DNA of 64,000 nt from a virus. Lineage: Duplodnaviria; Caudoviricetes. Where the stretch lies: IMG/VR virus record IMGVR_UViG_3300007177_000352, positions 19,385 through 83,384 of that record. One strand, given 5' to 3'. A model generated the notes under the pieces. That model saw nothing but the letters and a program-made list of their open reading frames with translations, ran no database searches and was not told the DNA's origin. Positions 1 through 64,000 of this stretch are shown here, piece by piece. The position numbers and the translations under genes were made by a program. Within the stretch, counting starts at the first letter, position 1. The number at the start of each line of letters is the position of its first letter.

Positions 1-846
1 GATTTACAGCCTGCTGTCCAATTTAAGCGGTATCTCAAATCCTTTGAGTATCCAATACCGCTATCACCCGAAGTTAATCAACCTAACCCAATTGAATTTA
101 CATCCTTAATTACAGGAGGTTTAACTATGGCCCTACCTAATATGCCACCCAAAGAAACTGGAACTGGTGACTCTAAAGAAGCTACTCAGGCACAGAATGC
201 CCAGACGGATAGTAGTAAGAAAACGTCGCCCGATTCCACATCAAAAACAGAGATGGAATCAACTGACTCGGTTGCTTTTGAGCTAGCCATTGAGACCCCG
301 GCGCCTGCCATGCCACCAGCCATGCAACCAGCCGCTCCCCCCGCACAACCCAAACCTACGGCACCACCGCCCGGCATGGTGATTATGAGTGAACACGAAA
401 GACAACTCCTCTTAAACCAAGGTGTTGCCTCCGCCGCTGAAGCCATGCTATCAAGTGCGCAACTTTACGTCAGCCAGTTGCAAGCCGCCGGTAAAGTCAC
501 CCCTGCATTGCTAGACGGGATAGCTGACTTCATTTGCTTCTTAGAACGTCTTGACAGTCCTAATCCGATTTTTGCTTATGCCGCGGCGGTTAATCCAAAG
601 TCAGCACCCAAGCAATTAACTTACATAGACAGCCAAGGTCACTCTACTCAAGTACGCCCGGTGGATTACTTCAAAGCCTTATTGCAGAAGCTACCTACCC
701 AAGTGGACCTGGGTAAGCGTCACGAGTTTGCCGCTATGCCGGTATCAGACCCAGCAGCGGAATTTGAAAATGTAGTCAATGGAATCACCCGCGGTTTTAG
801 GATTCCAAAACCTGCTAACACTCCACCCCTAACTCAATATAGATAG
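1..846 (+). CDS. Mu gpI-like prohead protease/scaffold, 5'-truncated by the window; probable scaffold product from internal ATG at 127
   Basis: Frame is open from base 1 (DLQPAVQF...) into the 127..846 ORF. AGGAGGT RBS lies just before ATG 127. Pro/Ala-rich linker and helical C-terminus. Lies directly upstream of decoration and capsid genes. Confidence 0.6.
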   Translation, partial: DLQPAVQFKRYLKSFEYPIPLSPEVNQPNPIEFTSLITGGLTMALPNMPPKETGTGDSKEATQAQNAQTDSSKKTSPDSTSKTEMESTDSVAFELAIETPAPAMPPAMQPAAPPAQPKPTAPPPGMVIMSEHERQLLLNQGVASAAEAMLSSAQLYVSQLQAAGKVTPALLDGIADFICFLERLDSPNPIFAYAAAVNPKSAPKQLTYIDSQGHSTQVRPVDYFKALLQKLPTQVDLGKRHEFAAMPVSDPAAEFENVVNGITRGFRIPKPANTPPLTQYR

Positions 847-857
847 AGGAGTCACCT

Positions 858-1502
858 ATGAGCTTATACACACGAGTTGACTTAGCAGTAGATAATCTGC
901 TTGACGTAGCTTATCCGATACATACTGAGTCAGCTACCATCACCACTGGTACCTTATCTGCTGGCGCCGTTTTAGGACGGATTGCTACGGCAGTGGGTAC
1001 TCCAAGTTACGGCGCCGATAACACTGGCAACGGTACGATAGGCACCATTAGTTTAGGTGCCCAAGTCATTGGTGGGGTTTATCAACTTTCTTGCAACACC
1101 GTCGCTACTTCCGGGAGTACCGCTAAATTCACACTCACTGACCCACTAGGTAGTGTGATTAGTACCACCGTAGGGACGGGTTCGCAAACTACCACGACCC
1201 ACTTAGTTTTCACGATAACAGCCGGGGGAACGGCCTTTGCCATTGATGACGTAATCTTAGTTCCCGTGTTAGGTTCAAATTACAAACTCTCGGCGACGGC
1301 GGCGGTGGACGGGTCGGCAACCCCGGTGGCTGTCTTGCTACAGGATACCGACGCCAGTTCCGCGGAACAAACGGCGCCGATTCTATTAGCAGGTCGGGTC
1401 AATACGCGGGCACTGAGTTATGGCACTGGACACAGTGCCGGCACCGTCAAGTGGCCGTTGCGTACTGTAGGTATTCACTCCGTGGCATTCCACTCTAACT
1501 AA
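858..1502 (+). CDS. Head decoration protein (lambda gpD-like) with an inserted Gly/Thr-rich beta domain
   Basis: N-terminal 'LSAGAVLGRI' and C-terminal 'DGSATPVAVLLQDTDAS...L' segments. Located between protease and capsid E. Confidence 0.8.
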   Translation: MSLYTRVDLAVDNLLDVAYPIHTESATITTGTLSAGAVLGRIATAVGTPSYGADNTGNGTIGTISLGAQVIGGVYQLSCNTVATSGSTAKFTLTDPLGSVISTTVGTGSQTTTTHLVFTITAGGTAFAIDDVILVPVLGSNYKLSATAAVDGSATPVAVLLQDTDASSAEQTAPILLAGRVNTRALSYGTGHSAGTVKWPLRTVGIHSVAFHSN

Positions 1503-1513
1503 AGGAAACTGAT

Positions 1514-2629
1514 ATGACAATCAATGATTTGTTATTGAATCCGGTGACGTTGCTACAGGCTGTGAAAACTGTTCCACCCCTGTCAACGTTTCTCCGTGAC
1601 TTTCTGTTTAAAGAAACGCAACAATCCTCTACCGTTCAAATCGCAATAGATGAGATAGTTGGCAACCGTCGACTAGCCCCTTTTGTTGCTTCTAATGCAG
1701 TGGCACCCAATGTTGAACGCACGGCATTTAGCAGTAAGATTTATCGCCCCCCTTTGGTCAAGGCGAAAAAGAATCTACAGGCTCTTGATGCGCTTAACCG
1801 CCTTCCAGGTGAGCTTCCATTTACCACGGGTGCGGCGTTTGATAGTCAGGAACGCGCTATGGAATTGCTAGGCTGGGAATTGCAAGAATTGAGTAACCGT
1901 ATCGGTCGCCGTGAAGAATGGATGATTAGTCAATTGCTTGATACTGGTTCTATCGCTGTTTCTGGCGACGGAATCAATGAAACGATAGACTATGAAATGC
2001 CAGCGGGTCACAAGGTCACATTGACCGGTAATGACCTATTTAGCAGTTCTAACTGCGACCCGATTGCATTATTTACGGAATGGCAACGTCTTATCCAAAA
2101 AGATGGCAAACTAGGTCCTGCTGACTTCGCAATCATGGGTAGAGATGTGCGTGACGCCTTCTTATCACACCCAAAAATCTCACCTAACGCCACCTCTGTA
2201 CTAAACACACTACGGGTTGATTTAGGTGTGATTAATCCTAACGCACTTCCCAACGGTGCCGAGTTTTTGGGTACGCTAAAGGGACTGGGTGGACTCAATC
2301 TGTATGCTTACAATGAGTATTACGAAGATGATAATGGGGTCGTCCAGGACATGATGCCGGCGGATAAGATTTATATTGGTTTTAGCCGTGCCCGCAACAT
2401 CTTTGCTTATGGCGCCATCCAAGACCTCCAAAGCCCGACGGTGGCAAATAACATGTCACGGATGCCAAAGGGTATCCCGACACTCCCTCGTAATAACACT
2501 TATGCCATGTCTCGTTTCCCTAAGACGTGGTTTACTGAGGAGCCGTCAGCGCAAATTCTGATGATGCAATCGGCACCATTACCCATTATGGTACAACCCA
2601 ATTGCTTCATGAGTATCAAGGCCGTCTAA
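1514..2629 (+). CDS. Major capsid protein (lambda gpE-like, Phage_cap_E)
   Basis: 371 aa. Motifs 'RRLAPFV', 'I.RREEWM..Q.L.TG' and 'MQSAPLP...PN' are typical of gpE-family capsids. Confidence 0.92.
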   Translation: MTINDLLLNPVTLLQAVKTVPPLSTFLRDFLFKETQQSSTVQIAIDEIVGNRRLAPFVASNAVAPNVERTAFSSKIYRPPLVKAKKNLQALDALNRLPGELPFTTGAAFDSQERAMELLGWELQELSNRIGRREEWMISQLLDTGSIAVSGDGINETIDYEMPAGHKVTLTGNDLFSSSNCDPIALFTEWQRLIQKDGKLGPADFAIMGRDVRDAFLSHPKISPNATSVLNTLRVDLGVINPNALPNGAEFLGTLKGLGGLNLYAYNEYYEDDNGVVQDMMPADKIYIGFSRARNIFAYGAIQDLQSPTVANNMSRMPKGIPTLPRNNTYAMSRFPKTWFTEEPSAQILMMQSAPLPIMVQPNCFMSIKAV

Positions 2630-2637
2630 CCGTCTAA

Positions 2638-3189
2638 GTGGTTATTATCATGTACACGTCACCTCTGGCAATGATGCAACAATTTGGAGTCCAACGACTC
2701 ACTAAGTACGCCTCTCCGATAGACGCGGTGGTAATCAAAGTCGTCCCGGCGGCGGTACTACGGGCTGCTATTGTTGGAGGTGATATGTCTCCTTATTCCG
2801 ATGAACAAGTGGAGTTAGCTAATGCCGCCTTAGTTCGCATTCAGGAAAATATAACAGCGGCGGAGAGTGTCGTAAATGCTTACTTAATCCGCCGCTATCA
2901 AGTTCCTCTTAGTATATCTCTCTTGACTGCGAATCAAGAATTACTCAGTCGGCATACTAATTCAATTGCACGCTATCTACTCGCGGCCCATAAGCCAAGT
3001 GTAGCTATCAAGTCGGCTTATGATACTGCAATTAGCTGGTTAGATGATATAACCAGTGGAACTCGCGGGGGACTCAGTTTAGGTGAGGGCGACATAGATG
3101 CAAGTGTCACTTACCCAACCTTAACTCCCCCATTCTCGGTTAAACAAAGTGCAAGCAAGGTACCTTGGCAATGTTACAAGCGAATTTAG
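2638..3189 (+). CDS. Mu gp36-like (DUF1320) head-tail connector
   Basis: Motifs 'AES.VNAYL..RY.VPL', 'IARYLL' and 'YD.AI.WL..I..G...L.LG'. Alternative start ATG 2650. Confidence 0.78.
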   Translation: MVIIMYTSPLAMMQQFGVQRLTKYASPIDAVVIKVVPAAVLRAAIVGGDMSPYSDEQVELANAALVRIQENITAAESVVNAYLIRRYQVPLSISLLTANQELLSRHTNSIARYLLAAHKPSVAIKSAYDTAISWLDDITSGTRGGLSLGEGDIDASVTYPTLTPPFSVKQSASKVPWQCYKRI

Positions 3190-3614
3190 ATACTAGAAGA
3201 GTCGTGAAGCAACTGAATAATCTCGGTGTACAAGTCAATGACCTCAGTTATCCGTTTAAAGAGATAGGCGAGTACATGATGACTGAAATAGCCATGCGTT
3301 TTGAACGTGGTGTTGACCAAGATGGTAAACCTTGGATACCATCTAAACGTGCGAAGCGAGACGGCGGGAAGACATTAGTAGATAAGGCCATTCTAAGACA
3401 ATCCATAGCTTACAAAGTCAGTGATGATAGCGTTGAGATAGGCGTTGGCAAGTTCCCCACTTACGCACGTATTCACCAAATGGGTGGTAAAACTGGACGA
3501 GGCCACCGAGTGACTTTACCACCCAGACCTTATTTAGGAATCAATGAAAGTGATAAGGAGGAGGCACAACGTATCATTACTCACTTCTTAGAAACAGCAA
3601 TAATGAGGAGGTAA
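3165..3614 (+). CDS. Phage virion morphogenesis protein (Mu gpG-like)
   Basis: Motifs 'RF..G.D.DG.PW.P', 'YARIHQ.GG' and 'LP.RPYLG'. Confidence 0.86.
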   Translation: MAMLQANLDTRRVVKQLNNLGVQVNDLSYPFKEIGEYMMTEIAMRFERGVDQDGKPWIPSKRAKRDGGKTLVDKAILRQSIAYKVSDDSVEIGVGKFPTYARIHQMGGKTGRGHRVTLPPRPYLGINESDKEEAQRIITHFLETAIMRR

Positions 3615-3618
3615 CAAA

Positions 3619-4002
3619 ATGGCAATCATTACAGATTACATGAAGGATAGGTTAATAAAACACCTCTTAGGCCGTGAGACTTTACCACCTATCACTGAGG
3701 TTAAATTAGCACTTTATACTAAAGCTGACGGATTACAAACGGATAACCCGACGGGGGAGGTAACCGATGTGAATTATGAACGTCATTTAGTCACCTTTAA
3801 TGAGTTTGGTGTAAGTGACCCATTCCACTTTAACGGCTTTGCAACTGAGGTGACTATCACACACCAAGCGTTGGTAGGTCAAGTAGAAGGGGAGGATAGA
3901 ATCTTAATAGCTATACCTTTCGCAACGCCAGTTACACCTTTGATAGGTCAGCCGTTGTGGTATGAAACAGGTAAAGTGACAATGGAACTTACTACAATCT
4001 AA
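3619..4002 (+). CDS. Small virion/tail-associated beta protein, paralog 1
   Basis: Pattern 'DY...LI.HLLG....P....LALYT...EV....YER..V.F' is common in phage tail modules. Paralogous to 4022..4402. Confidence 0.55.
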   Translation: MAIITDYMKDRLIKHLLGRETLPPITEVKLALYTKADGLQTDNPTGEVTDVNYERHLVTFNEFGVSDPFHFNGFATEVTITHQALVGQVEGEDRILIAIPFATPVTPLIGQPLWYETGKVTMELTTI

Positions 4003-4021
4003 AATCTAAGAGGAACTTATT

Positions 4022-4402
4022 ATGGCTGGCATCTTTACAACTTACGCGGCTGACAAAATCAGAAAACTGATAACTGGAAACGAGGCGTTCCTTTTGCCTA
4101 ATAATTTAGCAGTCGCCATATACACTGGCACTGATGGTATTAAGGACAATACGCCGACTCAAGAGGCAAGCTATAGTGGGTATGAACGGGCATCCATTAT
4201 CTTTAATTCTAGTGGAGTAAGCTCGCCTATTTCATTCATAGGCCCGCCGACCGAGGTAGTGATTACTCATGTAGGAATTATTGATGTGGCGGAGGATAAG
4301 ATTTTATGGGCGGCACCGTTATCAGAACCGGCGACCTTGACACCCGGTAAACCTCTGTTTTTTGACAGCGGTGACATATCTGCCGTCATAGATACGATAT
4401 AG
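4022..4402 (+). CDS. Small virion/tail-associated beta protein, paralog 2
   Basis: Shares 'A.YT..DG...NP/T.E.....YER...F' and 'EV.ITH' with 3619..4002. Confidence 0.55.
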   Translation: MAGIFTTYAADKIRKLITGNEAFLLPNNLAVAIYTGTDGIKDNTPTQEASYSGYERASIIFNSSGVSSPISFIGPPTEVVITHVGIIDVAEDKILWAAPLSEPATLTPGKPLFFDSGDISAVIDTI

Positions 4403-4410
4403 GTGTTCAA

Positions 4411-5211
4411 ATGATAACTGTGATAGCTTCTGCAAGTAGCACTGGTTTAGCACAAACCTCTCCTATTTTAGCAAGCGTGGCAATTGATATTGCAAGTAGT
4501 CAGGGACTGGTGAGTCCTCATGTTATAACCAGTCATTCAGTGACTCAGTTTTCAGAATCATCTGCATCAGTGACTCCTTTTGAATTAATCAGTCAAGATT
4601 TCATAAGTGCAATTCAGTTATCAAGTGATTTTTCTGGTCAAATAAATACCAGCGAGAGCTTTGCTAGTGAGGTGATTTTAACTCTTAAAGCCCCTCCTAC
4701 TCTCTCCTCGACTGCCAGGCGGAATATCGTCTTAAAGTTAAGAGAAGACCTTTATGGTGAGATTCGTATTGACGATTTGACCAGTGAAGTGACTCAGGTA
4801 GAGGGGACGACAGATTTTAGAGGAGTCTTAACAGAGGACCAGGTATCAAGTACACCGTCAGTATTTGTGATGAGGTTGCGTACTCAAGCATCTGCTAATT
4901 CAAATCTAGGTTATGACGTAAGACAACAGGTGGAGGATTACTTTGGTATTCTCCTTGTTGCTGACAATATCACAGACGAGTATGGTGTCAACTCAATGGA
5001 TGTAATTTGGGCAATGCACTCTAAAATCATTGATTCATTACTGGGGTGGCAACTCCCAGCAACTGAATTTGATAGACCTACCATGCCGTTGGCCTACCGG
5101 GGTGGAGTGGCATACGGATTAGAGTTGGATTCATACCATTGGCTAGACCAATTCTCCTGCACATCACAAATTTGCAGTTATCGGAATCGGACTCAGCCTG
5201 CTACATTTTAA
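4411..5211 (+). CDS. Tail terminator-like (Mu gp37-like) protein with Ser-rich N-terminal extension
   Basis: C-terminal 'PSVFV', 'FGILLV', 'I...LLGWQ.P' and 'L.Y.GG......W.DQF'. Immediately upstream of the tube gene. Confidence 0.55.
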   Translation: MITVIASASSTGLAQTSPILASVAIDIASSQGLVSPHVITSHSVTQFSESSASVTPFELISQDFISAIQLSSDFSGQINTSESFASEVILTLKAPPTLSSTARRNIVLKLREDLYGEIRIDDLTSEVTQVEGTTDFRGVLTEDQVSSTPSVFVMRLRTQASANSNLGYDVRQQVEDYFGILLVADNITDEYGVNSMDVIWAMHSKIIDSLLGWQLPATEFDRPTMPLAYRGGVAYGLELDSYHWLDQFSCTSQICSYRNRTQPATF

Positions 5212-5229
5212 ACTTAGAGGTACATAATT

Positions 5230-6723
5230 ATGGCATTTCAATCTTGTGGACTCATGTCCAAAAAAATCGGTGCGTTAATCGGCGAGGAAGTTACTTACGG
5301 AGTTGACCCGCTATCATATACGGTCATTCCAGTGAATAGTGGTGCGGACTTCAAAATGGAAAATGACATGCAGGAACGCACCATGGTAATGCCGAACTTC
5401 TCACCTGTTGGCAAACTCAGTGGGTCAATGTCAGCTACGTCAACTATTCCAGTGGAGTTCTTAGGCGGCGGCGTTGATGAAGACCAAAAAGTTCAAGCGC
5501 CTTTCTATGATACCTTGATGCAAGCGAGTGGATTGGTGAAGCAAACTATCTACTTGCTGAATTGCACGGGTAGTACCGGGACGTGGTCAACCACTGAGAC
5601 GATAACACAAGCGGCCACCAAGGCAATTCATTTGGGAACAGCTAACCTATCAAGCGGGCACGATTGGAGTGGTACATCTCAAAAATTCTCAATCAACGTC
5701 AATGACGGCGGATTGACCGAGGTAACTCTTGACAGTGCCTGCACAAATGTCAGTGAGGTCGTGACTGAAATTAATTCACAGTTAAGTACCGCGGGCGTGA
5801 CTGGGGCCGAAGCCTATGCAAGTACCAATTACGTTGGCATTCGTACCACAACTGTCGGAGCCGATAAGACTATCGTCCTGGCCACCGGGAGTCCTAATGC
5901 ACTCACTACACTAGGCTGGACGGCTGGAACTTATACAGGCACCGCGGCGGTCACCGGGAGTTTGTTAGATGCTAGGAGTACGGGTGGAGGCGTAGCTACC
6001 TTGACGGTAATAACGTCGGGTGATTTTGGGATAGGCACTGTTACCGGGGCCGGCGGAGGTTCGGCAACGGTTGCAATTGCAACGGACGGAATTGCTTATA
6101 CGCCTACCAGTGTATGTGCAAATATGAAATCATTGACACTGCATTTCATTCGTGATATGATGAAACATATATCCACTGGAATGCGGGCCGACCCGACTTT
6201 CACCTTTGAAGTGGGTAAGCTGGCCACCGCTTCTTTTGCACTCACGGGCTTATATACTGACCCTACTGACACGTCTCCTCCGGCGGCTACGGTGCCTAGT
6301 GTTTTACCGTTCCCATTGATGGGTGCAACGATTGTCATTGGTGACCTGTCGCCCACGCTAATGGCTTGCAGTAAGTTAGAACTCAAGCTAGGCAATACGA
6401 TAACCAAGCACATGGACTTATCTGATAGTAACGGTATGTCCAGTGTCGGTATCACGGGCCGCAAGCCAACGGGTTCTATTGACCCACTGGCGCCCTCCTC
6501 CTTAACTGACTTCAATCCGATTGCTATTGCAAAGGCTGGCACCAAACTAAGGATAGAGGCATTATTTGGCAGTACCCATGGCAACCGTTTCAAAGTGGTG
6601 ATTCCGTATGCCCAATTGGATATGCCAGAACTGGGTGACCGGGAGGAACTGGTTGTCTATAATCTCAACTTTACTTGCACTGGCAATAAAGGCGACGACG
6701 AGTTTTATATCGCTTTCGTATAA
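5230..6723 (+). CDS. Tail tube (major tail) protein with large inserted accessory domain(s)
   Basis: N-terminal 'E.TYG.DP' and C-terminal 'GR.P.GSI.P.A' / 'G.T.GN...V.IP.AQ' tube motifs flank a Thr/Gly-rich insertion at about 5545-6085. Confidence 0.8.
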   Translation: MAFQSCGLMSKKIGALIGEEVTYGVDPLSYTVIPVNSGADFKMENDMQERTMVMPNFSPVGKLSGSMSATSTIPVEFLGGGVDEDQKVQAPFYDTLMQASGLVKQTIYLLNCTGSTGTWSTTETITQAATKAIHLGTANLSSGHDWSGTSQKFSINVNDGGLTEVTLDSACTNVSEVVTEINSQLSTAGVTGAEAYASTNYVGIRTTTVGADKTIVLATGSPNALTTLGWTAGTYTGTAAVTGSLLDARSTGGGVATLTVITSGDFGIGTVTGAGGGSATVAIATDGIAYTPTSVCANMKSLTLHFIRDMMKHISTGMRADPTFTFEVGKLATASFALTGLYTDPTDTSPPAATVPSVLPFPLMGATIVIGDLSPTLMACSKLELKLGNTITKHMDLSDSNGMSSVGITGRKPTGSIDPLAPSSLTDFNPIAIAKAGTKLRIEALFGSTHGNRFKVVIPYAQLDMPELGDREELVVYNLNFTCTGNKGDDEFYIAFV

Positions 6724-6818
6724 CAATTTACCCATAGCCAGTTGCATTGCTTAACATCGTAATTGCACTGGCTATATTCAATTTCTTTTACAAGCCCAAT
6801 GATGGGCGAGGTCAATTT

Positions 6819-7334
6819 ATGGCATTAACGTTAAGTAGTGTAACGAATCAAAAAAGCGTCCCTGTCTTCATAGGTGACGGAGAGCGTGACAAGGTATTGT
6901 TAGGAATTAAATTCCTACTCATGGATGACGAACGGTGGGGGAAGATGATTGGGGAACTCATTGATGAAGATAACCCATCTGGTGACGCGGCTAATGAAGG
7001 TGGCGAAGAGAAGCGGCCCAAACGGAAGTTTATTGAATCCTTACGGGTGAATAAAAAAGCCGTGTTCAAGGTATGTAAGGAAGTGGTTATCTTGAGTGAG
7101 TCGGGTCTTCAATTGAACCTTGAAGTGGCCGACGTAGATAGTGACGGTAATCCACAGTATGACGAATTTGGTGAGGCAATCACCCGCATGGTAACAGCCG
7201 ATTTGAAGAAAGGTGATAAGCTGGAAGGTGAAGCACTGGCCGCCTTCTTTAGTTTTGTGGCAACGGTTCAACAAGTAGTGGATTACTACTCGAAGCACGT
7301 AGTGAATGTCCACCAGCGTGACAAAAAAAAGTAA
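6819..7334 (+). CDS. Tail assembly chaperone G
   Basis: Follows the tube gene and ends in a slippery A-run. ATG 6819 (RBS GAGG) is preferred over 6747. Confidence 0.65.
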   Translation: MALTLSSVTNQKSVPVFIGDGERDKVLLGIKFLLMDDERWGKMIGELIDEDNPSGDAANEGGEEKRPKRKFIESLRVNKKAVFKVCKEVVILSESGLQLNLEVADVDSDGNPQYDEFGEAITRMVTADLKKGDKLEGEALAAFFSFVATVQQVVDYYSKHVVNVHQRDKKK

Positions 7335-7774
7335 CCCAATACCGTAACCTCTTTGAGGAGGATAATCTTATTGAGGTTGCAAACTACTGGGCGAGTGGTC
7401 AAAGTAGTAAGGATAAACCAATGGAGGAGGTTGAATCTGAAATTAACCTCCTCGTTGACCCAGAGACCGCGGCCAAGCTAGTCGAACAGTTGAAACGCGA
7501 TGCAACCCCGGACGAGTGTCATATCCTCCCTAAAAATTGGGAAACGTTTCTTTTTTGGCAACGTATATCCAGTCACTGGTTATACGGTGCCATGGGTGGT
7601 ATCTTAGGTTTAGACTGGGGGACTGTGTATGCAAAGGTGAGCCTTTATCACCAGTCCCCACCAGAGGAACTGAAAGAGCGTTACGGTTTTGAAAGAGTCA
7701 CTTTGATGATGATTGAGGGTGTGGAGGCTATGGAACGTGAGGCAAGGCGGGTGCTAAATGAAGACAATAAGTAG
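7322..7774 (+). CDS. Tail assembly chaperone T part of the GT fusion (DUF1799-like)
   Basis: -1 frame reads ...NLIEVANYWASG...; motifs 'NWETF..W......W..G.MGG..GLDW' and 'ME.EA...LN'. Confidence 0.75.
   Translation, partial: QKKVTQYRNLFEEDNLIEVANYWASGQSSKDKPMEEVESEINLLVDPETAAKLVEQLKRDATPDECHILPKNWETFLFWQRISSHWLYGAMGGILGLDWGTVYAKVSLYHQSPPEELKERYGFERVTLMMIEGVEAMEREARRVLNEDNK
7325..7331 (+). other. Programmed -1 ribosomal frameshift heptamer A AAA AAG
   Basis: GAC AAA AAA AAG TAA at the end of G. The -1 frame is open from 7322 into the 7421..7774 ORF. Confidence 0.8.
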
Positions 7775-7841
7775 AGAATTACAGAGCATGGTTAACGTTT
7801 GTATGCAGTACAAACTGAGTATATTTCTTGAACGTGTTGAT

Positions 7842-8108
7842 ATGAATTGCTTCCCTAAGTCGCTTCACCCACTGATAGGAATCATAGGACTAGACATGAT
7901 GTTGCAGATATGCCTGCTTACTGATAAACTACGGATACCCAAAAAGGAGACCACTTTAAGGCGTAACTTACGTGGCAATCCTATCTATACGATTCTTTTA
8001 TCTCTCCCCTCTAGTAAGCTGACCTCTTTACTGAAAGAGTATAGAGGATGCCGTTTAGATATACCGAAATTTTCCACCTTGTGGAATCGTGTATTAAAAG
8101 GAGAATAG
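7842..8108 (+). CDS. Mor/C-like transcription activator (short)
   Basis: 'P.SL..LI.IIG.D..L', 'L.IPK' and 'Y.G..L.IPK' resemble the N-terminal part of Mu Mor/C. No obvious C-terminal HTH. Confidence 0.5.
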   Translation: MNCFPKSLHPLIGIIGLDMMLQICLLTDKLRIPKKETTLRRNLRGNPIYTILLSLPSSKLTSLLKEYRGCRLDIPKFSTLWNRVLKGE

Positions 8109-8109
8109 A

Positions 8110-8490
8110 ATGGACATAATCATAGAACTGATAAAAGAGAATCATGACCACATTACGAATTTAGTGGTTGCATATACGTTAGGATTACTTGGTGCTATTG
8201 TGAATTATCTAAGAATGCGGGATTTTAAGAATGGTTTTCAAATTGGCCGTATCTTTTTATCAGTGAGCTTTGTATCGCCTACAATATATATTCTGTCTGC
8301 AGGTTTTGTAGATACCAAATTGCAAATTGGATTGACGATTTTATCCGGGGCATTCCATGAGGAGGCACTTGGATTACTAAGGTCGCGATTTGAAAGTATG
8401 AAGAGTAGTATAGAAATGAAGAATGGCAGTGGTCTTATTAGGAAGGACGAATCTCAAGATAAGCCTAAACAAGGGGAGGAGACTCAATGA
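8110..8490 (+). CDS. Membrane protein, putative holin
   Basis: About three hydrophobic segments and a charged C-terminus. Confidence 0.45.
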   Translation: MDIIIELIKENHDHITNLVVAYTLGLLGAIVNYLRMRDFKNGFQIGRIFLSVSFVSPTIYILSAGFVDTKLQIGLTILSGAFHEEALGLLRSRFESMKSSIEMKNGSGLIRKDESQDKPKQGEETQ

Positions 8491-8987
8491 GTAAAGCAAA
8501 TGTGAATTGGCAGACCGTTGGATTTCTGTCGGTTATCTCAGTCCTCTTATTCAGTCTTCCTACCGGGGTAGGCAATGCTATCCTATTTGCGGCAACCAGT
8601 GCATTTGGATATTTTACACTAGGTAGAATGAATCGTAAGAAGTGGGATAACCCAGCGATTACGAAACAGGAACGCGGTAGGGGAGTGGTACTTATCACTT
8701 TCTATACCTTAATGTACACTCTTCTGGAAATAAGCTGGGTGATACAGAAGAATGGTGAATTGATAGGTAGCACCATAAATATAACGTGGGCATTACTAGA
8801 AGGTATTCAGGGAATCATACTGATGTATTTGCTGTTTCAAGTGAACCTAGAGTTGAACTACTATGGGAACACGGATTACAGTGACGAGGGGTTCTTAACC
8901 AAGGTATTGAAAGGACGTTTTTACAAACAAAGCAATTGGCCTCAAAAACCTAAGTCACGTAATAAAAACAATTCTACTAATAGATAA
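8487..8987 (+). CDS. Multi-pass membrane protein
   Basis: About four hydrophobic segments and a basic C-terminus. ATGA overlap with the previous gene. Confidence 0.5.
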   Translation: MSKANVNWQTVGFLSVISVLLFSLPTGVGNAILFAATSAFGYFTLGRMNRKKWDNPAITKQERGRGVVLITFYTLMYTLLEISWVIQKNGELIGSTINITWALLEGIQGIILMYLLFQVNLELNYYGNTDYSDEGFLTKVLKGRFYKQSNWPQKPKSRNKNNSTNR

Positions 8988-9007
8988 CAGAAGACAGAGG
9001 ACAGACG

Positions 9008-9370
9008 ATGGAAGTGATTAAATACTACCTAATGGTTATATGGGTGTGGTTAAAAGGGTTGCTGAATGTGCAAAACGATAGTGACCTGCTGTGGCTACTC
9101 ATTAACAAACTGATTACCCCAGATGTGCAAGCTCTCTTGACTGAGTTGATAAAGGAGGCATCCAGAATAGACATGAGTCCTATGGAAAAGAAACGCTACG
9201 TTATGCAGAGGTTAGACACTTTGCAGTCTCAGTTGCAGACCAATATCTACCTTATGAGGGGGGAGACTTTAAGCATGGCCGTGAATATTATGGTTGAATA
9301 TTTGCAGTTACATGGGGAGTTAAAACATCATACCAAGGTGGAGGTTAAGGAGGTTAAAAATGAGATTTAA
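9008..9370 (+). CDS. Hypothetical protein with N-terminal hydrophobic segment (possibly holin-like)
   Basis: N-terminal TM followed by a helical 'EKKRYV...L' region. Coupled to the portal start. Confidence 0.4.
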   Translation: MEVIKYYLMVIWVWLKGLLNVQNDSDLLWLLINKLITPDVQALLTELIKEASRIDMSPMEKKRYVMQRLDTLQSQLQTNIYLMRGETLSMAVNIMVEYLQLHGELKHHTKVEVKEVKNEI

Positions 9371-11207
9371 AAACAGGCCACGACCTTATGCTGATATAAT
9401 GGAGGCGTATCAATTCAGTGCTCCTCTCCCTTCTGAATTGCAGATGCAACAGGCCATATTGAATTGGCAAAAGCAAACTCAAGGTGGAGGAGAGGTGAAT
9501 GGAGGTGAGGCGATTGGTATGCAAGTCACCCGAATTGAGAATGACCCTGACTTCATATATGCGCTCCCTTACGTCCTTAACCCCGACCCGGTTTTAGCAA
9601 AGCTAGGCTATTCACAGACGATTCCCGTCTATGAGTGGTTAGCAGAGGATGCACATATCGCTGGTATCATTCAAAGAATGTATGCCGGGTTAGTCAGGTT
9701 TGAAGCGCATGTGCAACCGGGTGGCTTGCGTAAAGTAGATAAACTGGCCGCGGCTTTGTGCGAAAAGATTTTAGATAGACCACCTTCTCCTAACTTCGGG
9801 TGGAATGAGTTATATTTTAAGATGTATGAGGCCGTGTTATATGGCTTTGACCTAAAAGAAATCGTATGGGATTATTCAGGCAAGTATCTTATACCAGTGG
9901 AGTTGATTGATGTACCACGCCGGCGGGTCCTATTCACGCCCTATGGATTGCCATTGATTCGCACCCGCGGGAACTTTTTAGGTGAGGCTCTTAATCCTAA
10001 TAATTACCTCCTCACTCGTCACCGACACACAGTGGATAATCCTTATGGATTTGCCGCGCTATCATCTTGTTATTGGCTAGTGAATTTCAAGAGGATGGTA
10101 ATGGAGTACTATGTAAAGTTTATAGAGAGGCATGGTAGTCCGTGGGCCATTGGGAAGTATCCTCCTGGCACTGATGCCGCGAGTATTGATACCATTCTAA
10201 ACCAGTTGGCTAGTATGCTTGATTCCGCTTGCGCGGCGGTACCGGATAACGTTGCAGTGGAATTTATGGAAGCGAAGTCGTCTGGTGAAAAGATGATTCA
10301 TAGTGGCTTCATAGATGTGGTGAATAGTGAGTTATCTAAAGCGATTCTCTCCTCCACGTTAGGAGTTGAGATTACTGACCAAGGTTCAAGAGCGGCGGCG
10401 GCGACTCATTTAGAATCCGAAGCAATGGTGACAGAGGCACATCGTAAGCTGGTCGCGGCTAGTATGAATAAACTGTTTAGGCTGGTGACGGATTTCAACT
10501 TTGGGGAGAAGGTGAGGTCTCCTTATTTTGAGTTTTATGAGGAGAGTGAAGCTAAGAAGGTAGTGGCAGAGAGTTTTGATATTATTCGTAAGTACCTCCC
10601 TATATCGTTACAGTTCGCCAGTGACCGATTGCAAGTTGAGTTGGCATCCGCAGGGGAGACAATCCTACCTGGGTATGAAGGCGAGTGGGGTGATAAACCA
10701 GAAACACCCAAGCCTAGCACCGTGATAGAGGAGGTAGCAGGTGTGGAGAGTAAAGATGAGGTGGCTGGTGACACAAAACTTGATACCGAGACTGAGTTAC
10801 CAGACGCCGAGGCACAAGTGGAAGATGGTTTAGCATTGCCCACCGACCTTGAACATCGTGACACGGTTGCCTTCTCATCCCCTCCTCCGGTTTGTGATTG
10901 TGACGAGTGTCATGGTGACTGTCATTATGATTACAGAGCCGGGACGAGGTGGGTAGATACACTATCCACTGAACCAGTGGATATAGTGAAGTTACGGTCG
11001 GCTAAGGTTTATAGTCAGTTCCTAAATAAGGACTTTCATAGAATGACTGAGATAGTTGAAAACGCATCCTCATTAGAGGAGTTACAACGTGAGTTGTTTA
11101 ACTTCTATAATGAACCGCGTCAAGAGGCAACGCAAAACCTAGCACAGGCAATGACGTTAGCTTGGTTACTAGGTTATGAAGCGGAACTCAAGCAAGCTAC
11201 TTCTTAA
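9360..11207 (+). CDS. Portal protein (Mu gp29/DUF935 family)
   Basis: Motifs 'A.LYGF...EIVW', 'F.ERHG.P..IGKYP', 'SKAIL..TL......GSRAAA.TH' and C-terminal 'ASSLEEL...L...AM.LA.L.G'. Confidence 0.9.
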   Translation: MRFKNRPRPYADIMEAYQFSAPLPSELQMQQAILNWQKQTQGGGEVNGGEAIGMQVTRIENDPDFIYALPYVLNPDPVLAKLGYSQTIPVYEWLAEDAHIAGIIQRMYAGLVRFEAHVQPGGLRKVDKLAAALCEKILDRPPSPNFGWNELYFKMYEAVLYGFDLKEIVWDYSGKYLIPVELIDVPRRRVLFTPYGLPLIRTRGNFLGEALNPNNYLLTRHRHTVDNPYGFAALSSCYWLVNFKRMVMEYYVKFIERHGSPWAIGKYPPGTDAASIDTILNQLASMLDSACAAVPDNVAVEFMEAKSSGEKMIHSGFIDVVNSELSKAILSSTLGVEITDQGSRAAAATHLESEAMVTEAHRKLVAASMNKLFRLVTDFNFGEKVRSPYFEFYEESEAKKVVAESFDIIRKYLPISLQFASDRLQVELASAGETILPGYEGEWGDKPETPKPSTVIEEVAGVESKDEVAGDTKLDTETELPDAEAQVEDGLALPTDLEHRDTVAFSSPPPVCDCDECHGDCHYDYRAGTRWVDTLSTEPVDIVKLRSAKVYSQFLNKDFHRMTEIVENASSLEELQRELFNFYNEPRQEATQNLAQAMTLAWLLGYEAELKQATS

Positions 11208-11224
11208 CGATAAAGGAGACGAAA

Positions 11225-12040
11225 ATGGATGATACCTTTGATTGGCAAACTGTGCAATTCACGGAGGCCATTGATGTTTTGAGTGACAAGGTAAATATAC
11301 CGGTGGAGGTTAGAGGACAAGTTCTAACTGCTATGCAAGAAACAGCATTCTATGTCACTGGAATGACCCGCGCCGATGCAATCAGTGAAGTGCATGATAG
11401 TCTAAACAACATCATAGCCAATGGCGGCACGATTACGGACTTCAAAAGGGACTTCAAGGCAATCGCAGAGAAGACTGGTTTTACTCCAAAGGAGGGAGTG
11501 GCAAGGCGAGCGGAGGTGGTATTTGAAACGAATATTCATACTGCACTCAATGCCGGGTCGATGCAACGTATGAGGGAAACAGCTACCACCCGGCCGTATG
11601 CTAGTTTGATGACGGCGGGTGGGGCCAGGACATGTGGTAATTGTGCAATGATGGGGGGCGTGACGATGACCATTCAGCAATGGGATACCCGCGGCGGACC
11701 TCCTTTTCACCATCGTTGCCGCTGTGAATTAAGGAGCTTCTCTGTCACGCAAATGGAGAAGTACGGATTAAAGGAATTTAACCCTGACACTGACACAATG
11801 ACCTATCGTGGTAAGAATGGTGAGACTAGGCAAGTGAGTATGAAAGACACGTATCAATACGTTAATCCTCATACTGGTAAGACCGAGACCATCCCAGTGG
11901 GTATCTCACCCGGTTTCAATTATGCGAAGGGATTAGGTGGAACGCAACCCGTGAATGATGCCGTGCAAGCCAAAGTGAGTACATTGCCAGCGACTTTACA
12001 AACGATGGTCAAGACCGACTTTGCAAACGGTGGGCAATAA
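11225..12040 (+). CDS. Minor head protein F (Mu gpF / SPP1 gp7 family)
   Basis: Motifs 'AF.V.G', 'R.EVVFETN...A.NAG', 'PP.HHRCRC' and 'G...GFNY'. Confidence 0.88.
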   Translation: MDDTFDWQTVQFTEAIDVLSDKVNIPVEVRGQVLTAMQETAFYVTGMTRADAISEVHDSLNNIIANGGTITDFKRDFKAIAEKTGFTPKEGVARRAEVVFETNIHTALNAGSMQRMRETATTRPYASLMTAGGARTCGNCAMMGGVTMTIQQWDTRGGPPFHHRCRCELRSFSVTQMEKYGLKEFNPDTDTMTYRGKNGETRQVSMKDTYQYVNPHTGKTETIPVGISPGFNYAKGLGGTQPVNDAVQAKVSTLPATLQTMVKTDFANGGQ

Positions 12041-12041
12041 A

Positions 12042-12071
12042 AAACCGGCGGGTGATTTAACCCGCCGGTTT
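12042..12071. terminator. Bidirectional intrinsic terminator
   Basis: AAACCGGCGGG-TGATTTAA-CCCGCCGGTTT between convergent genes. Confidence 0.85.
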
Positions 12072-12074
12072 AAG

Positions 12075-12581
12075 TTAAGCATCCTTACTTGAAAGGAGTG
12101 GTTTACGTCGCCGCTCCTTTGGCCTAACCCACACCCGGGCCATTTGACTCTTAGTCTTCTTAATGGCAGGCATGGCTTCTATCTTCCTAATCCAACCTCT
12201 GTCACTTAAAATCCGTGCCAAAAGATGTTTATCCGGTCTCCTAGTTGATAGGTCATTGGGATAAAACCTTTCTAGGAATGATTGAGTGACAATCTCTTCT
12301 GGTGACTCAGTAGAGAGGTATTCATTGAGAGTCTTTTCTATCTCATTACGCCGAGGGTTAATCCATTTTGGATTAGGTTGGTTACTCCACACCCATCCTC
12401 CAGGTGAGTTATATTTGCAATAACCTCGGTCCTTGAGGACGTGTGATAGCAGGTGTTTATCACCCCGCGGTGGATTAGGGCCCAGCACGTCCTCACTGGT
12501 AAAGAGGTCAGCGGACGGGTTAATGGTAAGGTATTTTAGAAACTGAGTTTCTATATGTCTCGTCCTGATTTCGTTACTCAT
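12075..12581 (-). CDS. Hypothetical protein with two internal repeats (possible tandem winged-helix)
   Basis: DKHLLSHVLKDRGY and DKHLLARILSDRGW. Start 12581 is preferred (12605 possible). Confidence 0.5.
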   Translation of the reverse strand: MSNEIRTRHIETQFLKYLTINPSADLFTSEDVLGPNPPRGDKHLLSHVLKDRGYCKYNSPGGWVWSNQPNPKWINPRRNEIEKTLNEYLSTESPEEIVTQSFLERFYPNDLSTRRPDKHLLARILSDRGWIRKIEAMPAIKKTKSQMARVWVRPKERRRKPLLSSKDA

Positions 12582-13842
12582 TTGGCATCCTCTGTAGATA
12601 GGCATTTAAAGTAACTCGCGCAATACCTGACAGCTTTTGCATTTCAGATATGTTGCCGTTGCAAACACGATGCAATGCGGTAATGTATTGCATCATCAAT
12701 TGATTCTGGAATTGTTCCATCACGGTGGCTTTGTTCGGAATAGAGTTAAATCTTAGAACAAAACCAGTGTCAGTCGCCTCCTTATCCACCTCCACCGTCT
12801 CGGCTGGCGTAACATCCATATCGTCACTGCCATTCAGCATGTCTTTTACTAGCTTGACACTCACCTCACCCTCCTCCTTAAAAATCGCAATCCGTTGGCA
12901 AACTTGTTTCAACTCACGGACGTTGCCAGGCCAATTTAGACCGGTCAAGTAGTCCACCGCCTTTTCGCTGAATTGCACTCCCGTTAGGAACGTCTTTAGG
13001 AGTAACGGAATATCCTCTCTTCTCGTGCGCAACGAAGGCACTTCAATGGTGAATCCATTGAGTCTATAGTAAAGGTCTTCCCTGAATTTACGTTCCCTGA
13101 CTAGTTGCTTTAGTGAGTGGTGAGTCGCGCAAATAACACGCGCACTGGTATGCTGTGCCTTAGTATCGCCCACTTTGACGTAAGTACCGTTTTCAAGTAC
13201 CCTTAGCAACTGGGCCTGGCATTGCATTGGCATGTCACCCACCTCGTCCAAAAATAGGGTGCCGCCATTGGCCTCCTCAAATAACCCAATCTTATTTCTG
13301 TCTGCCCCCGTGAAGGCGCCCTTGACATGACCAAAGAGTTCTGAATTAAGAAGCTCCGCCGTGAAGCCGGCGCAGTTTATTTTCACAAACTCACCTTGAC
13401 GGCCTGACAGGCTATGCAGGTCGGTTGCAACTAATTCTTTACCTACCCCCGTTTCCCCATGAATGTACACTGGGATTGCATGGGGGGCGAGCTTCGCAAT
13501 GACCTTTTTTAAGTCGTTAATGGGCTTGGATTCGCCAATGATGCAACTGGTGATTTTTAATCCCAAAGCACGCTTGAGGTCGTCCACCGTGAATGGATTG
13601 ACCAGCGGGGTGAGGTTTTGTTGACGGTGGTAGTTTGCCTTTTCTGATGTGCAAATGATTATCCCCTCCGTCGGCGCGAAGCTCTCGTCAACTATCTGTA
13701 TATCCGCCTCCCCAGTAAACTCGTCAAATTGACGGAAGGAGGTGATGGCCATCGTGTGGTATCCCAACGATTTGGCAGCTTTTTCTAATGATACCGCTAA
13801 ATCCTGCGAAGGTGTTGCTATTAATATTGTCTGCTTTTTCAT
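12574..13842 (-). CDS. Sigma-54-dependent enhancer-binding activator (NtrC/Fis family) with degenerate receiver domain
   Basis: Walker [15 protein letters not shown] loop, Walker [26 protein letters not shown], and a Fis-type HTH ([17 protein letters not shown]). Confidence 0.93.
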
Positions 13843-13874
13843 GTGATTAATACCGCTGTTTGCTTACTCCCTAT

Positions 13875-13902
13875 AATATAGTATTATTTTTCTATTTTTC
13901 AA
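13875..13902 (-). promoter_or_regulatory. Possible sigma-70 promoter for the activator gene
   Basis: TTGAAA-16-TATATT on the minus strand. Confidence 0.4.
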
Positions 13903-13988
13903 TACACTTTAATAAAAAAAATTTTCGTATATCCACTTTATCGCCGCGGTGGTAAAAAAATACCCATACCGCGGGGGGCGGTAGGGGG

Positions 13989-14007
13989 TATTTTCACAGT
14001 GAAAATA
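13989..14007. promoter_or_regulatory. Perfect 9-1-9 palindrome (operator-like)
   Basis: TATTTTCAC-A-GTGAAAATA. Confidence 0.45.
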
Positions 14008-14030
14008 GTCTTATGCAAATTAATGAAATA

Positions 14031-14070
14031 AAAAACCGCCAGTGAGTGATAAAACTCACTGGCGGTTTTT
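14031..14070. terminator. Bidirectional intrinsic terminator
   Basis: AAAAACCGCCAGTGAGT-GATAAA-ACTCACTGGCGGTTTTT directly after the stop of 14070..14294. Confidence 0.85.
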
Positions 14071-14294
14071 TAGTTGGCCTTGATTTTTAAGGAATCTAAA
14101 ACCAATATACCCATTCCAGAAAGAATTAACATGAAACCACCGAAGGCAAAACCGAGAGTCTTTATCTCCTCATAAAAATGAGGAGGCATCGGTATCATTG
14201 ATATATATGCTAGGGTAAATAATAAAAGCCCACCTACAAGGTGTGGCATGGCCTTGCAAGCCACTTTCAATTCTTCAATCGTTTTCAATTGCAT
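14070..14294 (-). CDS. Small two-TM membrane protein
   Basis: ATG 14294 with GGAGG RBS and two hydrophobic segments. Confidence 0.55.
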   Translation of the reverse strand: MQLKTIEELKVACKAMPHLVGGLLLFTLAYISMIPMPPHFYEEIKTLGFAFGGFMLILSGMGILVLDSLKIKAN

Positions 14295-14347
14295 CTTTAA
14301 TCCTCCATTTATTAAGTGGGCGGCGAGACAGTTCGCCACCTACTTAA

Positions 14348-14376
14348 ATAGTAACGTCAAGTTTATCAAAAGTCAA
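14348..14376 (-). promoter_or_regulatory. Sigma-70 promoter
   Basis: TTGACT-17-TACTAT upstream of 14294. Confidence 0.65.
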
Positions 14377-14393
14377 TACCCTTTCAAAATTTT

Positions 14394-14915
14394 TTACACT
14401 CCTCCCCTTTCTATCCACCGACCCAATAACCAGAGTAAATCAGATAGCCTATTTAGGTATTGAATAACCAGTGGACTGACATACTCACCAGTGTCTTTTA
14501 ACGCAACCGCGGTACGTTCCACCCGACGGCATACCGTCCTAGCTACCTCCAAAAAAGCTACGTCCACTCGGTCGCCAGGTATCGCCCAATCGTACTCACC
14601 TTTATTCAACTGGTATCTACTCCGTAGGTTTTCTAAACTGGGGAGTAATTGGTTTTCAGTCAAGAGAGCGTGAATCTTGCATTTGCTATCGGGCGACGCT
14701 AGGGAGGAGCCGATGTTAAATAGCTGGCTTTGCAGTGTCTTTAAAAGAGTAAAGACCTCACTCTTAGATTTGTTGAATGCCCTTGCCACTCCTAAGTTTG
14801 CAACCAGTTCGTCTATCTCACCAGTCACCTGTATTCTTAGGTCGGCCTTTGATACACGACCGGGCCCTATAAGTCCTGTTTGCCCATTGTCACCATCACG
14901 GGTTGTTATACTCAT
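14394..14915 (-). CDS. pduO: PduO-type ATP:cob(I)alamin adenosyltransferase
   Basis: Motifs 'ITTRDGDNGQTGL', 'VSK.D.RI...G.IDEL...LG.AR', 'VARTVCRRVER' and 'YLNRLSD'. ATG 14915 with AGAGG RBS. Confidence 0.92.
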   Translation of the reverse strand: MSITTRDGDNGQTGLIGPGRVSKADLRIQVTGEIDELVANLGVARAFNKSKSEVFTLLKTLQSQLFNIGSSLASPDSKCKIHALLTENQLLPSLENLRSRYQLNKGEYDWAIPGDRVDVAFLEVARTVCRRVERTAVALKDTGEYVSPLVIQYLNRLSDLLWLLGRWIERGGV

Positions 14916-14987
14916 ACTCGCCTCTAATAAAAGAACCTTGAAATTGATAAATATGTAGTCCAAACCATCAATCATCAATCTAACCAA

Positions 14988-15020
14988 CCCCGCTAGTTTA
15001 TAAGACTAGCGGGGTTTTTT
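14988..15020 (+). terminator. Intrinsic terminator hairpin (U-tract on the + strand) between nrdJ and pduO
   Basis: CCCCGCTAGT-TTATAAG-ACTAGCGGGG-TTTTTT. Confidence 0.65.
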
Positions 15021-15027
15021 ATTGGGA

Positions 15028-17019
15028 TTAGCTAATCACACCACATACGCCGTTGTCACAATTATCGGTGCCAGCATCGCGGTCAAAGCCTTGACTAGCA
15101 CTAAACCGTTCCCAATCAATGGGCTTGAGTTTAGTTGAGTAGGCATTAAACACCGCTTCGCTGACCGGGGTCTGTGGCAAGTATAATCCGGGGGTGACAT
15201 TCTTTAGGTCAAACCGCGGCATAAACGCCGTCCCTACATACGAATCCCAATTCTTGTGTAACCAGTCGGCTATTGAAGGTATCTCGTCAGGGAGGTACGT
15301 TATTGTGCAACTGGCATTCGTGTCGCACCAATTGTCCATCATCCGCCGATAGTTTTCTAACTGGTCAAGGGCACCGTGTCTCTCCACCTCCACCCCGTCG
15401 CTATCCATTCGCCACTTGAAGTTTGGATTATCCCATTTGATAGGGAAGTTGATTAGCACGTTGCCGGGTGTCAAGGGATTGGGCTTGACCTCGTAGCCGT
15501 GCGATTCTAAGAGAGAGACCACAGGGTCGTCGCTGTTAAAATTCTGGTAGTTAAAGATGTGCTTCGCCAGTGGGTGATGTAATCCCTCACTCACCCCCGC
15601 GGCTTTGCCAGCTGTGCCATCGGGCTTGACCGTGGTGACGTAATAGGGGAGAGGTAGGCCCAACTCTCTGGCCATTGAGTGCGCACCGTGAGTCGCCGCC
15701 GCCCGAAGTCGCCGCCATTGTGCCTGCGTAAGTCCACTCTCGGCCACGCCCATGACGCCCAGACCTACCAGACGGAAGTGTTGATTGTTGCGGTGCCAAC
15801 GTTCACTTAATACACCGTCTTTTAGGTCAACGCACGTTTGTACATACGCCGCCCGTGCTAAATAGTATGCAGTGTCAAATAACTCAGTCAGGTTATGCCA
15901 TGCCGACTGGGCGACATTTAAGACCACTTGGTTGCATAACCCACCATTGACCAATGGCTGTTCACCGCACGGGTTTATCACGATAGCGTCTTCAAAACGA
16001 GACCGTAACGCTTCAGTATTGCAGATACCTGGATCACCACTGTCTCCATTTTCTAGGATTGTTTGCATAAGCTCATGGAGTGTGGATAAGCTAGGCCGCG
16101 TCTCAAATAGCACCGTGTTGTTAGTCATCCCCCGCCACATCTTGTTAACCTCCCAGAATTTACGCTTGACACTCATAAACTGGTCGATGTCACGATGGGT
16201 ATTGGATAGCATCACCAAGCCAGCGGAACGCCGACTTGATAGGGTCTCGCCGGTTAAGGCAAATATGTCCAGGAGGTCTATGACGGATAACGCACGACCT
16301 ACCCTGCTATTTAAGATATGGGCAATTATCTCAAAGGAACGCGCTATCTTTTCGTCCCCACTGGTTCGCCAGCCATAGCCGCTAGTCACCTGTCCCTTGC
16401 CGCGGATTTCTGAAAAATCTAAGACCAGTTTTTTGGCAATGACATTCCTGCCCTCATACTCATGGGCCACTAGCTTCCCCAATGCCTTCGCCCATGCCAC
16501 TGCACTGTCGCCTACCTTGATTGTCCACACGCCGTCGGTCAAGGTCTCCTCATTTTTGGGATTGCCTTTCTCAACACGATTTGAATGGATAACCTGTATC
16601 TCTGGAATTGGTTGTGCGAAGCCAAACAGGCAACCACTCTGGGGACGAATGGATACCCCGCAACCTTGCAATAGCAACCAATAGGCGTCTACCACATCAT
16701 AGACCGTCTCGTACTGCAAGCCGGCGCAATTAAATGATGTGACCTCCACCTCACGGGATTTTTCAGTGTCACCCATCCATTTGACCCGGCCTGCTAAAAA
16801 GCCCCGCCGTTCCATTTGAATTTGATGCAAGATGGTCAACTCGCGTTCCTCTGCTACGTTCAAAGGACGGCCTAGTTGACGCTCCCGTAGCCATCTTTGA
16901 TGACGGCCTACCCTATGGTAAATATCCTTCCTGGATTCCAGTTGACCATTGGGGAGTACACGGGCGTATTTTTGCAATTCCGTTACCATTGCCCTGACTT
17001 CTTTCGAGTCCATTAGCAT
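15028..17019 (-). CDS. nrdJ: Class II adenosylcobalamin-dependent ribonucleotide reductase (monomeric RTPR-like)
   Basis: Motifs 'FNCA', 'RRSAG', 'NPCGEQ', 'R.VGLG.MG', 'TTVKP.GT', 'N.SCTI' and a C-terminal CX4C redox pair (CDNGVC). Confidence 0.92.
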   Translation of the reverse strand: MLMDSKEVRAMVTELQKYARVLPNGQLESRKDIYHRVGRHQRWLRERQLGRPLNVAEERELTILHQIQMERRGFLAGRVKWMGDTEKSREVEVTSFNCAGLQYETVYDVVDAYWLLLQGCGVSIRPQSGCLFGFAQPIPEIQVIHSNRVEKGNPKNEETLTDGVWTIKVGDSAVAWAKALGKLVAHEYEGRNVIAKKLVLDFSEIRGKGQVTSGYGWRTSGDEKIARSFEIIAHILNSRVGRALSVIDLLDIFALTGETLSSRRSAGLVMLSNTHRDIDQFMSVKRKFWEVNKMWRGMTNNTVLFETRPSLSTLHELMQTILENGDSGDPGICNTEALRSRFEDAIVINPCGEQPLVNGGLCNQVVLNVAQSAWHNLTELFDTAYYLARAAYVQTCVDLKDGVLSERWHRNNQHFRLVGLGVMGVAESGLTQAQWRRLRAAATHGAHSMARELGLPLPYYVTTVKPDGTAGKAAGVSEGLHHPLAKHIFNYQNFNSDDPVVSLLESHGYEVKPNPLTPGNVLINFPIKWDNPNFKWRMDSDGVEVERHGALDQLENYRRMMDNWCDTNASCTITYLPDEIPSIADWLHKNWDSYVGTAFMPRFDLKNVTPGLYLPQTPVSEAVFNAYSTKLKPIDWERFSASQGFDRDAGTDNCDNGVCGVIS

Positions 17020-17053
17020 ATCTGTTATTTCCTCTATATAAGGAGTTGTTAAT

Positions 17054-17076
17054 AAAATTGTATAGTGATTTTACAT
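17054..17076. promoter_or_regulatory. Conserved motif TTGTATAG-NN-ATTTTA upstream of nrdJ
   Basis: 22/23 identity to 27403..27425. On the minus strand it also reads TTAACA-17-TACAAT. Confidence 0.5.
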
Positions 17077-17081
17077 CGATG

Positions 17082-17381
17082 TTAATCGCATTGCGTTTCT
17101 AGCCACGTCAATGCCCTCTCGTACAACTCGTAAGGATGCGCAGAGCCTTGATTTATGCGGTGTTTCAGACTCTGTATGAAGCGGTTAGCTAGTGCGAGAG
17201 GGTCCGCCGCCTTGGTTAGCAGTTTCTCTATATAGTTATTATTGCCAAATCCGTGCCCATAAATCTTATGCAGTTCAGAGGCAATTAGCGCGGTGGCATC
17301 GGTTGCTACATGGGCATGGGGGACATGGGTTATTGTGCCATCATGGTTCACAAAGCAGTATTGTACTCGTTTATTTTTCAC
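17082..17381 (-). CDS. Hypothetical protein
   Basis: 99-aa ORF co-oriented with nrdJ. Confidence 0.45.
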   Translation of the reverse strand: MKNKRVQYCFVNHDGTITHVPHAHVATDATALIASELHKIYGHGFGNNNYIEKLLTKAADPLALANRFIQSLKHRINQGSAHPYELYERALTWLETQCD

Positions 17382-17419
17382 GGTTAAGTTGAAAATACTT
17401 TGACGTTTAGTGGTGATTA

Positions 17420-17945
17420 TATCTGTCTAGGTCCCTTTGGCTTGTATAGGTCCAAGACTTTATGTCTATGACCTAGTTTGCGAGTCCTAGACATTGGAAA
17501 CCCGCATGGATAAAGGCTTGTAAGGTCCGTGAAGGTCAAAAGGCACTTTTCGAACTTCTTTCTATAGAAAGTTTTTTTCAAAAAAGATTGCATAATATAT
17601 TATCTTAAAAAGGACCTATACGACCTATACAGACCTTACAAGCCTTTATCCATGCGGTTCTTAGAGTGTATAGGACCTCTTTAAGAGACTCATACACGTC
17701 TAGGTCCCTCTATTTTAGAAAAAAGTCCTTAGAATAGTTGAATCTCTAATCCATTCAAAGACTTACCTAAGATTGCCATGATACTGTCTAGGTCCAGGTC
17801 CTCTACAATCCGTTTCAAAAAAGTTGTCAATTTGGGTACTTTTTCGTTTACAGAAACCTAGCAACCATGCGGTTCTTAGCATACCCATCGAGGCACTTTT
17901 CACACTGTCTAGGTCCTAGACGGCGTGAATGCCCTAGACAAGATT
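17420..17945. repeat. Non-coding repeat-rich element A (origin-like); homologous in inverted orientation to about 59996..60232
   Basis: Many GTATAGGTC / TCTAGGTCC boxes, a perfect 26-bp inverted repeat (17502-17527 / 17632-17657), and CCATGCGGTTCTTAG present twice. Confidence 0.75.
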
Positions 17946-18020
17946 GACGGCCTTTTAAGTTTTTCAGTCGCCAGTCACTAGTCCTACCTATACAATTTTT
18001 TTAAAATTTTTCTGAAACTA

Positions 18021-18049
18021 TTGACAATTGATTTGGTATCAAATATACT
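18021..18049 (+). promoter_or_regulatory. Near-consensus sigma-70 promoter for dnaN
   Basis: TTGACA-17-TATACT. Confidence 0.85.
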
Positions 18050-18089
18050 ATCAATAATAGTAAAAATTACCTCACCTATAAACCATCTT

Positions 18090-19253
18090 ATGAATTTAGA
18101 ATTAACTAAAAAAGAGCTTCTTTCCCCTCTAAAGACCGCAGCTTCCGTTATAGAAGACCGCCGGGCCGGCATGACAGTACTCGGTAATATTCTTTTGCAG
18201 GCCGACGGCAAACAACTAAACTTAACGGGCGGTGATGGCGACATTGAGGTGACTTGCAACCTCCCTATTGAGACCAGCGCCACCTTTGCCATCACTGTTC
18301 CTAAAAAGCTATTAGACATTACACGGTCGGTGAATGACGGCGGTGACTTGCATATTTCAGATAAAGACGATAAGCTAATTATAAAGTCTGGCAAAAGCCG
18401 CTTTACCTTGGCCACCTTGCCTGCCGACAATTACCCAGCCAGCCCGGTGTTAGAGGTCAATAAACAACTGACTCTCCCTCAATCGGAATTGAAGTCACTG
18501 ATAAAACAATGTGCATTTTGCATAGCCTCCAACGACATACGCTATTATCTAAACGGCGCGTTATTAGAAATAAATGATGGCGAAGCATACATGGTTGCCA
18601 CCGACGGCCACCGTATGGCAGTGACACCATTGGAATTGTTAGTCAGTCCAGTGGCGACCGCTGTGCCTACGAAAAAAACTAAGAAGTCTGCGGCTACCGA
18701 GGCCACCGATTCGGATAATGCTAAAATCATTATCCCCCGTAAAGCCATCTATGAGTTACTCAAGTTACTCGGTGATGACGGGGACGTGCAAATAAGCTAC
18801 ACTGATAGTCACGTCCAATTTATTCTAGGGGACTCGCTTCGTTTAACGAGTAAGCTAATTGACGGGCAGTTCCCCGACTGGCGAAGCGTAATTCCCGCCA
18901 ATGCAACTAACATTGCCCGTGTGTCTAAGGCCGACCTCTATTCAGCCATAGGCCGTGTAACTCTACTCTCTAACGAGAAATACAAAGGAGTGCGACTGAC
19001 ACTCTCTAAAGACCTCTTGACGGTTAATGCGAAAAATCCTAATCAAGAGGAGGCGACGGAAGAATTAGAGGTGATATATGAAGGCGAGCCTCTTGAAATT
19101 GGCTTTAACGGCGCCTATCTACTAGAATCAATAGCGGCTGTGAATACCGCTGATGTGCAACTGGCATTCACAGATAGTAACTCCTCTGTGGTGATTACTC
19201 AAAATGAAGACGAGGCAGAAGGCAAGTGGATTATTATGCCAATGAGGTTGTAG
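18090..19253 (+). CDS. dnaN: DNA polymerase III beta sliding clamp
   Basis: Motifs 'VLGNILL', 'SG.SRF.L.TLP...YP', 'D.RYYLNG.L', 'ATDGHR', 'IIPRKA', 'SKLIDG.FPD', 'IGFNG.YL' and 'IIMPMRL'. ATG 18090 lies downstream of the promoter. Confidence 0.96.
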   Translation: MNLELTKKELLSPLKTAASVIEDRRAGMTVLGNILLQADGKQLNLTGGDGDIEVTCNLPIETSATFAITVPKKLLDITRSVNDGGDLHISDKDDKLIIKSGKSRFTLATLPADNYPASPVLEVNKQLTLPQSELKSLIKQCAFCIASNDIRYYLNGALLEINDGEAYMVATDGHRMAVTPLELLVSPVATAVPTKKTKKSAATEATDSDNAKIIIPRKAIYELLKLLGDDGDVQISYTDSHVQFILGDSLRLTSKLIDGQFPDWRSVIPANATNIARVSKADLYSAIGRVTLLSNEKYKGVRLTLSKDLLTVNAKNPNQEEATEELEVIYEGEPLEIGFNGAYLLESIAAVNTADVQLAFTDSNSSVVITQNEDEAEGKWIIMPMRL

Positions 19254-19362
19254 AGTAGTTAGGTTAGAATGGTGAGGATAAGTAACGGCAGGGACGCCTA
19301 ATAAACATTGATTATTTATAATGAATAATCACTATAAACATTAAGAAATTAAAGGTGAATAT

Positions 19363-19719
19363 ATGGGTAACAGAGCACAATACACTAAAGAAGAGATAAA
19401 GGAACGTATTGAAGGCACTTTTGGAATAGTTGCGCAATTAGCTAAGAAACTAGACGTATCCTGTGTCACGGTCTATAATTACCTAAACCAATATCCTGAG
19501 TTAAGGGACGACTTAAAACAAGAGCGTGAACGTACTAAAGATTATGTAGAAATAGAGTTCATTCGCCTGATAAAAGAAGGTAATACCAAAGCCATTTTAC
19601 AGGCAGCTAAGACGCTATTAAAGGACCGTGGCTATGGCTACACTTTTGAACAGGCCAGTACGCAACCTAACAACCACCTCTTAGACCTCCTTTCTGAAAG
19701 AATTGAACAAGGTAGCTAG
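19363..19719 (+). CDS. HTH protein, probable terminase small subunit
   Basis: N-terminal HTH (LAKKLDVSCVTVYNY), 'EGN..AI....KT..K.RGY' motif, and first gene of the operon ending in terL. Confidence 0.55.
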   Translation: MGNRAQYTKEEIKERIEGTFGIVAQLAKKLDVSCVTVYNYLNQYPELRDDLKQERERTKDYVEIEFIRLIKEGNTKAILQAAKTLLKDRGYGYTFEQASTQPNNHLLDLLSERIEQGS

Positions 19720-19725
19720 TTTATT

Positions 19726-20088
19726 ATGCCTAAATACAATCAAGATAAACGCAATGCTAATCGCGGTACTGAGAGAGGACGTGAGTTACTCAAACAGTCC
19801 TTATCACGTCTCGGTCCTGGTCGTTCAATATTAGTGGATAAACACGGTACGGCTATAGCAGGCAATAAGACCTTAGCAGAAGCTACCTCTCAAGGTATCC
19901 CGACTGTGGAAGTGGAGACCGATGGTAAGACCTTAGTGGTAGTGAAAAGGACGGACTTAGATTTGGATACCGACATCAAGGCACGGGAGTTAGCTTTTGC
20001 CGATAACCGCGTGGCGGAACTTGATTTGGATTGGGATACGGAGGTTTTGAAGACTGACTTGGAGGTGCTTGATACTGACTTTCTTAAC
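19726..20088 (+). repeat. 363-bp direct repeat, copy 1
   Basis: About 9 differences from 21369..21731 by manual comparison. Confidence 0.95.
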
Positions 20089-20517
20089 AACCTCTGGACG
20101 CCGGAGGATTTTTCATTGGCAAATGATGAGGATAAGATGACAGGTGAAGAAGACGACCAATCCAATTACAGTCGTTCAGTCAAGTCACCCACCTATGTAG
20201 TCACTGGTGAAAAACCAAAATTAACTGACCTCTTTGATAACTCAGTAACGACGCGACTGATTAGCAACATCAATCAATCCAACCTCCCAGAGGACGAAAA
20301 GGAGTTTCTAAGAATAGCCGCGCAACGCCATACGGTATTGCATTTTGGAAACATAGCCGAGTATTATGCCCATGCCAACGAGGAGCTACAGACACTTATG
20401 GAGGATAATGCACTCGTCATTATTGACTTTAATAAAGCGATTGAGTTAGGTCTCGTTAAGATAACTAAGCAGATAGCCGAGATAACTAAAGAGGAATATG
20501 GTGATGACGACGTATAA
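19726..20517 (+). CDS. ParB-like N-terminal domain fused to a C-terminal domain of the type that accompanies T-even-like glucosyltransferases (adaptor A)
   Basis: 'GRSILVDK.G..IAGNKT' and 'ELA.ADNR..EL...WD'; C-terminal 'FL..AA.RH....F..IA.YYAHA..E.Q..ME..ALVIIDF.KAI'. Confidence 0.7.
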   Translation: MPKYNQDKRNANRGTERGRELLKQSLSRLGPGRSILVDKHGTAIAGNKTLAEATSQGIPTVEVETDGKTLVVVKRTDLDLDTDIKARELAFADNRVAELDLDWDTEVLKTDLEVLDTDFLNNLWTPEDFSLANDEDKMTGEEDDQSNYSRSVKSPTYVVTGEKPKLTDLFDNSVTTRLISNINQSNLPEDEKEFLRIAAQRHTVLHFGNIAEYYAHANEELQTLMEDNALVIIDFNKAIELGLVKITKQIAEITKEEYGDDDV

Positions 20518-21376
20518 ATTCGCGGTGTTTATTCTCGTCCACGGACGACCTGATAGAGTGGTTACTTACCACACCTTAAAGAAGCAAGGCTACACTGGTG
20601 ACATTTACTTGATTGCCGATAATGAGGATAAAACCGTCCCGCAGTATAAGGAAAAATTTGGGGAGGATAAAATCATTATCTTTGATAAGTTAGCGATGGC
20701 GCAACGGATTGATACTGGTGATAACTCTCAAGAAAGACGAGCCGCCGTCTTCGCACGGAATGCCTGCTTTGATATTGCAAGAAACTTAGGGATTGATTAT
20801 TTTCTTCAATTGGATGATGACTATAATGGATTTTATTATACTTTTACAGGCGACCTAAAGTATCATCAAAAACCGGTTAAATATAGCCTTGATAGGTTAT
20901 TCCAATCAGTTTTGGAATATTACATTAGTATAGATGCACTTACTATTGCTTTTGCCCAAGGTGGTGATTTAATCGGAGGTAAAAACAATAACATGATGGG
21001 TGCTATTAAAATTAAGCGTAAAGCTATGAATACTTTCTTTTGTAGTATTCATCGTCCTTTTGAGTTCACCATGCGCGTCAATGATGATGTTAATGCTTAT
21101 ATCCGTTATGGCAACCGTGGTAAGCTAATATTTACTCTTTATAATTTAATTATAAAACAACCAGCCACCCAAAAAGTTAAAGGTGGCATGACGGAACTTT
21201 ACCAAAATGAGGGGACTTATCCAAAATCTTTCTCTACCGTAATGATTGCGCCATCTTGTACCAAAATTGCAATGATGGGTGATAAGCATCCTCGTATTCA
21301 CCATCAAATCAACTGGGGTAACGCCGTCCCCTGCATTCTTGACGAAAAGTACAGAAAACGAAGCCACCATGCCTAA
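20498..21376 (+). CDS. GT-A fold DNA glycosyltransferase (beta-glucosyl-HMC-alpha-glucosyltransferase / GREB1-like)
   Basis: Motifs 'FIL.HGR', 'YL..D.ED....Y', 'ARN', 'LDDDY', 'K.MN.F', 'N.DVN.Y' and 'GG.T..Y...GTY.KSF'. Confidence 0.82.
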   Translation: MVMTTYKFAVFILVHGRPDRVVTYHTLKKQGYTGDIYLIADNEDKTVPQYKEKFGEDKIIIFDKLAMAQRIDTGDNSQERRAAVFARNACFDIARNLGIDYFLQLDDDYNGFYYTFTGDLKYHQKPVKYSLDRLFQSVLEYYISIDALTIAFAQGGDLIGGKNNNMMGAIKIKRKAMNTFFCSIHRPFEFTMRVNDDVNAYIRYGNRGKLIFTLYNLIIKQPATQKVKGGMTELYQNEGTYPKSFSTVMIAPSCTKIAMMGDKHPRIHHQINWGNAVPCILDEKYRKRSHHA

Positions 21377-21731
21377 ATACAATCAAGATAAACGCAATGC
21401 TAATCGCGGTACTGAGAGAGGACGTGAGTTACTCAAACAGTCCTTATCACGTCTCGGTCCTGGTCGTTCAATATTAGTGGATAAACACGGTACGGCTATA
21501 GCAGGCAATAAGACCTTAGCGGAAGCTACCTCTCAAGGTATCCCAACGGTGGAAGTAGAGACAGATGGTAAGACCTTAGTGGTAGTGAAAAGGACGGACT
21601 TAGATTTAGAGACCGACATCAAGGCACGGGAGTTAGCTTTTGCCGATAACCGCGTGGCGGAACTTGATTTGGATTGGGATACGGAGGTTTTGAAGACTGA
21701 TTTGGAGGTTCTTGATACTGACTTTCTTAAC
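21369..21731 (+). repeat. 363-bp direct repeat, copy 2
   Basis: See copy 1. Confidence 0.95.
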
Positions 21732-21977
21732 GAAATGTTTAAGATTGATGTTATTGGTGATACAACATCAAATTTACCTACAGCAGACTTTACCAATTGG
21801 AAAGCTATACAACAACAGTCTTTAACAAAAAGAGTTTTAATTGGTGAGATTGAATTTGGAATAAGTGAAGAGCAGTATAACTCTTTCCTAGAGTTACTTG
21901 AAGTTAAACTAAAGACAATTAATAGCCAAAGGTTGGCAGCACAAGAGGTATTTAATGATGCGTTTTGCAGTGATTGA
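21369..21977 (+). CDS. ParB-like N-terminal domain with unrelated short C-terminus (adaptor B)
   Basis: First 121 aa nearly identical to 19726. ATG 21369 overlaps the glycosyltransferase end. Confidence 0.75.
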   Translation: MPKYNQDKRNANRGTERGRELLKQSLSRLGPGRSILVDKHGTAIAGNKTLAEATSQGIPTVEVETDGKTLVVVKRTDLDLETDIKARELAFADNRVAELDLDWDTEVLKTDLEVLDTDFLNEMFKIDVIGDTTSNLPTADFTNWKAIQQQSLTKRVLIGEIEFGISEEQYNSFLELLEVKLKTINSQRLAAQEVFNDAFCSD

Positions 21978-23253
21978 TGCACTAGGTAAAGATATTGACC
22001 CTCGATTTGATGGCATGGCTGTTAAATATTTAAATTGGGAACTTAATAGATTAGGTGCTAATGTTGTTAAACTACCGCAATTAGCAGATATTATATTAAT
22101 CAGTACAGTATCTGCTGGTGAGTGGCATGTTGTTCCATCGTGTATAAAAAAGCATAGTATTGATAGACTGAGGCAAAAAATCATACTGGGTGGTCAAGCA
22201 TCATTATCTCCAAAAGTTTTTGAAGATTATGTTGATATTATATGTGTTGGCGAAGGTCGAGTTTTTTTAGAGACATTGGTGAAGCAAGGGTTTGATACAG
22301 CAAGAAATTTACCAAATAGTTGGGTTAAGGGTGATACAAGAGAGGTAATTCCTGATTATAATTTTCCTTATGATATTCCTCCAATTAAATGTATGGATGG
22401 TTTAACTAGGATATTTGCATCTCGCGGGTGCAGGAAAAAATGTTTATTTTGTCAAGTAGGCTGGGAACGTGAATATTCTGAAAATAGTTTTGAAAACGTA
22501 TCATCTTTAGATAAAGAGTTATCTATGGTTGGTCATCGTGTCAATTATGTAAGCAATGATTTATGTGGTTTAAGCTATTTTGATAAAATAAATCATTACC
22601 GGCACTTTTCAGGAAGTTTTAATCATCTTAAAACCGTTATTGAAACTATTGGGATGAAAAAAATAGTTCAAAAACTAGGTACTATGTATGGTTCAATTCG
22701 TATTGGTGTTGAATCAGTAAGCGAACGATTGAGGAGGTTTATAGGCAAACCGATTAATAGTAGAGACTTATTAGATATTACATGCAACTTCCTTAATGCC
22801 GGTATTAAGTTTAAATGGTTTATGATTTGTGGATTACCTGGTGAGACTGATGATGATTATGAAGAATTAAAAATGTATATTAGTTACATAAAAAAGAACG
22901 TAAATAAAGGTATGTTACACATAAGTTTTACATCTTTTTTGCCCAATTCACCCTGTCCTCTTTGCATTCCACCATTAGAAGACTCTTATCAAGATAGAGT
23001 AAATAGTTTCTATGATTGGTTTTTTGATGGTGCCGGCTATACTAGAAAGGTAAGAATATTAAAAGGATGTGAACCAAAATCCAGATTATTACAGTCAATA
23101 GGATATATGGGTTGTTCTGAAGATGATTTGCGTAGAGGTTGGCTATATGATGACCCACCTAACTGGCGTGTTAGGTATACCTACCGTGACAAAATACGCC
23201 GTGCCTATAACGTTTATGCCAAAAAAGTTGGACTACCTATAGGGAAAGATTAA
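21955..23253 (+). CDS. Radical SAM protein with probable N-terminal cobalamin-binding domain
   Basis: CxxxCxxC (SRGCRKKCLFC), 'GG...P.....D....GEG', 'GVES.SERLR..I.KPI' and 'M.CGLPGET'. Confidence 0.85.
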   Translation: MMRFAVIDALGKDIDPRFDGMAVKYLNWELNRLGANVVKLPQLADIILISTVSAGEWHVVPSCIKKHSIDRLRQKIILGGQASLSPKVFEDYVDIICVGEGRVFLETLVKQGFDTARNLPNSWVKGDTREVIPDYNFPYDIPPIKCMDGLTRIFASRGCRKKCLFCQVGWEREYSENSFENVSSLDKELSMVGHRVNYVSNDLCGLSYFDKINHYRHFSGSFNHLKTVIETIGMKKIVQKLGTMYGSIRIGVESVSERLRRFIGKPINSRDLLDITCNFLNAGIKFKWFMICGLPGETDDDYEELKMYISYIKKNVNKGMLHISFTSFLPNSPCPLCIPPLEDSYQDRVNSFYDWFFDGAGYTRKVRILKGCEPKSRLLQSIGYMGCSEDDLRRGWLYDDPPNWRVRYTYRDKIRRAYNVYAKKVGLPIGKD

Positions 23254-23783
23254 TGCCCAAACTAACCGATTACACACCTGACCATCATAATGCGAACCTT
23301 GGTACCGACAGGGGCCGTAAAGAGCTTGCTAAATCTGTTAAACAACTTGGTTTAGGTCGGTCAATCCTGACGGATAAAGACGGACGTATTATCGCTGGCA
23401 ACAAGACTTATGAAGCGGCGGTTCAAGAGGGTATTTCCAAAGTAGTGGAAGTGGAGACCGACGGTGATACCCTAGTTGTCGTCAAGCGAAATGACCTGGA
23501 TTTAAATGAGCACATCAAAGCGCGTGTCCTTGCCCATGCAGACAATAAGATTGGACAGGATAACTTGAACTTTGACTTAGCTATCGTCAAGGCCGACCTA
23601 GAATTACTGCAAAGCGATTTTCTGGACGAGCTTTGGACGCCAGATGACCTTGGGGAATTATTTGAGGAGGATAATGTCAATCATATTGACCCGCAGCAAA
23701 TGCACACCAAAGAAATTAATCCAAATGAATTTGAATTTGAATGCCGTTGCCCAAAGTGTGGCTTTGAATTTAATCCCAAATGA
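23253..23783 (+). CDS. ParB-like N-terminal domain with C-terminal CPKC knuckle (adaptor C)
   Basis: Diverged paralog of adaptors A and B ('NAN.GT.RGR', 'GRSIL.DK.G..IAGNKT'). TAATG coupling to the radical SAM gene. Confidence 0.75.
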   Translation: MPKLTDYTPDHHNANLGTDRGRKELAKSVKQLGLGRSILTDKDGRIIAGNKTYEAAVQEGISKVVEVETDGDTLVVVKRNDLDLNEHIKARVLAHADNKIGQDNLNFDLAIVKADLELLQSDFLDELWTPDDLGELFEEDNVNHIDPQQMHTKEINPNEFEFECRCPKCGFEFNPK

Positions 23784-24817
23784 ACAAACATGCTTGGTTT
23801 CTCACTGACTTAAAAACTATACCATCCAACGGTTTAAAAGTGATGTCAACTTTTGCTTGTGGTGGCGGGTCATCTATGGGTTATAAATTAGCTGGGTGTG
23901 AGGTGATAGCGGCTAACGATATTGATGCAGAAATGGCTTATCATTACAAATTAAATCTACATCCACAATATTATTTCTTATGCCCAATTCGTGACTTATT
24001 GACCAAACAATTACCTAAAGAATTGTTTAACTTAGATATATTAGACGGCAGTCCACCTTGTTCAACTTTTAGCATGTCTGGTAAACGAGAAAAAGTATGG
24101 GGGAAAAATAAACGCTTTAGAGAAGGTCAAGCTAAACAGGTTTTATCTGATTTATTTTTTGACTATCTTGACTTAGCTGAATATCTAAAACCTAAAGTAG
24201 TTATAGCAGAAAACGTCAAAGGACTGATTTTGGGCAATGCCAAAGGTTATGCAAAGTTGATAATGATGCGGTTTAAAGAAATAGGCTATAAACCTCAGTT
24301 ATTTTTAGTCAATGCGGCGGATTGCGGTGTTCCTCAAACTAGAGAAAGGGTCTTTTTTTGCGCATTAAGAAATGATATTAATATGCCCCCCTTAGAACTA
24401 TCTCCTACTTGTAAATGGGTAAGCGTTGGTGAAGCAACTAGCGATTTACAGGTTTTGACCGATAATGAAATACGCAATACACAAGCAAGTCCAATGGATT
24501 TAAAATATTGGAAACTCGTAAAAAAAGGACAAGTTTATAATACATTTATAAAAAAACATGAAAAAAGAATATGTGGCTTTAATTATTGTAAATTAGATGA
24601 TGCAAAACCAAGCCGCACAATGTCGGCACATCCCTCCTCACTTAAACATTGGTCAACTTGTCGTAATTTAACTTACCGTGAATGGAAAAGAGTAGGTTCT
24701 TTTCCAGATGATTATCAAGCCAAAAATGATAATATTGGTAAATATATGATAGGTATGTCCGTACCGCCATTAATGACCAAAGCGGTGGCTGATGCTGTCA
24801 TAAAACAGTGGCTTTGA
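23780..24817 (+). CDS. DNA (cytosine-5)-methyltransferase
   Basis: Motif I FACGGG, motif IV GSPPC, motif VI ENV, motif VIII PQ.RER, motif X IGMSVPP. Confidence 0.93.
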   Translation: MNKHAWFLTDLKTIPSNGLKVMSTFACGGGSSMGYKLAGCEVIAANDIDAEMAYHYKLNLHPQYYFLCPIRDLLTKQLPKELFNLDILDGSPPCSTFSMSGKREKVWGKNKRFREGQAKQVLSDLFFDYLDLAEYLKPKVVIAENVKGLILGNAKGYAKLIMMRFKEIGYKPQLFLVNAADCGVPQTRERVFFCALRNDINMPPLELSPTCKWVSVGEATSDLQVLTDNEIRNTQASPMDLKYWKLVKKGQVYNTFIKKHEKRICGFNYCKLDDAKPSRTMSAHPSSLKHWSTCRNLTYREWKRVGSFPDDYQAKNDNIGKYMIGMSVPPLMTKAVADAVIKQWL

Positions 24818-24857
24818 AAATCTACCACCCAACGCGGGTAACTCTTAGAGTGGTCTG

Positions 24858-26204
24858 ATGTCCAATCAGCGCCGGCGGTGCAACTCCGACCTACCCGCTC
24901 CAATTTTAAATAACATGTGGCAAATTCCAACGGCTGGTACAAAACACCATAATTCCATTAAACAAGCCGACGCCAGGTTAAACCTCTGGGTCGGCTCGGT
25001 TCGTTCTGGTAAGACCATCACCTCCTTATTTACCTTGATTAACTGGATAATAAAAAAGGAGTCGCCACCCGGTCCCATCGTCATCACTGGCAACACCAGC
25101 GACACTACCAATCGCAACGTCCTCCTCCCCTTAATGGAATATCTAGGAGGCGAACCATTCTGTGATTTTTCCATAGGTCGTCGCACTGGCACCCTCTTTA
25201 ATCGCACGGTCCACATCGTCTCCGGCAATGACGAGTCTAGTTACAAACGCCTCCAAGGCGCCACCTTCGCTGGTGCCTACTGTGACGAAATCACCACCTA
25301 TCCAAAATCATTCTGGTTAATGCTACTCAGTCGCCTTTCCTTAAAAGGGTCGCGGCTCTTTGGCACCACTAACCCGGACGTCCCGACCCACTGGCTAAAG
25401 ACTGACTTCATAGACAACCCAGAAATCACTAATAAACGAGTCTTCCAATTCAGTCTCCATGATAATCCGTACCTTGACCCGGACTATATCCACTCCTTAG
25501 AAACAGAATACTCCGGCGTCTGGAAAAAGCGATACATTGACGGTCTATGGGTAGCTGGTAGCGGGGCGATTTACGATTGCTTTGGAGAGGGCAACATCAT
25601 AGCTAACAGCAAACAGTATCTAAACCGTTGCCAACGGGTGTGGGCGGGGTGTGACTACGGTACGGTCAACGCACTGGCTTTTGGAATCTATGGATTAGAC
25701 TATGATGGCGTTACCATCTATAAGTTTGCAGAATACTACTATGATTCCAAAGTCGCTGGAGTCCAAAAAAGTGACAGTGAGTACGTCCTAGACATTCAGT
25801 CCTTTTTAGCTACCCACTTAGGTGGGCGACCCTTGACTGGTTTATATGTTGACCCGTCGGCGGCTTCTTTTATAGTGTCCCTGCGTAAAGCTGGCTTACC
25901 AGTGATAGCGGCCAATAACTCGGTGCTAGAAGGGATTCAACACGTCTATGGATTATTATCCAGGCGACACTATCTCATAGATGCCACTTGTGAAAACACC
26001 GTGAAGCAATACTATTCCTACTCATGGGATAGCAAGGCGTCGGCGCGTGGTAAAGAACAACCTATGAAAGTAGAAGACCACGCTTTGGATTGTGACCGGT
26101 ATGCTTTGTTTAGCACCCGGTCAAGTAGCACCTTGCCTACGGAAGGGATTGTGACTCTCCCGATGCAAGGTCTAAGTGGTGGGATTAAGACGCGGAGGAG
26201 GTAG
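24858..26204 (+). CDS. terL: Terminase large subunit (PBSX-like)
   Basis: Walker A GSVRSGKT, Walker B 'YCDE', 'TTNPD', 'DNPYL', 'DYG..N' and 'DH.LD..RY'. Start may be 24915. Confidence 0.93.
   Translation: MSNQRRRCNSDLPAPILNNMWQIPTAGTKHHNSIKQADARLNLWVGSVRSGKTITSLFTLINWIIKKESPPGPIVITGNTSDTTNRNVLLPLMEYLGGEPFCDFSIGRRTGTLFNRTVHIVSGNDESSYKRLQGATFAGAYCDEITTYPKSFWLMLLSRLSLKGSRLFGTTNPDVPTHWLKTDFIDNPEITNKRVFQFSLHDNPYLDPDYIHSLETEYSGVWKKRYIDGLWVAGSGAIYDCFGEGNIIANSKQYLNRCQRVWAGCDYGTVNALAFGIYGLDYDGVTIYKFAEYYYDSKVAGVQKSDSEYVLDIQSFLATHLGGRPLTGLYVDPSAASFIVSLRKAGLPVIAANNSVLEGIQHVYGLLSRRHYLIDATCENTVKQYYSYSWDSKASARGKEQPMKVEDHALDCDRYALFSTRSSSTLPTEGIVTLPMQGLSGGIKTRRR
26162..26203 (+). repeat. About 40-bp direct repeat, copy 1 (3' end of terL)
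   Basis: GATGCAAGGTCTAAGTGGTGGGATTAAGACGCGGAGGAGGTA. Confidence 0.85.
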
Positions 26205-26220
26205 GTCTCATTTGGAATGA

Positions 26221-26496
26221 CTATTTGGATATTACCTCCCCCAATTCCAAGACCCAGCATTCCTTGCCTAGCATTTCTTCGCCACACCATCCCTTGCGTG
26301 GGAATCCTTTTCGCACTCCTTTCAACTCCATTATAAGACGTGGGGCGTCTTTCCTATAACCATTGATAAATAACACTTGGTCATGCGTGTGCGCAAGACG
26401 AGAATCATTAAACGGTTTTATAGCGCGATATTCTTCTGTTTTCACGCCCGACCGTATTAGGTCAAACCAGCGTCGGTTAATTTGGAGTGTTAGCAT
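26221..26496 (-). CDS. ASCH/PUA-like domain protein
   Basis: Motifs 'L.I...WFD.I.SG.K.EEYR' and 'F.NGY....P'. Confidence 0.82.
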   Translation of the reverse strand: MLTLQINRRWFDLIRSGVKTEEYRAIKPFNDSRLAHTHDQVLFINGYRKDAPRLIMELKGVRKGFPRKGWCGEEMLGKECWVLELGEVISK

Positions 26497-26522
26497 ATTT
26501 TAGTTATATAACACGTTATGTT

Positions 26523-26561
26523 GATGCAAGGTCTAGGTGGGATTAGGACGCGGAGGAGGTA
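26523..26561 (+). repeat. About 40-bp direct repeat, copy 2
   Basis: GATGCAAGGTCTAGGTGGGATTAGGACGCGGAGGAGGTA. Confidence 0.85.
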
Positions 26562-26991
26562 ACTTGCGTTTGTTTATCACATCGCCAGTTCTACTGGCAG
26601 TTTCACTTGTGGTTTCCCAAGGATAAGTAAATATCTGAAATACCACTTCCCCATCGTCCTTGAACAAGTACCCTTCGACCATTTTCCCAGTTGTTTTAAT
26701 ATGGTCAAAATAACTCTGGTTGACCTCAGCCCAGCCAGTCCAGTCTCGGTCGATATGGCCGATGTGGAGAAAATGTTCATTAGATAAAGTACACGGTGGT
26801 CTCTCAGCGAGACCTAACCAATCTAGTAATTCCACTGTTCTCAATGAGAGCATTACACCCTTTACTTCAGGATGGATTATGGTTACGTCATCAATATTCG
26901 CATAGACCGTCACATCGTTGCGCATGATTATATCTAGCAGGTCTTCTGCACACCAAATAAATGCCTTCGCTGGCCGTAGTTGTTGAGTCAT
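26533..26991 (-). CDS. Hypothetical protein
   Basis: ATG 26991 with AGAGGAG RBS. Confidence 0.55.
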   Translation of the reverse strand: MTQQLRPAKAFIWCAEDLLDIIMRNDVTVYANIDDVTIIHPEVKGVMLSLRTVELLDWLGLAERPPCTLSNEHFLHIGHIDRDWTGWAEVNQSYFDHIKTTGKMVEGYLFKDDGEVVFQIFTYPWETTSETASRTGDVINKRKLPPPRPNPT

Positions 26992-27049
26992 ATTGTTTCT
27001 CCTCTTGTTAAGGAGTCCAAAACTGAGTTTAGACTCCGTGCGGTTGCTA

Positions 27050-27268
27050 TCACCATCCCCGATACAACCTAACACCGATTTTAATCGGTTTCATGCCTTT
27101 ATCCATAAAGGCCAATTCCAAATTCTGAAGCGCAACCCCAATAGCACCAACCTCGGTCACACTAGCGCCAGTTACTTTTGTCTCGTCTCCAGTGAAAGAG
27201 ATTGTTGCCAAATAGCAACAATCAGTCTTTTGTACTGAGAGAGTGGGTATCACCATTTCTTTACTCAT
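27050..27268 (-). CDS. Hypothetical protein
   Basis: 72-aa ORF with AAGAG RBS. Confidence 0.5.
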   Translation of the reverse strand: MSKEMVIPTLSVQKTDCCYLATISFTGDETKVTGASVTEVGAIGVALQNLELAFMDKGMKPIKIGVRLYRGW

Positions 27269-27317
27269 AATATTTACTCTTTTCGTTAGTTTTCAAAGTC
27301 TTTCATACCTTAGATAC

Positions 27318-27333
27318 TTCAAATTTGATGCCA
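27318..27333 (-). promoter_or_regulatory. Sigma-54-like -24/-12 element (GG-N10-GA)
   Basis: TGGCATCAAATTTGAA, 50 nt upstream of ATG 27268. Confidence 0.45.
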
Positions 27334-27386
27334 TATCAAAATATCAACTAGAATCAACTACTTGAGTCGCGTCACAAATCAAGCAA

Positions 27387-27422
27387 TAAAATGTCTATAC
27401 AAAAAATTGTATAGCGATTTTA
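27387..27422. promoter_or_regulatory. Palindromic operator/enhancer: two inverted TTGTATAG-NN-ATTTTA motifs
   Basis: TAAAAT-GT-CTATACAA-AAAA-TTGTATAG-CG-ATTTTA. Confidence 0.6.
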
Positions 27423-27474
27423 CATAAAGATTGACGATTGCCGAAAAAGTCAGTAAACACGTCACTTTTTTGGT

Positions 27475-27490
27475 TGGCAAGGATTTTGAA
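27475..27490 (+). promoter_or_regulatory. Sigma-54-like -24/-12 element (GG-N10-GA)
   Basis: TGGCAAGGATTTTGAA, 46 nt upstream of ATG 27536. Confidence 0.45.
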
Positions 27491-27535
27491 TTATATAAAA
27501 TATCAAAACGAAATATAGATAAAAGGAGACTAGTC

Positions 27536-27778
27536 ATGGCGACACAGGCTATTTTGGCAGGAAATGATATGCAATCAGGTTTATCAGATGACCTGACTTT
27601 ACTCTTAGTTAGAGTCAAGGATAAGTTAAACGGACTCTATGAGATATGGGGAGCTTTCAACGGAGGAGTAGCATCAAACTTTGGAAAATCAATACCATTT
27701 CATAGTGTGATTGATATACCACTTAATGAAGTATTTTTTTTAGAGGACATAGACAATGAACCAGAACCAATTGGGTAA
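27536..27778 (+). CDS. Hypothetical protein
   Basis: ATG 27536 with AAGGAG RBS is preferred over TTG 27431. Confidence 0.55.
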   Translation: MATQAILAGNDMQSGLSDDLTLLLVRVKDKLNGLYEIWGAFNGGVASNFGKSIPFHSVIDIPLNEVFFLEDIDNEPEPIG

Positions 27779-28082
27779 ACCAATTGCAACGGCGAAGCAA
27801 CTTTACGGTCTTTTAGACGGGGTTGCCAGGTCACTTCAGAATTGCCAACCGGAAGGTGACCCGGTGGTTGAGTCAAGTGTTAGGGCGAGAGTGGCCAGTG
27901 AGATAATCCTCTTGCTTGGTGAAGCTGGTTATCCAGTCTCGGTTACTAAGATGACTCACATGGGAAGATATTCTCAATTTAGTATTACCTATGAGGTGAA
28001 GCTGGCAACTTTGTTTAATGAGGGTGACTATGAATCGGCCATCAGGGCGATTCAAAGTATCTTGACGGAGGAGGTCAAATGA
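27756..28082 (+). CDS. Hypothetical protein
   Basis: 108-aa ORF coupled to its neighbours. Confidence 0.55.
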   Translation: MNQNQLGKPIATAKQLYGLLDGVARSLQNCQPEGDPVVESSVRARVASEIILLLGEAGYPVSVTKMTHMGRYSQFSITYEVKLATLFNEGDYESAIRAIQSILTEEVK

Positions 28083-28858
28083 CAACGATACCTCCATTAA
28101 GGTCAAGTCATGTTGACGAATTACTGAGGAGTCCCGGTCATTATTTAAATATGCTGACTTCTCCTCAAAAGGATTCAGAGGCATTGAGGTTTGGTAGGCT
28201 TTTTCACTTCTTATTATTGGAGTGCGATAATCCCGCTAAAGAGTTAGAACGGTATTGGTTTAAGCCACCTGAAGTTGACCTTAGAACCAAGGTCGGTAAA
28301 GAGTGGATTGCGCAGAAAGACCCATCTCTTAGATTGGATGAGGATGATTTTCACAATCTAAGGGGGATGTTAAAGTCAGTTGATAGTGACGAGTTTTTAA
28401 GAGGAGTGTTGCTATCACCTTATACTCAAACAGAGTTACCACTAGCATGGCAAAACAGTGAGTATGATATACCTTGCACTGGTAAGGCCGACTTGGTTTA
28501 TTATCCTCCTTTAGAGGAAAACCTAGACGGCGATTGTCTTATCATAGATTTTAAGACGACTGATGATGCAAGAAAACATAGCGTAGCATCCTCTATCAAA
28601 AGGTATCTTTATCACTGTCAAGCCGCTATGTATTGCGATGGCGTGACTCAAAAGTATCGCCTTGACAAAGAACCAAGGTACATGATTGTGGCAGTTGAGA
28701 AGCAACCGCCTTATGGGCTACAGAAGTATGAACTCTCATCTACTACGCTTGAAAAAGGACGAGAGATTTACTGGCAGGTTGCCAGTATTTATGCAACCTG
28801 CTTACGAAACAACGATTGGCCTATTTACGAAGCCAAAATTGAGGTGTTAGATATATGA
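28079..28858 (+). CDS. PD-(D/E)XK exonuclease (RecE/ExoVIII-like)
   Basis: Motifs 'AL.FG..FH..LLE', 'TE....W', 'GK.D', 'IDFKTT' and 'Y..QAA.Y'. Confidence 0.85.
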   Translation: MTTIPPLRSSHVDELLRSPGHYLNMLTSPQKDSEALRFGRLFHFLLLECDNPAKELERYWFKPPEVDLRTKVGKEWIAQKDPSLRLDEDDFHNLRGMLKSVDSDEFLRGVLLSPYTQTELPLAWQNSEYDIPCTGKADLVYYPPLEENLDGDCLIIDFKTTDDARKHSVASSIKRYLYHCQAAMYCDGVTQKYRLDKEPRYMIVAVEKQPPYGLQKYELSSTTLEKGREIYWQVASIYATCLRNNDWPIYEAKIEVLDI

Positions 28859-29667
28859 GTGACGAGACTAGACAAGAAGGCGTGATTGTAAGAAGAACGC
28901 CGACACAGACAAACTGGGATTTCAATCCCAGTATGTGGCAATTTGCAGAAATTTATTCACGGTCTGATGCCGTGGGTGATTGTTTTAAAGGCAAGCCAGA
29001 TAATGTGTACATTGTGCTTCAACACGCTACGGTATTAGGTGTGCCTCCTTTAGAGGCTATCCAGGGAATGTATGTTGTCAAGGGTAAGGTGAGTGCATAC
29101 GGTGATTTTTTACTCGCTTTGTGTATGCGACACTCCTCTTTTGAGGACATAATTGAGGAGTTTGTAGGTGAGGGTGATTCATTCACAGCAAAATGCACAG
29201 TGTGTAGAAAAGGACGTAGCCCAACCGTAAGGACTTTCTCAATACAAGATGCCAGAGATGCTGGTCTATGGAATAGGAATGCTGTCTGGAAGTCTTATTG
29301 GAAACGAATGCTACAGATGCGGGCGAGAGGGATGGCATTAAGGGATTCGTTCCCTGACGCCTTGCATGGCATGTCTGTTATAGAGGAGTACGTCGGTGTT
29401 GAAGGCTACGAGGTTAAGTTACTTGACTACCCTGTCAAGCAAATTGCTAACGCCACAGACTCCTTGAGTGATGCCGATATGGCCACCTTGATAAGTGAGG
29501 TCAACTCCTTATTAGAAAGAATACCATGGGATAGAAAGGAAAAGGTTATCCAAACGCTATCTGAAAAGGGACTGACAATTGAGACAGCCGGCGCGGGATA
29601 CCTGACAAAGATTAAAAGACGGTGCGAAGAATTGCTTGTCGAACCAGTTCCAGTGACTGAAACCTAA
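28855..29667 (+). CDS. recT: RecT-like single-strand annealing recombinase
   Basis: Motifs 'G..P.EA....YVV.GK', 'FS..DA..AGL', 'W..Y..RML..RA...A.R..FPD.L.G...EE'. ATGA coupling to the exonuclease. Confidence 0.78.
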   Translation: MSDETRQEGVIVRRTPTQTNWDFNPSMWQFAEIYSRSDAVGDCFKGKPDNVYIVLQHATVLGVPPLEAIQGMYVVKGKVSAYGDFLLALCMRHSSFEDIIEEFVGEGDSFTAKCTVCRKGRSPTVRTFSIQDARDAGLWNRNAVWKSYWKRMLQMRARGMALRDSFPDALHGMSVIEEYVGVEGYEVKLLDYPVKQIANATDSLSDADMATLISEVNSLLERIPWDRKEKVIQTLSEKGLTIETAGAGYLTKIKRRCEELLVEPVPVTET

Positions 29668-29826
29668 TTATGCCAATTTACCCTGAGACGCCGGCATACC
29701 ATTCTAAAACTCAAATATTCAGCCGCCGTGACATCGGAGGGGCGGCTTCCTATAAGTGCCTTCATTTACTAGCAACCCTCCCCTGTTTCGTTAGAGGCAC
29801 GGGAGGAATTAACTAAGAGACAACCC

Positions 29827-30174
29827 ATGAAACAGACGAGACAACTTAAACAGGTGACTATAGTAGGCTGTGATGGTAACTACCTAAAGAGTATCATAAG
29901 TCATCTTGACAGTCAAGGTTACGTGGTTAATAAGCATGTTGAAGGCCGTCATAAAAACGCACAGCATAGGTCAACTGCTATTATCCCAGCGGGAACGGAA
30001 TTGGTGATAATGTTCACTGAATATCTAAATCATAACATAAGAAACAATTTTGCAACGGAAGCTAAGAGATTAGGAATCAGGGTGCTTTACTGTAAGAATT
30101 CAGTAAGTCACCTTAGAGGTAAGTTAGGATGCCCAAAGACAGAGAGTACCAAGCAAGCTATGACCTGCGTATGA
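29827..30174 (+). CDS. DUF2325-like protein
   Basis: Motifs 'IVG', 'IP...ELVI.FT.Y.NHN' and 'AK..GI.V.Y.K.S'. Confidence 0.65.
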   Translation: MKQTRQLKQVTIVGCDGNYLKSIISHLDSQGYVVNKHVEGRHKNAQHRSTAIIPAGTELVIMFTEYLNHNIRNNFATEAKRLGIRVLYCKNSVSHLRGKLGCPKTESTKQAMTCV

Positions 30175-31127
30175 TAGAAGATGTTGGATGGCAAGCGGTG
30201 ACATCTTTCTTAGATAGATTAGCACCTAATGGAAAGTGGACTACCAGTGGAGTATATAACGCTCTTAATCCCCAGAGGGACGATAAGAAACTAGGTAGTT
30301 TTAAGGTGATAACTCACTCAAGATACTGGGGAGACTATGCAGTCGGCGTAGGTGGCAAGTCAGCGGTAGGACTTTGGTATTATTTAACCACTGGACAAAC
30401 TTTACCTACCTCTAAGAATGAGTATGCCGAGGTTGCTAAAAAGTTTGCCGCGTGGTTAGCTATACCACCATCCAATCAAGTGTGTAGTTACACTAAGCCA
30501 GGTTACAAAGTGAATACGCCGCCACCTAAGAAAGAGGTATTTAATCCCGATGTGCCTGACCACTTGTTAAGGAGGATACCCATGTATCATCATGAGTTAG
30601 GTGAACCATCTAATATATATTGGTATACCAGAAGCTATCTGGTCTATCGTTTTGAGGAGACGCCTGACCGTAAAAAGGAGTTTAGACCAGTGCATTGGTC
30701 TATGATAGAGAAGCGGTGGGTATTTGGTGACCCAGCCGGGTGTTTGTTGCCACTGTATAGAATAAACCACTTGCAACCGTCACAGAAAATCATCTTTTGC
30801 GAAGGTGAAAAGGCGGCGGACGCGGCTAGTCAATATTTTCCAACGGGATTATGTACAACCACCGCCCACGGTTCAAAGTCGCCTTATCGTTCCGATTTTG
30901 AGAAGGTCAAGGGGCATGAGGTTATCATTTTTCCTGACAATGATTTAGCTGGGTTCTTATACGCCTGTCAGGTGGCAGAATTGTGTACTAAGGCAGTTGC
31001 CAGTCATGTCAAAATTGTCTATTGGAACTGCCGAGATGTACCAGAAAAATGGGATTTGGCAGACCCATTAGAAAGCGGGTGGCCCAAGGAGAAGTTACTC
31101 CAGTCGGTCAAGGTGTTTAATTGGTAA
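30129..31127 (+). CDS. Primase-like protein (TOPRIM domain, no helicase domain)
   Basis: Motifs 'W.D.A.G.GG', 'K.FRP', 'PLY', 'CEGEKAADA', 'PDND.AG' and 'KWDLAD'. Confidence 0.8.
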   Translation: MPKDREYQASYDLRMIEDVGWQAVTSFLDRLAPNGKWTTSGVYNALNPQRDDKKLGSFKVITHSRYWGDYAVGVGGKSAVGLWYYLTTGQTLPTSKNEYAEVAKKFAAWLAIPPSNQVCSYTKPGYKVNTPPPKKEVFNPDVPDHLLRRIPMYHHELGEPSNIYWYTRSYLVYRFEETPDRKKEFRPVHWSMIEKRWVFGDPAGCLLPLYRINHLQPSQKIIFCEGEKAADAASQYFPTGLCTTTAHGSKSPYRSDFEKVKGHEVIIFPDNDLAGFLYACQVAELCTKAVASHVKIVYWNCRDVPEKWDLADPLESGWPKEKLLQSVKVFNW

Positions 31128-31142
31128 AGAGGTTATATTAGA

Positions 31143-31583
31143 ATGGACTTTATTAAACGCGAAAAAGTAGAGGTAGGAACTAAGTTGGTAGTTGAACTTG
31201 GCAGCTCAGTTGTTCTAGTGGCACGTTACAAATCACAAAAACTACTCACAACGTACGGTACCGGTGGTTTTAAAGACGAGCCGGTTTTATTGACGGTGAC
31301 TAAGTTTGGGAAGCGAGAATTTACGGCGATAGATAGGCATGAGAGTAAATACTATTTCTCCAACAAAACCGGCAAACGCAACGGATTCCATGATGAGGTT
31401 GCCTCGGTTGCCACCGAGTCACAGATTGCTGAAATTATGGCAATTATGGACTACAATCGGAAGGTTGCGACTGTTCGTTCAGTATTAGATACAGGGCCAT
31501 GCCGTGCATGGGACACCGTGATAGACGCGCTTACATCACCGTCACCTTATTACTGTCCAGATATAACCGCTGAGAGCGGCTAA
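31143..31583 (+). CDS. Hypothetical protein
   Basis: 146-aa ORF with AGAGG RBS. Confidence 0.55.
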   Translation: MDFIKREKVEVGTKLVVELGSSVVLVARYKSQKLLTTYGTGGFKDEPVLLTVTKFGKREFTAIDRHESKYYFSNKTGKRNGFHDEVASVATESQIAEIMAIMDYNRKVATVRSVLDTGPCRAWDTVIDALTSPSPYYCPDITAESG

Positions 31584-31600
31584 AGACGTGGCTTTGTAAC

Positions 31601-31643
31601 GGTTGAGAAAATTTGTGAAAAATTTTCGCAAATTTTCTCAACC
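31601..31643. repeat. Near-perfect 43-bp palindrome with downstream partial copies
   Basis: GGTTGAGAAAATTTGTGAAAAATTTTCGCAAATTTTCTCAACC. Confidence 0.85.
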
Positions 31644-31742
31644 TGTCTCAACTTTGCACAATTTGCGAAAGTTTGCTAAAATTTTTAGCAGGTTGAGAAT
31701 AATTTTCGCAAATATTGATACAGGTGAATATAGGTATATAGA

Positions 31743-32027
31743 ATGTACGGAAAGAAGATAGACTTATTACAAAAAGAGGTGGTAAAAGGACTTAGAAAGA
31801 TAGGGTGCTCAGTAGCCATACTAAGCGCAGTTGGAAAGGGAGTCCCTGATTTGTTAGTAGGCTTTAGAGGTGTGAATTTTTTGATTGAGGTCAAATCAAA
31901 AAAGACGGCGACTTTAACACCAGACCAAGTTGAGTTTTTTAGAACTTGGAATGGTCAAGTCGCCGTGATTTACTCGGTGGAGGAGGCTATCAATTTAGTT
32001 TCCTCCTCAAAAAAGGATATGTTCTAA
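31743..32027 (+). CDS. VRR-NUC / Holliday junction resolvase-like nuclease
   Basis: Motifs 'G.PDLLVG', 'IEVK' and 'LTP.Q..F...W.G'. Confidence 0.82.
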   Translation: MYGKKIDLLQKEVVKGLRKIGCSVAILSAVGKGVPDLLVGFRGVNFLIEVKSKKTATLTPDQVEFFRTWNGQVAVIYSVEEAINLVSSSKKDMF

Positions 32028-32045
32028 TTTAGAAGGTAACAACCA

Positions 32046-32282
32046 ATGAATAAACGTGCACCAAGAAGACAACATGGGAACTGGAATCAAAAAGGCGCCA
32101 CTCCCTACTCGCTCAAACAGCAACGGCGTAATGAAACTCTATCGTTAGCAGAGATAATGGAACGTAACAAAATCTCATTCAACGCGCTAAAGATTCTCGG
32201 TGGCAAAGGAGGGAACTTAGATGACCCAATTAGCATTCAAAGAAGTAAGTCTCCTAAGAACGCGGCGACGTTACAACCCTAA
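32046..32282 (+). CDS. Hypothetical basic protein
   Basis: 78-aa ORF with GAAGG RBS. Confidence 0.4.
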   Translation: MNKRAPRRQHGNWNQKGATPYSLKQQRRNETLSLAEIMERNKISFNALKILGGKGGNLDDPISIQRSKSPKNAATLQP

Positions 32283-32433
32283 GACGGGGACACGTATTAT
32301 CAAGGTATCCATTCATCTATATCAAGAGGAACTTGATACCTTGATAACAGAGGCTAAAGAAACAGGTATGAGCTTAGGTAAGCTCATTAAACAGAAATTG
32401 ATAACAGGTAATATAGCATGTCAAAAGGTGTGA
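32221..32433 (+). CDS. Ribbon-helix-helix-like small DNA-binding protein
   Basis: Beta-alpha-alpha pattern 'KVSIHLYQEELDTL...A...GMSLGKLIK'. Confidence 0.5.
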   Translation: MTQLAFKEVSLLRTRRRYNPKTGTRIIKVSIHLYQEELDTLITEAKETGMSLGKLIKQKLITGNIACQKV

Positions 32434-32963
32434 ATAAGGTCATCTTACTAGGGTATCTAGGACAAGACCCAGATGTGAAAACAAGTCAAGGCGGCATGAC
32501 GATTGCTACCTTAAACATAGCAACCAATCGTAATGTCAAGGATGGTGAAAACTGGGTTGAACAAGCAGACTGGCATCGTGTAGTTTGCTTTGATAGGGTG
32601 GCCGAGGTTTGTAGAGACTATTTAAGGAAGGGCTCCAAAGTCTATATAGAAGGCCGTCTGCAAACTCGTAAGTGGCAGGATCAACAAGGTCAAGATAGGT
32701 GGACAACGGAGGTGGTTGCTAGTGAAATGCTAATGGTAGGAGGCAAGGGGAACGGTGGTGAGAACGGTGTGAATGGCGGTAGTTATCAACCACCACCGGT
32801 ACCGCAAACTTATCAACAAATGCCACCGACTCAACCGCCGCAATATGGCAGGCCATACGAAAGGCAATCGTTACCACAGCCGGCGCAACCTCAGCAACCA
32901 ACCTATCATCAAGTTAGTCACCAAGGTCAAGGGCACAACTTTGATGATGATATTCCATTTTAA
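32418..32963 (+). CDS. ssb: Single-stranded DNA-binding protein
   Basis: 'VNKVILLG.LG.DP', 'WH.VV.F', 'KGS.VYIEG.L.TRKW', Q/P-rich linker and DDDIPF tail. Confidence 0.96.
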   Translation: MSKGVNKVILLGYLGQDPDVKTSQGGMTIATLNIATNRNVKDGENWVEQADWHRVVCFDRVAEVCRDYLRKGSKVYIEGRLQTRKWQDQQGQDRWTTEVVASEMLMVGGKGNGGENGVNGGSYQPPPVPQTYQQMPPTQPPQYGRPYERQSLPQPAQPQQPTYHQVSHQGQGHNFDDDIPF

Positions 32964-32999
32964 AGTCAAGGTCACAAACTAAAATAAACCCCAAAACGT

Positions 33000-33039
33000 C
33001 GCTTTGAACTCCTAAAGTTTACCCCAGGAGTTCAAAGCG
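33000..33039. terminator. Hairpin between convergent ssb and tail genes
   Basis: CGCTTTGAACTCCT-N12-AGGAGTTCAAAGCG. Confidence 0.7.
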
Positions 33040-33058
33040 AAGCTTTGTCTCTTGAAGA

Positions 33059-33883
33059 TTAAGTATAAACTCCTGTGTAAATAATATAGTTAAGAGAAAT
33101 ATTCGCGGGTTGAGTGCGGTTGCCGGTGCGGGGGGTACCAACTGACTTACTACCTATCTCTGCGCAAGGAGAAGTAACACCTGGGGTTGTTGTTTCTTCG
33201 CTATATCCTTGTGATGGGCTTGAATATCCATATATATGTAAATTTCCACTGGTGCTGTAAGTTAACAAGAAAGTATTGGGGTCGGAACTTTTCCAATGAG
33301 CTACTGCATAATGTGCATGTCCCTGCATCATATCATTCTCATACTCCCCCAACGTCCCCGCCAACGCCGTTCCATTCGCCGTTGTATGAGTCGCGCTAGT
33401 CCCCGCACCTTTCACGAAAATCCCGCGGGTGTCCGGTAAATTGAATGTCGTCGTCCCGTTCCCAGTTCCGTAAGTCGTGCCAATGACTGCAAACAGCGCC
33501 GCATAATCGGTACGACTTATCGCGCTACCATCGCACAAATGCCAACCGTTCGGTGCTGTTGCCCCGGCAAACATCGTTACCGCGCCAATGATAGACATTC
33601 CTGCTAATCCATCCCCTTGACTGTTAACTACTACCACATCACCGGGGTCGCCAATGTCACCGGCATCTCCTCCCGTCATCGCCACACTATTCACATATTC
33701 ATACATGCTGGCTCGTGTGGGAAATAAATTGAGGGTTGCTGTCAAGCTACTCTGTGAATAAGTAGCATTTAGACTTTCGACCTGCGTACCAATGCTTTCA
33801 AAAGCATTGACAAACGCATAATATTGTTCTGACCAGTCACTTCCTAACGTCGGTGACCGTAAATAATTGTAGTTAATTGCCAT
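33059..33883 (-). CDS. Tail fibre protein with tail-collar domain
   Basis: GAVTMFAG..AP.GW.LCDG..ISR..YA.LFAVIG..YG.G.G.TTFNLPD.RG.F. Confidence 0.88.
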   Translation of the reverse strand: MAINYNYLRSPTLGSDWSEQYYAFVNAFESIGTQVESLNATYSQSSLTATLNLFPTRASMYEYVNSVAMTGGDAGDIGDPGDVVVVNSQGDGLAGMSIIGAVTMFAGATAPNGWHLCDGSAISRTDYAALFAVIGTTYGTGNGTTTFNLPDTRGIFVKGAGTSATHTTANGTALAGTLGEYENDMMQGHAHYAVAHWKSSDPNTFLLTYSTSGNLHIYGYSSPSQGYSEETTTPGVTSPCAEIGSKSVGTPRTGNRTQPANISLNYIIYTGVYT

Positions 33884-33895
33884 ATCACTTGACCT

Positions 33896-34771
33896 TTATT
33901 TGACTTCCCTTATTGAGAGGGAAAGTGAACGTGTACATACTGTTTCCCGCGGTATTTCACTCCATTCAGTTAATACACCCATCATCGTATGATGACGGCC
34001 CACAGTAGGCTTAACCGATGGGTAAGCGGAGACTAAAATGGGATAAGTTTTTCCTGCACTGTAAATTAAATCCCACAACACCACTTCATCTGCTTCTGTT
34101 AAATGGGTAAATTTTAAATTTTGAGTACGCCACGTCGGTTTTCTTTCAGTGCGTACCCCGCCGTTCCCTGTAATCGTCTGCTGACTTTCATCAATTCGAT
34201 TCAGTGCATATCCCCATGCAATATTCGAGTCCTCTGGTGACCATGAATCACCAATTCTTAACAACCCTGCCTGATAATAATCCTCGGTCGTTCCACTCAA
34301 AATCACCTGATAACTCGCCGCGGCGACGGTATCAAAAAACTTAACCGTAAACTTAGAAACCCACCCTTCATTACTATACCCACCAAAAAAATCACCAAAG
34401 CGTTGCCCGAATCCATAGCTGATATTGTAGGCACCAAACGTCTGGTCGAATACCACTGCATTATTATAATCTAACAACTTCACTCTTACTGTTGTTCCAA
34501 ATGAAAAGTTATGATTATACAAACAGACATAATTCACCAGTCTCGTTTTGTTGAATGAACCGCTTAATGTTTGTTCTCCATTATCAAGAGAACGCCATGG
34601 GATGGAGGGTTGATTGTTTAATAGATTTGTAGCAGGTAGCGTTGCCACTTCGCTGTTATCATAACCACCAAAATATTGCCCAAACTCCTCCCCAAACCCG
34701 TGTACTCTTGAAGTAGATTGGATAGTTGTTATCCAATTATGCCAAGCTATTTTAACTGCACCGTCAACCAT
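33896..34771 (-). CDS. Minor tail (distal-tail-like) protein
   Basis: Lies in the operon downstream of the tape measure gene. Motifs 'W.P..N..WG......D.S' and 'R....F..L.E'. Confidence 0.55.
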   Translation of the reverse strand: MVDGAVKIAWHNWITTIQSTSRVHGFGEEFGQYFGGYDNSEVATLPATNLLNNQPSIPWRSLDNGEQTLSGSFNKTRLVNYVCLYNHNFSFGTTVRVKLLDYNNAVVFDQTFGAYNISYGFGQRFGDFFGGYSNEGWVSKFTVKFFDTVAAASYQVILSGTTEDYYQAGLLRIGDSWSPEDSNIAWGYALNRIDESQQTITGNGGVRTERKPTWRTQNLKFTHLTEADEVVLWDLIYSAGKTYPILVSAYPSVKPTVGRHHTMMGVLTEWSEIPRETVCTRSLSLSIREVK

Positions 34772-34772
34772 A

Positions 34773-36524
34773 TTAGTACCAACCCTCTAGTTCTGAAATA
34801 TTGCCTTTCGCCACTACTTTTAAAACTTGCATAGCAACCCCGTTGCTGTACCCGTAGCGGTTAACAAACAAGTTAATAATTGACCCCGGTAGTATCTTGT
34901 AGGGACTAGAAATGGCTTGCAATGATACTTGATGACGTTGCACTTTAGCAATTGCAAACCTCTCATTGAGTAACTGGGTAATCCCCACCGTGGTGAGTAT
35001 TTCTACATAAGCTGTCAGACCAGTTTGATTGTTGCCGGCGGAAGAGTTAGGGATGGTCGCGTCGATGGTTTTCGTAGTATTGTTGATAGCTGTAATAACC
35101 CATCTACCTCGATTAACGGCGGCCACGCCAGTATTGATAGAAAGACTGTCGCCCACGGCGATTGAACTTAAATCGGGTGATTGTGAAAAACTAAATCGCA
35201 CTGTTTGACCACTTTGAAAGGTAATGGTGGTGCAAGTGAGACCCATCAAGAAGGGGTCGAGTAATGTGCTAACCATCTCCTTATCCACAGCATTTAGGTA
35301 TTTCACTTTAATACTAGCATCTTCCACCTCCAACACTCGGTATTCACTCCCCAACCAACCGACACGCTGTTTGGAACTAAAATTGGGTTGCGTAACACTC
35401 CCCGCTAACTGGTCTGGATTCTGAACGGTATGATTAACCTCATACCCTAATTTGTATCGCCAAACTGGTGTCCCTAAAGTCTTCACCTGCGGACTGTCCA
35501 TCACCCAATCGGTGTCTTGCAATTCTAACACGGGACTGCTAGGGATGCTAATTTTAGTCACCGTGAACTTGCCATCATAATTGAAAAAATAAGAACACCC
35601 CAGGGATGCAAAAATTCGGTCTAAAATATCTAAAATATTTTCCCGTTGGACGAGATAAAATCCCATAGAATTATTCGACAGCACACTCATGGATGTGCTA
35701 TCAATATCACTATCCGTCAGCCCGGCAATGTTCTTTAGAATGTGGGTTGTTATCGTTGCCGCGGTGTTTAACCATGCAAGAGGTTTGGCGCCATAACCAT
35801 CCATCGTGATAGTTCCCACGGGTCGATAAACCAAGGTTATTGTCCCGTTGGTATTATCGGTAGTATAGCCAGTTATAGGTGTTAATAACACACCGTTATC
35901 ATACACGTTTAACACTCTTTCAACCGCCCCATTATGCCACTGATAGAGGCCGCCCTGGACATTTTCATCTAATAAGACCGGTTCAATATTGCGTACCACC
36001 CCAAACGCCAACGGTTTAGGGTCTCCCTTCTTCGGACCTTGTGTCAGCAAGGTCTCGTTAATTGACTTATCTAATAAGCCAATTTTGTCTCGAATTACTA
36101 AGTTAAAAGTCCGCGTGTCGGAGAATTCAATATTCTCAATCACACCCACCAGAAAAGGCCGAACATTAAAGTCCGCCCATGCCCATTGTGGGTCCCCCAA
36201 GAGAACCGTAATTTTGCGTCCACTGAAAGAGAAGTTAATCCAATTATCTAATCCCCCATCGGTATTATCAATCGTAATGTTCCCGTATGTTGTATCCCCG
36301 CGGGGTGAATCAATAAAACTAACCTCTCTGGTAAATTCTAATGAGTTACTTAACAAACGTGCGTCGAATGCAACATTAGGCAATGCGTCAGTCGGCGCCG
36401 TAACATACTCATGATTTGAGATATAAAACGTCCTCTCTTGTGTATCATAACCATTGACCAGAATTAAGATACAACGCACTTTATCAGGGTCTGATAGCCA
36501 CTGATTGTATTCATTTAATGTCAT
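34773..36524 (-). CDS. Minor tail / baseplate hub-like protein
   Basis: 'G..KPL.FG.VRNI.PV' motif in the operon downstream of the tape measure gene. ATG 36524 is preferred. Confidence 0.65.
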   Translation of the reverse strand: MTLNEYNQWLSDPDKVRCILILVNGYDTQERTFYISNHEYVTAPTDALPNVAFDARLLSNSLEFTREVSFIDSPRGDTTYGNITIDNTDGGLDNWINFSFSGRKITVLLGDPQWAWADFNVRPFLVGVIENIEFSDTRTFNLVIRDKIGLLDKSINETLLTQGPKKGDPKPLAFGVVRNIEPVLLDENVQGGLYQWHNGAVERVLNVYDNGVLLTPITGYTTDNTNGTITLVYRPVGTITMDGYGAKPLAWLNTAATITTHILKNIAGLTDSDIDSTSMSVLSNNSMGFYLVQRENILDILDRIFASLGCSYFFNYDGKFTVTKISIPSSPVLELQDTDWVMDSPQVKTLGTPVWRYKLGYEVNHTVQNPDQLAGSVTQPNFSSKQRVGWLGSEYRVLEVEDASIKVKYLNAVDKEMVSTLLDPFLMGLTCTTITFQSGQTVRFSFSQSPDLSSIAVGDSLSINTGVAAVNRGRWVITAINNTTKTIDATIPNSSAGNNQTGLTAYVEILTTVGITQLLNERFAIAKVQRHQVSLQAISSPYKILPGSIINLFVNRYGYSNGVAMQVLKVVAKGNISELEGWY

Positions 36525-36610
36525 AAATTTTCGCCTGGCAATCTTTACTAAAACCGTATTTTTGAGAAATATTGAAACCAAGTTTCCGAGAAACTTGGTT
36601 TTCTTGATTA

Positions 36611-36889
36611 CTACTCGACTTCATAACAACTATAGAATGACCAATTCAGAACCTCTGGGATAAGGTTCTTAACAGGGTCTTGTACCACTTCAATCACTGT
36701 TTCTAAACCATGATTGTTTGATATAGATACACTAACTTTGTCATACCCAACATGTCGGTAAAAGTCGACGGTAGCATCAATTAAAATTTGTTTATTAAAT
36801 CCCGCTTCCCGTGGTTGGGGAAGATGTATTACAAACAAAGGGCTATAACGTGGTTCTCTGATAAAAACGATAATGGCTGTTTTTTGCAT
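36611..36889 (-). CDS. Hypothetical protein
   Basis: Starts 1 nt after the tape measure stop codon. Confidence 0.45.
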   Translation of the reverse strand: MQKTAIIVFIREPRYSPLFVIHLPQPREAGFNKQILIDATVDFYRHVGYDKVSVSISNNHGLETVIEVVQDPVKNLIPEVLNWSFYSCYEVE

Positions 36890-36890
36890 A

Positions 36891-39800
36891 TTACTTACGA
36901 ATCTGCACTGGTCCTGCAGTTTGTTTAATCGCTCTCGTAATGGGTTGTCCTACCGTAATCTCTAAATTATTAACAGCACCTACAACCTGCTGCCGTTGTT
37001 GTTCTAGTAGTCTATTATTATAGCGGACTTCTTCAATCAAAGTCAATAACAACTCCTCCATGCGTTTGCTATCACCACCTCTACTTGTTTGTGAAGCCTC
37101 GTTGACATTGACACGAATGCCATAGTTTCTGAGGATTTCAGAAGATTGTGGGTCAACAATAATCTCCTTTTGGTGAATTTTCGCCGTCATATCCGCCGGG
37201 ACAGAAGGTGTCCCTACGTCATAACTGGGCAAATTTTCACCATCATCACTCATGTTGACATCACTCGTGTTGATACCTACAGGCGGTGCTTCTATGGAAA
37301 CAACACTGGAAGTCTTTGCCATGGAAGCGGCAGAGGACAAAACTTCACTAGCGATTGAACCAAATGATTCTGCAATACTAGGAACAACATTCTGAATGGT
37401 TTCCAGTATTTCGGCATGATAAGTGGCAGCCAGTTGTTGGTCAGCAATCCGGCGGACGATAAAATCATTTTCCGCTTGTTTTTCCTTTTCATCCTGTGCT
37501 TTTTTCAGATTTATCGCTTCCAGCTTTTCATCGCCAATTCTCTTTAAATCCTCCTCCCGCCATGTTGCTAGAGTTATGTCACGTATTGTCTCGCGCATAT
37601 CTCTGTTTGCAGCGGCCATTAAATCCTCCTCACGCCACACCGTATGCCTGGCCAAATCCTCCTCACGCCACACCGTATGCCTGGCCAAATCCTCCTCCCG
37701 CCATGTTAAGAGTCTAGCCACTTCATCCTCTGCCGCTTTTCTATCCGTCGCCCGCCATGCTAAGAGTCTTTCTTTTTCCTGGGCACGTAATTTTTCTGTC
37801 GCTTCCTTGTCCGCCGTCCGTAATTTCTCGTTCAGTGCCCCTTCTTTATCCCATCGGCCTTTCCAAAAATTTTGCCACTCACTGGAAAGGTTAGTCAGTT
37901 TGATTATAATATCCTTGGCCCCACTAGATGACACATTAGAGATTGACAATGAATTTGCCCCACCTCCTGCTTGCAACACATCAGCCTTCCCCATGTCACC
38001 AGCTTTTTGCTGTGGTGACAACTGCGACATAAGACCTGGGCCTTGACTAACTCCACTCGTGACAGGAGACGCCGCTGGTAGGTAGCTAAACAAGCTAGGC
38101 ATTTCTTTAGTCTCCCTAGACAGGCCGCCTGTTAATTTCCCGAAGTCCAGTTTAGGTAACTCAGTTTTTGTAGTCGCCAGTTTGCTATTGAGGCCATCTA
38201 ATTCACCTTTGAGAGAAGACACACCAATAAGACTCTTACGCAACTCCTCTAAGGAGGCTTTAGCATTTTGAAAGTCGGCGTAGGTGTCTATTTTAATATC
38301 TACTCCCTTTGTTTGCATCATAGACAAAGTATTGCGTTTATCCAATGCAGTATAAACCTCCGACTCGCTACGGCCTTGATTAATTGTGGCGCCTTTTAGC
38401 TGTTTAAGAGATTCACCCAGTCCATTGACTATCAAACTAAGTTCACGATATTTAGCAAGGTCTTCTGCCGGCTTGGTCCCTTGTTGCGATTGAAAAGCAG
38501 TTAGTAATTCCTTATTCGTCTGCAAATAACCATCCTTAAATTGCGGCCAGAAACTCGCCCAGTCGGTGTCCTTACGATTCACTAATATTTGACTAACAAG
38601 ATTAGATATGGATTGCGAAAAATCCTCCTTAACACCCATATCTTGCATCATCTTAGTAATGCCGGCCATATCCACTGACCCACTATATTGCCCGGACTTA
38701 TCACGCGCACTGGTAACATAACCACCGACTTTGGTGATAAACTCATCAAAGGAGGTAGTTAGGTTAGCTTTGGTAGCTATCTCTCTGTATTGTGAAAATG
38801 CAGTGAGTGCATTGTCAATAGCGGTTTGATTATCTTTAAAACCACCTTCTTTTTTAGTTACCTCCTTTTTAATATTTTCACCCTTGACAGCACCAATCAA
38901 CTCATACAACGGTCCCGTGATATTGCGTTGCATAGCCTCGTCAAGTCTTTCTGCAACGATTAACTGATTCTCCGGTGACAACTGACTCATTAAGGCGTCA
39001 ATATTCGTCTTTAGACTACTCTTTAACCCGGCATCCATAGCAATGACATAATTGCCCAATTGCACAAGTTGACCCACCGACGCTTGTTGTAAAGCCGTGA
39101 CGTTATTAGCAAAGTCAGTGTCATCAAAGGTCTTTTCGCTGGCCGCTTGCAACTGAGATTCAATACCACCGAGGCTGGTATTGAGTGATTGTAACTCAGC
39201 CTTAGCCAACTCCCGTAGCTTATTGCCTTCCGCTTCGGTATTTGCCTTGTTATCTGCTATCGCTTTTTCAGTGTCGGCCTTGGTACTCTCAATGAGTTTA
39301 TCCGTGTCTGCTTTAGTATTCTCAATGAGTTTATCCGTGTCCGTCTTTTGCGTTTCAATAAGGTTAGTAAAATTCTCCTTTTCCTTTTCTATCATTGCAC
39401 TGAATTGGTCATCTGGCATGGGGGTCGCCGCCGGACTGGTCAACTGAGTCGCAATATCTAGGCCCATAGAAGTGAGTAAGCTATTGACGCCTTGCAATTT
39501 CTCCATAGCCGCTTGCTGTAGCGGAAGGAGGTTAGCTATGTTTTTAGCCGTCTCAGTCTTATCTAAAGGGAGTTCCTTAGCTATCTTATCCGCTTCCGCT
39601 TCTGCAACACCTTTGAGGTCACTGATATTGCTATTCACATCATTAAAGATGTTAGTGTAATCCTCACTGGACGCATAATAACCTTGTGCCTCTTTGAGAT
39701 AACCTTGTGCCTTGGCCGTGACTTGACCCATAGCCTCCACGTCCCCCGATTTAGCTAATCGTAAGGTCTCCTCATACTGACGCCGTGCCTCTGTTAATCG

Positions 39801-42800
39801 TTGCGTTGGATTATATGTGGTCAACTCGCCCAATTTAAGGTCGTCTAAGAAGCCTTTTAGTTGTTTAGAGAAGTCTATCAACTTATTATAGTGGTCAAGC
39901 TGTTTCGCTTCAGCCTCCTTTTGCTTCTCGAACCGTTGATTCTCAAGGTCAATTTGTTCTTGCAATGACTCCAAAATGAGACCTTTATAGGTCTCCAATT
40001 TCTTGACACTTTCCTCCGTGACTGGCATATTGCTACTTATTGAACCTTGCATAGCATTCAACTTCTCAATAGCCGTGGTGCCGGGCAAAGACATATCCTT
40101 TGCCAATTTTTCCATATCAGATTTCACGGCGTCCTGTAAAGAAGCCACCGCGTCCTTAACCTTGGTTAAAGTCTCCTGTAACTTCTTAGCCGCCTCTTGA
40201 ATCTTCTCAAGGTGCTTGATTTTAGTATCGCGTTCCGTTTCCAGAGACTTGATAACGTCGTCCCGTGCCTTTTCAGCAGCCTTAATTTTCTCGTCCCGTT
40301 CCTTTTCCAGTCGCTTGATAGTCTCATCTTGAGTCTTTTCTAGTTGTTTAGTGACGGCCTCATTGGCTTTATCAAGGTCGGCCAATTGTTCTCGCAGTGC
40401 CTCCCCAATTCCTTTTCTATACTCTTCACCTAACTTAACGAGCTTCTCCCCGTCTGCTATGGCTTGCTTGTTATTCTCTTGACCTTGCTTCAAGATAGCA
40501 ATATTAGCTTCACTGATAGCTAATAGGGACTGACTTGATTGTTGCAACGCGCTGGCCGACACACCTTGCAATTGCGTGGTGTCTATTTCAGCTACCTTGC
40601 CTATTGCAGTGCGTGACCCGGTATCTTTAGCCATAGAGGACTGGAAGGTTGCAATGGCATTGGCAAACTCACCACTGGTTTTTTCCTTTAAGGCAGTCTT
40701 CTTACCTCCCTTGCCTAATTCAGCATCCAGGGCCGTAATATCGTCTGCAATAGAATTCATTATTCCAGTAACACTCTCTTTAAGTTTCGTAAAGCCTGCG
40801 ATAATCTCATCGTGAGTCTTTAACACCGCGTCCTTTTCTTTCGTCACGGCATCTATTCTGAACTTAGACTCCTCCATAAGAAGTTTACGATATTTCTCTA
40901 TATTAGCAATCGCCTTTTCAGATTCTTTCGCACTGTCTTTATCAATCTCTTTGGCCAGGTCAATACCTTTGAAGTCATTAAGACTCTTTTGCAAAGATTG
41001 CATTTGCGCATTGCGCCGGGCGGCGACGGCATTCTCATCTTGAGTATCAAATGACTGAATATCAGAAGCTATGGATTCAGAAACAGCACCGAGTTTGTCT
41101 GCTAATTTACCAAAGACATCAAAGAATTTATCCACCTGCTTCATGAGGTCGGCTTGTACCTTTTCCGCTTCCTGTTTCGCCTTTTCCGCGGCCTCGTCAG
41201 CTTGCTTTTGCGCTTCCTCCTGGGCCTTCTTTTGTTCCTCCTCAATACTACTTTCCCTAGCCTTCATAGCCTCCACATAAGACTTGGAGTTATTGATAAA
41301 CTCGTCCACTGATAGCCCAGCTTGTTTTGCCATAGCTTCCAACTGGTCGGCATTCATTCTGGATAACGACCCTGCGACAGCTTGTGAAGTGGACCCTAGG
41401 CCACCTAGCTTGCTTGTGAGATTAGGCACCGTCTTAGACAGGTTAGAGAGTGTGTAATCATAGTCAGTCATTGATGACGCCATTTTATCCATTTCACCGC
41501 GGAATCCGTTTAAAGAATCCGTAATCGCTTTAGCCTCCTCTGCCATGCTTTGTAAAGCCGACACATAACCACCGATGTCACTAACAAAGTCGTCAGTGGA
41601 CACACCTAACGATTTGGCCATTTCAACAACCCGCGCCGGGTCCATAGATGCAAATTGAGAAGCAACCTCCTCGGCAGTTTTACCTGACAGACCCATCGAA
41701 CTGATTAGGTTAGGATACTTGCTACCAAGTTGATTGACGGTATATTCAGAATCTTTCATACCACTGGTGAGCTTCTTAAAGCCGTCTTGCATCCCTTGTA
41801 CAGACTGAATAGCGGCCTTGGTCTCCGCTTCTTGAGAAGCCAGTGTATTGATATACGTAGTAGCATTCTCTAAGAACTGGTCGGTGGTGACCTTGCTTGT
41901 TTTAGCCAACTCCTCTAATTTTGCATCATCTAAAGAGGCTAGTTGATTAGCTACGTCTTTAGAATTAGTCCCCAGTCCTTTTAAACTGTCAATCAGTGAC
42001 GGGAACTTAGAAGTCAGGTTATTCAGTGTCAACTCACTTTCAGATAGCGTGCCACCTAACTTGGTCATCTCAGTTCTAAAAGAGGATAACTGTTCGGCTT
42101 TAGCTTTGGTCTCCTCCGCTTGTGCAGTCAGGACGCCGGTATACGCCTCCACATCACCCATGAATGCTTCTACACTCACGCCTAACGATTTGGCCATATC
42201 TGCAATTTGCTGACTACTCATAGAATCAAATTGTTTCGCTACATCCTGCGCAGTCACGCCAGCCTTAAAGAGTGTGTCACTGAGACTTGGGTATTGTTTC
42301 TTAAGACGTTCCAACGTCGCTTCATTATCAGTCATACCAGTCGCCATTTGGTGCATCTTATCTTTGAATGAACCAATTTGACCTTGCAATTCCTTAACGG
42401 CGCCTAGATAAGCAAGAGTGGCTTCTTTAGCCTCCTCTGGTGCTATCTTATTAGCTTCGGCCCAGGCAAGCATATCGTTATCCGTCATTCCTTGAATAGC
42501 GGTAGCGGCTTCCGTCACATTGAGTCCTAAAGCATTCGTTGCTAGGTTTAAGTCAGGATACTTTTTAGCTAAATCATCTATCGTCTTTTCAGCACCTTGT
42601 AACGGATTGATAAGCTCTGCTAAACCAGTTCGCAAATCTTTAAACACTTGACCGCTAGGGAGTGCGTTGGCAAACGCTTGTATATCCTCTTTCAACTTAT
42701 CCGTGGTCACATCTAAAGAAGCGGCCATTGACTCTAAGTCAGCTTCGGATAGATTAGCAAACTGACCCGCGGCCTGTTCGGCAGTTAGTCCACTCTTTAA

Positions 42801-45800
42801 GATTTGAGAAGACAGTGACGGATACTGACTGGCTAGTTTTTGTAAAGTCAAGTCATTGTCAGTGACGCCTCCTTTTAACTTGACCATCGTTTCATGGAAT
42901 GAGTTAAAGGACTCTTGATTAGCCGCTATCATATTCACCCACTCAGTGCTATCCGTGCGTAGCTTATCCGTGGTCACATCTAAAGATTTAGCCAGTTCCT
43001 CAAATTCAGCGTCACTCAATTGACCAAAGTAGGTGGCCGCGTCTTTAGCAGATAAGGAGGTACTATTTAAGGTACTTGCTAAAGTTGGATAAGACGCGGT
43101 TAAATTCTTGAGTGCTATATCACTATCACCATACGTCCCGGTAGCTTTTAGCATCGTGTCACGGTAGCCTGCCATTGCCTCTTGATTGGCTTTAATTGCC
43201 TCGTCATTGGCCGCCAGCACACCTACCCATGCTTGAGAATCTGCAATAAACTCAGCTTGCATGGCCGGGAGGATGCCTAACTCATTCATAAGTGACTGCA
43301 TATCCATAGATGCAAACTGAGTAGCCGCTTCTTTAGCAGTCATAGAGGAGTCATTGATAGCAGTGGCAAGCGCTGGATATTTAGCTGTAAGTCCCTCCAA
43401 TGTGATTTGAGAATCATTGGCGGCCCCGGCGGTTTTGCGCATTTCATTTTGAAAGTCACTTATCGCTTTGGTACTCTCCTTTAAACCATCATCTTGTTGT
43501 TTCAAGATACCTAACCATGTCCCAGCGTCGGCCTTGAGTGTATCAAAGTCAGTTCCTAATAAGGTAGCCAAGTTCCTTAATTCGTCATCAGATAAACTAT
43601 TAAACCGTTCCGCAGCTTCTTTAGCGGTCATAGAAGAGTCATTCAGAATGCCACTTAGACTAGGATACTTATCACTGAGATTCTTGAGAGACAACTCGTT
43701 ATCAGTCATGGCGCCAGACATCAATACCAAGCTATCTCTAAACTCTTTCATACTAGCGGCCTGACTCTTAGTCACATCCTCCATAGACTGAGTAGAACTT
43801 ACGAAAGTCTCGGCGTCGGCTTTAAACTGGTCAGTGGTAACTCCAAAGCGCACAGCTAGGCTAGTTATATCCGCATCAGATAAGGTGGAAAAGTAAGTAG
43901 CTAATTCCTTAGAGGACTTGCCTTGCACATCACTAAAGTCACCATAGGTATTGGATAATTTACTAAGACTGACCTGCGCGTCACTGGTGCCAGTGGCAAT
44001 TTGACCCATCTTAGTTCTAAAATCAATAAAGCCTTGTGCTAGGTTCTTAGCCTCCTCCTCTATCGTCTTAGTGTTATTCACCCATGATTCAGTGTCGGCT
44101 TCAAATTTTTCAATGGACACACCATATTGGTTAGCCAACGCCTCTATTTGAGTATTGTCTAGTCCACTAAAGAATTTGGCCATAGCTTTAGAATCCATGC
44201 CTTGAGTCATTTCAGTCAGGTAAGGACTCTTTTGAGATAGACTCTTGATATTCGTAGTGGCTTCGGATTCACCCGACACCATTTGATTCATTTTACCGCG
44301 CCACGAATCCATGCCTTGTTGCAATTCATTGACGGCACCGAAGTAAGCCGTGGTCTTCTCTTTAAGTTGGTCAGTGGTAAGACCATATTGTTCTGCAAAT
44401 GCTATCAACTGGTCGTCCGGCATAGATAGCATCGCTTTAGCCGCGGCTTGCGTATCTAACGTCATTGCATGGGCCGCGAGACCTAATCCCGCGAACTCCT
44501 TATCTAGGACGTTTATCGTTTTCTGCTTCCCTTGGTTATTGGGATTAGCTATTTCTTCTAACGAGTCACGGAACGATTTAAGGTTGTCTGCTTGTGACTT
44601 CAAAGCCTCCTCTTGTGATTTGAGGGCACCGATATAAGAGTCACTATCTGTCATGAATTGGTCAGTGGTGACACCTAAAGAAGCGGCCATGGATTTGATT
44701 TGTTCATCATCCATAGTAGAAAGTTGCTTCGCCAGTTCCTTAGAGGATAGACCTTGACTATTGAGTGTACTCGTTAGTTTAGGATACTCACTCTGTAGCT
44801 TCGCTATCGTTTGTTCATATTCAGTGGTAGTCCCGGCGGTGATAGCCATCTTGTTTCTGAAATCACCCATGGCTTTTTCAGATTGCTTGGTTATATCCAC
44901 TAAAGACAATAAATCACCAGTCAATTTACTTACTTCAACACCAGCGGCTTTAGCAATCCCTTCTAACTGAGTCTGCGATAAGCCTTGCAACTGAGTTATC
45001 ATATCCTTAGAGGAGGAGGTTGCTAATAGTTGCGTAACAGTGGCGTCCTTATAGGTGGTTTTGAGGTCATTGATGGTTTTAGCATTGCCTTCTAACCCAC
45101 TACTTAAATCACCGAGACTCTTATTGAAGTCAGTGAATGTCTTTCTGGCCTCCTCAGCCGCTTTTTGGGCATCTTCAGCCGCTTTTTGTGACTCCTCAAT
45201 TTGTTGCCTCTCCTCCTCCCGTTGCTTCTCGGCTACTTTTTCGGCTTCTTTATTACTAGCCTCCTCTGTCTTAGAGGTTTCACTTTCTTGTTTCTGTCTC
45301 GCAGGTTCAAATAAGGTCGGTGCCGCGGTGCTAAATGTGTTGTAAGCAGTCTCGCCGACTGTAGATAAGGAACTGGTGATTTGGTCCATGACGCCGCTAC
45401 TCTTGAGTTCCGTCATTACCTGACCCATCACCATTATCTTTTGCTTTGCATCCTCTACAATTTTAGCCAGCGCGTCACCTGCTAACATACCACCTGTCGC
45501 CATTGCAGAAGCGGCCATTTGACCACCCGTCGCAGAAGTGGTAGCCGCGGAAGTGCTACCTTGAACTAGGTTGGCACCAGCCATACCACTTCCCTCTGCC
45601 AAATTTGACCCTGCTATGGCACCACCTTGAGTTAGGTTAGTCCCAGCCATGGCGCCACCTTCCGTAATATTCATAGCGGCTTGTGCAGACGAGGTTAAGA
45701 AGGGTTCCACCACGCCTTGATATATCGTTTGCATCACGCTGTTTAAGACGGTGGAGACCATTTGACTTTCAAACTGACTGACAAAATTATCTGCAAACAT

Positions 45801-48800
45801 CCTCCCGGCCTCATTAGCAGAGGTGACATTGGCATCGGTCATCACCTTCATTAAGTCACCACCGAGTGACTCCCCATTGATACTCTTAAACATGTCGCTT
45901 TGTGATTGGAGGATGCCAATATACGTTTGAGTATCGGCCATCAAAGTATCCACTGTGACGCCTAAACTATCTGCTAATGCCTTGAGTTGGTCTGGACTCA
46001 TTTGGTCAAAATAACCTGCTACCTCGGTGGCCGTTACGCCCGCTTGCGTTAATGAATCCGATAGCATCGGATACTTATCCACTAGCTTACTCAAAGCCGC
46101 TTCATTATCCGTGGCACCGGTGGCAATCTTGTGCATTTCGTCTTTGAATGAACCGATATTCGTTTGTAACTCGGTGGCCGCGGTTAAGTAATCCGTGGTC
46201 TTTTGAGTAATGTCCTCTATAGAGAGTCCGGTCAAGCCCATGCTCTCGGCCCAAGCCATTAACTCCCCATCACTCATGTTGGCTAGGGAACGAGCCGCTT
46301 CTTTGGTATTCAAAGTCATTGCACTCGCCCCTAGATTCAATTCCGGGAACTGTTTAGAGAGGTCACTGATAGTCTTTTCAGCACCGCCGGCGCTATCATA
46401 GACGCCGCGCATTGATTCTCTGAATTTATCCACCTGTTCATTGTTTGTGAATAATTCATCAAATGCAGGGGCCAACTCCAGTATCTTATCGTGCAATTTA
46501 CGTTGCGACTCATTGGTTAGGTCAAAGCCTTGAACTAAATCATAGAGTCCCTTGCGCGTCTTAGGTAACTCTATTCCAAGTCCTTTGAATGAGTCATTGA
46601 GTGTCTTATTCAGGTCAACTGCCTTCTTAGCTTGGGCCTTCAAGGTCGTCCCGGACGCTCCTCCGAACTTTTGATTAAAGTCTTCTATGGCTTTGTAGTA
46701 ATTGGCAAACTGAGGGGCACCTTTTATTAGGGCCGCAAACGTTTCTTCACCATCCTTACCTAACTTGGCAACGGATTGAGTGAGTTTGTAAAATTCTTCT
46801 CGCGTGGTAGGGAAGGCAGTATTGATACCGGGGAGGGTGCTACCTTGAATCTCTTTCAAAGATTTATTCAGTCCACTGAGGCTGTTTGTGAACTCAATAT
46901 TCGTACCTGACACACTGGCAAAGTTATCTTTAAAGAAGGTCATAGAGGAACTGAATTTATCAACACCACCCAATGAATCAATTAATCCTTTAGACATGAC
47001 GGTAGTACTTAAACCTGCCGACTTGAAAACCTCTTTGAGTCCTAACATCTGATTAATCAGATTATTAAGTTCTTCTTCTGGCCCATCGAAGGCATTAACC
47101 ATCTCTTTTAGAGACCTATAAAAACCAATTTCGTCTGTTTTGATAACAGGAACGTCACTACTAATTTCTTCCCCACTGGAAAGTTTAATCGCGTCCTGGA
47201 TTCGAGAAGCAAATACTTCGGCCAGTTCACCTGTAATAGATTCTGGAATAGCGATGCCGGTCACGTCGGTGAAAATTTTACCAATTTCACCCGTGAGGAC
47301 GTTTTGTAATTGGTCAACTGGAAGGTCTTTCAATTGGTCAGCAGAGTTATTAACAAAGTCCGTCAAACGTTCCCCTAATTTGGCGGAGACCTCATCTTGC
47401 AAACCACCTTTCATAGCCTTGTCGGCGGAACTCACAAAGCTGGTGAGAACGCCATCCCACGTTTCGGCGCGGGCGGCTTGATTAAAAGTGCCATCCAAGA
47501 CCTGTTTAAAGTTACGTTGGAAGTTGCCGCCAAGGTTAGTTTTTATATCAGCCCCAGCTAACATAATATTATCAACAGCACTTTTGACCATGGTCGTCCG
47601 CATCGTTTGAAATGACTTATCAAACCACTCCTGATCTTTGTTCTCCATAGCTTGGATGTTGTAACGGAAGTTCCCCATTCCTTTTAACAGGTCGTTGTTT
47701 CCTAAGTTAAGAGTTTCGCTGACCTTCTCAATAGTCTTTTTAGACTCGCCCAACATGTCATTGAGTTTCTTGATAGTTCCTTCATCTAATGCCTCGGTCC
47801 CGGTGCGCGTCTTACTCTTAACCAACCAGCCGCCTTTACGGGTTTCAGTAAAGGACTTGGAATAGGTTGCATCCAGTCCCTTCATAGATACATTAATCCA
47901 CTCGGCGGTACGGACGAATTTCGCACCTATACCAGACATACTCATAAGTTTGCCGGCAATCATACCACCAATTGGCCCCAAAGGCGTCATTGACCCTAAG
48001 AGTTGGGCCGCACCTGTGGCAGCACCGGCCATGTCGCCTTTCAACATAGAGAGACCTACTGACAACGCGCCCATTCCCGGCGTACTTCCACCACCACCTA
48101 AGAGGCCGCCTAGCGCACCTTTCGCACTTCCTAATGAACCAACTAAACTTCCTAAACCACCGCCGGCGCCACTACTACCAATAAGTCCTGAAATAGCTTT
48201 ACCGACTCCTCCTAAACCACCAGAGAGGTTACCCAACGACCCTGACAGGCCGCTGATAAAATTCCCAATGCCTCCGCCACTTCCACCTCCACCAAGCATT
48301 CCGCCAATCGTGGATAAAATCGACCCTTTCCCACTTTGCCCACCACCAAATAAGCTACCAAGGGAAGATAATATTGAACCTCCACCACCACCGAATAATT
48401 TACCGATTCCACTGGTAATAGTACTCATGATGCCATCACCACCACCACTAAATAAACTACCAATTCCTTTAGTGATGGTACTCATAAATCCACCGTCTCC
48501 TCCTCCATTGAATAGAGACGATATACCACCCGTTATCTTAGATAGAAAACCGCCATCCCCGCCTCCTCCAAATAGACCGCTTAACTTGCCACTTATACCA
48601 CTAAAGAAGCCTCCTATCTTATCCGTGAGGCCGCTAAACATGCCCATAATCCCATCGGATTTACCTTGGCAATTCTCTGTCATCACCTCAGTTGCTTCTT
48701 TTAAGTCCGCGGCGTTTTGAATCGCAGGATTGTTAGCTACTTCCGCTAGGCATTGGCCGGCGGTATTAGCCATTTCTGCACCCACTTCCGAAGCGACTTT

Positions 48801-51800
48801 AGCCACCTCTTGAACCGCTTGACCAGTGCTATCTTGGATAGCTAAATTGGCCGTCTCGGTGGCTTGGGCGTGTTGCGATAAGGCCGCTACGTCCGTCCCG
48901 GCAGTGGATATACGCATGGCTTGCACGGCTTGCATAGCCTGTTCATAACTTTGGGTACTGACTAACTCAGTTTGCTTTTGTTGCGTAGCCGCGGTGGTTA
49001 ATTCACTTAATGCAGTTTGTTCAGTCTTTTTCGCGGCGACTAAAGCGGCAGTCATGTTAGTCGCTTCTTGTTCATTTTTCAGTCTTAATTGAACGGCTTG
49101 CGATTGGTCTTGATTCGCTTGTGTTTGTAATTGAGTGGCCGCGGTTGCAGATTTAGAGACACCTCCTAAAGCGACTTGCACATCTTTAGCGGCCAGTTTA
49201 AAGGGGTCAGTGGCAAACATAGTGGCGTTCTTATTCTTGTTTAACCACGTATCCAATTCAGTCCAGGTCACACCTCCTTTTTGCACACCACCTTGACGAA
49301 CGCTTCTTGATTCAGAAATGCCAAGTTTGCCAGTCACTTTATCCACTGTGACTTGCACAATGTGGTCAATATTTTTATCAATGTCACTCCCGGCCCGAAC
49401 GCGACCTCGGTCCCAACCGTGGTCTCCTTTATCAAGGCCAATCATCATACCTTCTTTAAGTTGACTACCAAAATTATCAGTCTTTCTGCTATCAATGAGG
49501 ACGCCTGTCTTATCCACTATATTTTGGATAATATTATGACTGGAATCCTGTAACAGCTTCATATCTGATTTATCAAAGACGACCTGTCCGGCTTGTTGAT
49601 TTATCTTTTCAAAAGCGGTTTTAGTGAGTAGGTTGACCCAGCCACTGCAATCAATTTTACCCAGTTCAATATTTTTGGCGCCTAATTCATAAGATACTCC
49701 TTTTTGGATGTACTTATTCGTGGTATCTGATAGCACGTCAAGAGTGGAGTCATTGATAGCGACTCCTCTCCCTAAACCACCTGTATTGCCAGCCGCTGAT
49801 GGTTTTGCAACCTCACCTAAACCTTTGGCAACTGACTTCCCGGCCTCTTCACTAGCCTTGGCCGCAACCGTGACGACGCCTTGACCTACGGCATTTTGGA
49901 ATTGTGACTTGAATTGTTCTGGAAGAGGTAACTTATTCCATTTGCCTATCCAACCTTCCATGTATTTCTGGGCGAGTGCTACTCCACTAAGATTCTTGCC
50001 TTCGCCACCGACTAGGTTGTTTCTAATATTCCCTGTGACGGTCTTACTGAGATGGTCAACTCCGGTTGTCAGCGTCTTTAAAACTTGACCTAATCCCCCC
50101 GCACCTTGGTTATGGGCCATCCATGCCATGAGGCCATCATTGATATTCATTTTCTCAGCCGTCTCACGCCATCCCTTACTCACCTTATCTAAAGTTTTTT
50201 GGTTTATTTCCCAATACTTGATAGCACCTTCAGCCGCGGCCCGTGGGTCATATTCACGGCCACTGATTCCTACCTCTTTTGATGCCGCTCCCTTGAATTG
50301 CATTAATCCCATGTAACCAGACGAGTTTTTGACATTGGCATTAAAGGAGGATTCTAAAGAGGCCATGCGACTGAGTTCTAAGAGGCTGTAATTAAATTTC
50401 TTAGAGGCACCCTCTAAAGCCGATGCAACCTCATTCGTAACCTTGACGTATTTCTGATTAGCAGAGACAATTTCACCGGTCGTCTTAGTGACACCGTCGC
50501 CAGTTTTATCTAATGCTTGTGATAAATTTTCACCTGCTTTACCGACCTCATTTTGAGAAGTTAAGGCATTGTTCCCTGCCCGCGTAATTGAAATATCAGA
50601 AGCCATTTCTTTTAACTGACTAGCGGCTTTTTCTAAACTATCTGATTTGGCAGTCAAGTCAGCCGCTTTTTGCAGTGTTTCATTAACTTGCTTCCCTAAG
50701 TTATCTACAGATGTACTTAAATTTTTCCCGGCATCCTCTACTGCCTTGGCAATCGTACCTGACATATCTTTACCAGCCGCAACGACGCCATCATTGGACT
50801 GCTTCATAAACTGCGCGGCCTTATCAAGGTCACGTTGCACTTGAGAGTCTTGTTGTCCCTTGTCTTTACCTAATCCAAAGAGACCTAAGAAGGCTTGCTT
50901 ACTCTTTTCTAACGCGGCTTTTTTCTGTTCCTCTAACACCGAACTAAAGAAGCCTTTAAGGGATTGCTTCGCAGACATTTGTCCAGTGGCAAACTTTTCA
51001 TAATACTCGCCTGCTTTTTCACTCATAGAATCCCAATAGCTTGCAGATTCCTGTTTCAACTTCGCTTGATTAGACAATGCCTGACGTTGCAGAATAATCC
51101 GCTTCCCCTCCTCAACGCCGACCTGTTTCATTAGGTCAACGTACTCTTTCTGGTCGCCAACTAATTGAGACTCTCTTGATTTTTGTGACTCCTCATAGAG
51201 TGCCTTTTTCGTTTTAGCTAGTTCCTGAGTTTGATATATTTCAAGTGCGACGTTTTCTGTATATTTTTGCTGTAAATCAAACAGACGCGCTTGTGACTCC
51301 GACATACCAGCTTTAGCCAGTTCATTTTTAGCAGACGTGAGTTCTTGATTAGCACTCGTTAACATCTTGACTTGTGCTATCTGTGGGCCGTAATCGGTAC
51401 CATAGTCACCGACATTTTGAAATACATTCTTCTGCATTTCATTCATGTTAGAGGTGACTAACTCATTACGCGCATAACTCAATGACTCATACGTGCGTTT
51501 CAGTTTGTCTGCAAATTCTTCAGTGGCTTTCGCGGCTTCTTTATATTGTTTAGAGACGTTAGTTAAGGCGTCGGCTTGGTCATAGAGTGACGCTTTCATG
51601 TCACGGGCAGCTTCTTTTGCACTCTCTTTGATAGCTTTATTGGCTTCTTTTGCGGCTTTTTCAGATTCTTTTGCTGCCGCTCTTTGAATGGCAGTTTGTT
51701 CTTTTGCAGACTCTCTTAACTGACGGACGACCTCCTGGGCATCATGCACTTCTTGACGGACACCAACCTCTTGATGACTAATATTCTTCTTTACGGTGCT

Positions 51801-54800
51801 ATCAGTGGTTAAACTCTTTTTCTGTGATAAGTCAAATAGCTTTTCTTTGGCGACACGCAACCTTTCTTCAGCTTCAGCTAAGGATTGTGTCGCCTCGGTT
51901 GCCGTCGCTTTGACCGAGGACGCGGTACTAGCGGCGGCTGTTTCTAAAGCACCCATGGCGCCACTACCTTGCTGTGTCATGTCGGCCACCGCGGCAGTTA
52001 ATGTCTCGCTGTTTTGTGTGACACCAGTTGCTAAAGTGGACGGGATAGATTGACCAGAAGCGGTTAAATCAGATAGGGGGCCCGTCTTCGCATCTGAAAA
52101 GGGGAGGTATTGACGGACCGAGGTTAGACCATCAGAAACAGCCGTGGTGAGTTCCTGTGCCCCTTTTTTGATACCATTGCCAACGGTGCTTAACAATTTT
52201 CGCCCAGCCTCAGTAAAGTCTATTGTGCTAAGGTATTGAAAAACTGAATCAAACACTTGCTTTACACTATCAATGAGTATTGATGGCGCACTTAAAATCC
52301 CATCTTTGATACTGGTGATGATAGCAATACCGCGGTCTGAATAAATGATACTTTCAAGGTAAGTTTTCACACTGGTAAAGAGAGTGGTCACCCCATCCAC
52401 TAAAAGGGTCGGGAGGCTTGTGATACCAGTGTAAATACTCATTATCATAGCCACTCCTCTATCAGAATAGACTAGACTTTCAAGGTAGTTATACACACCC
52501 GTAAAGATGCCCTTGACGGTATCAATTAACAGTGAGGGGAGGCTTAACACGCCGTTGACAAATGCAGTTATCAATCCCTGTCCACTGGTTGTCAATTGGG
52601 TAAAGGGACCTTCATTAGCGTCACTATGAGGGAAGAGATTCCAGACGTATTTAAACACACCCAGAACTGAGTCATAAATGGATTTGCCAATAGACACAAT
52701 CCCTTCACCAAAGGCACTGAGTAGCTTCGCCCCGGCTTGATACCATGATTCAGGGAGGATGGCACTGATAGCCATTTTGGCAATCCCTAAGATTGCGTAA
52801 CCAACGTTGGAGGCAACAGACCATAGCCCTTCTACAATCCCAGTGACAATAGATAGGCCGGCCTCTCCCCAATTACCGGCGGCAATGGCGCCGGTGACAT
52901 TACCTATCGTAGTCCCTATGATTCGAGTGAGGTCGCTAAGGATGTTGGCTGGGGCCATTAGCACATCACCGAGGCCATGCCATGTCTCATTTAAAGAAGT
53001 GGCGAGTTGACCGAGACCATCTGGAATATTTTTTATAGAGGTGAGAATACTATCAGCAAAGTCAGCGAATCTGAAATTGGCAATTGCATCAATCGCGACC
53101 CCAATGGCCGAAGCTATCCCCCGACCCATTTCAACAAAGGCACCTACCACCGTGATAGCTGTTTCTTGTACGACTGTGAATTGGTTATATAGGAACGTAC
53201 CTATTTGCCAACCTATAAAGAAGGCACCCAAGGCCGCGGCCCCAGTCTTAACCACTGTGAATGCCATTCCTAAATCAAGTAACCCAGTGGATAACACCAT
53301 CATGGCACCCATTCCAACGGTTTCCAGGTTTTCTAGTGTATAAGTGATGGCATCACCAATAGGTTTAAGGAGTCCAAATTTATCTAACATTTCAGTTAAA
53401 TCTTGACTCCATTGTTCTTTGATACTGGTTAGGCTAAATGCGCTCTTTAACTGAGATTGAGTACCTTCAACATCAACCTTTGGTGTGTTTCCTAATTCAG
53501 AGGCAGAAGCATCTTGAGAAGAAAACATGCTTAAAGCGGCAGTGCCTGCGACGGCCATGCCCATCATTGCCGTCTTTTTGCCAAACATACCACTGAGTCG
53601 GCTTCCCGTGGCCGCAGTGGAGGTCGCCCCTTCGGTTCTAAACCGTGCCCAGAAATTAGCAACATGGGCTTGCGCAACAATAAATGCCCGTCCTATGAAA
53701 CCGGGGGTACTTGCAGTGGCTGCCCCACTTTGGGTTCTAAACAGTCCCCAGAATTTGGCAGTTGACGCTGACCATATAGTGGTTATCCGTTGTCCTATTG
53801 GTGACCACACTGCATACGCTTTTCCACTCAGGCTTTCAATACCATGCCAAGCGGTATTAAGGAATCGACCAGTCGCCTCAGTTGCTTTATCCCACATTTG
53901 ACCAGTTCTCACTTGTGCAAATAAACTGGCGGTACGAGTTGCAACCGTGTTACTGAAACTGACTATTTTATCTGCTATAGTGGAACTGGCGGCGGATACA
54001 TTGGTCATTGTGGTATTTAATATCGCTGGGAGAGACCTAAATCCCGCAGTCATCTTCTCACCGGCGCGGTCAAGTAAATTGACTGAATGTGCCCAAGCCG
54101 CATTGAGGGCACGACCGGCTCCATACCATCCGGCCTTGATAGTTGAAAATGTAGAGGATAAGGTACTGGAGAGCTTCTGGAAAACGTTTTTTATCTCACC
54201 GGCTTGTTTAACCGCTTCCTCTTTAAGTTGTTTGAATCTCTCTGTCTCTTTCCCAGAACTGCCCTCTACAAACCTTGATGTCCCCTCTCGTTGTGCCATT
54301 TCCATAGCACGATTTATTACAGCCCCCTGATTCTTATTAATGGTCCCATTCTGGTTACGTTCTAAGGTCGCACCAGAACCAACCCACTTGGCCTTTTCCA
54401 TATAAGCGCCAGCGGCATTGCTTAATTCTTTATACTTGGTTTTTATTTTACCCAGTGAATCTGACAAACTAAACAAACTATTAGATACCTTGGTGGCTAT
54501 TAAGGAACTGGTAGCTGACAATTTAGTCATCGCGGTATTTAAGGTTGCCGGGAGAGTTCTAAACGCCACGGTCATTCGTTCCGCCATTCGGTCAAATAAA
54601 TTTATAGAATGCGCCCACGTTGCATTCAACGCACGACCTAACCCGAATGTACCAGCCTTAATGAATGACCAAGTATTAGTCCAACCTGTTTTAAGAAATG
54701 ACCAAGCAGAAGCCCACGCCGCTTTAAAAGTTTTTACAGGTTCAGTAGCAAAAACAGCCAGCTTTTGCCAAATTGTACGAGTGGCGACCGCTTGCTTTGC

Positions 54801-57800
54801 CGCTTCTTCTTTCACTCGTTTATATGCTTCAGTTTCTCTTTTTTCCCATGCACCTGTCTTCCTGTTATATACCTCTTCCTCTTTCAAACTGTCGCCATAT
54901 TGCCGTTTCCACATCTCGTCGGCACGGTCCAATACGGGTCTGTTGCGTTTATCTGATGTCCATTGCCCTTCTTTAATAAACGCCCGTTGTTTGGGGTCAG
55001 TAAAGGCGGAACCAGTCCATTTGGCATCGGCTACATATTTTTTGGCCGCTTGACTCATCCGAGAGAAAGCCCCAGTGGCCGAGGACGCGAGATTAGAAAA
55101 TGCGACTATACCTGTAGCGGCAGCAAATTTAAGAGTATTACCTATACCTGCTAAGACTCCTGTTACAGACAACCAGGACCGACGACTACTTTCAGCCGCG
55201 GTTTTATTGGCAGTGGCGGCAGTGGTAGCGTTACCAGTTATTTGTTCTTGACAACTTAACTTATCACAAGCCAGCTTCAAGAAATCCATTTTACCAGGAG
55301 GAGGTAACTTCCCTTTCGGAGGAGTTACATCGCATTGGGCAAATGGATTGACGCACTGTCCTTTCTTACTAGAGGCAATCAATTCAAATCCCTTTTGACC
55401 TTGAATAATCCGTCTCTTCACTTCCTTTTCACTGGGTAACAAGCAAGCCATTAACGGGTTGTTGATACACTCTTTAGCCTTGGCCCCAGCTTTAGCACGG
55501 AGGGACATCGCTGAGTATATTTTCTGGATTGCAACACCCATTGCCAAAGCCGCAGTTCCACCGAATATTGCGATAGAAGTGCCCCACTCACTTATCATAA
55601 AACCAAAGAAGTCTTTCAATTGGTCTTTATAAGCCCCTACCGCACCAATTATCCCACCGATGGCCCCCATCGCCACGGCTGGCAAACTGATAAAACCTGT
55701 CGCAACTAATGTGATAGCAGCCGTTATCCCTGCTAGCCCCATGATGATTTTTTTCGTGGTGGAGTCCAACCCAGCCCAGAAATTACTAACAGATTCTTTG
55801 GCACTGAGAAACGCCGCTTTAATCTCCGTTCGGAAGACCACTGCCGTGGAAACTAAACTGGCAAATACCGCTAGTAATGGATTAGCACCTAATACCACTG
55901 ACAGAACCCCGGAGGCAATAGAAGCAATCGCTATTCTGAAACTTTTGGCATTCTCTGTTACTTCAGAAAACGGAATTTGTTGAAGGAGTAACTCAAAAAT
56001 GGAGACCGAAGCAACTCCTGCTTTTAGGGTCGCAGGCAGTGGAAGTAAGAATAACATTGCCGACTGGACAATTGACCCCATGGCGCTGACGTGAGTACCA
56101 CTGGCATCTAGTGTGGCCTGAAATTCATCAATGTTCTTCTTAATATAAGCAAAAGTGTCACCGATGGTTGATTTAATGAAATTATAGGTGATGCCGATTT
56201 GGTCAGAAAACATTTCAATTGCAATGACCGTCTTGGCGATGATACTCACAACCAACAATCCAAACTTCATAGCCGGATTAAAATTCACCACGGCGGCCCC
56301 TAATTCCTTTATGACTCCCAGTGCCCTCATAGGTCCCTTCATAGCCTTGATTGCGGCAATAAGGGAGGCAACGATGATGCCGGCATTTTTGAACATGTTC
56401 TGCTGATTGTCTGCCAACCCACCCCACCATTCTTTGAGTGTAGAGACGGTGTCGGCAGTGTATTGCATCATTTGTCCAATAAACGTCCCTTTATAGTCTT
56501 GGGCCATCTGATTCCAGTTTTTAATAAAGGAATCCCTTAACGATGTGGCTAAAATAAGAAAATTACTTTTAGCCCCACTGAAGTCCAAAGTCATTATACT
56601 TTTGACCACAGCCATAAACTCGGTGTGGAAGCTGGATAAAATAGAAATAACCAGTCCCAGGGCCGTGAGAGATTTAAAGGCATTGGCAAGTCCTGCGACA
56701 GAAGTGATAGCACCAGCCGCAAGTTTTCCGATATTTAAGACGGAGGTGGTGAAAATTGAGAGGGAGGTAATCATTTGGCCGGTTGAACCAAAGATTTGAA
56801 ACACCGTTTTGGTCAACCGCAAGGTAGTAAAGAATGCCGAAAATCCCTTTCCTAAGATTTTAAAAAATTCACTCACTGTCTTAACAATCACTGAAAAAAT
56901 CGAGAGTGTTCCACCCGCACTTGTTTTCGCTACCCCTGCCGTCTTCACCACTTCAGCACTCATGGAAACCATCGAACTGCTTGCAGTCGTGGTTAACATG
57001 ATAATAGAGGGAGAGACGACACTCATAATCTGCTTGACGGAGATAATTCCACCCACAATCGAACCGATGGAACCCAGAATAGATAACATTGAGTCGCCAC
57101 TCACTTTCTTGATTGCACTCATTACCCATTCACTGGCCCCAGCCATCCCATTCCCCAGAGACTGCATCATAGAGAACCCCACTTCCCCAAAAGTGACTAC
57201 AGACCCCTTGATAACTTCATATACTTCACTAAAGACGATTAACACTGACTCAGTTAACCACCCCGCTTTACTCAATAAGGCTTCCCCAAAGGTCGTCAAT
57301 AAAGATTCCCCGCTTTGTGTCAACTGACTAAACGGACCCTCTTTTGCATCTGAATGGGGGAAGAGGTTAGCAACCCAACTGAAGACACTTAAAACTGCAT
57401 TGTATAATGTTTTTCCAGCAGATATAACACCTTCGGACAAGGTTTTGATAATTCTGTCACCTTGCCCACTGGCAAATGCGTTAGCTAATCCTATTGCTAT
57501 ACCAGCACTTAGACCAATGAAAAGCGTTGGTAATGACGCTGTCACTGCGGCACCTAGACCAAGGAAGATTTTACTTAATTTGACAATCATGTCACCAGTA
57601 TCAGCCGCAGTCTTTTTATAGCTTACGTTAAACCCAGAGACTCTACCAATCGTTATTAATATCACCTCCGATAAAAGACGTAGCGGGGCTAACAATGGGA
57701 TGTTTCTGGTTAGCACATTAGTAATTGTGGCCAACGCTGGAATTAGAACTAAACCAATTCCAGGAGGAATCTCTTTAAATACCCCTAAGACTGAATCGAC

Positions 57801-59921
57801 TAGGAATTTGCCACTGGCTATAACACCAGAAGCCATCGTAGTGATGATGGATTGACCGCTTTGTGATAAAGTGCTAAACGGACCTTCTTCCGCATTTGAG
57901 TGGGGAAACAAACGACCAGCTAAATCAAAGAATCCTAAAATTGAATCATAGATAGTTTGTCCGGCTGATTTAATACCACCGACGAAAGTAGTCACCAGTG
58001 CCTGACCAGAGGAGGATAAATCTATGGTAAAGAGGCTTGTTAATTGTTGAATACCATCAAACTTAAAACCGCTAAAACTATTCGCTAGTTGCTTCCCGAA
58101 GGTAATGACGCCCGTGGTTAAATTGGCAATCCCTGTGACGACTGTATTAATCACTGGTGAAATTAAAACCAGACCTTGGATAAGCGGAACTACTCCAACC
58201 GAGATGACCTTTCCTAACGTCACAGCCAGTGCATAAGCGACTCCCTTTATCATTTCAAAAGTTTCAACACTTTCTTGACCGCTACTTGACACTGACCCCC
58301 ATTCTTGACTCAGTTCCTTAAAAGCATCACCTATAGGAGAGAGTGCGTCAAATAAGCTGGTCAAGGCTATTTCAATAGGTTCTATGCCTGCTAAAAAGCC
58401 TTCTTTAAATGCAGAAAGAGTTGGCATTATCGCCTGCACTGCTAATATGATAGATTGCAGAGACTGCGTTCCAAATTGCACTATCGGGCGTAGCATGGGG
58501 CCAACCATATCAAAAACAGATAAGGCTAGTTCCTCTAGGTTGCCCGTGAATTGATTCCAGTCTCCTTTGAGGTTAGCTAACATTTTAGCTGAAGTGGTTT
58601 GCGCAAAACCTTCGCTATCAGTAACGGTTTTTCTAAACTCTTTGAATGCAGTGGTGGTGATGGTCACCGCTTTACCATTCTCTATAATCGTTTTATTAAA
58701 TTCCTTAGACTGGGAAATTAACTCTAACATTGCAGAGGATGCCTCCGTGCCAAACACCGTCTTTACAGTATCCAATTTGTCTGCATCAGTCATATTTGCA
58801 GTGGCTTTATTGAAGTCAATTAGAATGTCTCCAAAATCCTTAATTTTGCCTTTGCTATCAGATATGTTGATACCCAACTTCTTCATTGCATTACCGGCCT
58901 CATCAAGCGCCTGCATGGCCTCGGATTCTGTCATTGCCTTCCCAGTTTCCGTACTTAGGTTGGCCATTTCTTCAGCGGCTTTATTCGTGGGTGCGGCCAG
59001 TCGAAGCATAGCCATTCTCAATGAGGTACCGCTTTGGCTACCGTGAATTGAAATATTTGCTAATAAGGAGGTGGCCGCTGTTAGAGTTTGGATAGATTGA
59101 TTGGCCGTGGCAAAAATCGGGGCGCTATATTTCATGCTTTCCCCTAATTCAGCTACCCCGACATTACTTGCATTCGCCGCTTTTGAAAAGAGGTCGGCAA
59201 CCATCGTGGATTGCTTTGTTTCCAATTTGAACGCACGTAATTGTTCGGCAGCAATTGAACTGGCAGTGGCTAAACTTTCACCACTGGAAGCCGCTAAATT
59301 TAAGACGCCTGGTAGGGCGGCCATAGTCTCAGAGGTAGTGAAGCCCGCCCGCGCTAAATTTAAGCCGGCATCACCCACTTCGGAGGCACTGAATACAGAC
59401 GCTTTAGCTAACTCACGCATGGCAGTGCCCAATCCCTTTAACTCAGTATCTGTCGCATCTGAAACGGCCCCAATAGTGGACATTTTGGCCTCAAAATCCG
59501 CACCTATGGTCACCATTTGTTTCATTGGCGTTAAGACGTTACTCGTCATTGACGCCACGCTTTGAAGGTTAAACGAGAACTGGCCGACGGACGTGACTAG
59601 ACTAGATAAATTGGTTTTAGCAGACTGAGTTAAATCTTTAAAATGGGCCTTGGTTGCAGAAATACTTTGAGAGGCTTGCTGCTGTAAATTCTTAAATACA
59701 TTGGATTGCTTCTTTAACTCCTCACCAAATTCTTTATTTGATTTAACGGCATCTTTAGCACCATTTACCATGCTAATTGAGGACGCGACGGCACGAGTGG
59801 CTGTATCCTTTAAGGATTCAGACATTTGTCTAAAAGATTTTATTATCTCTTGATTGCCGTGGATTGCATCGTTTGTGTCCGCTTGAAAACGGATTCCAAC
59901 TACCATCGTGCCTGCGCTCAT
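36891..59921 (-). CDS. Giant tape measure protein (7,676 aa) with TP901-type core, SLT and NlpC/P60 domains
   Basis: TP901 core at about 58530-59510, four 'P.S.A..GP...L..SG' motifs, 'P..RL.EAR.QY....A..GD' motif, C-terminal 'SYDVGT..VP.DM.A.IH..E.I', followed by minor tail genes. Confidence 0.93.
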   Translation of the reverse strand: MSAGTMVVGIRFQADTNDAIHGNQEIIKSFRQMSESLKDTATRAVASSISMVNGAKDAVKSNKEFGEELKKQSNVFKNLQQQASQSISATKAHFKDLTQSAKTNLSSLVTSVGQFSFNLQSVASMTSNVLTPMKQMVTIGADFEAKMSTIGAVSDATDTELKGLGTAMRELAKASVFSASEVGDAGLNLARAGFTTSETMAALPGVLNLAASSGESLATASSIAAEQLRAFKLETKQSTMVADLFSKAANASNVGVAELGESMKYSAPIFATANQSIQTLTAATSLLANISIHGSQSGTSLRMAMLRLAAPTNKAAEEMANLSTETGKAMTESEAMQALDEAGNAMKKLGINISDSKGKIKDFGDILIDFNKATANMTDADKLDTVKTVFGTEASSAMLELISQSKEFNKTIIENGKAVTITTTAFKEFRKTVTDSEGFAQTTSAKMLANLKGDWNQFTGNLEELALSVFDMVGPMLRPIVQFGTQSLQSIILAVQAIMPTLSAFKEGFLAGIEPIEIALTSLFDALSPIGDAFKELSQEWGSVSSSGQESVETFEMIKGVAYALAVTLGKVISVGVVPLIQGLVLISPVINTVVTGIANLTTGVITFGKQLANSFSGFKFDGIQQLTSLFTIDLSSSGQALVTTFVGGIKSAGQTIYDSILGFFDLAGRLFPHSNAEEGPFSTLSQSGQSIITTMASGVIASGKFLVDSVLGVFKEIPPGIGLVLIPALATITNVLTRNIPLLAPLRLLSEVILITIGRVSGFNVSYKKTAADTGDMIVKLSKIFLGLGAAVTASLPTLFIGLSAGIAIGLANAFASGQGDRIIKTLSEGVISAGKTLYNAVLSVFSWVANLFPHSDAKEGPFSQLTQSGESLLTTFGEALLSKAGWLTESVLIVFSEVYEVIKGSVVTFGEVGFSMMQSLGNGMAGASEWVMSAIKKVSGDSMLSILGSIGSIVGGIISVKQIMSVVSPSIIMLTTTASSSMVSMSAEVVKTAGVAKTSAGGTLSIFSVIVKTVSEFFKILGKGFSAFFTTLRLTKTVFQIFGSTGQMITSLSIFTTSVLNIGKLAAGAITSVAGLANAFKSLTALGLVISILSSFHTEFMAVVKSIMTLDFSGAKSNFLILATSLRDSFIKNWNQMAQDYKGTFIGQMMQYTADTVSTLKEWWGGLADNQQNMFKNAGIIVASLIAAIKAMKGPMRALGVIKELGAAVVNFNPAMKFGLLVVSIIAKTVIAIEMFSDQIGITYNFIKSTIGDTFAYIKKNIDEFQATLDASGTHVSAMGSIVQSAMLFLLPLPATLKAGVASVSIFELLLQQIPFSEVTENAKSFRIAIASIASGVLSVVLGANPLLAVFASLVSTAVVFRTEIKAAFLSAKESVSNFWAGLDSTTKKIIMGLAGITAAITLVATGFISLPAVAMGAIGGIIGAVGAYKDQLKDFFGFMISEWGTSIAIFGGTAALAMGVAIQKIYSAMSLRAKAGAKAKECINNPLMACLLPSEKEVKRRIIQGQKGFELIASSKKGQCVNPFAQCDVTPPKGKLPPPGKMDFLKLACDKLSCQEQITGNATTAATANKTAAESSRRSWLSVTGVLAGIGNTLKFAAATGIVAFSNLASSATGAFSRMSQAAKKYVADAKWTGSAFTDPKQRAFIKEGQWTSDKRNRPVLDRADEMWKRQYGDSLKEEEVYNRKTGAWEKRETEAYKRVKEEAAKQAVATRTIWQKLAVFATEPVKTFKAAWASAWSFLKTGWTNTWSFIKAGTFGLGRALNATWAHSINLFDRMAERMTVAFRTLPATLNTAMTKLSATSSLIATKVSNSLFSLSDSLGKIKTKYKELSNAAGAYMEKAKWVGSGATLERNQNGTINKNQGAVINRAMEMAQREGTSRFVEGSSGKETERFKQLKEEAVKQAGEIKNVFQKLSSTLSSTFSTIKAGWYGAGRALNAAWAHSVNLLDRAGEKMTAGFRSLPAILNTTMTNVSAASSTIADKIVSFSNTVATRTASLFAQVRTGQMWDKATEATGRFLNTAWHGIESLSGKAYAVWSPIGQRITTIWSASTAKFWGLFRTQSGAATASTPGFIGRAFIVAQAHVANFWARFRTEGATSTAATGSRLSGMFGKKTAMMGMAVAGTAALSMFSSQDASASELGNTPKVDVEGTQSQLKSAFSLTSIKEQWSQDLTEMLDKFGLLKPIGDAITYTLENLETVGMGAMMVLSTGLLDLGMAFTVVKTGAAALGAFFIGWQIGTFLYNQFTVVQETAITVVGAFVEMGRGIASAIGVAIDAIANFRFADFADSILTSIKNIPDGLGQLATSLNETWHGLGDVLMAPANILSDLTRIIGTTIGNVTGAIAAGNWGEAGLSIVTGIVEGLWSVASNVGYAILGIAKMAISAILPESWYQAGAKLLSAFGEGIVSIGKSIYDSVLGVFKYVWNLFPHSDANEGPFTQLTTSGQGLITAFVNGVLSLPSLLIDTVKGIFTGVYNYLESLVYSDRGVAMIMSIYTGITSLPTLLVDGVTTLFTSVKTYLESIIYSDRGIAIITSIKDGILSAPSILIDSVKQVFDSVFQYLSTIDFTEAGRKLLSTVGNGIKKGAQELTTAVSDGLTSVRQYLPFSDAKTGPLSDLTASGQSIPSTLATGVTQNSETLTAAVADMTQQGSGAMGALETAAASTASSVKATATEATQSLAEAEERLRVAKEKLFDLSQKKSLTTDSTVKKNISHQEVGVRQEVHDAQEVVRQLRESAKEQTAIQRAAAKESEKAAKEANKAIKESAKEAARDMKASLYDQADALTNVSKQYKEAAKATEEFADKLKRTYESLSYARNELVTSNMNEMQKNVFQNVGDYGTDYGPQIAQVKMLTSANQELTSAKNELAKAGMSESQARLFDLQQKYTENVALEIYQTQELAKTKKALYEESQKSRESQLVGDQKEYVDLMKQVGVEEGKRIILQRQALSNQAKLKQESASYWDSMSEKAGEYYEKFATGQMSAKQSLKGFFSSVLEEQKKAALEKSKQAFLGLFGLGKDKGQQDSQVQRDLDKAAQFMKQSNDGVVAAGKDMSGTIAKAVEDAGKNLSTSVDNLGKQVNETLQKAADLTAKSDSLEKAASQLKEMASDISITRAGNNALTSQNEVGKAGENLSQALDKTGDGVTKTTGEIVSANQKYVKVTNEVASALEGASKKFNYSLLELSRMASLESSFNANVKNSSGYMGLMQFKGAASKEVGISGREYDPRAAAEGAIKYWEINQKTLDKVSKGWRETAEKMNINDGLMAWMAHNQGAGGLGQVLKTLTTGVDHLSKTVTGNIRNNLVGGEGKNLSGVALAQKYMEGWIGKWNKLPLPEQFKSQFQNAVGQGVVTVAAKASEEAGKSVAKGLGEVAKPSAAGNTGGLGRGVAINDSTLDVLSDTTNKYIQKGVSYELGAKNIELGKIDCSGWVNLLTKTAFEKINQQAGQVVFDKSDMKLLQDSSHNIIQNIVDKTGVLIDSRKTDNFGSQLKEGMMIGLDKGDHGWDRGRVRAGSDIDKNIDHIVQVTVDKVTGKLGISESRSVRQGGVQKGGVTWTELDTWLNKNKNATMFATDPFKLAAKDVQVALGGVSKSATAATQLQTQANQDQSQAVQLRLKNEQEATNMTAALVAAKKTEQTALSELTTAATQQKQTELVSTQSYEQAMQAVQAMRISTAGTDVAALSQHAQATETANLAIQDSTGQAVQEVAKVASEVGAEMANTAGQCLAEVANNPAIQNAADLKEATEVMTENCQGKSDGIMGMFSGLTDKIGGFFSGISGKLSGLFGGGGDGGFLSKITGGISSLFNGGGDGGFMSTITKGIGSLFSGGGDGIMSTITSGIGKLFGGGGGSILSSLGSLFGGGQSGKGSILSTIGGMLGGGGSGGGIGNFISGLSGSLGNLSGGLGGVGKAISGLIGSSGAGGGLGSLVGSLGSAKGALGGLLGGGGSTPGMGALSVGLSMLKGDMAGAATGAAQLLGSMTPLGPIGGMIAGKLMSMSGIGAKFVRTAEWINVSMKGLDATYSKSFTETRKGGWLVKSKTRTGTEALDEGTIKKLNDMLGESKKTIEKVSETLNLGNNDLLKGMGNFRYNIQAMENKDQEWFDKSFQTMRTTMVKSAVDNIMLAGADIKTNLGGNFQRNFKQVLDGTFNQAARAETWDGVLTSFVSSADKAMKGGLQDEVSAKLGERLTDFVNNSADQLKDLPVDQLQNVLTGEIGKIFTDVTGIAIPESITGELAEVFASRIQDAIKLSSGEEISSDVPVIKTDEIGFYRSLKEMVNAFDGPEEELNNLINQMLGLKEVFKSAGLSTTVMSKGLIDSLGGVDKFSSSMTFFKDNFASVSGTNIEFTNSLSGLNKSLKEIQGSTLPGINTAFPTTREEFYKLTQSVAKLGKDGEETFAALIKGAPQFANYYKAIEDFNQKFGGASGTTLKAQAKKAVDLNKTLNDSFKGLGIELPKTRKGLYDLVQGFDLTNESQRKLHDKILELAPAFDELFTNNEQVDKFRESMRGVYDSAGGAEKTISDLSKQFPELNLGASAMTLNTKEAARSLANMSDGELMAWAESMGLTGLSIEDITQKTTDYLTAATELQTNIGSFKDEMHKIATGATDNEAALSKLVDKYPMLSDSLTQAGVTATEVAGYFDQMSPDQLKALADSLGVTVDTLMADTQTYIGILQSQSDMFKSINGESLGGDLMKVMTDANVTSANEAGRMFADNFVSQFESQMVSTVLNSVMQTIYQGVVEPFLTSSAQAAMNITEGGAMAGTNLTQGGAIAGSNLAEGSGMAGANLVQGSTSAATTSATGGQMAASAMATGGMLAGDALAKIVEDAKQKIMVMGQVMTELKSSGVMDQITSSLSTVGETAYNTFSTAAPTLFEPARQKQESETSKTEEASNKEAEKVAEKQREEERQQIEESQKAAEDAQKAAEEARKTFTDFNKSLGDLSSGLEGNAKTINDLKTTYKDATVTQLLATSSSKDMITQLQGLSQTQLEGIAKAAGVEVSKLTGDLLSLVDITKQSEKAMGDFRNKMAITAGTTTEYEQTIAKLQSEYPKLTSTLNSQGLSSKELAKQLSTMDDEQIKSMAASLGVTTDQFMTDSDSYIGALKSQEEALKSQADNLKSFRDSLEEIANPNNQGKQKTINVLDKEFAGLGLAAHAMTLDTQAAAKAMLSMPDDQLIAFAEQYGLTTDQLKEKTTAYFGAVNELQQGMDSWRGKMNQMVSGESEATTNIKSLSQKSPYLTEMTQGMDSKAMAKFFSGLDNTQIEALANQYGVSIEKFEADTESWVNNTKTIEEEAKNLAQGFIDFRTKMGQIATGTSDAQVSLSKLSNTYGDFSDVQGKSSKELATYFSTLSDADITSLAVRFGVTTDQFKADAETFVSSTQSMEDVTKSQAASMKEFRDSLVLMSGAMTDNELSLKNLSDKYPSLSGILNDSSMTAKEAAERFNSLSDDELRNLATLLGTDFDTLKADAGTWLGILKQQDDGLKESTKAISDFQNEMRKTAGAANDSQITLEGLTAKYPALATAINDSSMTAKEAATQFASMDMQSLMNELGILPAMQAEFIADSQAWVGVLAANDEAIKANQEAMAGYRDTMLKATGTYGDSDIALKNLTASYPTLASTLNSTSLSAKDAATYFGQLSDAEFEELAKSLDVTTDKLRTDSTEWVNMIAANQESFNSFHETMVKLKGGVTDNDLTLQKLASQYPSLSSQILKSGLTAEQAAGQFANLSEADLESMAASLDVTTDKLKEDIQAFANALPSGQVFKDLRTGLAELINPLQGAEKTIDDLAKKYPDLNLATNALGLNVTEAATAIQGMTDNDMLAWAEANKIAPEEAKEATLAYLGAVKELQGQIGSFKDKMHQMATGMTDNEATLERLKKQYPSLSDTLFKAGVTAQDVAKQFDSMSSQQIADMAKSLGVSVEAFMGDVEAYTGVLTAQAEETKAKAEQLSSFRTEMTKLGGTLSESELTLNNLTSKFPSLIDSLKGLGTNSKDVANQLASLDDAKLEELAKTSKVTTDQFLENATTYINTLASQEAETKAAIQSVQGMQDGFKKLTSGMKDSEYTVNQLGSKYPNLISSMGLSGKTAEEVASQFASMDPARVVEMAKSLGVSTDDFVSDIGGYVSALQSMAEEAKAITDSLNGFRGEMDKMASSMTDYDYTLSNLSKTVPNLTSKLGGLGSTSQAVAGSLSRMNADQLEAMAKQAGLSVDEFINNSKSYVEAMKARESSIEEEQKKAQEEAQKQADEAAEKAKQEAEKVQADLMKQVDKFFDVFGKLADKLGAVSESIASDIQSFDTQDENAVAARRNAQMQSLQKSLNDFKGIDLAKEIDKDSAKESEKAIANIEKYRKLLMEESKFRIDAVTKEKDAVLKTHDEIIAGFTKLKESVTGIMNSIADDITALDAELGKGGKKTALKEKTSGEFANAIATFQSSMAKDTGSRTAIGKVAEIDTTQLQGVSASALQQSSQSLLAISEANIAILKQGQENNKQAIADGEKLVKLGEEYRKGIGEALREQLADLDKANEAVTKQLEKTQDETIKRLEKERDEKIKAAEKARDDVIKSLETERDTKIKHLEKIQEAAKKLQETLTKVKDAVASLQDAVKSDMEKLAKDMSLPGTTAIEKLNAMQGSISSNMPVTEESVKKLETYKGLILESLQEQIDLENQRFEKQKEAEAKQLDHYNKLIDFSKQLKGFLDDLKLGELTTYNPTQRLTEARRQYEETLRLAKSGDVEAMGQVTAKAQGYLKEAQGYYASSEDYTNIFNDVNSNISDLKGVAEAEADKIAKELPLDKTETAKNIANLLPLQQAAMEKLQGVNSLLTSMGLDIATQLTSPAATPMPDDQFSAMIEKEKENFTNLIETQKTDTDKLIENTKADTDKLIESTKADTEKAIADNKANTEAEGNKLRELAKAELQSLNTSLGGIESQLQAASEKTFDDTDFANNVTALQQASVGQLVQLGNYVIAMDAGLKSSLKTNIDALMSQLSPENQLIVAERLDEAMQRNITGPLYELIGAVKGENIKKEVTKKEGGFKDNQTAIDNALTAFSQYREIATKANLTTSFDEFITKVGGYVTSARDKSGQYSGSVDMAGITKMMQDMGVKEDFSQSISNLVSQILVNRKDTDWASFWPQFKDGYLQTNKELLTAFQSQQGTKPAEDLAKYRELSLIVNGLGESLKQLKGATINQGRSESEVYTALDKRNTLSMMQTKGVDIKIDTYADFQNAKASLEELRKSLIGVSSLKGELDGLNSKLATTKTELPKLDFGKLTGGLSRETKEMPSLFSYLPAASPVTSGVSQGPGLMSQLSPQQKAGDMGKADVLQAGGGANSLSISNVSSSGAKDIIIKLTNLSSEWQNFWKGRWDKEGALNEKLRTADKEATEKLRAQEKERLLAWRATDRKAAEDEVARLLTWREEDLARHTVWREEDLARHTVWREEDLMAAANRDMRETIRDITLATWREEDLKRIGDEKLEAINLKKAQDEKEKQAENDFIVRRIADQQLAATYHAEILETIQNVVPSIAESFGSIASEVLSSAASMAKTSSVVSIEAPPVGINTSDVNMSDDGENLPSYDVGTPSVPADMTAKIHQKEIIVDPQSSEILRNYGIRVNVNEASQTSRGGDSKRMEELLLTLIEEVRYNNRLLEQQRQQVVGAVNNLEITVGQPITRAIKQTAGPVQIRK
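37621..37703 (-). repeat. 33-bp coding tandem repeat (LARHTVWREED)
   Basis: Two perfect units plus a partial third, with no spacers. Confidence 0.9.
41250..46430 (-). repeat. 16 degenerate ~90-96-aa repeats in the tape measure protein
   Basis: Recurrent pattern F+..M......D....L..L...YP.L...L......A.E.A..F..M...QL..LA.SLGV..D.F..D...Y. Confidence 0.85.
49200..49720 (-). other. NlpC/P60-like peptidase domain within the tape measure protein
   Basis: 'Y.LG......IDCSGWV' followed by 'DHIV.V'. Confidence 0.7.
49920..50410 (-). other. SLT / lytic transglycosylase-like domain within the tape measure protein
   Basis: 'ASLESSFN...N..GYMGLMQF' and 'AHNQG.GG'. Confidence 0.78.
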
Positions 59922-59995
59922 AAATTTATACCAATCAAAGTTAAGGAATTAAGAATTGTAGATGTCCCTTTCAAAGTGTCTAGGTCTTTTTAAAA

Positions 59996-60232
59996 GGTCC
60001 TAGACGTGTGAAAACCTAATGGATATGCGCTTTGTAAAGGCTGTATAGGTCGTATAGGTCCTTTTTAAGGTATATATATTTAAGAACCTCTTTTCTAAAA
60101 ATCTCTCTATAGAAAGAAGTTTAAAAAAGCCGTTTTGACCTTCACGGACCTTACAAGCCTTTATCCATGCGGCTTTCCAATGTCTAGGACATGTAAACTA
60201 GGTCATAGACGTAAGGTCCGGGACCTATACAG
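59996..60232. repeat. Non-coding element B, inverted diverged copy of element A
   Basis: Collinear with the reverse complement of about 17443..17708. Contains the exact 26-mer GACCTTACAAGCCTTTATCCATGCGG at 60147-60172. Confidence 0.85.
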
Positions 60233-60437
60233 AAAAGACGTACTTTTGACAGATATTTAAACCATTATCTGCCTACAAATTTTCATTTACTATTCTAAAT
60301 ATTAATAGACTCACACGGGCATTTTTAGTTTTTAGCAAGCTAAATATTAGGGGGAGGATTTGCCCCCTATTTTTTATCGCATAATATGGTATAATTCATA
60401 GCTTGATTATCTATGAAACTACCTATAAGAGGCTCAA

Positions 60438-61037
60438 ATGTACTTACTAGACTACCATGCAATACCATTCAATGAATGCCAAGACAGGCTCAGGAAAACC
60501 AGGTTGCTTGGATATAATGAAGAACTCGTCTATAAAGACGCTCGTATCTCACTAAAAACTTACGTCAATCCGCTGGATATTTACCCAACTCAACGCTATA
60601 TCCTAAAGCCAATTATGCGTCGCACGGTGGAACTCTATAAATCACTCCTTTCAAGAGGGATTGATATTATGGAATTGACCGGCGCACTATGGGTGAAAAT
60701 CAGGGATAACGATGGTGTGGTTAAGGAATTTCACTTGACGCCCCCGCTTGTCGAAACGACACAAAACACGGAGACAGGTGAGGATATTTACTTACTCGCC
60801 GATGGAATGCACAGAGTGTCATTGGCAATCGAACAAGGCTACCCTATTAATGTGATTTTAATAAATGGTGTCAGTCGCCCATATTATGCCTATCCATTGA
60901 GAGGGTGGAGTGAGGTACAGGTATTTGAGAATTTGCCGACTGGCTTTGTGAAAAAATACTATCGTGATCCAGACAATCACAAACTCTTATTCCGTGATTA
61001 TGATATTGGTTTCCCCAACATCCAACCTAAGAGGTAA
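60438..61037 (+). CDS. ParB/Srx-like domain protein
   Basis: Motifs 'IYPTQ' and 'LLADGMHR'. Confidence 0.5.
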   Translation: MYLLDYHAIPFNECQDRLRKTRLLGYNEELVYKDARISLKTYVNPLDIYPTQRYILKPIMRRTVELYKSLLSRGIDIMELTGALWVKIRDNDGVVKEFHLTPPLVETTQNTETGEDIYLLADGMHRVSLAIEQGYPINVILINGVSRPYYAYPLRGWSEVQVFENLPTGFVKKYYRDPDNHKLLFRDYDIGFPNIQPKR

Positions 61038-61042
61038 AGATT

Positions 61043-61246
61043 ATGCAAGATGCAACTGTAGGGATTCGTTTAACTGGGGTCAATGAAGACCTTGTTAAGT
61101 CAGCCATGCGATTAATAGGCAACATCAACATCACATGGGGAGTCATCCGTCAAGAGGACGGGAAATATTGGTACGTCATCGGACGTATCAATGACTTAGG
61201 ACGGGATGGCTACACACCTAAAGAAGAAGTGGTACGTTGGGATTAA
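61043..61246 (+). CDS. Hypothetical protein
   Basis: 67-aa ORF with AGAGG RBS. Confidence 0.45.
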   Translation: MQDATVGIRLTGVNEDLVKSAMRLIGNINITWGVIRQEDGKYWYVIGRINDLGRDGYTPKEEVVRWD

Positions 61247-61258
61247 ACGGGGAGTGAT

Positions 61259-61369
61259 AAAAAAAGCCGTCGCTGGCAAGAGGATGAGAGGTAGGACGGC
61301 CAGCGACGGCGAACAAACAACACAGGTGGGTGGGTGAAATAAAGGTCAAGTAGTAATCAATCGGTAATA
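61259..61369 (-). ncRNA. Candidate ~110-nt small RNA
   Basis: Bounded by a TTGACA-17-TATCCT promoter and a 12-bp GC hairpin followed by T7. No RBS-led ORF. Confidence 0.45.
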
Positions 61370-61375
61370 AATTTA

Positions 61376-61404
61376 AGGATACCACCGATTAACCTACCTG
61401 TCAA
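61376..61404 (-). promoter_or_regulatory. Sigma-70 promoter (leftward)
   Basis: TTGACA-17-TATCCT. Confidence 0.65.
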
Positions 61405-61459
61405 GTTTTTTTTTAAACTTTTTTTCTTAAATATTTTTTGATAAAGTTTTCAATAGCTA

Positions 61460-61488
61460 TTGAATTTGGTCAATACTTATCCTATAAT
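61460..61488 (+). promoter_or_regulatory. Sigma-70 promoter for the helicase operon
   Basis: TTGAAT-17-TATAAT. Confidence 0.75.
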
Positions 61489-61529
61489 ATCCTATAGAGT
61501 TATCAAAACTGAAATTTAAGAGGAGATTT

Positions 61530-61886
61530 ATGCGTACTATCAGTGTAAATCCACTGTATGATGAAATAGAGTCGATACTCGCTGAATTATTCGACCAGCT
61601 ACGTCAGGGGGAGGTTATTACTGGCAAACAAATCCTCCTTAGATTAGAGGATAGAGGTCTTTTAAAAGAAAGGCCGTCTAAAGTCAATTACAAACTAGGA
61701 ACGATAAGCCGGGTGATTAACCGCGGTAAGGCAACTGGCAAGTTTGCTAATGTAACCAAAATGAATGTCCGCGAGTACGACACCAACGGCAACTTTCGCA
61801 ACATGGTTGCTTATTCTAAAATAGAGATAGAGGGGGTAGAAAAAAATGACATTGCCGTTAGAGGAGAGTCTAAGTCAGGCTCGTGA
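61530..61886 (+). CDS. Hypothetical protein
   Basis: AAGAGGAG RBS and first gene after the promoter. Confidence 0.55.
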   Translation: MRTISVNPLYDEIESILAELFDQLRQGEVITGKQILLRLEDRGLLKERPSKVNYKLGTISRVINRGKATGKFANVTKMNVREYDTNGNFRNMVAYSKIEIEGVEKNDIAVRGESKSGS

Positions 61887-63108
61887 TAGGATAAAGACTG
61901 ACCTAGCCGCAACACTTAAAAGAGGAGAGGTAGCATTCTTGACAGGTGGCGCCGGAAGTGGTAAATCATACCTGCTAAAGAATATTGCTAAAGAGTTTGA
62001 AAATACTATCATTTTAGCACCAACTGGTATCTCGGCCTCCAACGTCGGCGGGCAAACAATCCACCGATTTTTTAGCTTCCCGTTGCATCTACAGCAACCA
62101 GAAGACGTTAATACGCGCATAAGGAATGCGAATTTAATCTGCAATCTACAGTTGCTAATCATAGATGAAATTAGCATGGTCAATCCACTTCTCTTGGATT
62201 GCATTGATTATGCAATGCAACGAATCAGAAAGGATTCCAGTCCCTTTGGAGGTTGCGCAGTGTTGTTATGTGGTGACCTAGCGCAACTGCCGCCTGTTAT
62301 CCCAAATAAACGGGGGAACGGGTTAAGTGAAAAGGACGTCCTAGCTAAACTAGGATACAAGACCACGTATGCCTATGGGTCTAAAGCATGGCAACATATT
62401 CGACACTACTTTGAACTTCAAGGGAGCTGGCGGCAGAGTAATGATGGCAAGTATTTTACTATCCTGAATCAAATTCGTGATGGCCTGCTAAATAATCAAG
62501 CGGCCTCTTTAACCAAGGCATTTGGTGAAGTGAATAAGCAGTGCATAGGGAGGAGCTTAACCACCGATTGCTTTACCACACTCGCCTCAACCAATGCCAC
62601 GGTCAGCGATATTAACGTAAGTAGGTTAAATCAGTTGGCCAGTCAAGAGTATACTTACGATGCCGAGGTCAAGGGTGAATGGGTAGATGATTTGAGTAGG
62701 GCGCCGCGGCAGTTGATTCTCAAAGAAGGAGCGCAGGTGATATGCGTTGCCAACGACCCAGAGAAGCGGTTTGTAAATGGTAGTCAGGGCAAGGTGGTAG
62801 GATTGGAGGAGAAGAAAATTTTTGTCAAACTAGACGGGCGAGATATTGAAGTATCACCAAGCCGCTGGGATAACTGGCAATATGGATGGGATGACGAAAC
62901 TGGTAAAATGTCAGTGAAGTCAGTCGGCCATTTTATTCAGTTCCCTCTGCAAATTGGGTATGCCCTGACCGTTCATAGTTCCCAAGGTCTCACCTTGAAA
63001 GACGGTGTAAGGTTTATCACCCAGAAACTGTTTGACAAGAGCCTAGCTTACGTCGCACTGTCACGTTGCCCGAGTATGAGTCAACTGAGTTTGTCACAAG
63101 CGTTATAA
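61846..63108 (+). CDS. PIF1/RecD-like SF1B helicase
   Basis: Motifs GGAGSGKS, APTG..A, TIH.FF, IIDEISM, GD..QLPPV, NG..G, QFPL..GYA.T.H.SQG.T and YVALSR. Confidence 0.93.
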   Translation: MTLPLEESLSQARDRIKTDLAATLKRGEVAFLTGGAGSGKSYLLKNIAKEFENTIILAPTGISASNVGGQTIHRFFSFPLHLQQPEDVNTRIRNANLICNLQLLIIDEISMVNPLLLDCIDYAMQRIRKDSSPFGGCAVLLCGDLAQLPPVIPNKRGNGLSEKDVLAKLGYKTTYAYGSKAWQHIRHYFELQGSWRQSNDGKYFTILNQIRDGLLNNQAASLTKAFGEVNKQCIGRSLTTDCFTTLASTNATVSDINVSRLNQLASQEYTYDAEVKGEWVDDLSRAPRQLILKEGAQVICVANDPEKRFVNGSQGKVVGLEEKKIFVKLDGRDIEVSPSRWDNWQYGWDDETGKMSVKSVGHFIQFPLQIGYALTVHSSQGLTLKDGVRFITQKLFDKSLAYVALSRCPSMSQLSLSQAL

Positions 63109-63121
63109 AGAGGATATTGAT

Positions 63122-63328
63122 ATGCACACATGCCTTAATTCCAAGTCTCCTAGCCAGAGAGATTGGTTTATACCAGTAGGTGGTCTCATGGGCCTACTGG
63201 TGTTAATTGCGGATTATTATCTGATGAATTTCGATTGCCTGCTATGGTCTCTATGGCAATTACCATTTGAGGCGTTTTGCTTCCTCCTGGTGCTGTTGGC
63301 TATTGGGAAGGCGAAACCGAACGAATAA
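63122..63328 (+). CDS. Small membrane protein
   Basis: AGAGG RBS and two hydrophobic segments. Confidence 0.45.
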   Translation: MHTCLNSKSPSQRDWFIPVGGLMGLLVLIADYYLMNFDCLLWSLWQLPFEAFCFLLVLLAIGKAKPNE

Positions 63329-63340
63329 GAGGAGATTGCA

Positions 63341-63562
63341 ATGACTTATGCTGAAATCAGAAGAGTAAAGATAGAATCGCTAGTAAGTAACTACTTGAAG
63401 ACCATGGAGTCTCTCGATACTGCGTACGCGAGTTTGGAAGCGTTTCCATTTCTACACTCTCTATTTACACAAAACACCGAGTATAATGGCTTTACTTTAA
63501 TTGATACTCTCTTTTTAAGTAAGCTGGGTGATGTGCTAAAGGAGTGTTCACATCAAAAGTGA
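63341..63562 (+). CDS. Hypothetical protein
   Basis: AGAGGAG RBS. Confidence 0.5.
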   Translation: MTYAEIRRVKIESLVSNYLKTMESLDTAYASLEAFPFLHSLFTQNTEYNGFTLIDTLFLSKLGDVLKECSHQK

Positions 63563-63568
63563 TGGGTT

Positions 63569-63736
63569 ATGACAGCCGCTATACAGATTTCAATTTTGTT
63601 ATCCATTTGGGTGTTTATGTCTCTAGGTTTGGGTCACTTCTATCTAGTATATCGTTCAATACGTGATAACAAACACCTCATTGATAAGATAGATGAGTTG
63701 TTAACTGCTATAAAGTCTTTAAAGGAGTCACAATAG
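63569..63736 (+). CDS. Small membrane-anchored protein (55 aa, not in the ORF track)
   Basis: Translates to MTAAIQISILLSIWVFMSLGLGHFYLVY...SQ*. Confidence 0.4.
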   Translation: MTAAIQISILLSIWVFMSLGLGHFYLVYRSIRDNKHLIDKIDELLTAIKSLKESQ

Positions 63737-63804
63737 CCACTCCTTTGTCTTTGAAAGGAGAGTATGGTTGATAGGTGTTAAAACTGATGCAATGTCAACC
63801 TCTT

Positions 63805-63837
63805 GACGCGCCGCTATAAACTGGGCGCGTCCTTTTT
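63805..63837 (+). terminator. Intrinsic terminator-like hairpin
   Basis: GACGCGCC-N11-GGCGCGTC-CTTTTT. Confidence 0.55.
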
Positions 63838-63854
63838 GGAATGGTGAATAGATT

Positions 63855-64000
63855 ATGAATTTTGAATTGCTACATGGAGACTGTTTGGAGTTGTTGAAAG
63901 GGTTGCCAGACGAGTCAGTGGACGCCGTGGTGACGGACCCGCCGTATGGTATCTTAACGGGTCACCGGATTGAGACCGATGTGGACATTCCTCTTCTCAT
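63855..64000 (+). CDS. N4/N6 amino-methyltransferase (beta class), 3'-truncated by the window
   Basis: MNFELLHGDCLELLKGLPDESVDAVVTDPPYG. Confidence 0.88.
   Translation, partial: MNFELLHGDCLELLKGLPDESVDAVVTDPPYGILTGHRIETDVDIPLL

Follow-up and report, generated by a model that had tools for sequence, protein, structure and literature searches.

A phage gene coding for a sigma-54 enhancer-binding protein (bEBP) raises the question of which promoters such an activator would serve, and of what would control it. Sigma-54 polymerase is bound at its promoters, yet remains locked until an ATPase opens the complex; its target promoters carry GG at -24 and GC at -12. The gene was found in a window of 64,000 nucleotides, the whole stretch of DNA analysed, corresponding to bases 19385-83384 of IMG/VR record IMGVR_UViG_3300007177_000352, an uncultured 83-kb phage that occurs in wastewater, soil and freshwater samples.

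Phage origin and gene neighbourhood

The bEBP gene occupies positions 12574..13842 of the window, on the minus strand, and codes, from an ATG start, for 422 amino acids; the open reading frame is exactly the one given in a first-pass annotation of this DNA, which had named a misassembled host fragment as one finding that would undo its interpretation. CheckV evaluates the record as a viral contig of 91% completeness, and head, portal, MuF, terminase, tail-fibre and replication genes are found on both sides of the bEBP gene. Misassembly of a host fragment into phage DNA, or cellular contamination of the record, might be suspected from the GenBank phage collection, where the matches are mostly cellular contigs filed as phage. 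Against it, the same gene pair is present, in the same place, in an independently assembled 81-kb relative, with 47% identity for the bEBP and 51% for the downstream gene, adjoining MuF and portal genes (72–79%). A 44-kb contig from another sequencing run spans the switch region of the 83-kb phage, and both GC content and trinucleotide use of the gene are typical of the phage genome. In a scan of 185,579 species genomes, the 80 best matches include no close copy, the top one reaching 49% identity, in the core only. Because of this synteny with a second phage, the typical composition and the lack of a close copy among those matches, the gene is not regarded as a host fragment, and the probability left to an artefact is negligible.

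Scans of metagenomes and of species genomes with the bEBP sequence returned no family member among the best 80 matches of either. Both are dominated by cellular bEBPs, through one conserved peptide. A scan of viral sequences with family member P0007 gave one core-only match. The sole closer relative found in a TerL scan, L081 (63% identity), has a different layout and no TGGCA-N6-TTGA sites, a pattern discussed below. rpoN was not found in the phage record, nor was any Sigma70_r2 or Sigma70_r4 domain in either the 83-kb phage or its 81-kb relative.

A sigma-70-type promoter is predicted from the sequence upstream of the gene, at 13870..13910 on the minus strand (TTGAAA at about 13897-13902, TATATT at about 13875-13880). 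The element GTATTGAAAAAT...TATATTAT precedes the bEBP gene in both phages, and other leftward genes as well, again in both: the bEBP promoter is a predicted member of a class of phage early promoters. A terminator (14026..14075, minus strand), composed of a hairpin followed by a T-run and corresponding to inverted repeat I3, with 22-nt arms, 95% complementary, isolates the bEBP transcription unit from the 89-aa gene upstream of it.

The downstream gene (12075..12581, minus strand) codes, from its second Met, for an internally repeated protein of 168 aa, matching no Pfam or PHROG family; its longest open reading frame reaches 12605, overlapping the bEBP stop. Homologues of this protein fall in 4 clusters only. 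For one of these clusters and for a bEBP homologue, the longest listed contig is 2641 bases, which suggests a shared contig. Structure search in the Atlas produced sub-threshold leads only, to VapE/D5 C-terminal regions, with TM of about 0.5.

AAA+ core and C-terminal domain

The protein is composed, in order, of a receiver-like domain, an AAA+ sigma-54 interaction domain, a lid, a linker and a predicted Fis-type HTH. The core (residues 101-267; 13042..13542, minus strand) covers model positions 1-168 of the 168 of Sigma54_activat (PF00158; E 3.7e-64, 215.9 bits against a curated cut-off of 20.2), a domain found above cut-off in all ten members of the bEBP family; AAA_lid_14 follows at residues 272-342 (E 6.3e-15). 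The AAA+ motifs had been described as intact, GAFTGA included, and all of them can be located in the translation: Walker A, GETGVGKE, at residues 129-136; the GAFTGA loop at residues 175-180 (13303-13320, minus strand); Walker B, LFLDEVG, at residues 196-202, with DE at 199-200; the arginine fingers R254 and R260, within a 10-residue motif at 253-262; and GNVRELK at residues 306-312, with R309 as sensor II. In the alignment of ten family sequences these motifs are invariant or nearly so; within the loop G175, F177, T178, G179 and A180 do not vary, while position 176 is A or S. By domains and motifs, the gene product is a complete sigma-54 activator, and it would be expected to have ATPase activity. 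The best NCBIfam matches, all partial and far under the equivalog cut-offs, are NtrC, RtcR and NorR; the protein also matches PHROG 7998, of "unknown function" (1.1e-48).

A regulator built in this way might still work independently of sigma-54, as a repressor or as a sigma-70-dependent activator like TyrR, VpsR or NtrX, using its ATPase for oligomerisation only. To our knowledge, relatives of this kind have lost GAFTGA, whereas GAFTGA or GSFTGA is retained, with every ATPase motif, in 10 of 10 family members, and also in the distant member P0148. Derived bEBPs of such kind do exist, VpsR being described in the available text of PMC6158489 as a bEBP that does not use sigma-54, and the -12 element of the phage sites reported below is non-canonical; on balance, a sigma-54-independent role is judged very improbable.

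The HTH, reported as intact in the first-pass annotation, is supported for the family more clearly than for this copy. A C-terminal three-helix domain, a predicted divergent Fis-type HTH, lies at residues 371-418 (12589..12732, minus strand), with helices at 371-393, 398-405 and 409-418, in blocks of mean pLDDT 75-82. These come from a full-length AF2 model, based on 10 sequences, in which mean pLDDT is 51 and the AAA+ core is not modelled; the model was used solely for N- and C-terminal secondary structure. Half of the ten family members match HTH_8 at E<=10, the best with 5.7e-5. The copy from the 81-kb relative (L007) scores 23.5 bits, above the curated cut-off of 22, whereas the one in the window reaches only 11.9 bits (E 0.19). 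In the family alignment the recognition helix is unlike between the two phages.

A receiver-like domain with a degenerate pocket

Residues 1-98 (13549..13842, minus strand) form a predicted pseudo-receiver. The N-terminal 100 aa, modelled alone by AF2 (pLDDT 88.3, pTM 0.79), assume a CheY-like (beta-alpha)5 receiver fold, and the top Foldseek matches of the model are receiver domains, including those of DctD, LuxO and FrzS. VIA-align superposes 94 of the 100 residues on a receiver with Z 13.0 and rmsd 2.0 Å; the values for the receiver of the sigma-54 activator NtrC4 are similar (Z 12.9, rmsd 2.0 Å). Weak PDB profile hits agree, 13 out of 19 being receivers. Sequence models give a different picture, in that none of the 10 family members matches Response_reg (PF00072) at E<=10. 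When the profile of the domain is aligned by hhalign to six canonical bEBP receivers (probability 62.7%, E 7.2e-5, 55 columns), D52 falls on the invariant phospho-acceptor Asp, and T10-P11 on the E/D-D acidic pair. Searched against 1.84 billion representatives, the same domain profile gave 8 hits at E<=0.001: two family representatives, the distant member P0148 and a true double-receiver protein (E 9.5e-4). The other four, each composed of 5 to 15 short matched stretches, look unrelated.

The earlier description of the site, a receiver that keeps the Asp (IVDE, residues 50-53) but lacks both the acidic pocket and the conserved Lys (LVNPF, residues 80-84), is borne out by these alignments. P11 is invariant among the ten family sequences, position 10 being T in most rows and S in others; the Lys is replaced by Asn82, N82-P83 being present in this protein and in 8 of the 10 sequences aligned, while K-P is retained in the more distant P0008, P0009 and L007. 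The domain is also about 20 residues shorter than canonical receivers, with a vestigial helix 3. As to phage-encoded kinases, said to be missing, HATPase_c and HisKA have no match in the 83-kb record. The N-domain is thus modelled as a receiver fold with a degenerate Mg2+/phosphoryl pocket; because the metal and phosphoryl pocket is lost, the bEBP would need no phosphorylation, and its activity would be constitutive.

Constitutive activity is not the only way to read such a domain: the pseudo-receiver might dock a partner or a ligand, such as the 168-aa protein, a host kinase or an anti-activator, controlling assembly. Conservation offers some ground for this, as D52, E53 and F55 are invariant in the ten-sequence alignment despite the lost pocket, and the Lys is retained in one branch; so does the downstream gene, which overlaps the bEBP stop and accompanies the bEBP gene in the 81-kb relative as well, while a third co-occurrence depends solely on the equal contig size mentioned above. 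No sequence or fold evidence, the Atlas leads included, links the 168-aa protein to a known bEBP partner, and a gated activator is considered unlikely, although with an appreciable chance.

Compared with group I bEBPs (NtrC, NtrC1/NtrC4, DctD, ZraR, LuxO), the phage protein has the same REC-AAA+-HTH_8 order, GAFTGA and a predicted Fis-type HTH; its receiver differs from theirs in the features just described, and the protein itself in being phage-encoded, below the NCBIfam equivalog cut-offs and devoid of a cognate kinase in the record. In FleQ/FlrA flagellar master regulators, an unphosphorylated receiver-like domain, the FleQ domain, precedes the AAA+ core and the HTH; a non-phosphorylated receiver-like N-domain joined to an intact core and HTH is also what is predicted for the phage protein. 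A phylogeny against cellular bEBPs, proposed in the first-pass annotation as a check, yielded a tentative answer: a quick tree, built from 51 chosen rows, has the phage family as sister to five FleQ/FlrA-type cellular proteins, with a weak SH-aLRT of 82. The FleQ domain (PF06490) is found in 0 of 10 family members and is not among the 21 families matched at E<=10. By hhalign, the five FleQ/FlrA N-domains (probability 17.9%, 40 columns) are weaker matches than the canonical receivers.

Sigma-54-like promoters

According to Barrios et al. (1999), the sigma-54 promoter consensus reportedly has a nearly invariant C at -12. Scans based on canonical elements show no excess in the phage: TGGCAC-N5-TTGCW, with up to 2 mismatches, occurs at 42 sites against 30.8±5.9, and a weighted scan requiring GG and GC finds 19 sites where 18±4.5 are expected, its best score being lower than the mean of the shuffles. 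A first reading of these scans, by which the phage has no promoters of its own and only host targets are involved, was dropped on account of the TGGCA-N6-TTGA sites. Both phages feature three such sites in non-coding DNA, with TGGCA at -24 and the exact sigma-54 spacing; at -12 they have GA, where A takes the place of the usual C. All six point at a start codon, located in five of them 35-52 nt downstream of the -12 element.

Two of the sites in the 83-kb phage lie in the window and diverge. P2 (TGGCATCAAATTTGA; 27319..27333, minus strand) stands 50 nt before the ATG at 27268, and is followed by an operon (26221..27268, minus strand) of three small genes, of 72, 180 and 91 aa, with no function assigned. 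P3 (TGGCAAGGATTTTGA; 27475..27489, plus strand) stands 46 nt before the ATG at 27536, which is provided with the RBS aaggag. The operon behind it (27536..32963, plus strand; PHROGs, Pfam) includes two small genes, a RecE-like PD-(D/E)XK nuclease, RecT, DUF2325, a primase-like protein, a resolvase-like protein and SSB. P1, outside the window, heads a D5-type primase-helicase operon.

Over the whole 83-kb genome the pattern is found 4 times, against 0.98 in 200 Markov shuffles, 2 of which reach 4. For the 81-kb relative the counts are 7 against 0.78, reached by 0 of 200 shuffles, and the reversed pattern, used there as a control, has 0 sites. TGGCA-N6-TTGG is also above expectation genome-wide (3 and 5), and the whole-genome excess of TTGA is therefore partly a coding bias, and it is the non-coding sites that carry the argument. 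Uniform base frequencies predict 0.059 sites for the non-coding DNA of the 83-kb phage (7.8 kb) and 0.067 for that of the relative (8.8 kb); the number observed is exactly 3 in the first (Poisson 3e-5) and 3 in the second. The TTGG and TTGT variants of the pattern, by comparison, are all inside ORFs.

Position is conserved as well, within a comparison of promoters and enhancers that covers two genomes only. In each of the two phages the divergent pair has the terminase on one side and the RecE-like operon on the other, P3 having its positional orthologue in front of that operon in the 81-kb relative; neighbouring proteins are only 30–38% identical. Natural variants of the 83-kb phage have 13 substitutions and 3 indels in 27300-27535, none of which touches the 50 nt made up by P2, P3 and the palindrome core described below (chance about 0.045), a weak test with p of about 0.05. 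P3 is invariant in these variants; P2 is free of substitutions in two variant lineages, where three flanking positions are changed, and is retained where its downstream gene is replaced. P1-P3 would accordingly be read as candidate sigma-54-dependent promoters.

A palindrome between the divergent promoters

A candidate enhancer, a 36-bp palindrome (27387..27422) with core CTATACAAAAAATTGTATAG at 27395-27414, is located between P2 and P3, its centre being 70.5 bp away from the first T of P3 and 71.5 bp from that of P2. Only two copies of the core, CTATAC-N8-GTATAG, are present in 83 kb (0.005 expected), and the second is 69.5 bp upstream of P1, where it also resembles the terminator hairpin and T-run of the preceding gene. 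Enhancers are placed 100-150 bp upstream in the available text of a review (PMC7057263), a distance that the position of the palindrome fits. The core does not vary in natural variants, and may be the sequence bound by the phage bEBP. The 81-kb relative has no palindrome common to its three promoters, no k-mer of 8 or longer common to their upstream regions, and nothing clearly palindromic between Pb and Pc; the one repeated palindrome that is clear there, TTATGACAWWWTGTCA, has three copies, which lie between Pa and the bEBP promoter.

The activator could act mainly on host sigma-54 promoters, such as those of flagellar, nitrogen and stress regulons, from solution or from host enhancers, the phage TGGCA-N6-TTGA sites being read by something else; as a second activity, this would be compatible with a phage switch. 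It would agree with the lack of enrichment of canonical GG/GC promoters in the phage, and with the weak grouping of the AAA+ core (SH-aLRT 82) with cellular proteins annotated as "sigma-54 specific flagellar transcriptional regulator A". It would leave aside three non-coding sites sharing exact spacing, a fixed distance from the start codon, an upstream palindrome and a conserved position, as well as the canonical sigma-54 promoters that other phage contigs carry right behind their own activator genes. The recognition helix, in addition, differs between the two phages and therefore fits private rather than conserved host targets. The sequence evidence points to action on the three phage sigma-54-like promoters rather than on host promoters alone, and host takeover as the main function is considered unlikely.

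Proposed mechanism

These features are best accommodated by a bEBP working as the phage early-to-middle transcription switch, through sigma-54-type promoters, a model to which we give somewhat better than an even chance. The host sigma-70 RNA polymerase would transcribe the bEBP gene from its strong early-type promoter. The product, active without phosphorylation, would form an AAA+ ring, probably on the candidate palindromic enhancer, which lies some 95 bp ahead of the start sites and would be contacted through the Fis-type HTH. GAFTGA loops would then remodel a putative host sigma-54 holoenzyme at the three TGGCA-N6-TTGA promoters. P1 would drive the D5-type primase-helicase operon; P2 and P3 would act as a divergent pair, with P3 driving the RecE/RecT/primase/SSB operon. 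DNA replication and recombination genes are thus probably switched on by the bEBP, as far as their promoters allow to predict. The A at -12 may make these promoters poor substrates except for the phage's own enhancer-bound activator.

The phage timing devices known to us act on the sigma-70 polymerase, or bring their own sigma factor or their own polymerase. By supplying the ATPase, a phage would have a tightly closed off-state and would switch on in an all-or-none manner, with no need of a sigma factor of its own. If the model is confirmed, a set of environmental phages will depend on sigma-54 as a host factor, and resistance to them might map to rpoN; a function is assigned to PHROG 7998; a compact, kinase-free set of activator, promoter and enhancer becomes available for synthetic circuits; and the sites provide a natural test of how much the C at -12 matters in sigma-54 promoters.

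Predicted sigma-54 activators in other phages

A search of phage genomes for the sigma-54 activator domain, also put forward in the first-pass annotation, led to 42 other IMG/VR loci, where short stand-alone Sigma54_activat proteins are encoded inside phage replication modules. In 27 of the 42 an exact canonical TGGCA-N6-TTGC is found within 120 nt after the activator gene, and 11 more have TGGCAC-N5-CTGC. These short PHROG 7998 proteins resemble the bEBP in being phage-encoded, in featuring GSFTGA or GSYTGA and in having sigma-54 promoters in the same genomes. They differ from it in size (242-299 aa) and in the absence of both receiver-like domain and HTH, form a separate clade (SH-aLRT 98, in the quick tree of 51 chosen rows), and go with canonical promoters, with TTGC or CTGC at -12, as opposed to TTGA in the 83-kb phage. 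Unrelated phage lineages might then have their own signal-independent sigma-54 activators which, together with phage-borne -24/-12 promoters, make a private channel of timed expression on the host's normally silent sigma-54 polymerase: the chances of this being so seem evenly divided. If true, such a channel, shared by multiple lineages, would be a class of temporal switch so far undescribed in phages.

A precedent for a phage programme using sigma-54 is Pseudomonas aeruginosa phage YuA, whose development was reportedly found by Ceyssens et al. (2008) to be dependent on host sigma-54. The same dependence is stated in the available text of two later sources (PMC5053324; bioRxiv 10.1101/2023.10.13.562163). 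None of the Pseudomonas phage records matches the bEBP by tblastn at E<=1e-5; YuA therefore appears to have no homologue, and the activators it uses must be those of its host. The remark that phage control through sigma-54 is unusual seems fair, since the literature search found the host dependence of YuA only, and no paper on a phage-encoded bEBP with GAFTGA. An early AAA+ protein of Mosigvirus AV110, Htm (Gp204), is described as "structurally similar to bEBPs", and proposed to act with the sigma-54 polymerase, in the available text of bioRxiv 10.64898/2026.10.06.757011. By its authors' account in that text, Htm has no GAFTGA loop, no HTH and a changed Walker B; the phage bEBP has the loop and Walker B intact, and a predicted HTH.

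The activator gene and its phage

The gene at 12574..13842 on the minus strand, a listed ORF of 422 aa, encodes a sigma-54 bacterial enhancer-binding protein (bEBP). The Pfam domain Sigma54_activat is found at full length (residues 101-267, E 3.7e-64), followed by an AAA+ lid (residues 272-342, E 6.3e-15). The AAA+ motifs, described as intact in the first-pass annotation, are all present in the translation: Walker A (residues 129-136), GAFTGA (175-180), Walker B (196-202), the arginine-finger stretch (253-262) and sensor II (306-312); in the ten-sequence family alignment they are invariant or nearly so. NCBIfam matches (NtrC, RtcR, NorR, NifA, others) are partial, cover only the core and all score far under the equivalog cut-offs; PHROGs assigns the protein to family 7998, a family of unknown function to which short stand-alone Sigma54_activat proteins of other phages also belong. 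The HTH, also regarded as intact, is supported in part: three C-terminal helices are predicted at residues 371-418, in blocks of mean pLDDT 75-82 within a full-length model poor overall (pLDDT 51), but the HTH_8 match is weak (Pfam, E 0.19). HTH_8 matches 5 of the 10 family members, scoring over the cut-off in L007, the homologue from a second phage.

The virus record, from IMG/VR, is 83,384 bases long and 91% complete according to CheckV. Genes around the bEBP gene include those for the major head protein, Mu-type portal, MuF, large terminase, B12-dependent ribonucleotide reductase, PduO-type adenosyltransferase, DnaN, RecE-like protein, RecT, SSB and tail fibres, and an ORF of 7676 aa. Profile searches of the 83-kb record found no sigma-54 DNA-binding domain, and neither HATPase_c nor HisKA, in agreement with the earlier statement that no kinase is present; Sigma70_r2 and Sigma70_r4 are found neither here nor in the second phage.

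Full-length homologues form nine clusters (48-97% identity, 8000 scored candidates), none of them named, with members on contigs of up to 83 kb; the last of these scores 421 bits and the next match 236 bits, and from there on the matches are cellular bEBPs with the core alone in common. One member, L007, lies on an 81,363-base viral contig (G001, the 81-kb relative), where the bEBP gene (47% identity) and the next gene (51%) adjoin MuF (79%) and portal (72%), as here, the other flank of the pair being rearranged. When 185,579 species genomes were scanned, the best 80 matches listed covered the core only, at <=49% identity; a JGI metagenome scan likewise returned core matches only, with no family member among the best 80 listed. 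In the GenBank phage collection (50,697 records) no match reaches 60% identity or extends over 80% of the protein, and most matches are cellular contigs filed as phage. That the gene might be a misassembled host fragment is argued against by the synteny in the relative, by the lack of a close copy among the species-genome matches, and by a composition typical of the genome, in GC content (0.475 vs 0.449±0.040 for long ORFs) as well as in trinucleotide use. The observation of a phage-borne sigma-54 activator is thus confirmed, and its original interpretation supported.

The N-terminal domain

By sequence, receiver models match the N-terminal domain of none of the 10 family members at E<=10, and a phmmer search of the PDB gave nothing meaningful. 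A profile of nine N-termini retrieves 19 PDB sequences at E<=10: 13 receivers (the best being RegX3, E 0.025), four designed alpha/beta proteins and two unrelated ones. Folded alone, the domain is predicted with pLDDT 88.3 and pTM 0.79, in the order β-α-β-α-β-(short turn)-β-α-β-α. Foldseek gives 25 PDB matches for this model at E<=0.001, led by the receivers ETR1, DctD, CheY4, FrzS and LuxO; in VIA-align, receivers rank first among 48,161 chains (Z 13.0, rmsd 2.0 Å, 94 residues), and the NtrC4 receiver superposes at Z 12.9.

Alignment by hhalign with six canonical bEBP receivers (probability 62.7%, E 7.2e-5) places D52 on the phospho-acceptor Asp, consistent with the reported retention of the Asp in IVDE, and T10-P11 on the acidic pair, as expected from the reported lack of an acidic pocket. 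The conserved Lys, noted as lost (KP to NP), is replaced by Asn82 in this protein; it is retained in the branch formed by P0008, P0009 and L007, which fits a descent of the domain from a true receiver. The domain is not detectably closer to FleQ-type domains (hhalign probability 17.9%). As regards the predicted fold and the pocket residues, the pseudo-receiver reading is thus confirmed.

Searched against 1.84 billion representatives, the domain profile found two family representatives, P0148 (a distant member that shares the three-domain layout) and one genuine double-receiver protein (E 9.5e-4). Four further matches, each made of 5 to 15 short matched stretches, look unrelated.

Candidate sigma-54-like promoters

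Scans of the phage for canonical sigma-54 promoters were negative. The variant TGGCA-N6-TTGA occurs four times in the whole genome, and the TTGC form never; the whole genome of the relative contains seven, with none of the TTGC form and none of the reversed-pattern control. Markov shuffling predicts 0.98 occurrences here (four are reached in 2 of 200 shuffles) and 0.78 in the relative (seven are reached in 0 of 200). The TTGG variant is also somewhat frequent (three here, five in the relative), but all TTGG and TTGT matches lie within ORFs. Exactly three TGGCA-N6-TTGA sites fall in the non-coding part of this genome (7.8 kb), and still three when the -24 element is relaxed to TGG; 0.059 full-motif sites are expected under uniform base frequencies (Poisson 3e-5). 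The relative features three full sites in 8.8 kb of non-coding DNA.

P1 (minus strand, 11966-11980 of the whole record, G000, outside the window) lies 52 nt before a 103-aa gene heading an operon with DUF5131 and a D5_N/DUF5906 primase-helicase. P2 occupies 27319-27333 on the minus strand, with an ATG 50 nt downstream at 27268. P3 occupies 27475-27489 on the plus strand and is followed after 46 nt by an ATG with a good ribosome site, at 27536; a naive ORF call from the TTG at 27431 covers P3. The operon headed by P3 encodes a RecE-like nuclease, RecT, DUF2325, primase-like and resolvase-like proteins and SSB. The divergent P2/P3 pair, 142 bp apart, has a counterpart in the relative, 136 bp apart, with the terminase on one side and the RecE-like operon on the other; the proteins flanking the pair are only 30-38% identical between the two phages. 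The third site of the relative is located about 300 bp upstream of its bEBP gene, pointing away from it.

Midway between P2 and P3 lies a candidate enhancer, a 36-bp palindrome (27387-27422) with 16-nt arms, 88% complementary. The 83 kb contain just two copies of its core, CTATAC-N8-GTATAG (0.005 expected). The other copy lies upstream of P1 and also makes a hairpin that, with a T-run, follows the gene before it. Measured from the palindrome centres, the first T of each promoter is 69.5, 70.5 or 71.5 bp away, which places the centres near -96, a position matching that given for enhancers in a review (PMC7057263). Judged from sequence, these elements point to a phage regulon of small size, whose sigma-54-like promoters carry A at -12 and share an upstream palindrome; this adds to the earlier annotation.

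No equivalent palindrome common to the promoters of the relative was found. The palindrome TTATGACAWWWTGTCA is present there in three copies, two of them perfect (G001 46702-46847, locus L075/L195), all in the stretch that separates the third promoter from that of the bEBP gene. The copies are confined to the space between a divergent pair of early-type sigma-70 promoters, of which one drives the bEBP gene of the relative, a layout resembling an operator region. Different sites are expected in the two phages, because the HTH helices of their bEBPs differ in the alignment.

Iterons of the TGTATAGGTCC / GGACCTATACA type crowd large intergenic regions (17382-18020 and 59922-60437 in the window, about 6500-7800 in G000), which also feature a 36-nt inverted repeat (17502-17537 / 17622-17657). 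A TGTATAG core is common to iterons and candidate enhancer. Similar clusters are present in the relative (G001 30181-30423, 49769-50138, 67152-67727). Possible roles of these repeat regions are as origins, as partition sites or as additional binding sites.

Eleven studies of wastewater, soil and freshwater include 20 DNA runs with parts of the stretch; no RNA run is listed. Contigs of four runs over 27150-27650 represent two variant lineages. Within 27300-27535, 13 substitutions and three indels are seen, none of them within P2, P3 or the palindrome core (chance about 0.045), though positions right beside them (27334, 27336, 27337, 27391, 27471) are changed. P2 stays in place when a different gene has been substituted downstream of it; the P3 module also turns up next to different upstream sequences, on loose contig ends, once as TGGAA-N6-TTGA.

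Early promoter and proposed order of expression

In both phages, the bEBP gene is preceded by a sigma-70-type promoter of one class, GTATTGAAAAAT...TATATTAT, which also serves other leftward genes. The class, aaatatttt-N-GTATTGAAAAAT-N-TATATTAT, is found at 13870-13910 (minus strand) of the window, at 2082-2114 and 6317-6410 (minus strand) of G000, and, by sequence, at 29816, 46568 (minus) and 46871 (plus) of G001. The bEBP promoter of this phage sits behind a strong terminator. The common promoter class and the terminator support an order in which early sigma-70 transcription would yield the activator, and the sigma-54-type promoters would then fire. The regulon gives a concrete, testable model, in which the phage may pass from early to middle expression via host sigma-54.

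Activators in other phages

Viral scans found 72 loci with Sigma54_activat genes; in 42 of them the product is short, at 242-299 aa, and carries GSFTGA or GSYTGA. These 42 lie in L021-L071, loci of uncultured IMG/VR phages (for example L031:9881-10633 and L031:10659-10673). The four short forms checked in detail match Sigma54_activat at E 1e-52 to 1e-57, lack an HTH and neighbour genes for helicase, exonuclease, Sak4, DNA polymerase and primase. Across the 42 loci (528 kb in all), canonical TGGCA-N6-TTGC is counted 48 times, vs 8 for the reversed control; it lies within 120 nt after the activator gene in 27 loci, and TGGCAC-N5-CTGC takes the same place in 11 more. The 50,697 GenBank phage records contain no close match to either the short or the bEBP family.

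A quick IQ-TREE analysis of 51 hand-chosen core domains (8 family members, 21 of the 72 viral loci, 22 of the 111 listed cellular matches) groups the bEBP family in one clade (SH-aLRT 93), with five cellular proteins, named flagellar regulator A by their sources, as a weak sister (SH-aLRT 82); short viral forms make a separate clade (SH-aLRT 98).

A literature search, mostly outside subscription journals, brought up no publication describing an activator with GAFTGA encoded by a phage, in line with the view that phage control through sigma-54 is unusual. The closest cases are phage YuA, which depends on host sigma-54 (PMC5053324; bioRxiv 10.1101/2023.10.13.562163); Htm of Mosigvirus AV110, which, unlike this bEBP, has neither GAFTGA nor HTH (bioRxiv 10.64898/2026.10.06.757011); and a putative sigma-54-like factor of Pectobacterium phage Q19, based on an HHpred E of 0.67 (PMC7693777).

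Other genes of the phage

The gene downstream of the bEBP gene (12075-12605, minus strand; 168/176-aa product), conserved with it, encodes two internal repeats (…DKHLL-x-ILxDRGW…) and matches no Pfam or PHROG family. Its homologues, four clusters among 5.8 billion proteins, are limited to this phage lineage; an Atlas model suggests, as a lead only, a likeness to C-terminal parts of VapE/D5-type proteins (TM about 0.5).

A PduO-type cob(I)alamin adenosyltransferase gene directly precedes that of a class II (B12-dependent) ribonucleotide reductase (14394-17019, minus strand), so that the enzyme and a cofactor-activating step both come from the phage. The 7676-aa single ORF (36891-59921, minus strand) has a counterpart of ~7050 aa in the relative (G001 1528-22686). 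A full-length DnaN sliding clamp is encoded at 18021-19253 (plus strand), with a near-consensus sigma-70 promoter, TTGACA-N17-TATACT, before it at about 18023-18051.

Follow-up and report, generated by a model that had tools for sequence, protein, structure and literature searches.

A class II ribonucleotide reductase gene and a PduO-type adenosyltransferase gene side by side in a phage lineage

Genes and signals at the locus

The DNA analysed here, which we call the window, is a stretch of 64,000 nucleotides. It is phage throughout and belongs to the IMG/VR record IMGVR_UViG_3300007177_000352, which is 83,384 bp long (CheckV 91%). The window is rich in phage genes, and those for the capsid, a Mu-type portal, MuF, the terminase and the tail, together with the listing of the contig as a virus in IMG/VR, bear out the phage label of the initial annotation. 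That annotation had placed a B12-dependent ribonucleotide reductase (RNR) beside a cobalamin adenosyltransferase. Both open reading frames lie exactly where they had been placed, adjacent and co-oriented on the minus strand (Table 1). No megablast match to positions 12000-19500 was found among the GenBank phages.

Table 1. Features in and around the RNR-PduO locus, in window coordinates
Feature	Position	Strand	Remarks
Intrinsic terminator	14029..14072	-	19-pair stem followed by a minus-strand T-run; ends the unit of RNR, PduO and small ORF
Hydrophobic small ORF, 74 aa	14070..14294	-	3' of PduO; own promoter-like site at 14376-14348, strong terminator after it
PduO-type ATP:cob(I)alamin adenosyltransferase (predicted)	14394..14915	-	173 aa from ATG 14915 (probable start); PF01923, TIGR00636
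GC-rich intercistronic hairpin	14986..15016	-	between RNR stop and PduO start; stem of 12-14 pairs
Class II monomeric ribonucleoside-triphosphate reductase, RTPR type	15028..17019	-	663 aa from ATG; TIGR02505, phrog_367
Sigma-70-like promoter match	17057..17085	-	just 5' of RNR start; TTAACA-17-TACAAT, 10/12; consensus match only
ORF of 99 aa, no assigned function	17082..17381	-	directly 5' of RNR; kept beside RNR in the relative G001
Radical SAM enzyme with N-terminal Rossmann-like (B12-binding-like) domain	21955..23253	+	CX3CX2C, PF04055

The reductase is assigned at equivalog level to the monomeric type by TIGR02505 (366 bits over residues 10-660, cut-off 340.05), while the model of the dimeric NrdJ, TIGR02504, gives just 48.9 bits (cut-off 399.95). 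It also matches phrog_367, annotated as ribonucleotide reductase (1.4e-115). Its sole solved relative is the Lactobacillus leichmannii RTPR (1L1L), reached at 4.6e-28 with the single sequence and at 5.5e-64 with a profile. In the profile alignment C98, N349, C351 and E353 of the window protein correspond to C119, N406, C408 and E410 of 1L1L, and C362, C654 and C659 to C419, C731 and C736. The two proteins thus share both the family and the seven catalytic residues, namely the thiyl-radical cysteine with its Asn and Glu, and two Cys pairs, one redox and one C-terminal. All seven are invariant across 20 sequences. The B12-dependent RNR insertion domain PF21995 reaches 24.1 bits on the window protein, below its cut-off of 27, and several relatives carry a precomputed label for this domain. 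The initial call of a B12-dependent RNR stands, on the score above the TIGR02505 cut-off and the catalytic residues of 1L1L, and the protein is expected to reduce NTPs with adenosylcobalamin (AdoCbl) as its cofactor. The RTPRs of roseophage SIO1, the cobaviruses, Sinorhizobium phages and actinobacteriophages belong to the same family.

The open frame of the transferase is 14394-14987, 197 aa from TTG 14987. The true start is probably ATG 14915 (173 aa), because a GAGG ribosome-binding site precedes it and the closest relatives are 171-174 aa long. PF01923 (Cob_adeno_trans) matches over the whole profile (1-171 of 171; E 6e-43, 147.3 bits, cut-off 24), as does the equivalog-domain model TIGR00636 (PduO_Nterm) above its cut-off (127.8 bits against 108.45), which confirms the PduO call for this frame. 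The relatives in the PDB are 37 PduO/ATR entries; the best is the M. tuberculosis enzyme (3.8e-22), to which ITTRDGDNGQTGL and ARTVCRRVER of the window protein align. The protein shares its fold family and motifs with cellular PduOs, such as those of M. tuberculosis (6WGS/2G2D) and L. reuteri (3CI1) and human MMAB (2IDX).

Enzymes of the PduO type act as homotrimers whose active sites lie where subunits meet. Their T-x-x-G-D-x-G-x-T motif is ATP-binding, and the R-x-x-x-R-R-x-E-R helix carries catalytic and disease-linked residues. The window protein retains both, as TRxGDxGxTGL in its N-terminal part and as the helix ARTVCRRxER, and T5, G8, D9, G11, T13, R126, R130, R131 and E133 are invariant across 16 sequences. 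Phage and bacterial PduOs have 48 invariant columns in common, and these take in the ATP-binding stretch at the N-terminus as well as the Arg/Glu helix. In studied PduO enzymes a Phe displaces the lower ligand, forcing a base-off four-coordinate corrinoid; at the aligned aromatic position, before the PG motif, the window protein has not Phe but Trp (W110), invariant with 15 relatives and also found in relatives that their sources name adenosyltransferases. The protein is short (173 aa), and a C-terminal tail of ~17 residues present in the nearest bacterial relatives is missing from the phage clade as a whole. It is predicted to be an active adenosyltransferase.

PduO lies downstream of RNR, its ATG 112 nt from the RNR stop, and the two genes are likely to be co-transcribed leftward. 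Their spacer shows no terminator or promoter match on the minus strand, and the T-run that the terminator scan requires occurs at the intercistronic hairpin on the plus strand only. This spacer is variable. In one contig of run X8 positions 14926-15025 are swapped for 39 other letters with an inverted repeat again inside; in L003, a related phage described below, a different AT-rich inverted repeat occupies a spacer of 64 nt, and in another relative, L005, the spacer is 14 nt only. The hairpin probably lowers the expression of PduO relative to RNR or stabilises the RNR message. It could also act as a transcription stop, which would leave PduO with no detected promoter.

The 99-aa ORF upstream is 43% identical to the stretch directly upstream of RNR in G001, a relative of the window phage; it has no match in Pfam, NCBIfam or PHROGs and no CxxC motif. 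The 74-aa ORF at the other end is probably not part of the module because it is variable: in a 20-kb contig of run X1, positions 14078-14373 are swapped for 350 other letters and RNR and PduO are intact. At the gathering score, Rfam finds no cobalamin riboswitch or other family in the window, and within 13800-18100 its matches are chance-level hairpins only. We also considered whether the sigma-54 activator encoded next door forms part of the RNR operon. The sigma-54 promoter consensus has a single match (with one mismatch), inside a giant ORF, where chance alone would give 2.06, so the activator is not tied to the operon and this candidate was rejected. The stretch is present in 19 DNA runs from 8 studies. 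The RNA evidence consists of two 151-nt contigs from one metatranscriptome library (run X20), both inside RNR; it spans only 15397-15678 and does not extend to PduO.

Distribution and origin of the pair

The initial annotation had proposed a survey of pduO and reductase co-occurrence in viral databases. We searched IMG/VR with two peptide patterns per query, derived from alignments because scans with the single PduO and RNR proteins gave no usable locus; the resulting counts are samples, not a census. An RTPR adjoins PduO in 4 of the 22 loci with a PduO relative (L003, L004, L005 and L018), and no PduO was found within up to 5 kb in any of 80 other viral RTPR loci among the matches listed. The pairing is also rare on the scale of whole genomes. 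A set of 50 whole virus records with an RTPR, of which 23 are at least 90% complete, contains no match to PF01923 and none above the cut-off to PF02572 (the CobA type). Likewise, a convincing RTPR is found at none of 80 bacterial-like metagenome PduO loci, one of which has a 17.6-bit match. RTPRs themselves are common, with relatives in 501 of 50,697 GenBank phage records and at least 587 matching stretches in IMG/VR.

The same GenBank records were searched for PduO with tblastn. Fifteen records matched, 13 of them carrying no annotation, and the four that we inspected contain no RTPR. In 'Acinetobacter phage MD-2021a' PduO sits in a bacterial chromosomal context (btuB, trp genes, baeSR). In an inspected Listeria 'phage' contig the PduO frame is of the long form (337 aa). 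No PHROGs family matches any of the four viral PduOs tested.

Among the relatives of the window phage the pair is kept and monophyletic in three viral contigs, which are all the related contigs found. For example, L003 lies in an 81-kb phage that is syntenic with the window phage, with head genes 64-86% identical, RNR 46% and PduO 52%. In the PduO tree the window protein, P0002-P0006, L003 and L005 form one clade of eight (SH-aLRT 98), and a further tree groups seven of these eight (99/99); the clade nests within bacterial PduOs. The reductases of the phage-clade pair likewise form a clade of 11 rows with support of 100. This clade is separate from the common type of 40-kb phages; the window RTPR is ~40-45% identical to that type and differs from it in coming with an adenosyltransferase of its own. 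These trees point to a single origin of the pairing in the phage lineage.

The fourth locus, L018, has another history. Here an RTPR with an ATP-cone and an intein is divergently adjacent to a PduO that groups with the PduOs of giant-virus MAGs. Its record gives a match to the NCLDV capsid (47.8 bits against a cut-off of 34.8) and none to a terminase. The pairing thus has a second and independent origin, in a contig that bears an NCLDV-type capsid gene, which suggests convergent selection on cofactor supply for viral DNA synthesis.

This distribution bears on whether the phage PduO does anything at all. It might be an inactive passenger of bacterial acquisition, or a PduO-fold protein of some other function, as its place among bacterial PduOs, its lost tail and its Trp at the aromatic position could be read to indicate. 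However, the protein is intact in eight clade members, at 171-184 aa and 43-97% identity to the window protein, and the 48 columns invariant with bacterial enzymes have been retained. Furthermore, in the related contigs found it always adjoins the same RTPR partner, and a second virus arrived at the same pairing. We therefore regard a passenger role as very unlikely.

The neighbouring radical SAM gene

A B12-binding radical SAM gene had been reported about 5 kb away, and a radical SAM gene is indeed found 4.9 kb from the RNR start. The assignment to the radical SAM family is firm (PF04055, 1.2e-12), with the CX3CX2C cysteines C159, C163 and C166 invariant across 40 sequences. The B12-binding part of the description is less so. 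At E<=0.01 PF02310 has no match in the window protein, although it is matched by 11 of the 40 family members, and the NCBIfam families of B12-dependent radical SAM enzymes give weak matches, far under their cut-offs. The AF2 model of the protein (pLDDT 95.1) finds MgmA (9ccb) as its best Foldseek match at 1.7e-13, then TsrM, CysS, OxsB and TokK, while the cobalamin-free MiaB and RimO, which have the same two-domain layout, score alike (TM ~0.5). Cobalamin binding by this protein is plausible but unproven.

The initial annotation linked this gene to the pair through a possible role in DNA modification. PduO would then serve the radical SAM DNA-modification enzyme, or boost the AdoCbl metabolism of the host, and its position beside RNR would be incidental. 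The nearest solved structures to the radical SAM enzyme are cobalamin-dependent, and G001 holds both this gene and the pair. A parallel might also be seen in a wastewater virome, where the portion of the study consulted lists cobA (cob(I)alamin adenosyltransferase), cobS and cobT among viral auxiliary genes (PMC11183165); that cobA is of the unrelated CobA type and is listed there with no link to an RNR, whereas the window transferase is PduO-type and stands beside a reductase. The comparative data go against such a role. A PduO or RTPR occurs within up to 10 kb at just one of 80 viral loci with radical SAM relatives, and that one is G001 itself. Another relative, G003, keeps RNR and PduO and has no radical SAM gene between its ParB-like gene and the terminase, in a contig that is 21% complete, and none of the five large ORFs at the L018 locus, which pairs PduO with RNR, encodes a radical SAM protein. 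Moreover, B12-dependent radical SAM methylases cycle methyl-cobalamin and do not need the adenosyl form. We consider this explanation highly improbable; neither membership of the radical SAM gene in the RNR-PduO module nor the proposed extension to DNA modification is supported.

Proposed cofactor supply to the phage reductase

The other part of the initial proposal is that the phage redirects host cobalamin into its own dNTP synthesis. Comparison strongly supports its core, in which the transferase serves the AdoCbl-dependent RNR: the relatives keep the pair, each of its genes falls in a single clade, the pairing has a second origin, and it is missing from the other RTPR viruses and the bacterial-like PduO loci surveyed. 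Both proteins also retain their catalytic residues. We think it probable that the phage adenosylates a host-derived corrinoid for its own oxygen-independent RNR. The class II reductase would convert NTPs to dNTPs without a need for O2, using AdoCbl as its radical source. PduO, made from the same leftward transcript, would take a corrinoid that the host had made or imported; host flavoproteins would reduce it to the cob(I) state, as the phage encodes no reductase for this step. PduO would then adenosylate the cob(I) corrinoid with ATP and so supply the phage reductase with active coenzyme during infection. The corrinoid itself would have to come from the host, because a Pfam scan of 71 ORFs spread over the record identified no gene for cobalamin synthesis. 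As to who this host may be, the beta-clamp gene offers a hint. Its best named relatives are Thiotrichales/Thioploca-like (41-46% identity), and against genomes it matches diverse Gammaproteobacteria (36-42%). This points to a gammaproteobacterial host at most, as identities of 37-46% are too weak for host assignment.

PduO-type enzymes can also deliver their product to client enzymes, as human MMAB does when it hands AdoCbl to methylmalonyl-CoA mutase. The phage PduO might accordingly act mainly as a dedicated repair enzyme and escort, independent of the general pool of the host. When an RTPR turnover aborts, it would re-adenosylate the cob(II)alamin that remains and pass AdoCbl straight to the reductase. 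MMAB and its mutase set a precedent for such delivery, and the tight, kept adjacency and the co-diversification of both genes fit a physical partnership. In addition, the host supply of AdoCbl is usually enough, since other RTPR phages manage with no transferase at all. Simple supply predicts the adjacency equally well, however, and the two readings differ in degree rather than kind. A prediction of the complex between the RNR and a single PduO chain scored 0.00; having been run without controls, it is uninformative either way. We judge the dedicated repair role to be rather unlikely and favour adenosylation of host corrinoid.

The arrangement has parallels in cells and in other RNR systems. 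Cells place a PduO-type transferase beside an AdoCbl-dependent client enzyme, as in the pdu operon and the MMAB-mutase pair; here the gene is viral and the client is a ribonucleotide reductase. Helper pairs are also known from the other RNR classes, class III NrdD with its activase NrdG and class I NrdEF with NrdI and NrdH. As in these, the virus carries a reductase together with the protein needed to put its radical-generating cofactor into usable form, although the chemistry of the cofactor and the family of the helper are different. The pair would thus add a class II case to the viruses that carry an RNR with a cofactor helper, and we found no description of such a viral class II pair in the literature searched. 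In the portions consulted of two studies, phage RTPRs are treated as B12-dependent and host-supplied and class II RNR genes are taken to mark the lifestyle of a phage and its reliance on hosts that produce B12; the word 'adenosyltransferase' does not occur in either paper (PMC10547690, PMC6775973).

A lineage that brings its reductase together with the final step of coenzyme-B12 synthesis alters what the class II RNR marker implies about the host. The pair is also a compact two-gene system in which to ask whether enzymes of the PduO type are able to load a ribonucleotide reductase. If the host already has a transferase of its own, the phage copy would be redundant. More tentatively, possessing an adenosyltransferase might free this phage lineage from the coenzyme-B12 metabolism of its hosts, and the enzyme may also hand AdoCbl directly to the reductase. 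If this is true, the AdoCbl-dependent reductase could run in hosts that contain cobalamin but make little or no AdoCbl, such as importers of B12 that rely on the methyl form alone. Viruses would then have found, at least twice, an escape from the rule that RTPR phages need hosts supplying active B12, once in this phage clade and once in the contig with the NCLDV capsid gene.

An adenosyltransferase gene beside a class II reductase

The initial annotation described a cobalamin adenosyltransferase (PduO) next to a B12-dependent class II ribonucleotide reductase (RNR), and profile searches agree with both assignments. On the PduO ORF, PF01923 is covered over the whole profile (6e-43), TIGR00636 scores 127.8 against a cut-off of 108.45, and there are 37 solved PduO/ATR relatives. 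The gene call is correct. Residues 1-24 of the frame opened by TTG fall outside the domain; the ATG has GAGG five bases upstream and yields a 173-aa PduO starting MSITTRDGDNGQT. The closest relatives open with the same residues as this form and are 171-174 aa long. Alignment shows the ATP-binding N-terminus to be conserved, as is the ARTVCRRxER helix; the aromatic residue preceding the PG motif is Trp in all 16 sequences, where studied PduO enzymes have Phe. The tail of roughly 17 residues in the nearest bacterial relatives is absent from the phage PduO clade.

The reductase gene call is also correct. Its ORF passes TIGR02505, the equivalog model for adenosylcobalamin-dependent ribonucleoside-triphosphate reductase (RTPR), while the dimeric NrdJ model reaches only 48.9 against a cut-off of 399.95; phrog_367 matches at 1.4e-115. 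A profile of 20 RTPR relatives finds 1L1L, the sole solved RTPR, at 5.5e-64. Residues C98, N349, C351, E353, C362, C654 and C659 of the phage protein align to C119, N406, C408, E410, C419, C731 and C736 of that structure, and none of the seven varies among the 20 RTPR sequences.

Coordinates of the RNR-PduO unit and of other features in the window
Feature	Position	Strand	Details
Major capsid	1514-2629
Mu-type portal	9360-11207
MuF	11225-12040
Sigma-54 enhancer-binding ATPase	12574-13842	-	PF00158 3.7e-64; phrog_7998
Terminator	14072-14029	-	19-pair stem; ends RNR-PduO unit
74-aa ORF region	14078-14373
PduO	14394-14987	-	ATG 14915; PF01923, TIGR00636
Hairpin region	14926-15025
RTPR	15028-17019	-	663 aa; TIGR02505 366 bits, cut-off 340.05
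Promoter-like site	17085-17057	-	10 of 12; just before RNR start
TET-associated glycosyltransferase, C5 cytosine methylase	20498-21376, 23780-24817
Radical SAM	21955-23253	+	CX3CX2C motif
Large terminase	24858-26204
Long open frame	36891-59921	-	7,676 aa

No promoter or minus-strand terminator match lies between RNR and PduO. Their 112-nt spacer contains a 12-bp GC-rich hairpin (folding z-score -2.74 for 14900-15040), with a T-content downstream on the minus strand slightly below the terminator rule of our scan, and this hairpin may modulate the relative expression of the two genes. The population varies here: small indels occur in the hairpin region in other samples, and in one contig the region is swapped for a 39-nt stretch that also has an inverted repeat. 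At the equivalent spot the related locus L003 has an AT-rich inverted repeat unrelated to the hairpin, and L005 has a spacer of 14 nt only, with a ribosome-binding site. The hydrophobic 74-aa ORF that follows PduO has a separate promoter-like site and is outside the conserved unit; in a 20-kb contig its region is swapped for 350 unrelated letters, with RNR-PduO intact. Directly downstream of the unit is the sigma-54 enhancer-binding ATPase. The window has no canonical -24/-12 sigma-54 promoter, and one-mismatch matches number 1 against 2.06 expected.

Occurrence and history of the pair

Co-occurrence of the two genes had been proposed for a survey, and the pair does recur, rarely. An alignment-based scan of IMG/VR gave 22 loci with PduO relatives, and RTPR is immediately adjacent in four of them (L003, L004, L005 and L018). 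The L003 phage (81 kb, 92% complete) is syntenic with the window phage, with identities of 64-86% in head genes, 46% in RNR and 52% in PduO; L004 and L005, a pair of fragments almost identical to each other, have RNR at 62% and PduO at 43% identity. In the reverse scan, at least 587 viral stretches encode RTPR relatives, and none of the best 80 has PduO within up to 5 kb. Whole records were checked for 50 of these 80 (longer records, 23 at least 90% complete): none has PF01923 and none has CobA-type PF02572 above the cut-off, with one match of 14.1 bits. Among 80 bacterial-like metagenome loci carrying the nearest PduOs (identity 36-48%; one flank of 2.5 kb or more at 45 of the loci) there is no convincing RTPR, one match reaching 17.6 bits.

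In GenBank phages, 501 records have an RTPR relative and only 15 a PduO relative (13 unannotated). None of the four PduO records inspected has RTPR, and at least two resemble bacterial DNA. One 254-kb record, CAKLQH020000002.1 ('Acinetobacter phage MD-2021a'), has a PduO-like yvqK in a bacterial chromosomal context, with a fatty acid desaturase gene, btuB, trpB/trpC and baeSR around it, and looks mislabelled. None of four viral PduOs tested matches a PHROG family.

A second phage-like PduO group (L012, L016, L019, L020 and L022; record lengths from about 7.8 to 112 kb) has a fixed context of N6/N4 methylase, DUF5856, a 468-474-aa protein, PduO, DUF192 and NUDIX. The 468-474-aa protein, which ends just before PduO, has no Pfam or PHROG match, and in the atlas it resembles nothing but viral hypothetical proteins; it might be a B12-dependent partner not yet recognised as such.

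In the PduO tree the window sequence groups with its five closest database relatives and with the PduOs of L003 and L005 in a single clade (SH-aLRT 98), nested among bacterial enzymes; a careful tree supports seven of these eight at 99/99. The corresponding RTPRs likewise make up a clade, of 11 rows and with support 100, that stands apart from the RTPR type common in 40-kb phages. A single acquisition of PduO next to RNR, with the two genes inherited together thereafter, is consistent with both trees. The L018 pairing is a separate event. There PduO groups with those of giant-virus MAGs (SH-aLRT 96), and in the record (G011) an NCLDV capsid profile scores above its cut-off, whereas no terminase is matched. 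Its RTPR-like RNR (3905-7420, minus strand; 1,171 aa), oriented divergently from the adjacent PduO, has an N-terminal ATP-cone and an intein with HNH/NUMOD3 motifs, and its identity to the other RNRs of the tree does not exceed 31%.

Because the pairing with RNR is conserved and evolved twice, we think it very unlikely that PduO is an inactive passenger gene or that it serves the radical SAM enzyme or host metabolism.

The surrounding genome and the radical SAM gene

The 83,384-bp IMG/VR record, of which the window is bases 19385-83384, is 91% complete (CheckV). The window is full of phage genes: besides those tabulated, it has tail, neck, RecT/exonuclease, SSB and Dda-like helicase genes, and the 19.4 kb of the record that precede the window encode a D5-type primase-helicase, an FtsK-like ATPase and a lysozyme. 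Pfam finds no cobalamin-synthesis or uptake gene among 71 ORFs across the record, and no integrase was seen in it. The long open frame takes up more than a quarter of the phage and is kept in the relative G001 (58% identity, 5,746 residues aligned).

The radical SAM gene had been called B12-binding. Its radical SAM motif is present and its predicted fold is confident (pLDDT 95.1), with cobalamin-dependent enzymes as top structural matches (MgmA, 1.7e-13, then TsrM, CysS, OxsB and TokK). Cobalamin binding is only plausible, because the cobalamin-free MiaB/RimO, of the same two-domain layout, score similarly and PF02310, found in 11 of 40 relatives, is not in the window protein. The proposed link through this gene to DNA modification is not supported, and the gene shows no tie to the pair: of 80 viral loci with relatives of it, PduO or RTPR lies near just one (G001), and the related contig G003 has the pair and lacks the radical SAM gene at the corresponding position. 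In G001 the glycosyltransferase and methylase have no counterpart at E<=1e-5 but the ParB-like and radical SAM genes are kept; DNA-modification cassettes therefore vary between relatives.

A proposed role in cofactor supply

The RNR-PduO feature is real. Excerpts of papers on RTPR phages take B12 as host-supplied and never mention an adenosyltransferase (PMC10547690, PMC6775973), and an excerpt of another lists cobA, without context, among viral auxiliary genes in one virome (PMC11183165). Our searches, which covered the main text of openly accessible papers, turned up no account of a PduO-RNR pair in a virus. Pairs of an RNR with a cofactor-helper gene are known, and the same principle appears here in class II RTPR and PduO; an adenosyltransferase beside its client enzyme is likewise a known arrangement, the presumed client here being an RNR.

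As for the earlier idea that the phage redirects host cobalamin, the part concerning its RNR is well supported by the comparative evidence from sequences, while the part concerning DNA modification is not. PduO might instead act as a repair enzyme and escort for the RTPR cofactor, a reading that differs from supply in degree and that we consider unlikely. Cofactor supply is the probable role: host flavoproteins would reduce host corrinoid, and phage PduO would adenosylate it to give the coenzyme for the phage RTPR, which, so supplied, may sustain oxygen-independent dNTP synthesis.

Follow-up and report, generated by a model that had tools for sequence, protein, structure and literature searches.

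The giant tape measure proteins (TMPs) of the Thermus phages P23-45 (gp96) and P74-26 are 5,002 aa long and belong to virions whose tails measure between 800 nm and nearly 1 µm; the pairing published for P23-45 is 5,002 aa with a tail of 800 nm (10.1101/2022.12.01.518664). Shorter systems supply further calibrations, including TP901-1 with a TMP of 937 aa and a tail of 118 nm (PMC5099701), the Rhodobacter siphophage RcZahn with 1,678 aa and 297 nm (PMC8601537), and Gordonia phages in which a TMP gene of 9,984 bp accompanies a tail of ~540 nm (PMC4982279). In TP901-1, deletions in the repeat and hydrophobic regions of the TMP alike shorten the tail, and do so linearly, and an aromatic periodicity of 11 residues has been described in the same protein (PMC5099701). 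Lysins of the SLT kind are known inside TMPs (PMC1796659, PMC10194240). A 2026 survey covers 45,500 TMPs from IMG/VR, and its text states no maximum length. Tests of the ruler rule reach as far as 5,002 residues, about 0.9 µm.

The virus record considered here (IMGVR_UViG_3300007177_000352) is a linear metagenomic contig of 83,384 bp with an estimated completeness of 91%, and the window that was analysed is a stretch of 64,000 nucleotides within it. The single uninterrupted 23-kb open reading frame described in the first-pass annotation is indeed present, and runs on the minus strand from an ATG through 7,676 codons with no internal stop (Table 1). The gene accounts for 27.6% of the record, and its product has a mass of 820 kDa and a pI of 5.3. 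At a GC content of 44% the probability of such a frame is about (61/64)^7676, so that it cannot be due to chance. A second phage, with a circular genome of 81.2 kb (146-bp end overlap), encodes an orthologue of 7,052 aa (P0002) that is collinear over ~5,900 aa at 57-58% identity, and shorter orthologues of 5,389 and 4,350 aa lie on other long viral contigs. More than half of the k-mers of the gene are present in each of 20 sequencing runs from 9 studies, with no RNA dataset among the runs matched. Phages with this giant TMP occur in freshwater, wastewater and soil metagenomes, with genomes of ~81-90 kb.

P23-45, P74-26 and the present phage all combine a giant TMP, bearing hydrophobic and peptidoglycan-degrading parts, with a siphovirus-type genome of ~80-84 kb and an extremely long tail, the last being predicted in the present case. 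Beyond the general TMP type, however, there is no detectable sequence relationship, and the protein described here is 53% longer. It contains a 94-aa repeat in 16 copies that the Thermus proteins do not have, and an SLT lysin domain where those proteins carry a metallopeptidase. The DxDxD polymerase signature of P23-45 gp96 is absent; no D.D.D motif occurs in the protein and no polymerase family was found in Pfam and PHROG scans of all segments. The habitats also differ, apparently freshwater, wastewater and soil here as opposed to hot springs.

Table 1. Features of the TMP gene and of the associated tail genes (window coordinates; aa numbering refers to the 7,676-aa TMP).
Feature	Position	Strand	Evidence
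Whole TMP gene	36891..59921	-	7,676 codons + stop; orthologue P0002 (7,044/7,052 aa) collinear, 57-58% identity
TP901-type TMP N-terminal domain, aa ~24-630	58032..59852	-	PF10145, phrog_1533, tblastn
Hydrophobic Gly/Ala-rich variable region, aa ~631-2650	51972..58031	-	Composition, TM-like segments, PHROG matches
Charged, probably coiled-coil segment, aa ~2651-3160	50442..51971	-	25-36% charged residues, 0-1% Pro
SLT lytic transglycosylase domain, aa 3171-3282	50076..50411	-	PF01464 E 1e-7, 32 bits vs cut-off 21.3
Unclassified, most-conserved domain, aa 3395-3580	49182..49739	-	82-89% identity to P0002
Glycine-rich segment, aa ~3786-4000	47922..48566	-	34-37% Gly; short GGGDGGF..S.IT.GI.SLF repeats
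94-aa repeat units 1-2, aa 4499-4685	45867..46427	-	Local HMM, E 5e-28 and 2e-36
94-aa repeat units 3-16, aa 4931-6233, head to tail	41223..45131	-	HMM, alignment
Charged helical C-terminal region, aa 6234-7560	37242..41222	-	TMP-like motif, 33-nt tandem repeats
Conserved C-terminal end, aa 7561-7676	36894..37241	-	40% identity to end of relative P0015
602-aa distal tail protein, second gene downstream of TMP	34773..36581	-	phrog_8917 E 1e-56
291-aa protein, TMP operon	33896..34771	-	phrog_8610
274-aa tail collar fibre protein, last gene of TMP operon	33059..33883	-	PF07484 E 8e-26, many tail-fibre PHROGs
Tail terminator	4411..5211	+	PF23840 E 1e-11
Putative 497-aa major tail (tube) protein, non-contractile type	5230..6723	+	Between terminator and chaperone; atlas
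Candidate tail assembly chaperone pair: 117 aa (DUF1799) + overlapping 116-aa ORF	7421..8108	+	PF08809 E 3e-6
Divergent intergenic region upstream of TMP	59922..60437		Promoter-like site, repeated GACCTA(T/G)AC-like motifs

The assignment to TMPs of the TP901-1/PF10145 type is based on homology. PF10145 matches aa 167-391 (E 8e-35; 120.9 bits, cut-off 33.2), phrog_1533 matches aa 24-601 (E 8e-70) along with more than 15 further TMP PHROGs, and in tblastn the N-terminal domain aligns over ~640 aa with the TP901-1 and Tuc2009 TMPs (27-28% identity). In all, PHROG TMP families match at aa 24-1000, 2150-2650 and 6699-6773. The likeness to the TP901-1/Tuc2009 TMP (937 aa) extends beyond the homologous N-domain to the hydrophobic regions that follow and to an aromatic periodicity of 11 residues near the C-terminal part (PMC5099701), seen here as WREEDLARHTV repeats with Trp at every eleventh residue (window 37621-37719) that appear in the DNA as 33-nt tandem repeats. 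It differs in being eightfold longer, in the addition of lysin domains, a glycine-rich segment and the 94-aa repeats, and in having chaperone genes that are not adjacent. The first-pass annotation had placed TMP hallmarks at both ends, which holds for the N-terminus but not for the last 400 aa, where neither Pfam nor PHROG families match; the nearest C-terminal TMP-like match is the motif at aa 6699-6773 (phrog_16823, E 5e-11; window 39603-39827). Other segments, among them the last 130 and the last 400 aa, gave nothing in the Pfam, PHROG and PDB scans. The C-terminal end is itself conserved (~115 aa across four family members, with invariant columns from 7565 to 7675) and, from the genetics of TP901-1 (PMC5099701), is presumed to anchor the protein to the tail-tip complex.

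The hydrophobic region of ~2,000 aa, judged by comparison among relatives, is hypervariable: ~1,700 aa of it are absent from the relative P0014, and the block at 55218-57859 is swapped for 2,799 diverged nt in a wastewater strain (run X1). Four motifs of the FPHSDAxEGPF type occur in the region, as do internal duplications. At its distal end, 500 aa look like the C-terminal half of a TMP of the ordinary kind, with matches at aa 2150-2650 to phrog_58, phrog_5493, phrog_1272 and phrog_1535, and 13 TM-like segments fall at aa 560-2510. Proline makes up 1.7% of the protein as a whole. In the charged segment that follows (aa ~2651-3160), coiled-coil-type Pfam rows are weak and sub-threshold.

The predicted SLT lysin domain is intact, belonging to the family and retaining the catalytic Glu-Ser pair (E3190-S3191), and the GLMQ and AHNQG motifs are also present; all are invariant in four relatives. 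Its identity to P0002 is 87%, and there is a weak hit to the corresponding SLT portion of PDB entry 9b45, 'gp41 tape measure protein'. In the domain at aa 3395-3580, a DCSG motif (C3425) and three histidines (H3462, H3501 and H3520) are invariant; there is no match to it by sequence in Pfam or the PDB, the atlas gives only a lead of 0.78 to an NLPC_P60 cluster, and from the motif it is possibly a peptidase like NlpC/P60. A peptidoglycan hydrolase inside the ruler protein is shared with the TMPs of mycobacteriophage TM4 and of enterococcal phages (PMC1796659, PMC10194240), but in contrast to those proteins the SLT domain is followed here by the second, unclassified Cys/His domain, and both lie ~3,200 residues from either end.

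The 94-aa helical repeat is present in 16 copies, likewise in 16 copies in P0002, in 12 copies in the relative of 5,389 aa and in 2 copies in that of 4,350 aa. Units within the protein are 24-41% identical to each other, compared with 70-84% to their orthologous units in P0002. The occurrence of 16 repeats in both phages, despite a difference at 42% of residues, is expected if length is under selection. An AlphaFold2 (AF2) model confined to two units (pLDDT 74) is all-helical, with four short helices and one of ~40 residues per unit, and places ~55 residues of each unit in a small helical bundle. Comparison of this two-repeat model with the PDB by Foldseek and with VIA-align wide yielded generic helical matches (E >= 2; Z <= 5.7), and no fold has therefore been assigned to the repeat. 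Nothing else in the TMP is as well conserved as the repeats and the enzyme domains (70-89% identity to P0002). A simple spacer would not usually be so constant, which points to roles beyond measuring.

The genes downstream of the TMP encode distal tail and fibre proteins, in the same order as in the circular 81.2-kb genome, where the counterpart of the 602-aa protein is 56% identical. A homologue of this protein is encoded directly after the TMP in the Microcystis siphophage vB_MaeS-yong1, and is annotated there as 'tail protein'. A long-tail gene set is also present, comprising matches to PF23840, PF05069 and PF08809 in addition to the tube protein. The 497-aa protein is assigned as a siphovirus-type tube protein indirectly. 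The PF18906 model matched neither this protein nor anything in a six-frame search of both genomes, while the atlas links it to PF18906 tube-protein clusters (score 0.96) and a relative, P0008 (72% identity), carries PF18906; its C-terminal half is homologous to RcZahn gp25 (E 2e-10), whose gene occupies the equivalent position. An hhalign comparison of its N- and C-terminal halves revealed no duplication of the P74-26 type. RcZahn has a non-contractile tail seen by EM (PMC8601537), a property that is predicted here from genes; a six-frame search of both genomes with PF04984, one sheath family, found nothing. No obvious slippery site was seen in the overlap of the candidate chaperone ORFs.

Gene order is a point of departure from RcZahn, which has the succession tube, chaperone, TMP and minor tail proteins and a TMP 4.6 times shorter. 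The TMP operon lies at least 24 kb from the tube and chaperone genes and on the other strand; from the TMP gene itself the tube and DUF1799 chaperone genes (5230-8108) are at least 29 kb away. In the circular 81.2-kb genome the distance is ~32 kb, on the same strand. Chaperone and tube genes do not immediately precede the TMP gene here, and the upstream neighbour is a divergent ParB-CE gene. Chaperone and tube before TMP is the usual arrangement and no strict requirement. No Shine-Dalgarno motif was found before the TMP ATG. The homology of the protein, the distal tail genes downstream of it, the tube, terminator and chaperone genes and the conserved orthologues agree with the initial identification of this gene as encoding the giant TMP of a long-tailed phage.

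The reading that we favour, at a probability of roughly 65%, is that this is a real TMP of an uncultured siphovirus-like phage in which the whole chain serves as the ruler of a long tail. Speaking against it are the separation of the gene from those of the chaperone and tube, the lack of a TMP family match in the last 400 aa, the AF2 helical bundles in the repeats and the indirect assignment of the tube protein. By analogy with characterised TMPs we infer the topology and stoichiometry as follows. While the tail is being assembled, several TMP copies probably occupy the lumen of its tube, with the TP901-type N-domain at the head-proximal end and the C-terminal end seated in a tip complex built from the products of the downstream genes, and the 497-aa protein would polymerise until the end of the TMP is reached. 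A chain of 7,676 residues, probably helical for the most part, would set a tail length of some 0.9-1.3 µm, with several hundred nm as the least to be expected. Upon infection the TMP would be expelled, the SLT domain, and probably the Cys/His peptidase, would cut peptidoglycan, and the hydrophobic region with its 13 TM-like segments may form a membrane channel for the DNA.

The four published calibrations correspond to 0.126-0.177 nm per residue, or 0.97-1.36 µm for 7,676 aa. Extrapolation from them predicts a tail of about 1 µm, equal to or longer than the longest measured so far, for a phage that is known from its genes alone. The earlier figure of ~1.1 µm falls within this range and is likewise an extrapolation. 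Globular inserts, as the first pass cautioned, would lower the estimate: with a predicted bundle in each of the 16 repeats and ~500 residues of lysin and glycine-rich sequence, the true tail length could be lower.

An alternative that we consider unlikely, although worth keeping in view, is that the protein is a real TMP of which much is compactly folded or is cargo (the 'heads' of the repeats, the lysins and the stretch rich in glycine), that the tail measures roughly 0.35-0.7 µm, and that the extra mass acts after ejection in wall degradation, as a channel or envelope-spanning conduit, and possibly in DNA handling. The AF2 architecture of the two units is consistent with such compaction, as are the conservation of the repeats between orthologues, which exceeds the protein average, and the HTH-, Rho_N- and SAP-like Pfam rows within the 94-aa units, all weak and sub-threshold. 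The P23-45 TMP provides a precedent in carrying a folded enzyme, a virion RNA polymerase (10.1101/2022.12.01.518664). A volume estimate in which three chains fill a lumen of ~4 nm to ~70% would give ~0.045 nm per residue, or ~0.35 µm, and the 1.8-fold spread in TMP length among close relatives whose tube proteins are 72-92% identical could reflect variable cargo instead of variable tails. All four measured calibrations, however, lie at 0.13-0.18 nm per residue, with P23-45 and its polymerase cargo included, and the linear shortening of the TP901-1 tail by hydrophobic and repeat deletions alike also argues against this alternative. The enzymes detected here are limited to the SLT domain and the putative peptidase, there is no DxDxD motif, and fold searches with the repeats returned no significant match.

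A fusion protein is a considerably less probable explanation. In this view only the N-terminal ~2,650 residues, which have the appearance of a whole TMP of the ordinary kind, would act as the ruler and specify a tail of ~0.35-0.45 µm. The other ~5,000 residues, on the C-terminal side, would be located either beyond the tube, forming a central tip fibre or needle, or within the capsid. The alignment of aa 2150-2650 with the C-terminal halves of ordinary TMP profiles (e.g. phrog_5493 positions 546-1025 of 1102) fits this proposal, what comes next in the chain (lysin domains and long coiled coils) is reminiscent of tail-associated lysins or fibres, and no TMP family matches the last 400 aa. Against it, a TMP-like motif recurs at aa 6699-6773, corresponding to positions 1618-1692 of 1948 in phrog_16823, and other TMP-type proteins, 3,200-4,700 aa long, combine the N-domain, SLT domain and 94-aa repeats in that order in a single chain. 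In no relative is the gene split at ~2,650, and tip and fibre genes are separate, downstream of the TMP.

That the gene is an assembly concatenation or a non-functional frame, as might be feared of a repeat-bearing protein on an incomplete linear contig, can be dismissed, given 7,676 codons without a stop, repeats of 60-88% DNA identity with no identical stretch above 33 nt and collinear assemblies from other samples, chief among them an independent 44,114-bp wastewater contig (run X1) that is ~98% identical across window 39000-58999, 20 kb of the TMP gene, and differs there by indels of 21, 33, 33 and 6 nt and by the one swapped block (length difference 159 nt), every one a multiple of three. 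The concatenation check raised in the first pass thereby excludes an artefact.

We tentatively suggest, at somewhat less than even odds, that this lineage builds the longest virus tail known, exceeding 1 µm, and that it reached this length stepwise by multiplication of the 94-aa 'bead-on-a-rod' module (2, 12 and 16 copies) and by inflation of a membrane-active hydrophobic region. The relatives with TMPs of 4,350, 5,389, 7,052 and 7,676 aa would in that case represent a natural gradation in tail length, matched to how thick the outer layers of the host are. The first-pass suggestion was that such a tail might help to cross a thick sheath or capsule. Compared with the ruler lengths tested so far, the giant-TMP family reaches half as far again, in a small, otherwise ordinary genome that is free of the polymerase cargo confounding the Thermus case. 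Since close relatives combine four ruler lengths with nearly the same tube protein, it becomes testable whether the rule holds beyond 1 µm, how a tube of ~275 rings is assembled faithfully, and what ecological problem such a tail solves. Both the 94-aa repeat and the hypervariable hydrophobic block offer new ways to study the growth of tape measures and their adaptation to the host envelope.

No tRNA was found in the phage genome, and searches for prophage relatives gave none in species genomes with the SLT region as query and none in viral contigs with the 602-aa protein. A Shine-Dalgarno motif precedes 20 of 40 phage genes and is uninformative on the host. The phage sliding clamp is 44-48% identical to the chromosomal dnaN of Thiotrichaceae and Thiomargarita MAGs and 40-46% identical to that of many other Gammaproteobacteria as well (in a sample of 300, including three unpublished genomes on which nothing here is based), which shows only that the clamp is of gammaproteobacterial type.

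Positions 36891-59921 of the minus strand of the window carry a single ORF of 7,676 codons running from ATG to TAA, in which both the ORF listing and the translation give zero internal stops, in agreement with the uninterrupted 23-kb frame reported by the first-pass annotation; an open frame of this length cannot have arisen by chance. The gene makes up 27.6% of the 83,384-bp IMG/VR record of the phage (completeness estimate 91%), of which the window represents bases 19385-83384. Its product (820 kDa, pI 5.3) contains 1.7% proline and abundant alanine, serine, leucine, glycine and threonine. The proposed identity as a tape measure protein (TMP) is well founded: PF10145 (E 8e-35) is matched within the first ~1,000 residues, as are over 15 tape-measure families of PHROG (best 8e-70), and tblastn retrieves the TMPs of TP901-1 and Tuc2009.

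Domain map of the 7,676-aa TMP
Feature	Residues (aa)	Properties
TMP N-domain	1-630	
Hydrophobic Gly/Ala-rich region	~630-2650	13 TM-like segments, four FPHSDAxEGPF-type motifs, internal duplications
Charged helical segment	~2650-3160	
SLT lytic transglycosylase	3171-3282	Pfam match and invariant motifs
Most conserved stretch	3395-3580	82-89% identity; DCSG and three His invariant
Glycine-rich segment	~3786-4000	34-37% glycine
Sixteen 94-aa repeats	4499-4685 and 4931-6233	
Charged helical region	6234-7560	WREEDLARHTV repeats, Trp at 11-residue spacing
C-terminal end	7561-7676	conserved in all four relatives

The lytic transglycosylase domain (SLT, PF01464) scores over the Pfam cut-off, its Glu-Ser, GLMQ and HNQG motifs being invariant across the family, and it is the only enzyme family that Pfam and PHROG family scans found in any segment of the TMP. 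From the DCSG/His motif we infer that the most conserved stretch is an NlpC/P60-like peptidase, a family that none of the profile searches of this stretch confirms. The 11-residue periodicity described for the TP901-1 TMP (PMC5099701) is seen here in the WREEDLARHTV repeats. The DxDxD motif of P23-45 gp96 is absent.

The units of the 94-aa repeat share only 24-41% identity with each other, compared with 70-84% to their own orthologues, and since they have diverged so far the repeat must be old. It is present in 16 copies in both giant TMPs, that of the present phage and its 7,044/7,052-aa orthologue in a second virus record (G001, IMGVR_UViG_3300035670_000127), in 12 copies in a relative with a 5,389-aa TMP, and in 2 copies in a relative with a 4,350-aa TMP. 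A profile of the repeat searched against 1.84 billion representatives matched only 58 proteins, mostly of 1,000-5,400 aa, several of which combine the TMP N-domain or PF10145 with SLT and carry 3-5 units apiece, which makes it a rare TMP module, with 16 copies the highest number seen. AF2 modelling of two units (pLDDT 74, pTM 0.49) predicts four short helices (~55 aa) and, after them, a helix of ~40 residues entering the next unit, and fold searches with this two-unit model returned no significant match.

Published ratios of tail length to TMP length are 0.126 nm per residue for TP901-1 (937 aa, 118 nm; ~0.146 per length-determining residue; PMC5099701), 0.162 for Gordonia phages (9,984-bp TMP gene, tail ~540 nm; PMC4982279), 0.160 for P23-45 (5,002 aa, 800 nm; 10.1101/2022.12.01.518664) and 0.177 for RcZahn (1,678 aa, 297 nm; PMC8601537). 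Extrapolation of these four ratios to 7,676 residues predicts a tail of 0.97-1.36 µm, a range that includes the value of about 1.1 µm first suggested. At 0.146 nm, with ~510 residues (SLT, Cys/His and glycine-rich stretches) subtracted, the estimate is about 1.05 µm, and it would fall to about 0.9 µm should the heads of the 16 repeats (~880 residues) contribute little length. A serious alternative is that much of the TMP is folded or is cargo, leaving the tail shorter than a linear rule implies, as the predicted helical bundles and strong conservation of the 94-aa repeats might suggest; compact packing could bring the length down to about 0.35 µm, the physical lower bound that we infer from our own volume estimate assuming three chains, a 4-nm lumen and 70% packing. 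All measured long tails nevertheless obey the rule, cargo-carrying P23-45 included.

A ruler confined to the first ~2,650 residues, with the remainder fused to it, is suggested by residues 2150-2650, which resemble the end of an ordinary TMP and match the distal halves of the profiles phrog_58, 5493, 1272 and 1535. This reading is weakened by the recurrence of a TMP motif at residues 6699-6773, which match phrog_16823 close to the end of that profile, by other TMPs in which an identical domain order occurs within a single chain, and by tip genes that are separate from the TMP.

An artefactual ORF, including the assembly concatenation that the first-pass annotation had allowed for, is excluded by the shortness of its DNA repeats, a collinear orthologue and an independent contig with in-frame indels. 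The longest repeat within the gene is two identical 33-nt units (TRF and repeat finder) and the repeats seen in the protein share no more than 60-88% identity in DNA, leaving nothing for an assembler to mis-join. The G001 orthologue is 57-58% identical and collinear across ~5,900 residues. Although that record (81,363 bp) is classed linear, a 146-bp direct overlap of its ends and a 602-aa tail gene that spans them show the genome to be closed circular or circularly permuted, with a length of 81,217 bp. The relative with the 5,389-aa TMP is found as ~82-kb contigs in JGI, ENA and Logan data, and that with the 4,350-aa TMP as a 71.8-kb contig. More than half of the 31-mers from a 10-kb piece of the TMP gene occur in 20 public runs from 9 studies of wastewater, freshwater, soil and sediment. 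In one run with a near-identical strain (X1), a 44,114-bp Logan contig is collinear with window 39000-58999 at about 98% identity; indels in the TMP gene are of 21, 33, 33 and 6 nt, all multiples of three, and block 55218-57859 (aa ~688-1568; 2,640 nt) is swapped for 2,799 diverged nt, a difference of 159 nt that is likewise a multiple of three. Strains thus vary in the TMP gene yet keep its frame. The replaced block falls within the hydrophobic region, the least conserved part of the TMP (9-35% identity to the orthologue, with many gaps), ~1,700 residues of which lack any equivalent in the 5,389-aa relative. The block may be a hypervariable, host-envelope-facing cassette.

The TMP gene opens a minus-strand operon, followed by a 92-aa ORF and genes for a 602-aa protein, a 291-aa protein and a 274-aa tail-collar fibre; in Microcystis siphophage vB_MaeS-yong1 the gene immediately after the TMP encodes a homologue of the 602-aa protein. 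The 92-aa ORF (window 36611-36889), a doubtful gene, begins one base past the TMP stop, has no family match and lacks a counterpart in G001, whose TMP gene is only ~130 nt away from the one that follows. Upstream lies a divergent ParB-CE gene, adjoined by a possible regulator or partition site, an intergenic stretch (window 59960-60250) with several GACCTA(T/G)AC-like motifs, including the tandem GACCTATAC GACCTATAC; a terminator-like hairpin occurs at 60348-60369. Head and proximal tail genes occupy plus-strand positions 1-12040 and encode a decoration protein, a lambda-E-type capsid protein, an adaptor, Phage_tail_S, a tail terminator (PF23840), 497-aa and 195-aa proteins, a DUF1799 chaperone with an overlapping ORF, a Mu-type portal and MuF. 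The 497-aa protein is read as the major tail (tube) protein on several grounds. Its gene sits between those for the terminator and chaperone, and no structural protein is better conserved (86% identity to G001). In the ESM atlas it falls among PF18906 tube-protein clusters with a score of 0.96, and PF18906 itself is found in a relative with 72% identity. Homology also links its C-terminal half to gp25 of Rhodobacter phage RcZahn, a protein that holds the same genome slot. RcZahn has a flexible non-contractile tail by EM (PMC8601537), and a one-family search found no sheath in the present phage or G001; the phage is therefore regarded as siphovirus-like. In the candidate chaperone pair (window 7421-8108; DUF1799 ORF and overlapping 116-aa ORF) the 17-nt overlap has no obvious slippery heptamer, and a clear chaperone frameshift is also reported lacking in RcZahn (PMC8601537). 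In both genomes the TMP/tip operon and the tube/chaperone genes lie 24-32 kb apart with replication genes between them, in differing relative orientation, and such a separation is unusual.

Tape measures are a known kind of protein, and this one presumably works by the mechanism already known. What is new is the size, 53% above the largest described TMP, the large share of a small genome devoted to it, a giant TMP without polymerase cargo, the displaced position of its gene, the 94-aa module, and a four-step series of TMP lengths among relatives.

Other genes of the phage include a DnaN-type sliding clamp (window 18021-19253; 410 aa) with all three beta-clamp Pfam domains and an apparent central-domain insertion. 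It is closest to gammaproteobacterial dnaN, best to chromosomal dnaN of Thiotrichaceae and Thiomargarita MAGs (44-48% identity), a likeness that amounts to no host assignment, as many other Gammaproteobacteria reach 40-46%. That a long tail might help to get through a thick sheath or capsule is a speculation of the first-pass annotation. Three paralogous ParB-like ORFs (19726-20517, 21279-21977 and 23253-23783), all matching one 205-aa G001 protein, are interspersed with genes for a glucosyltransferase-like protein (20498-21376, phrog_842) and a DNA methyltransferase (23780-24817) and with a 432-aa ORF, and the cluster looks like an expanded DNA-modification module. Before the window, the phage's own locus L002 has two large minus-strand ORFs (2898-6067; 386 and 628 aa) without PHROG match or G001 homologue. 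An FtsK/SpoIIIE-like ATPase (L002:12071-14122) and, in a third lineage, a radical-SAM (lysine aminomutase-like) gene and a sigma-54 activator adjoining the head module (L011:15455-17874) are unusual accessories for phages of such size.
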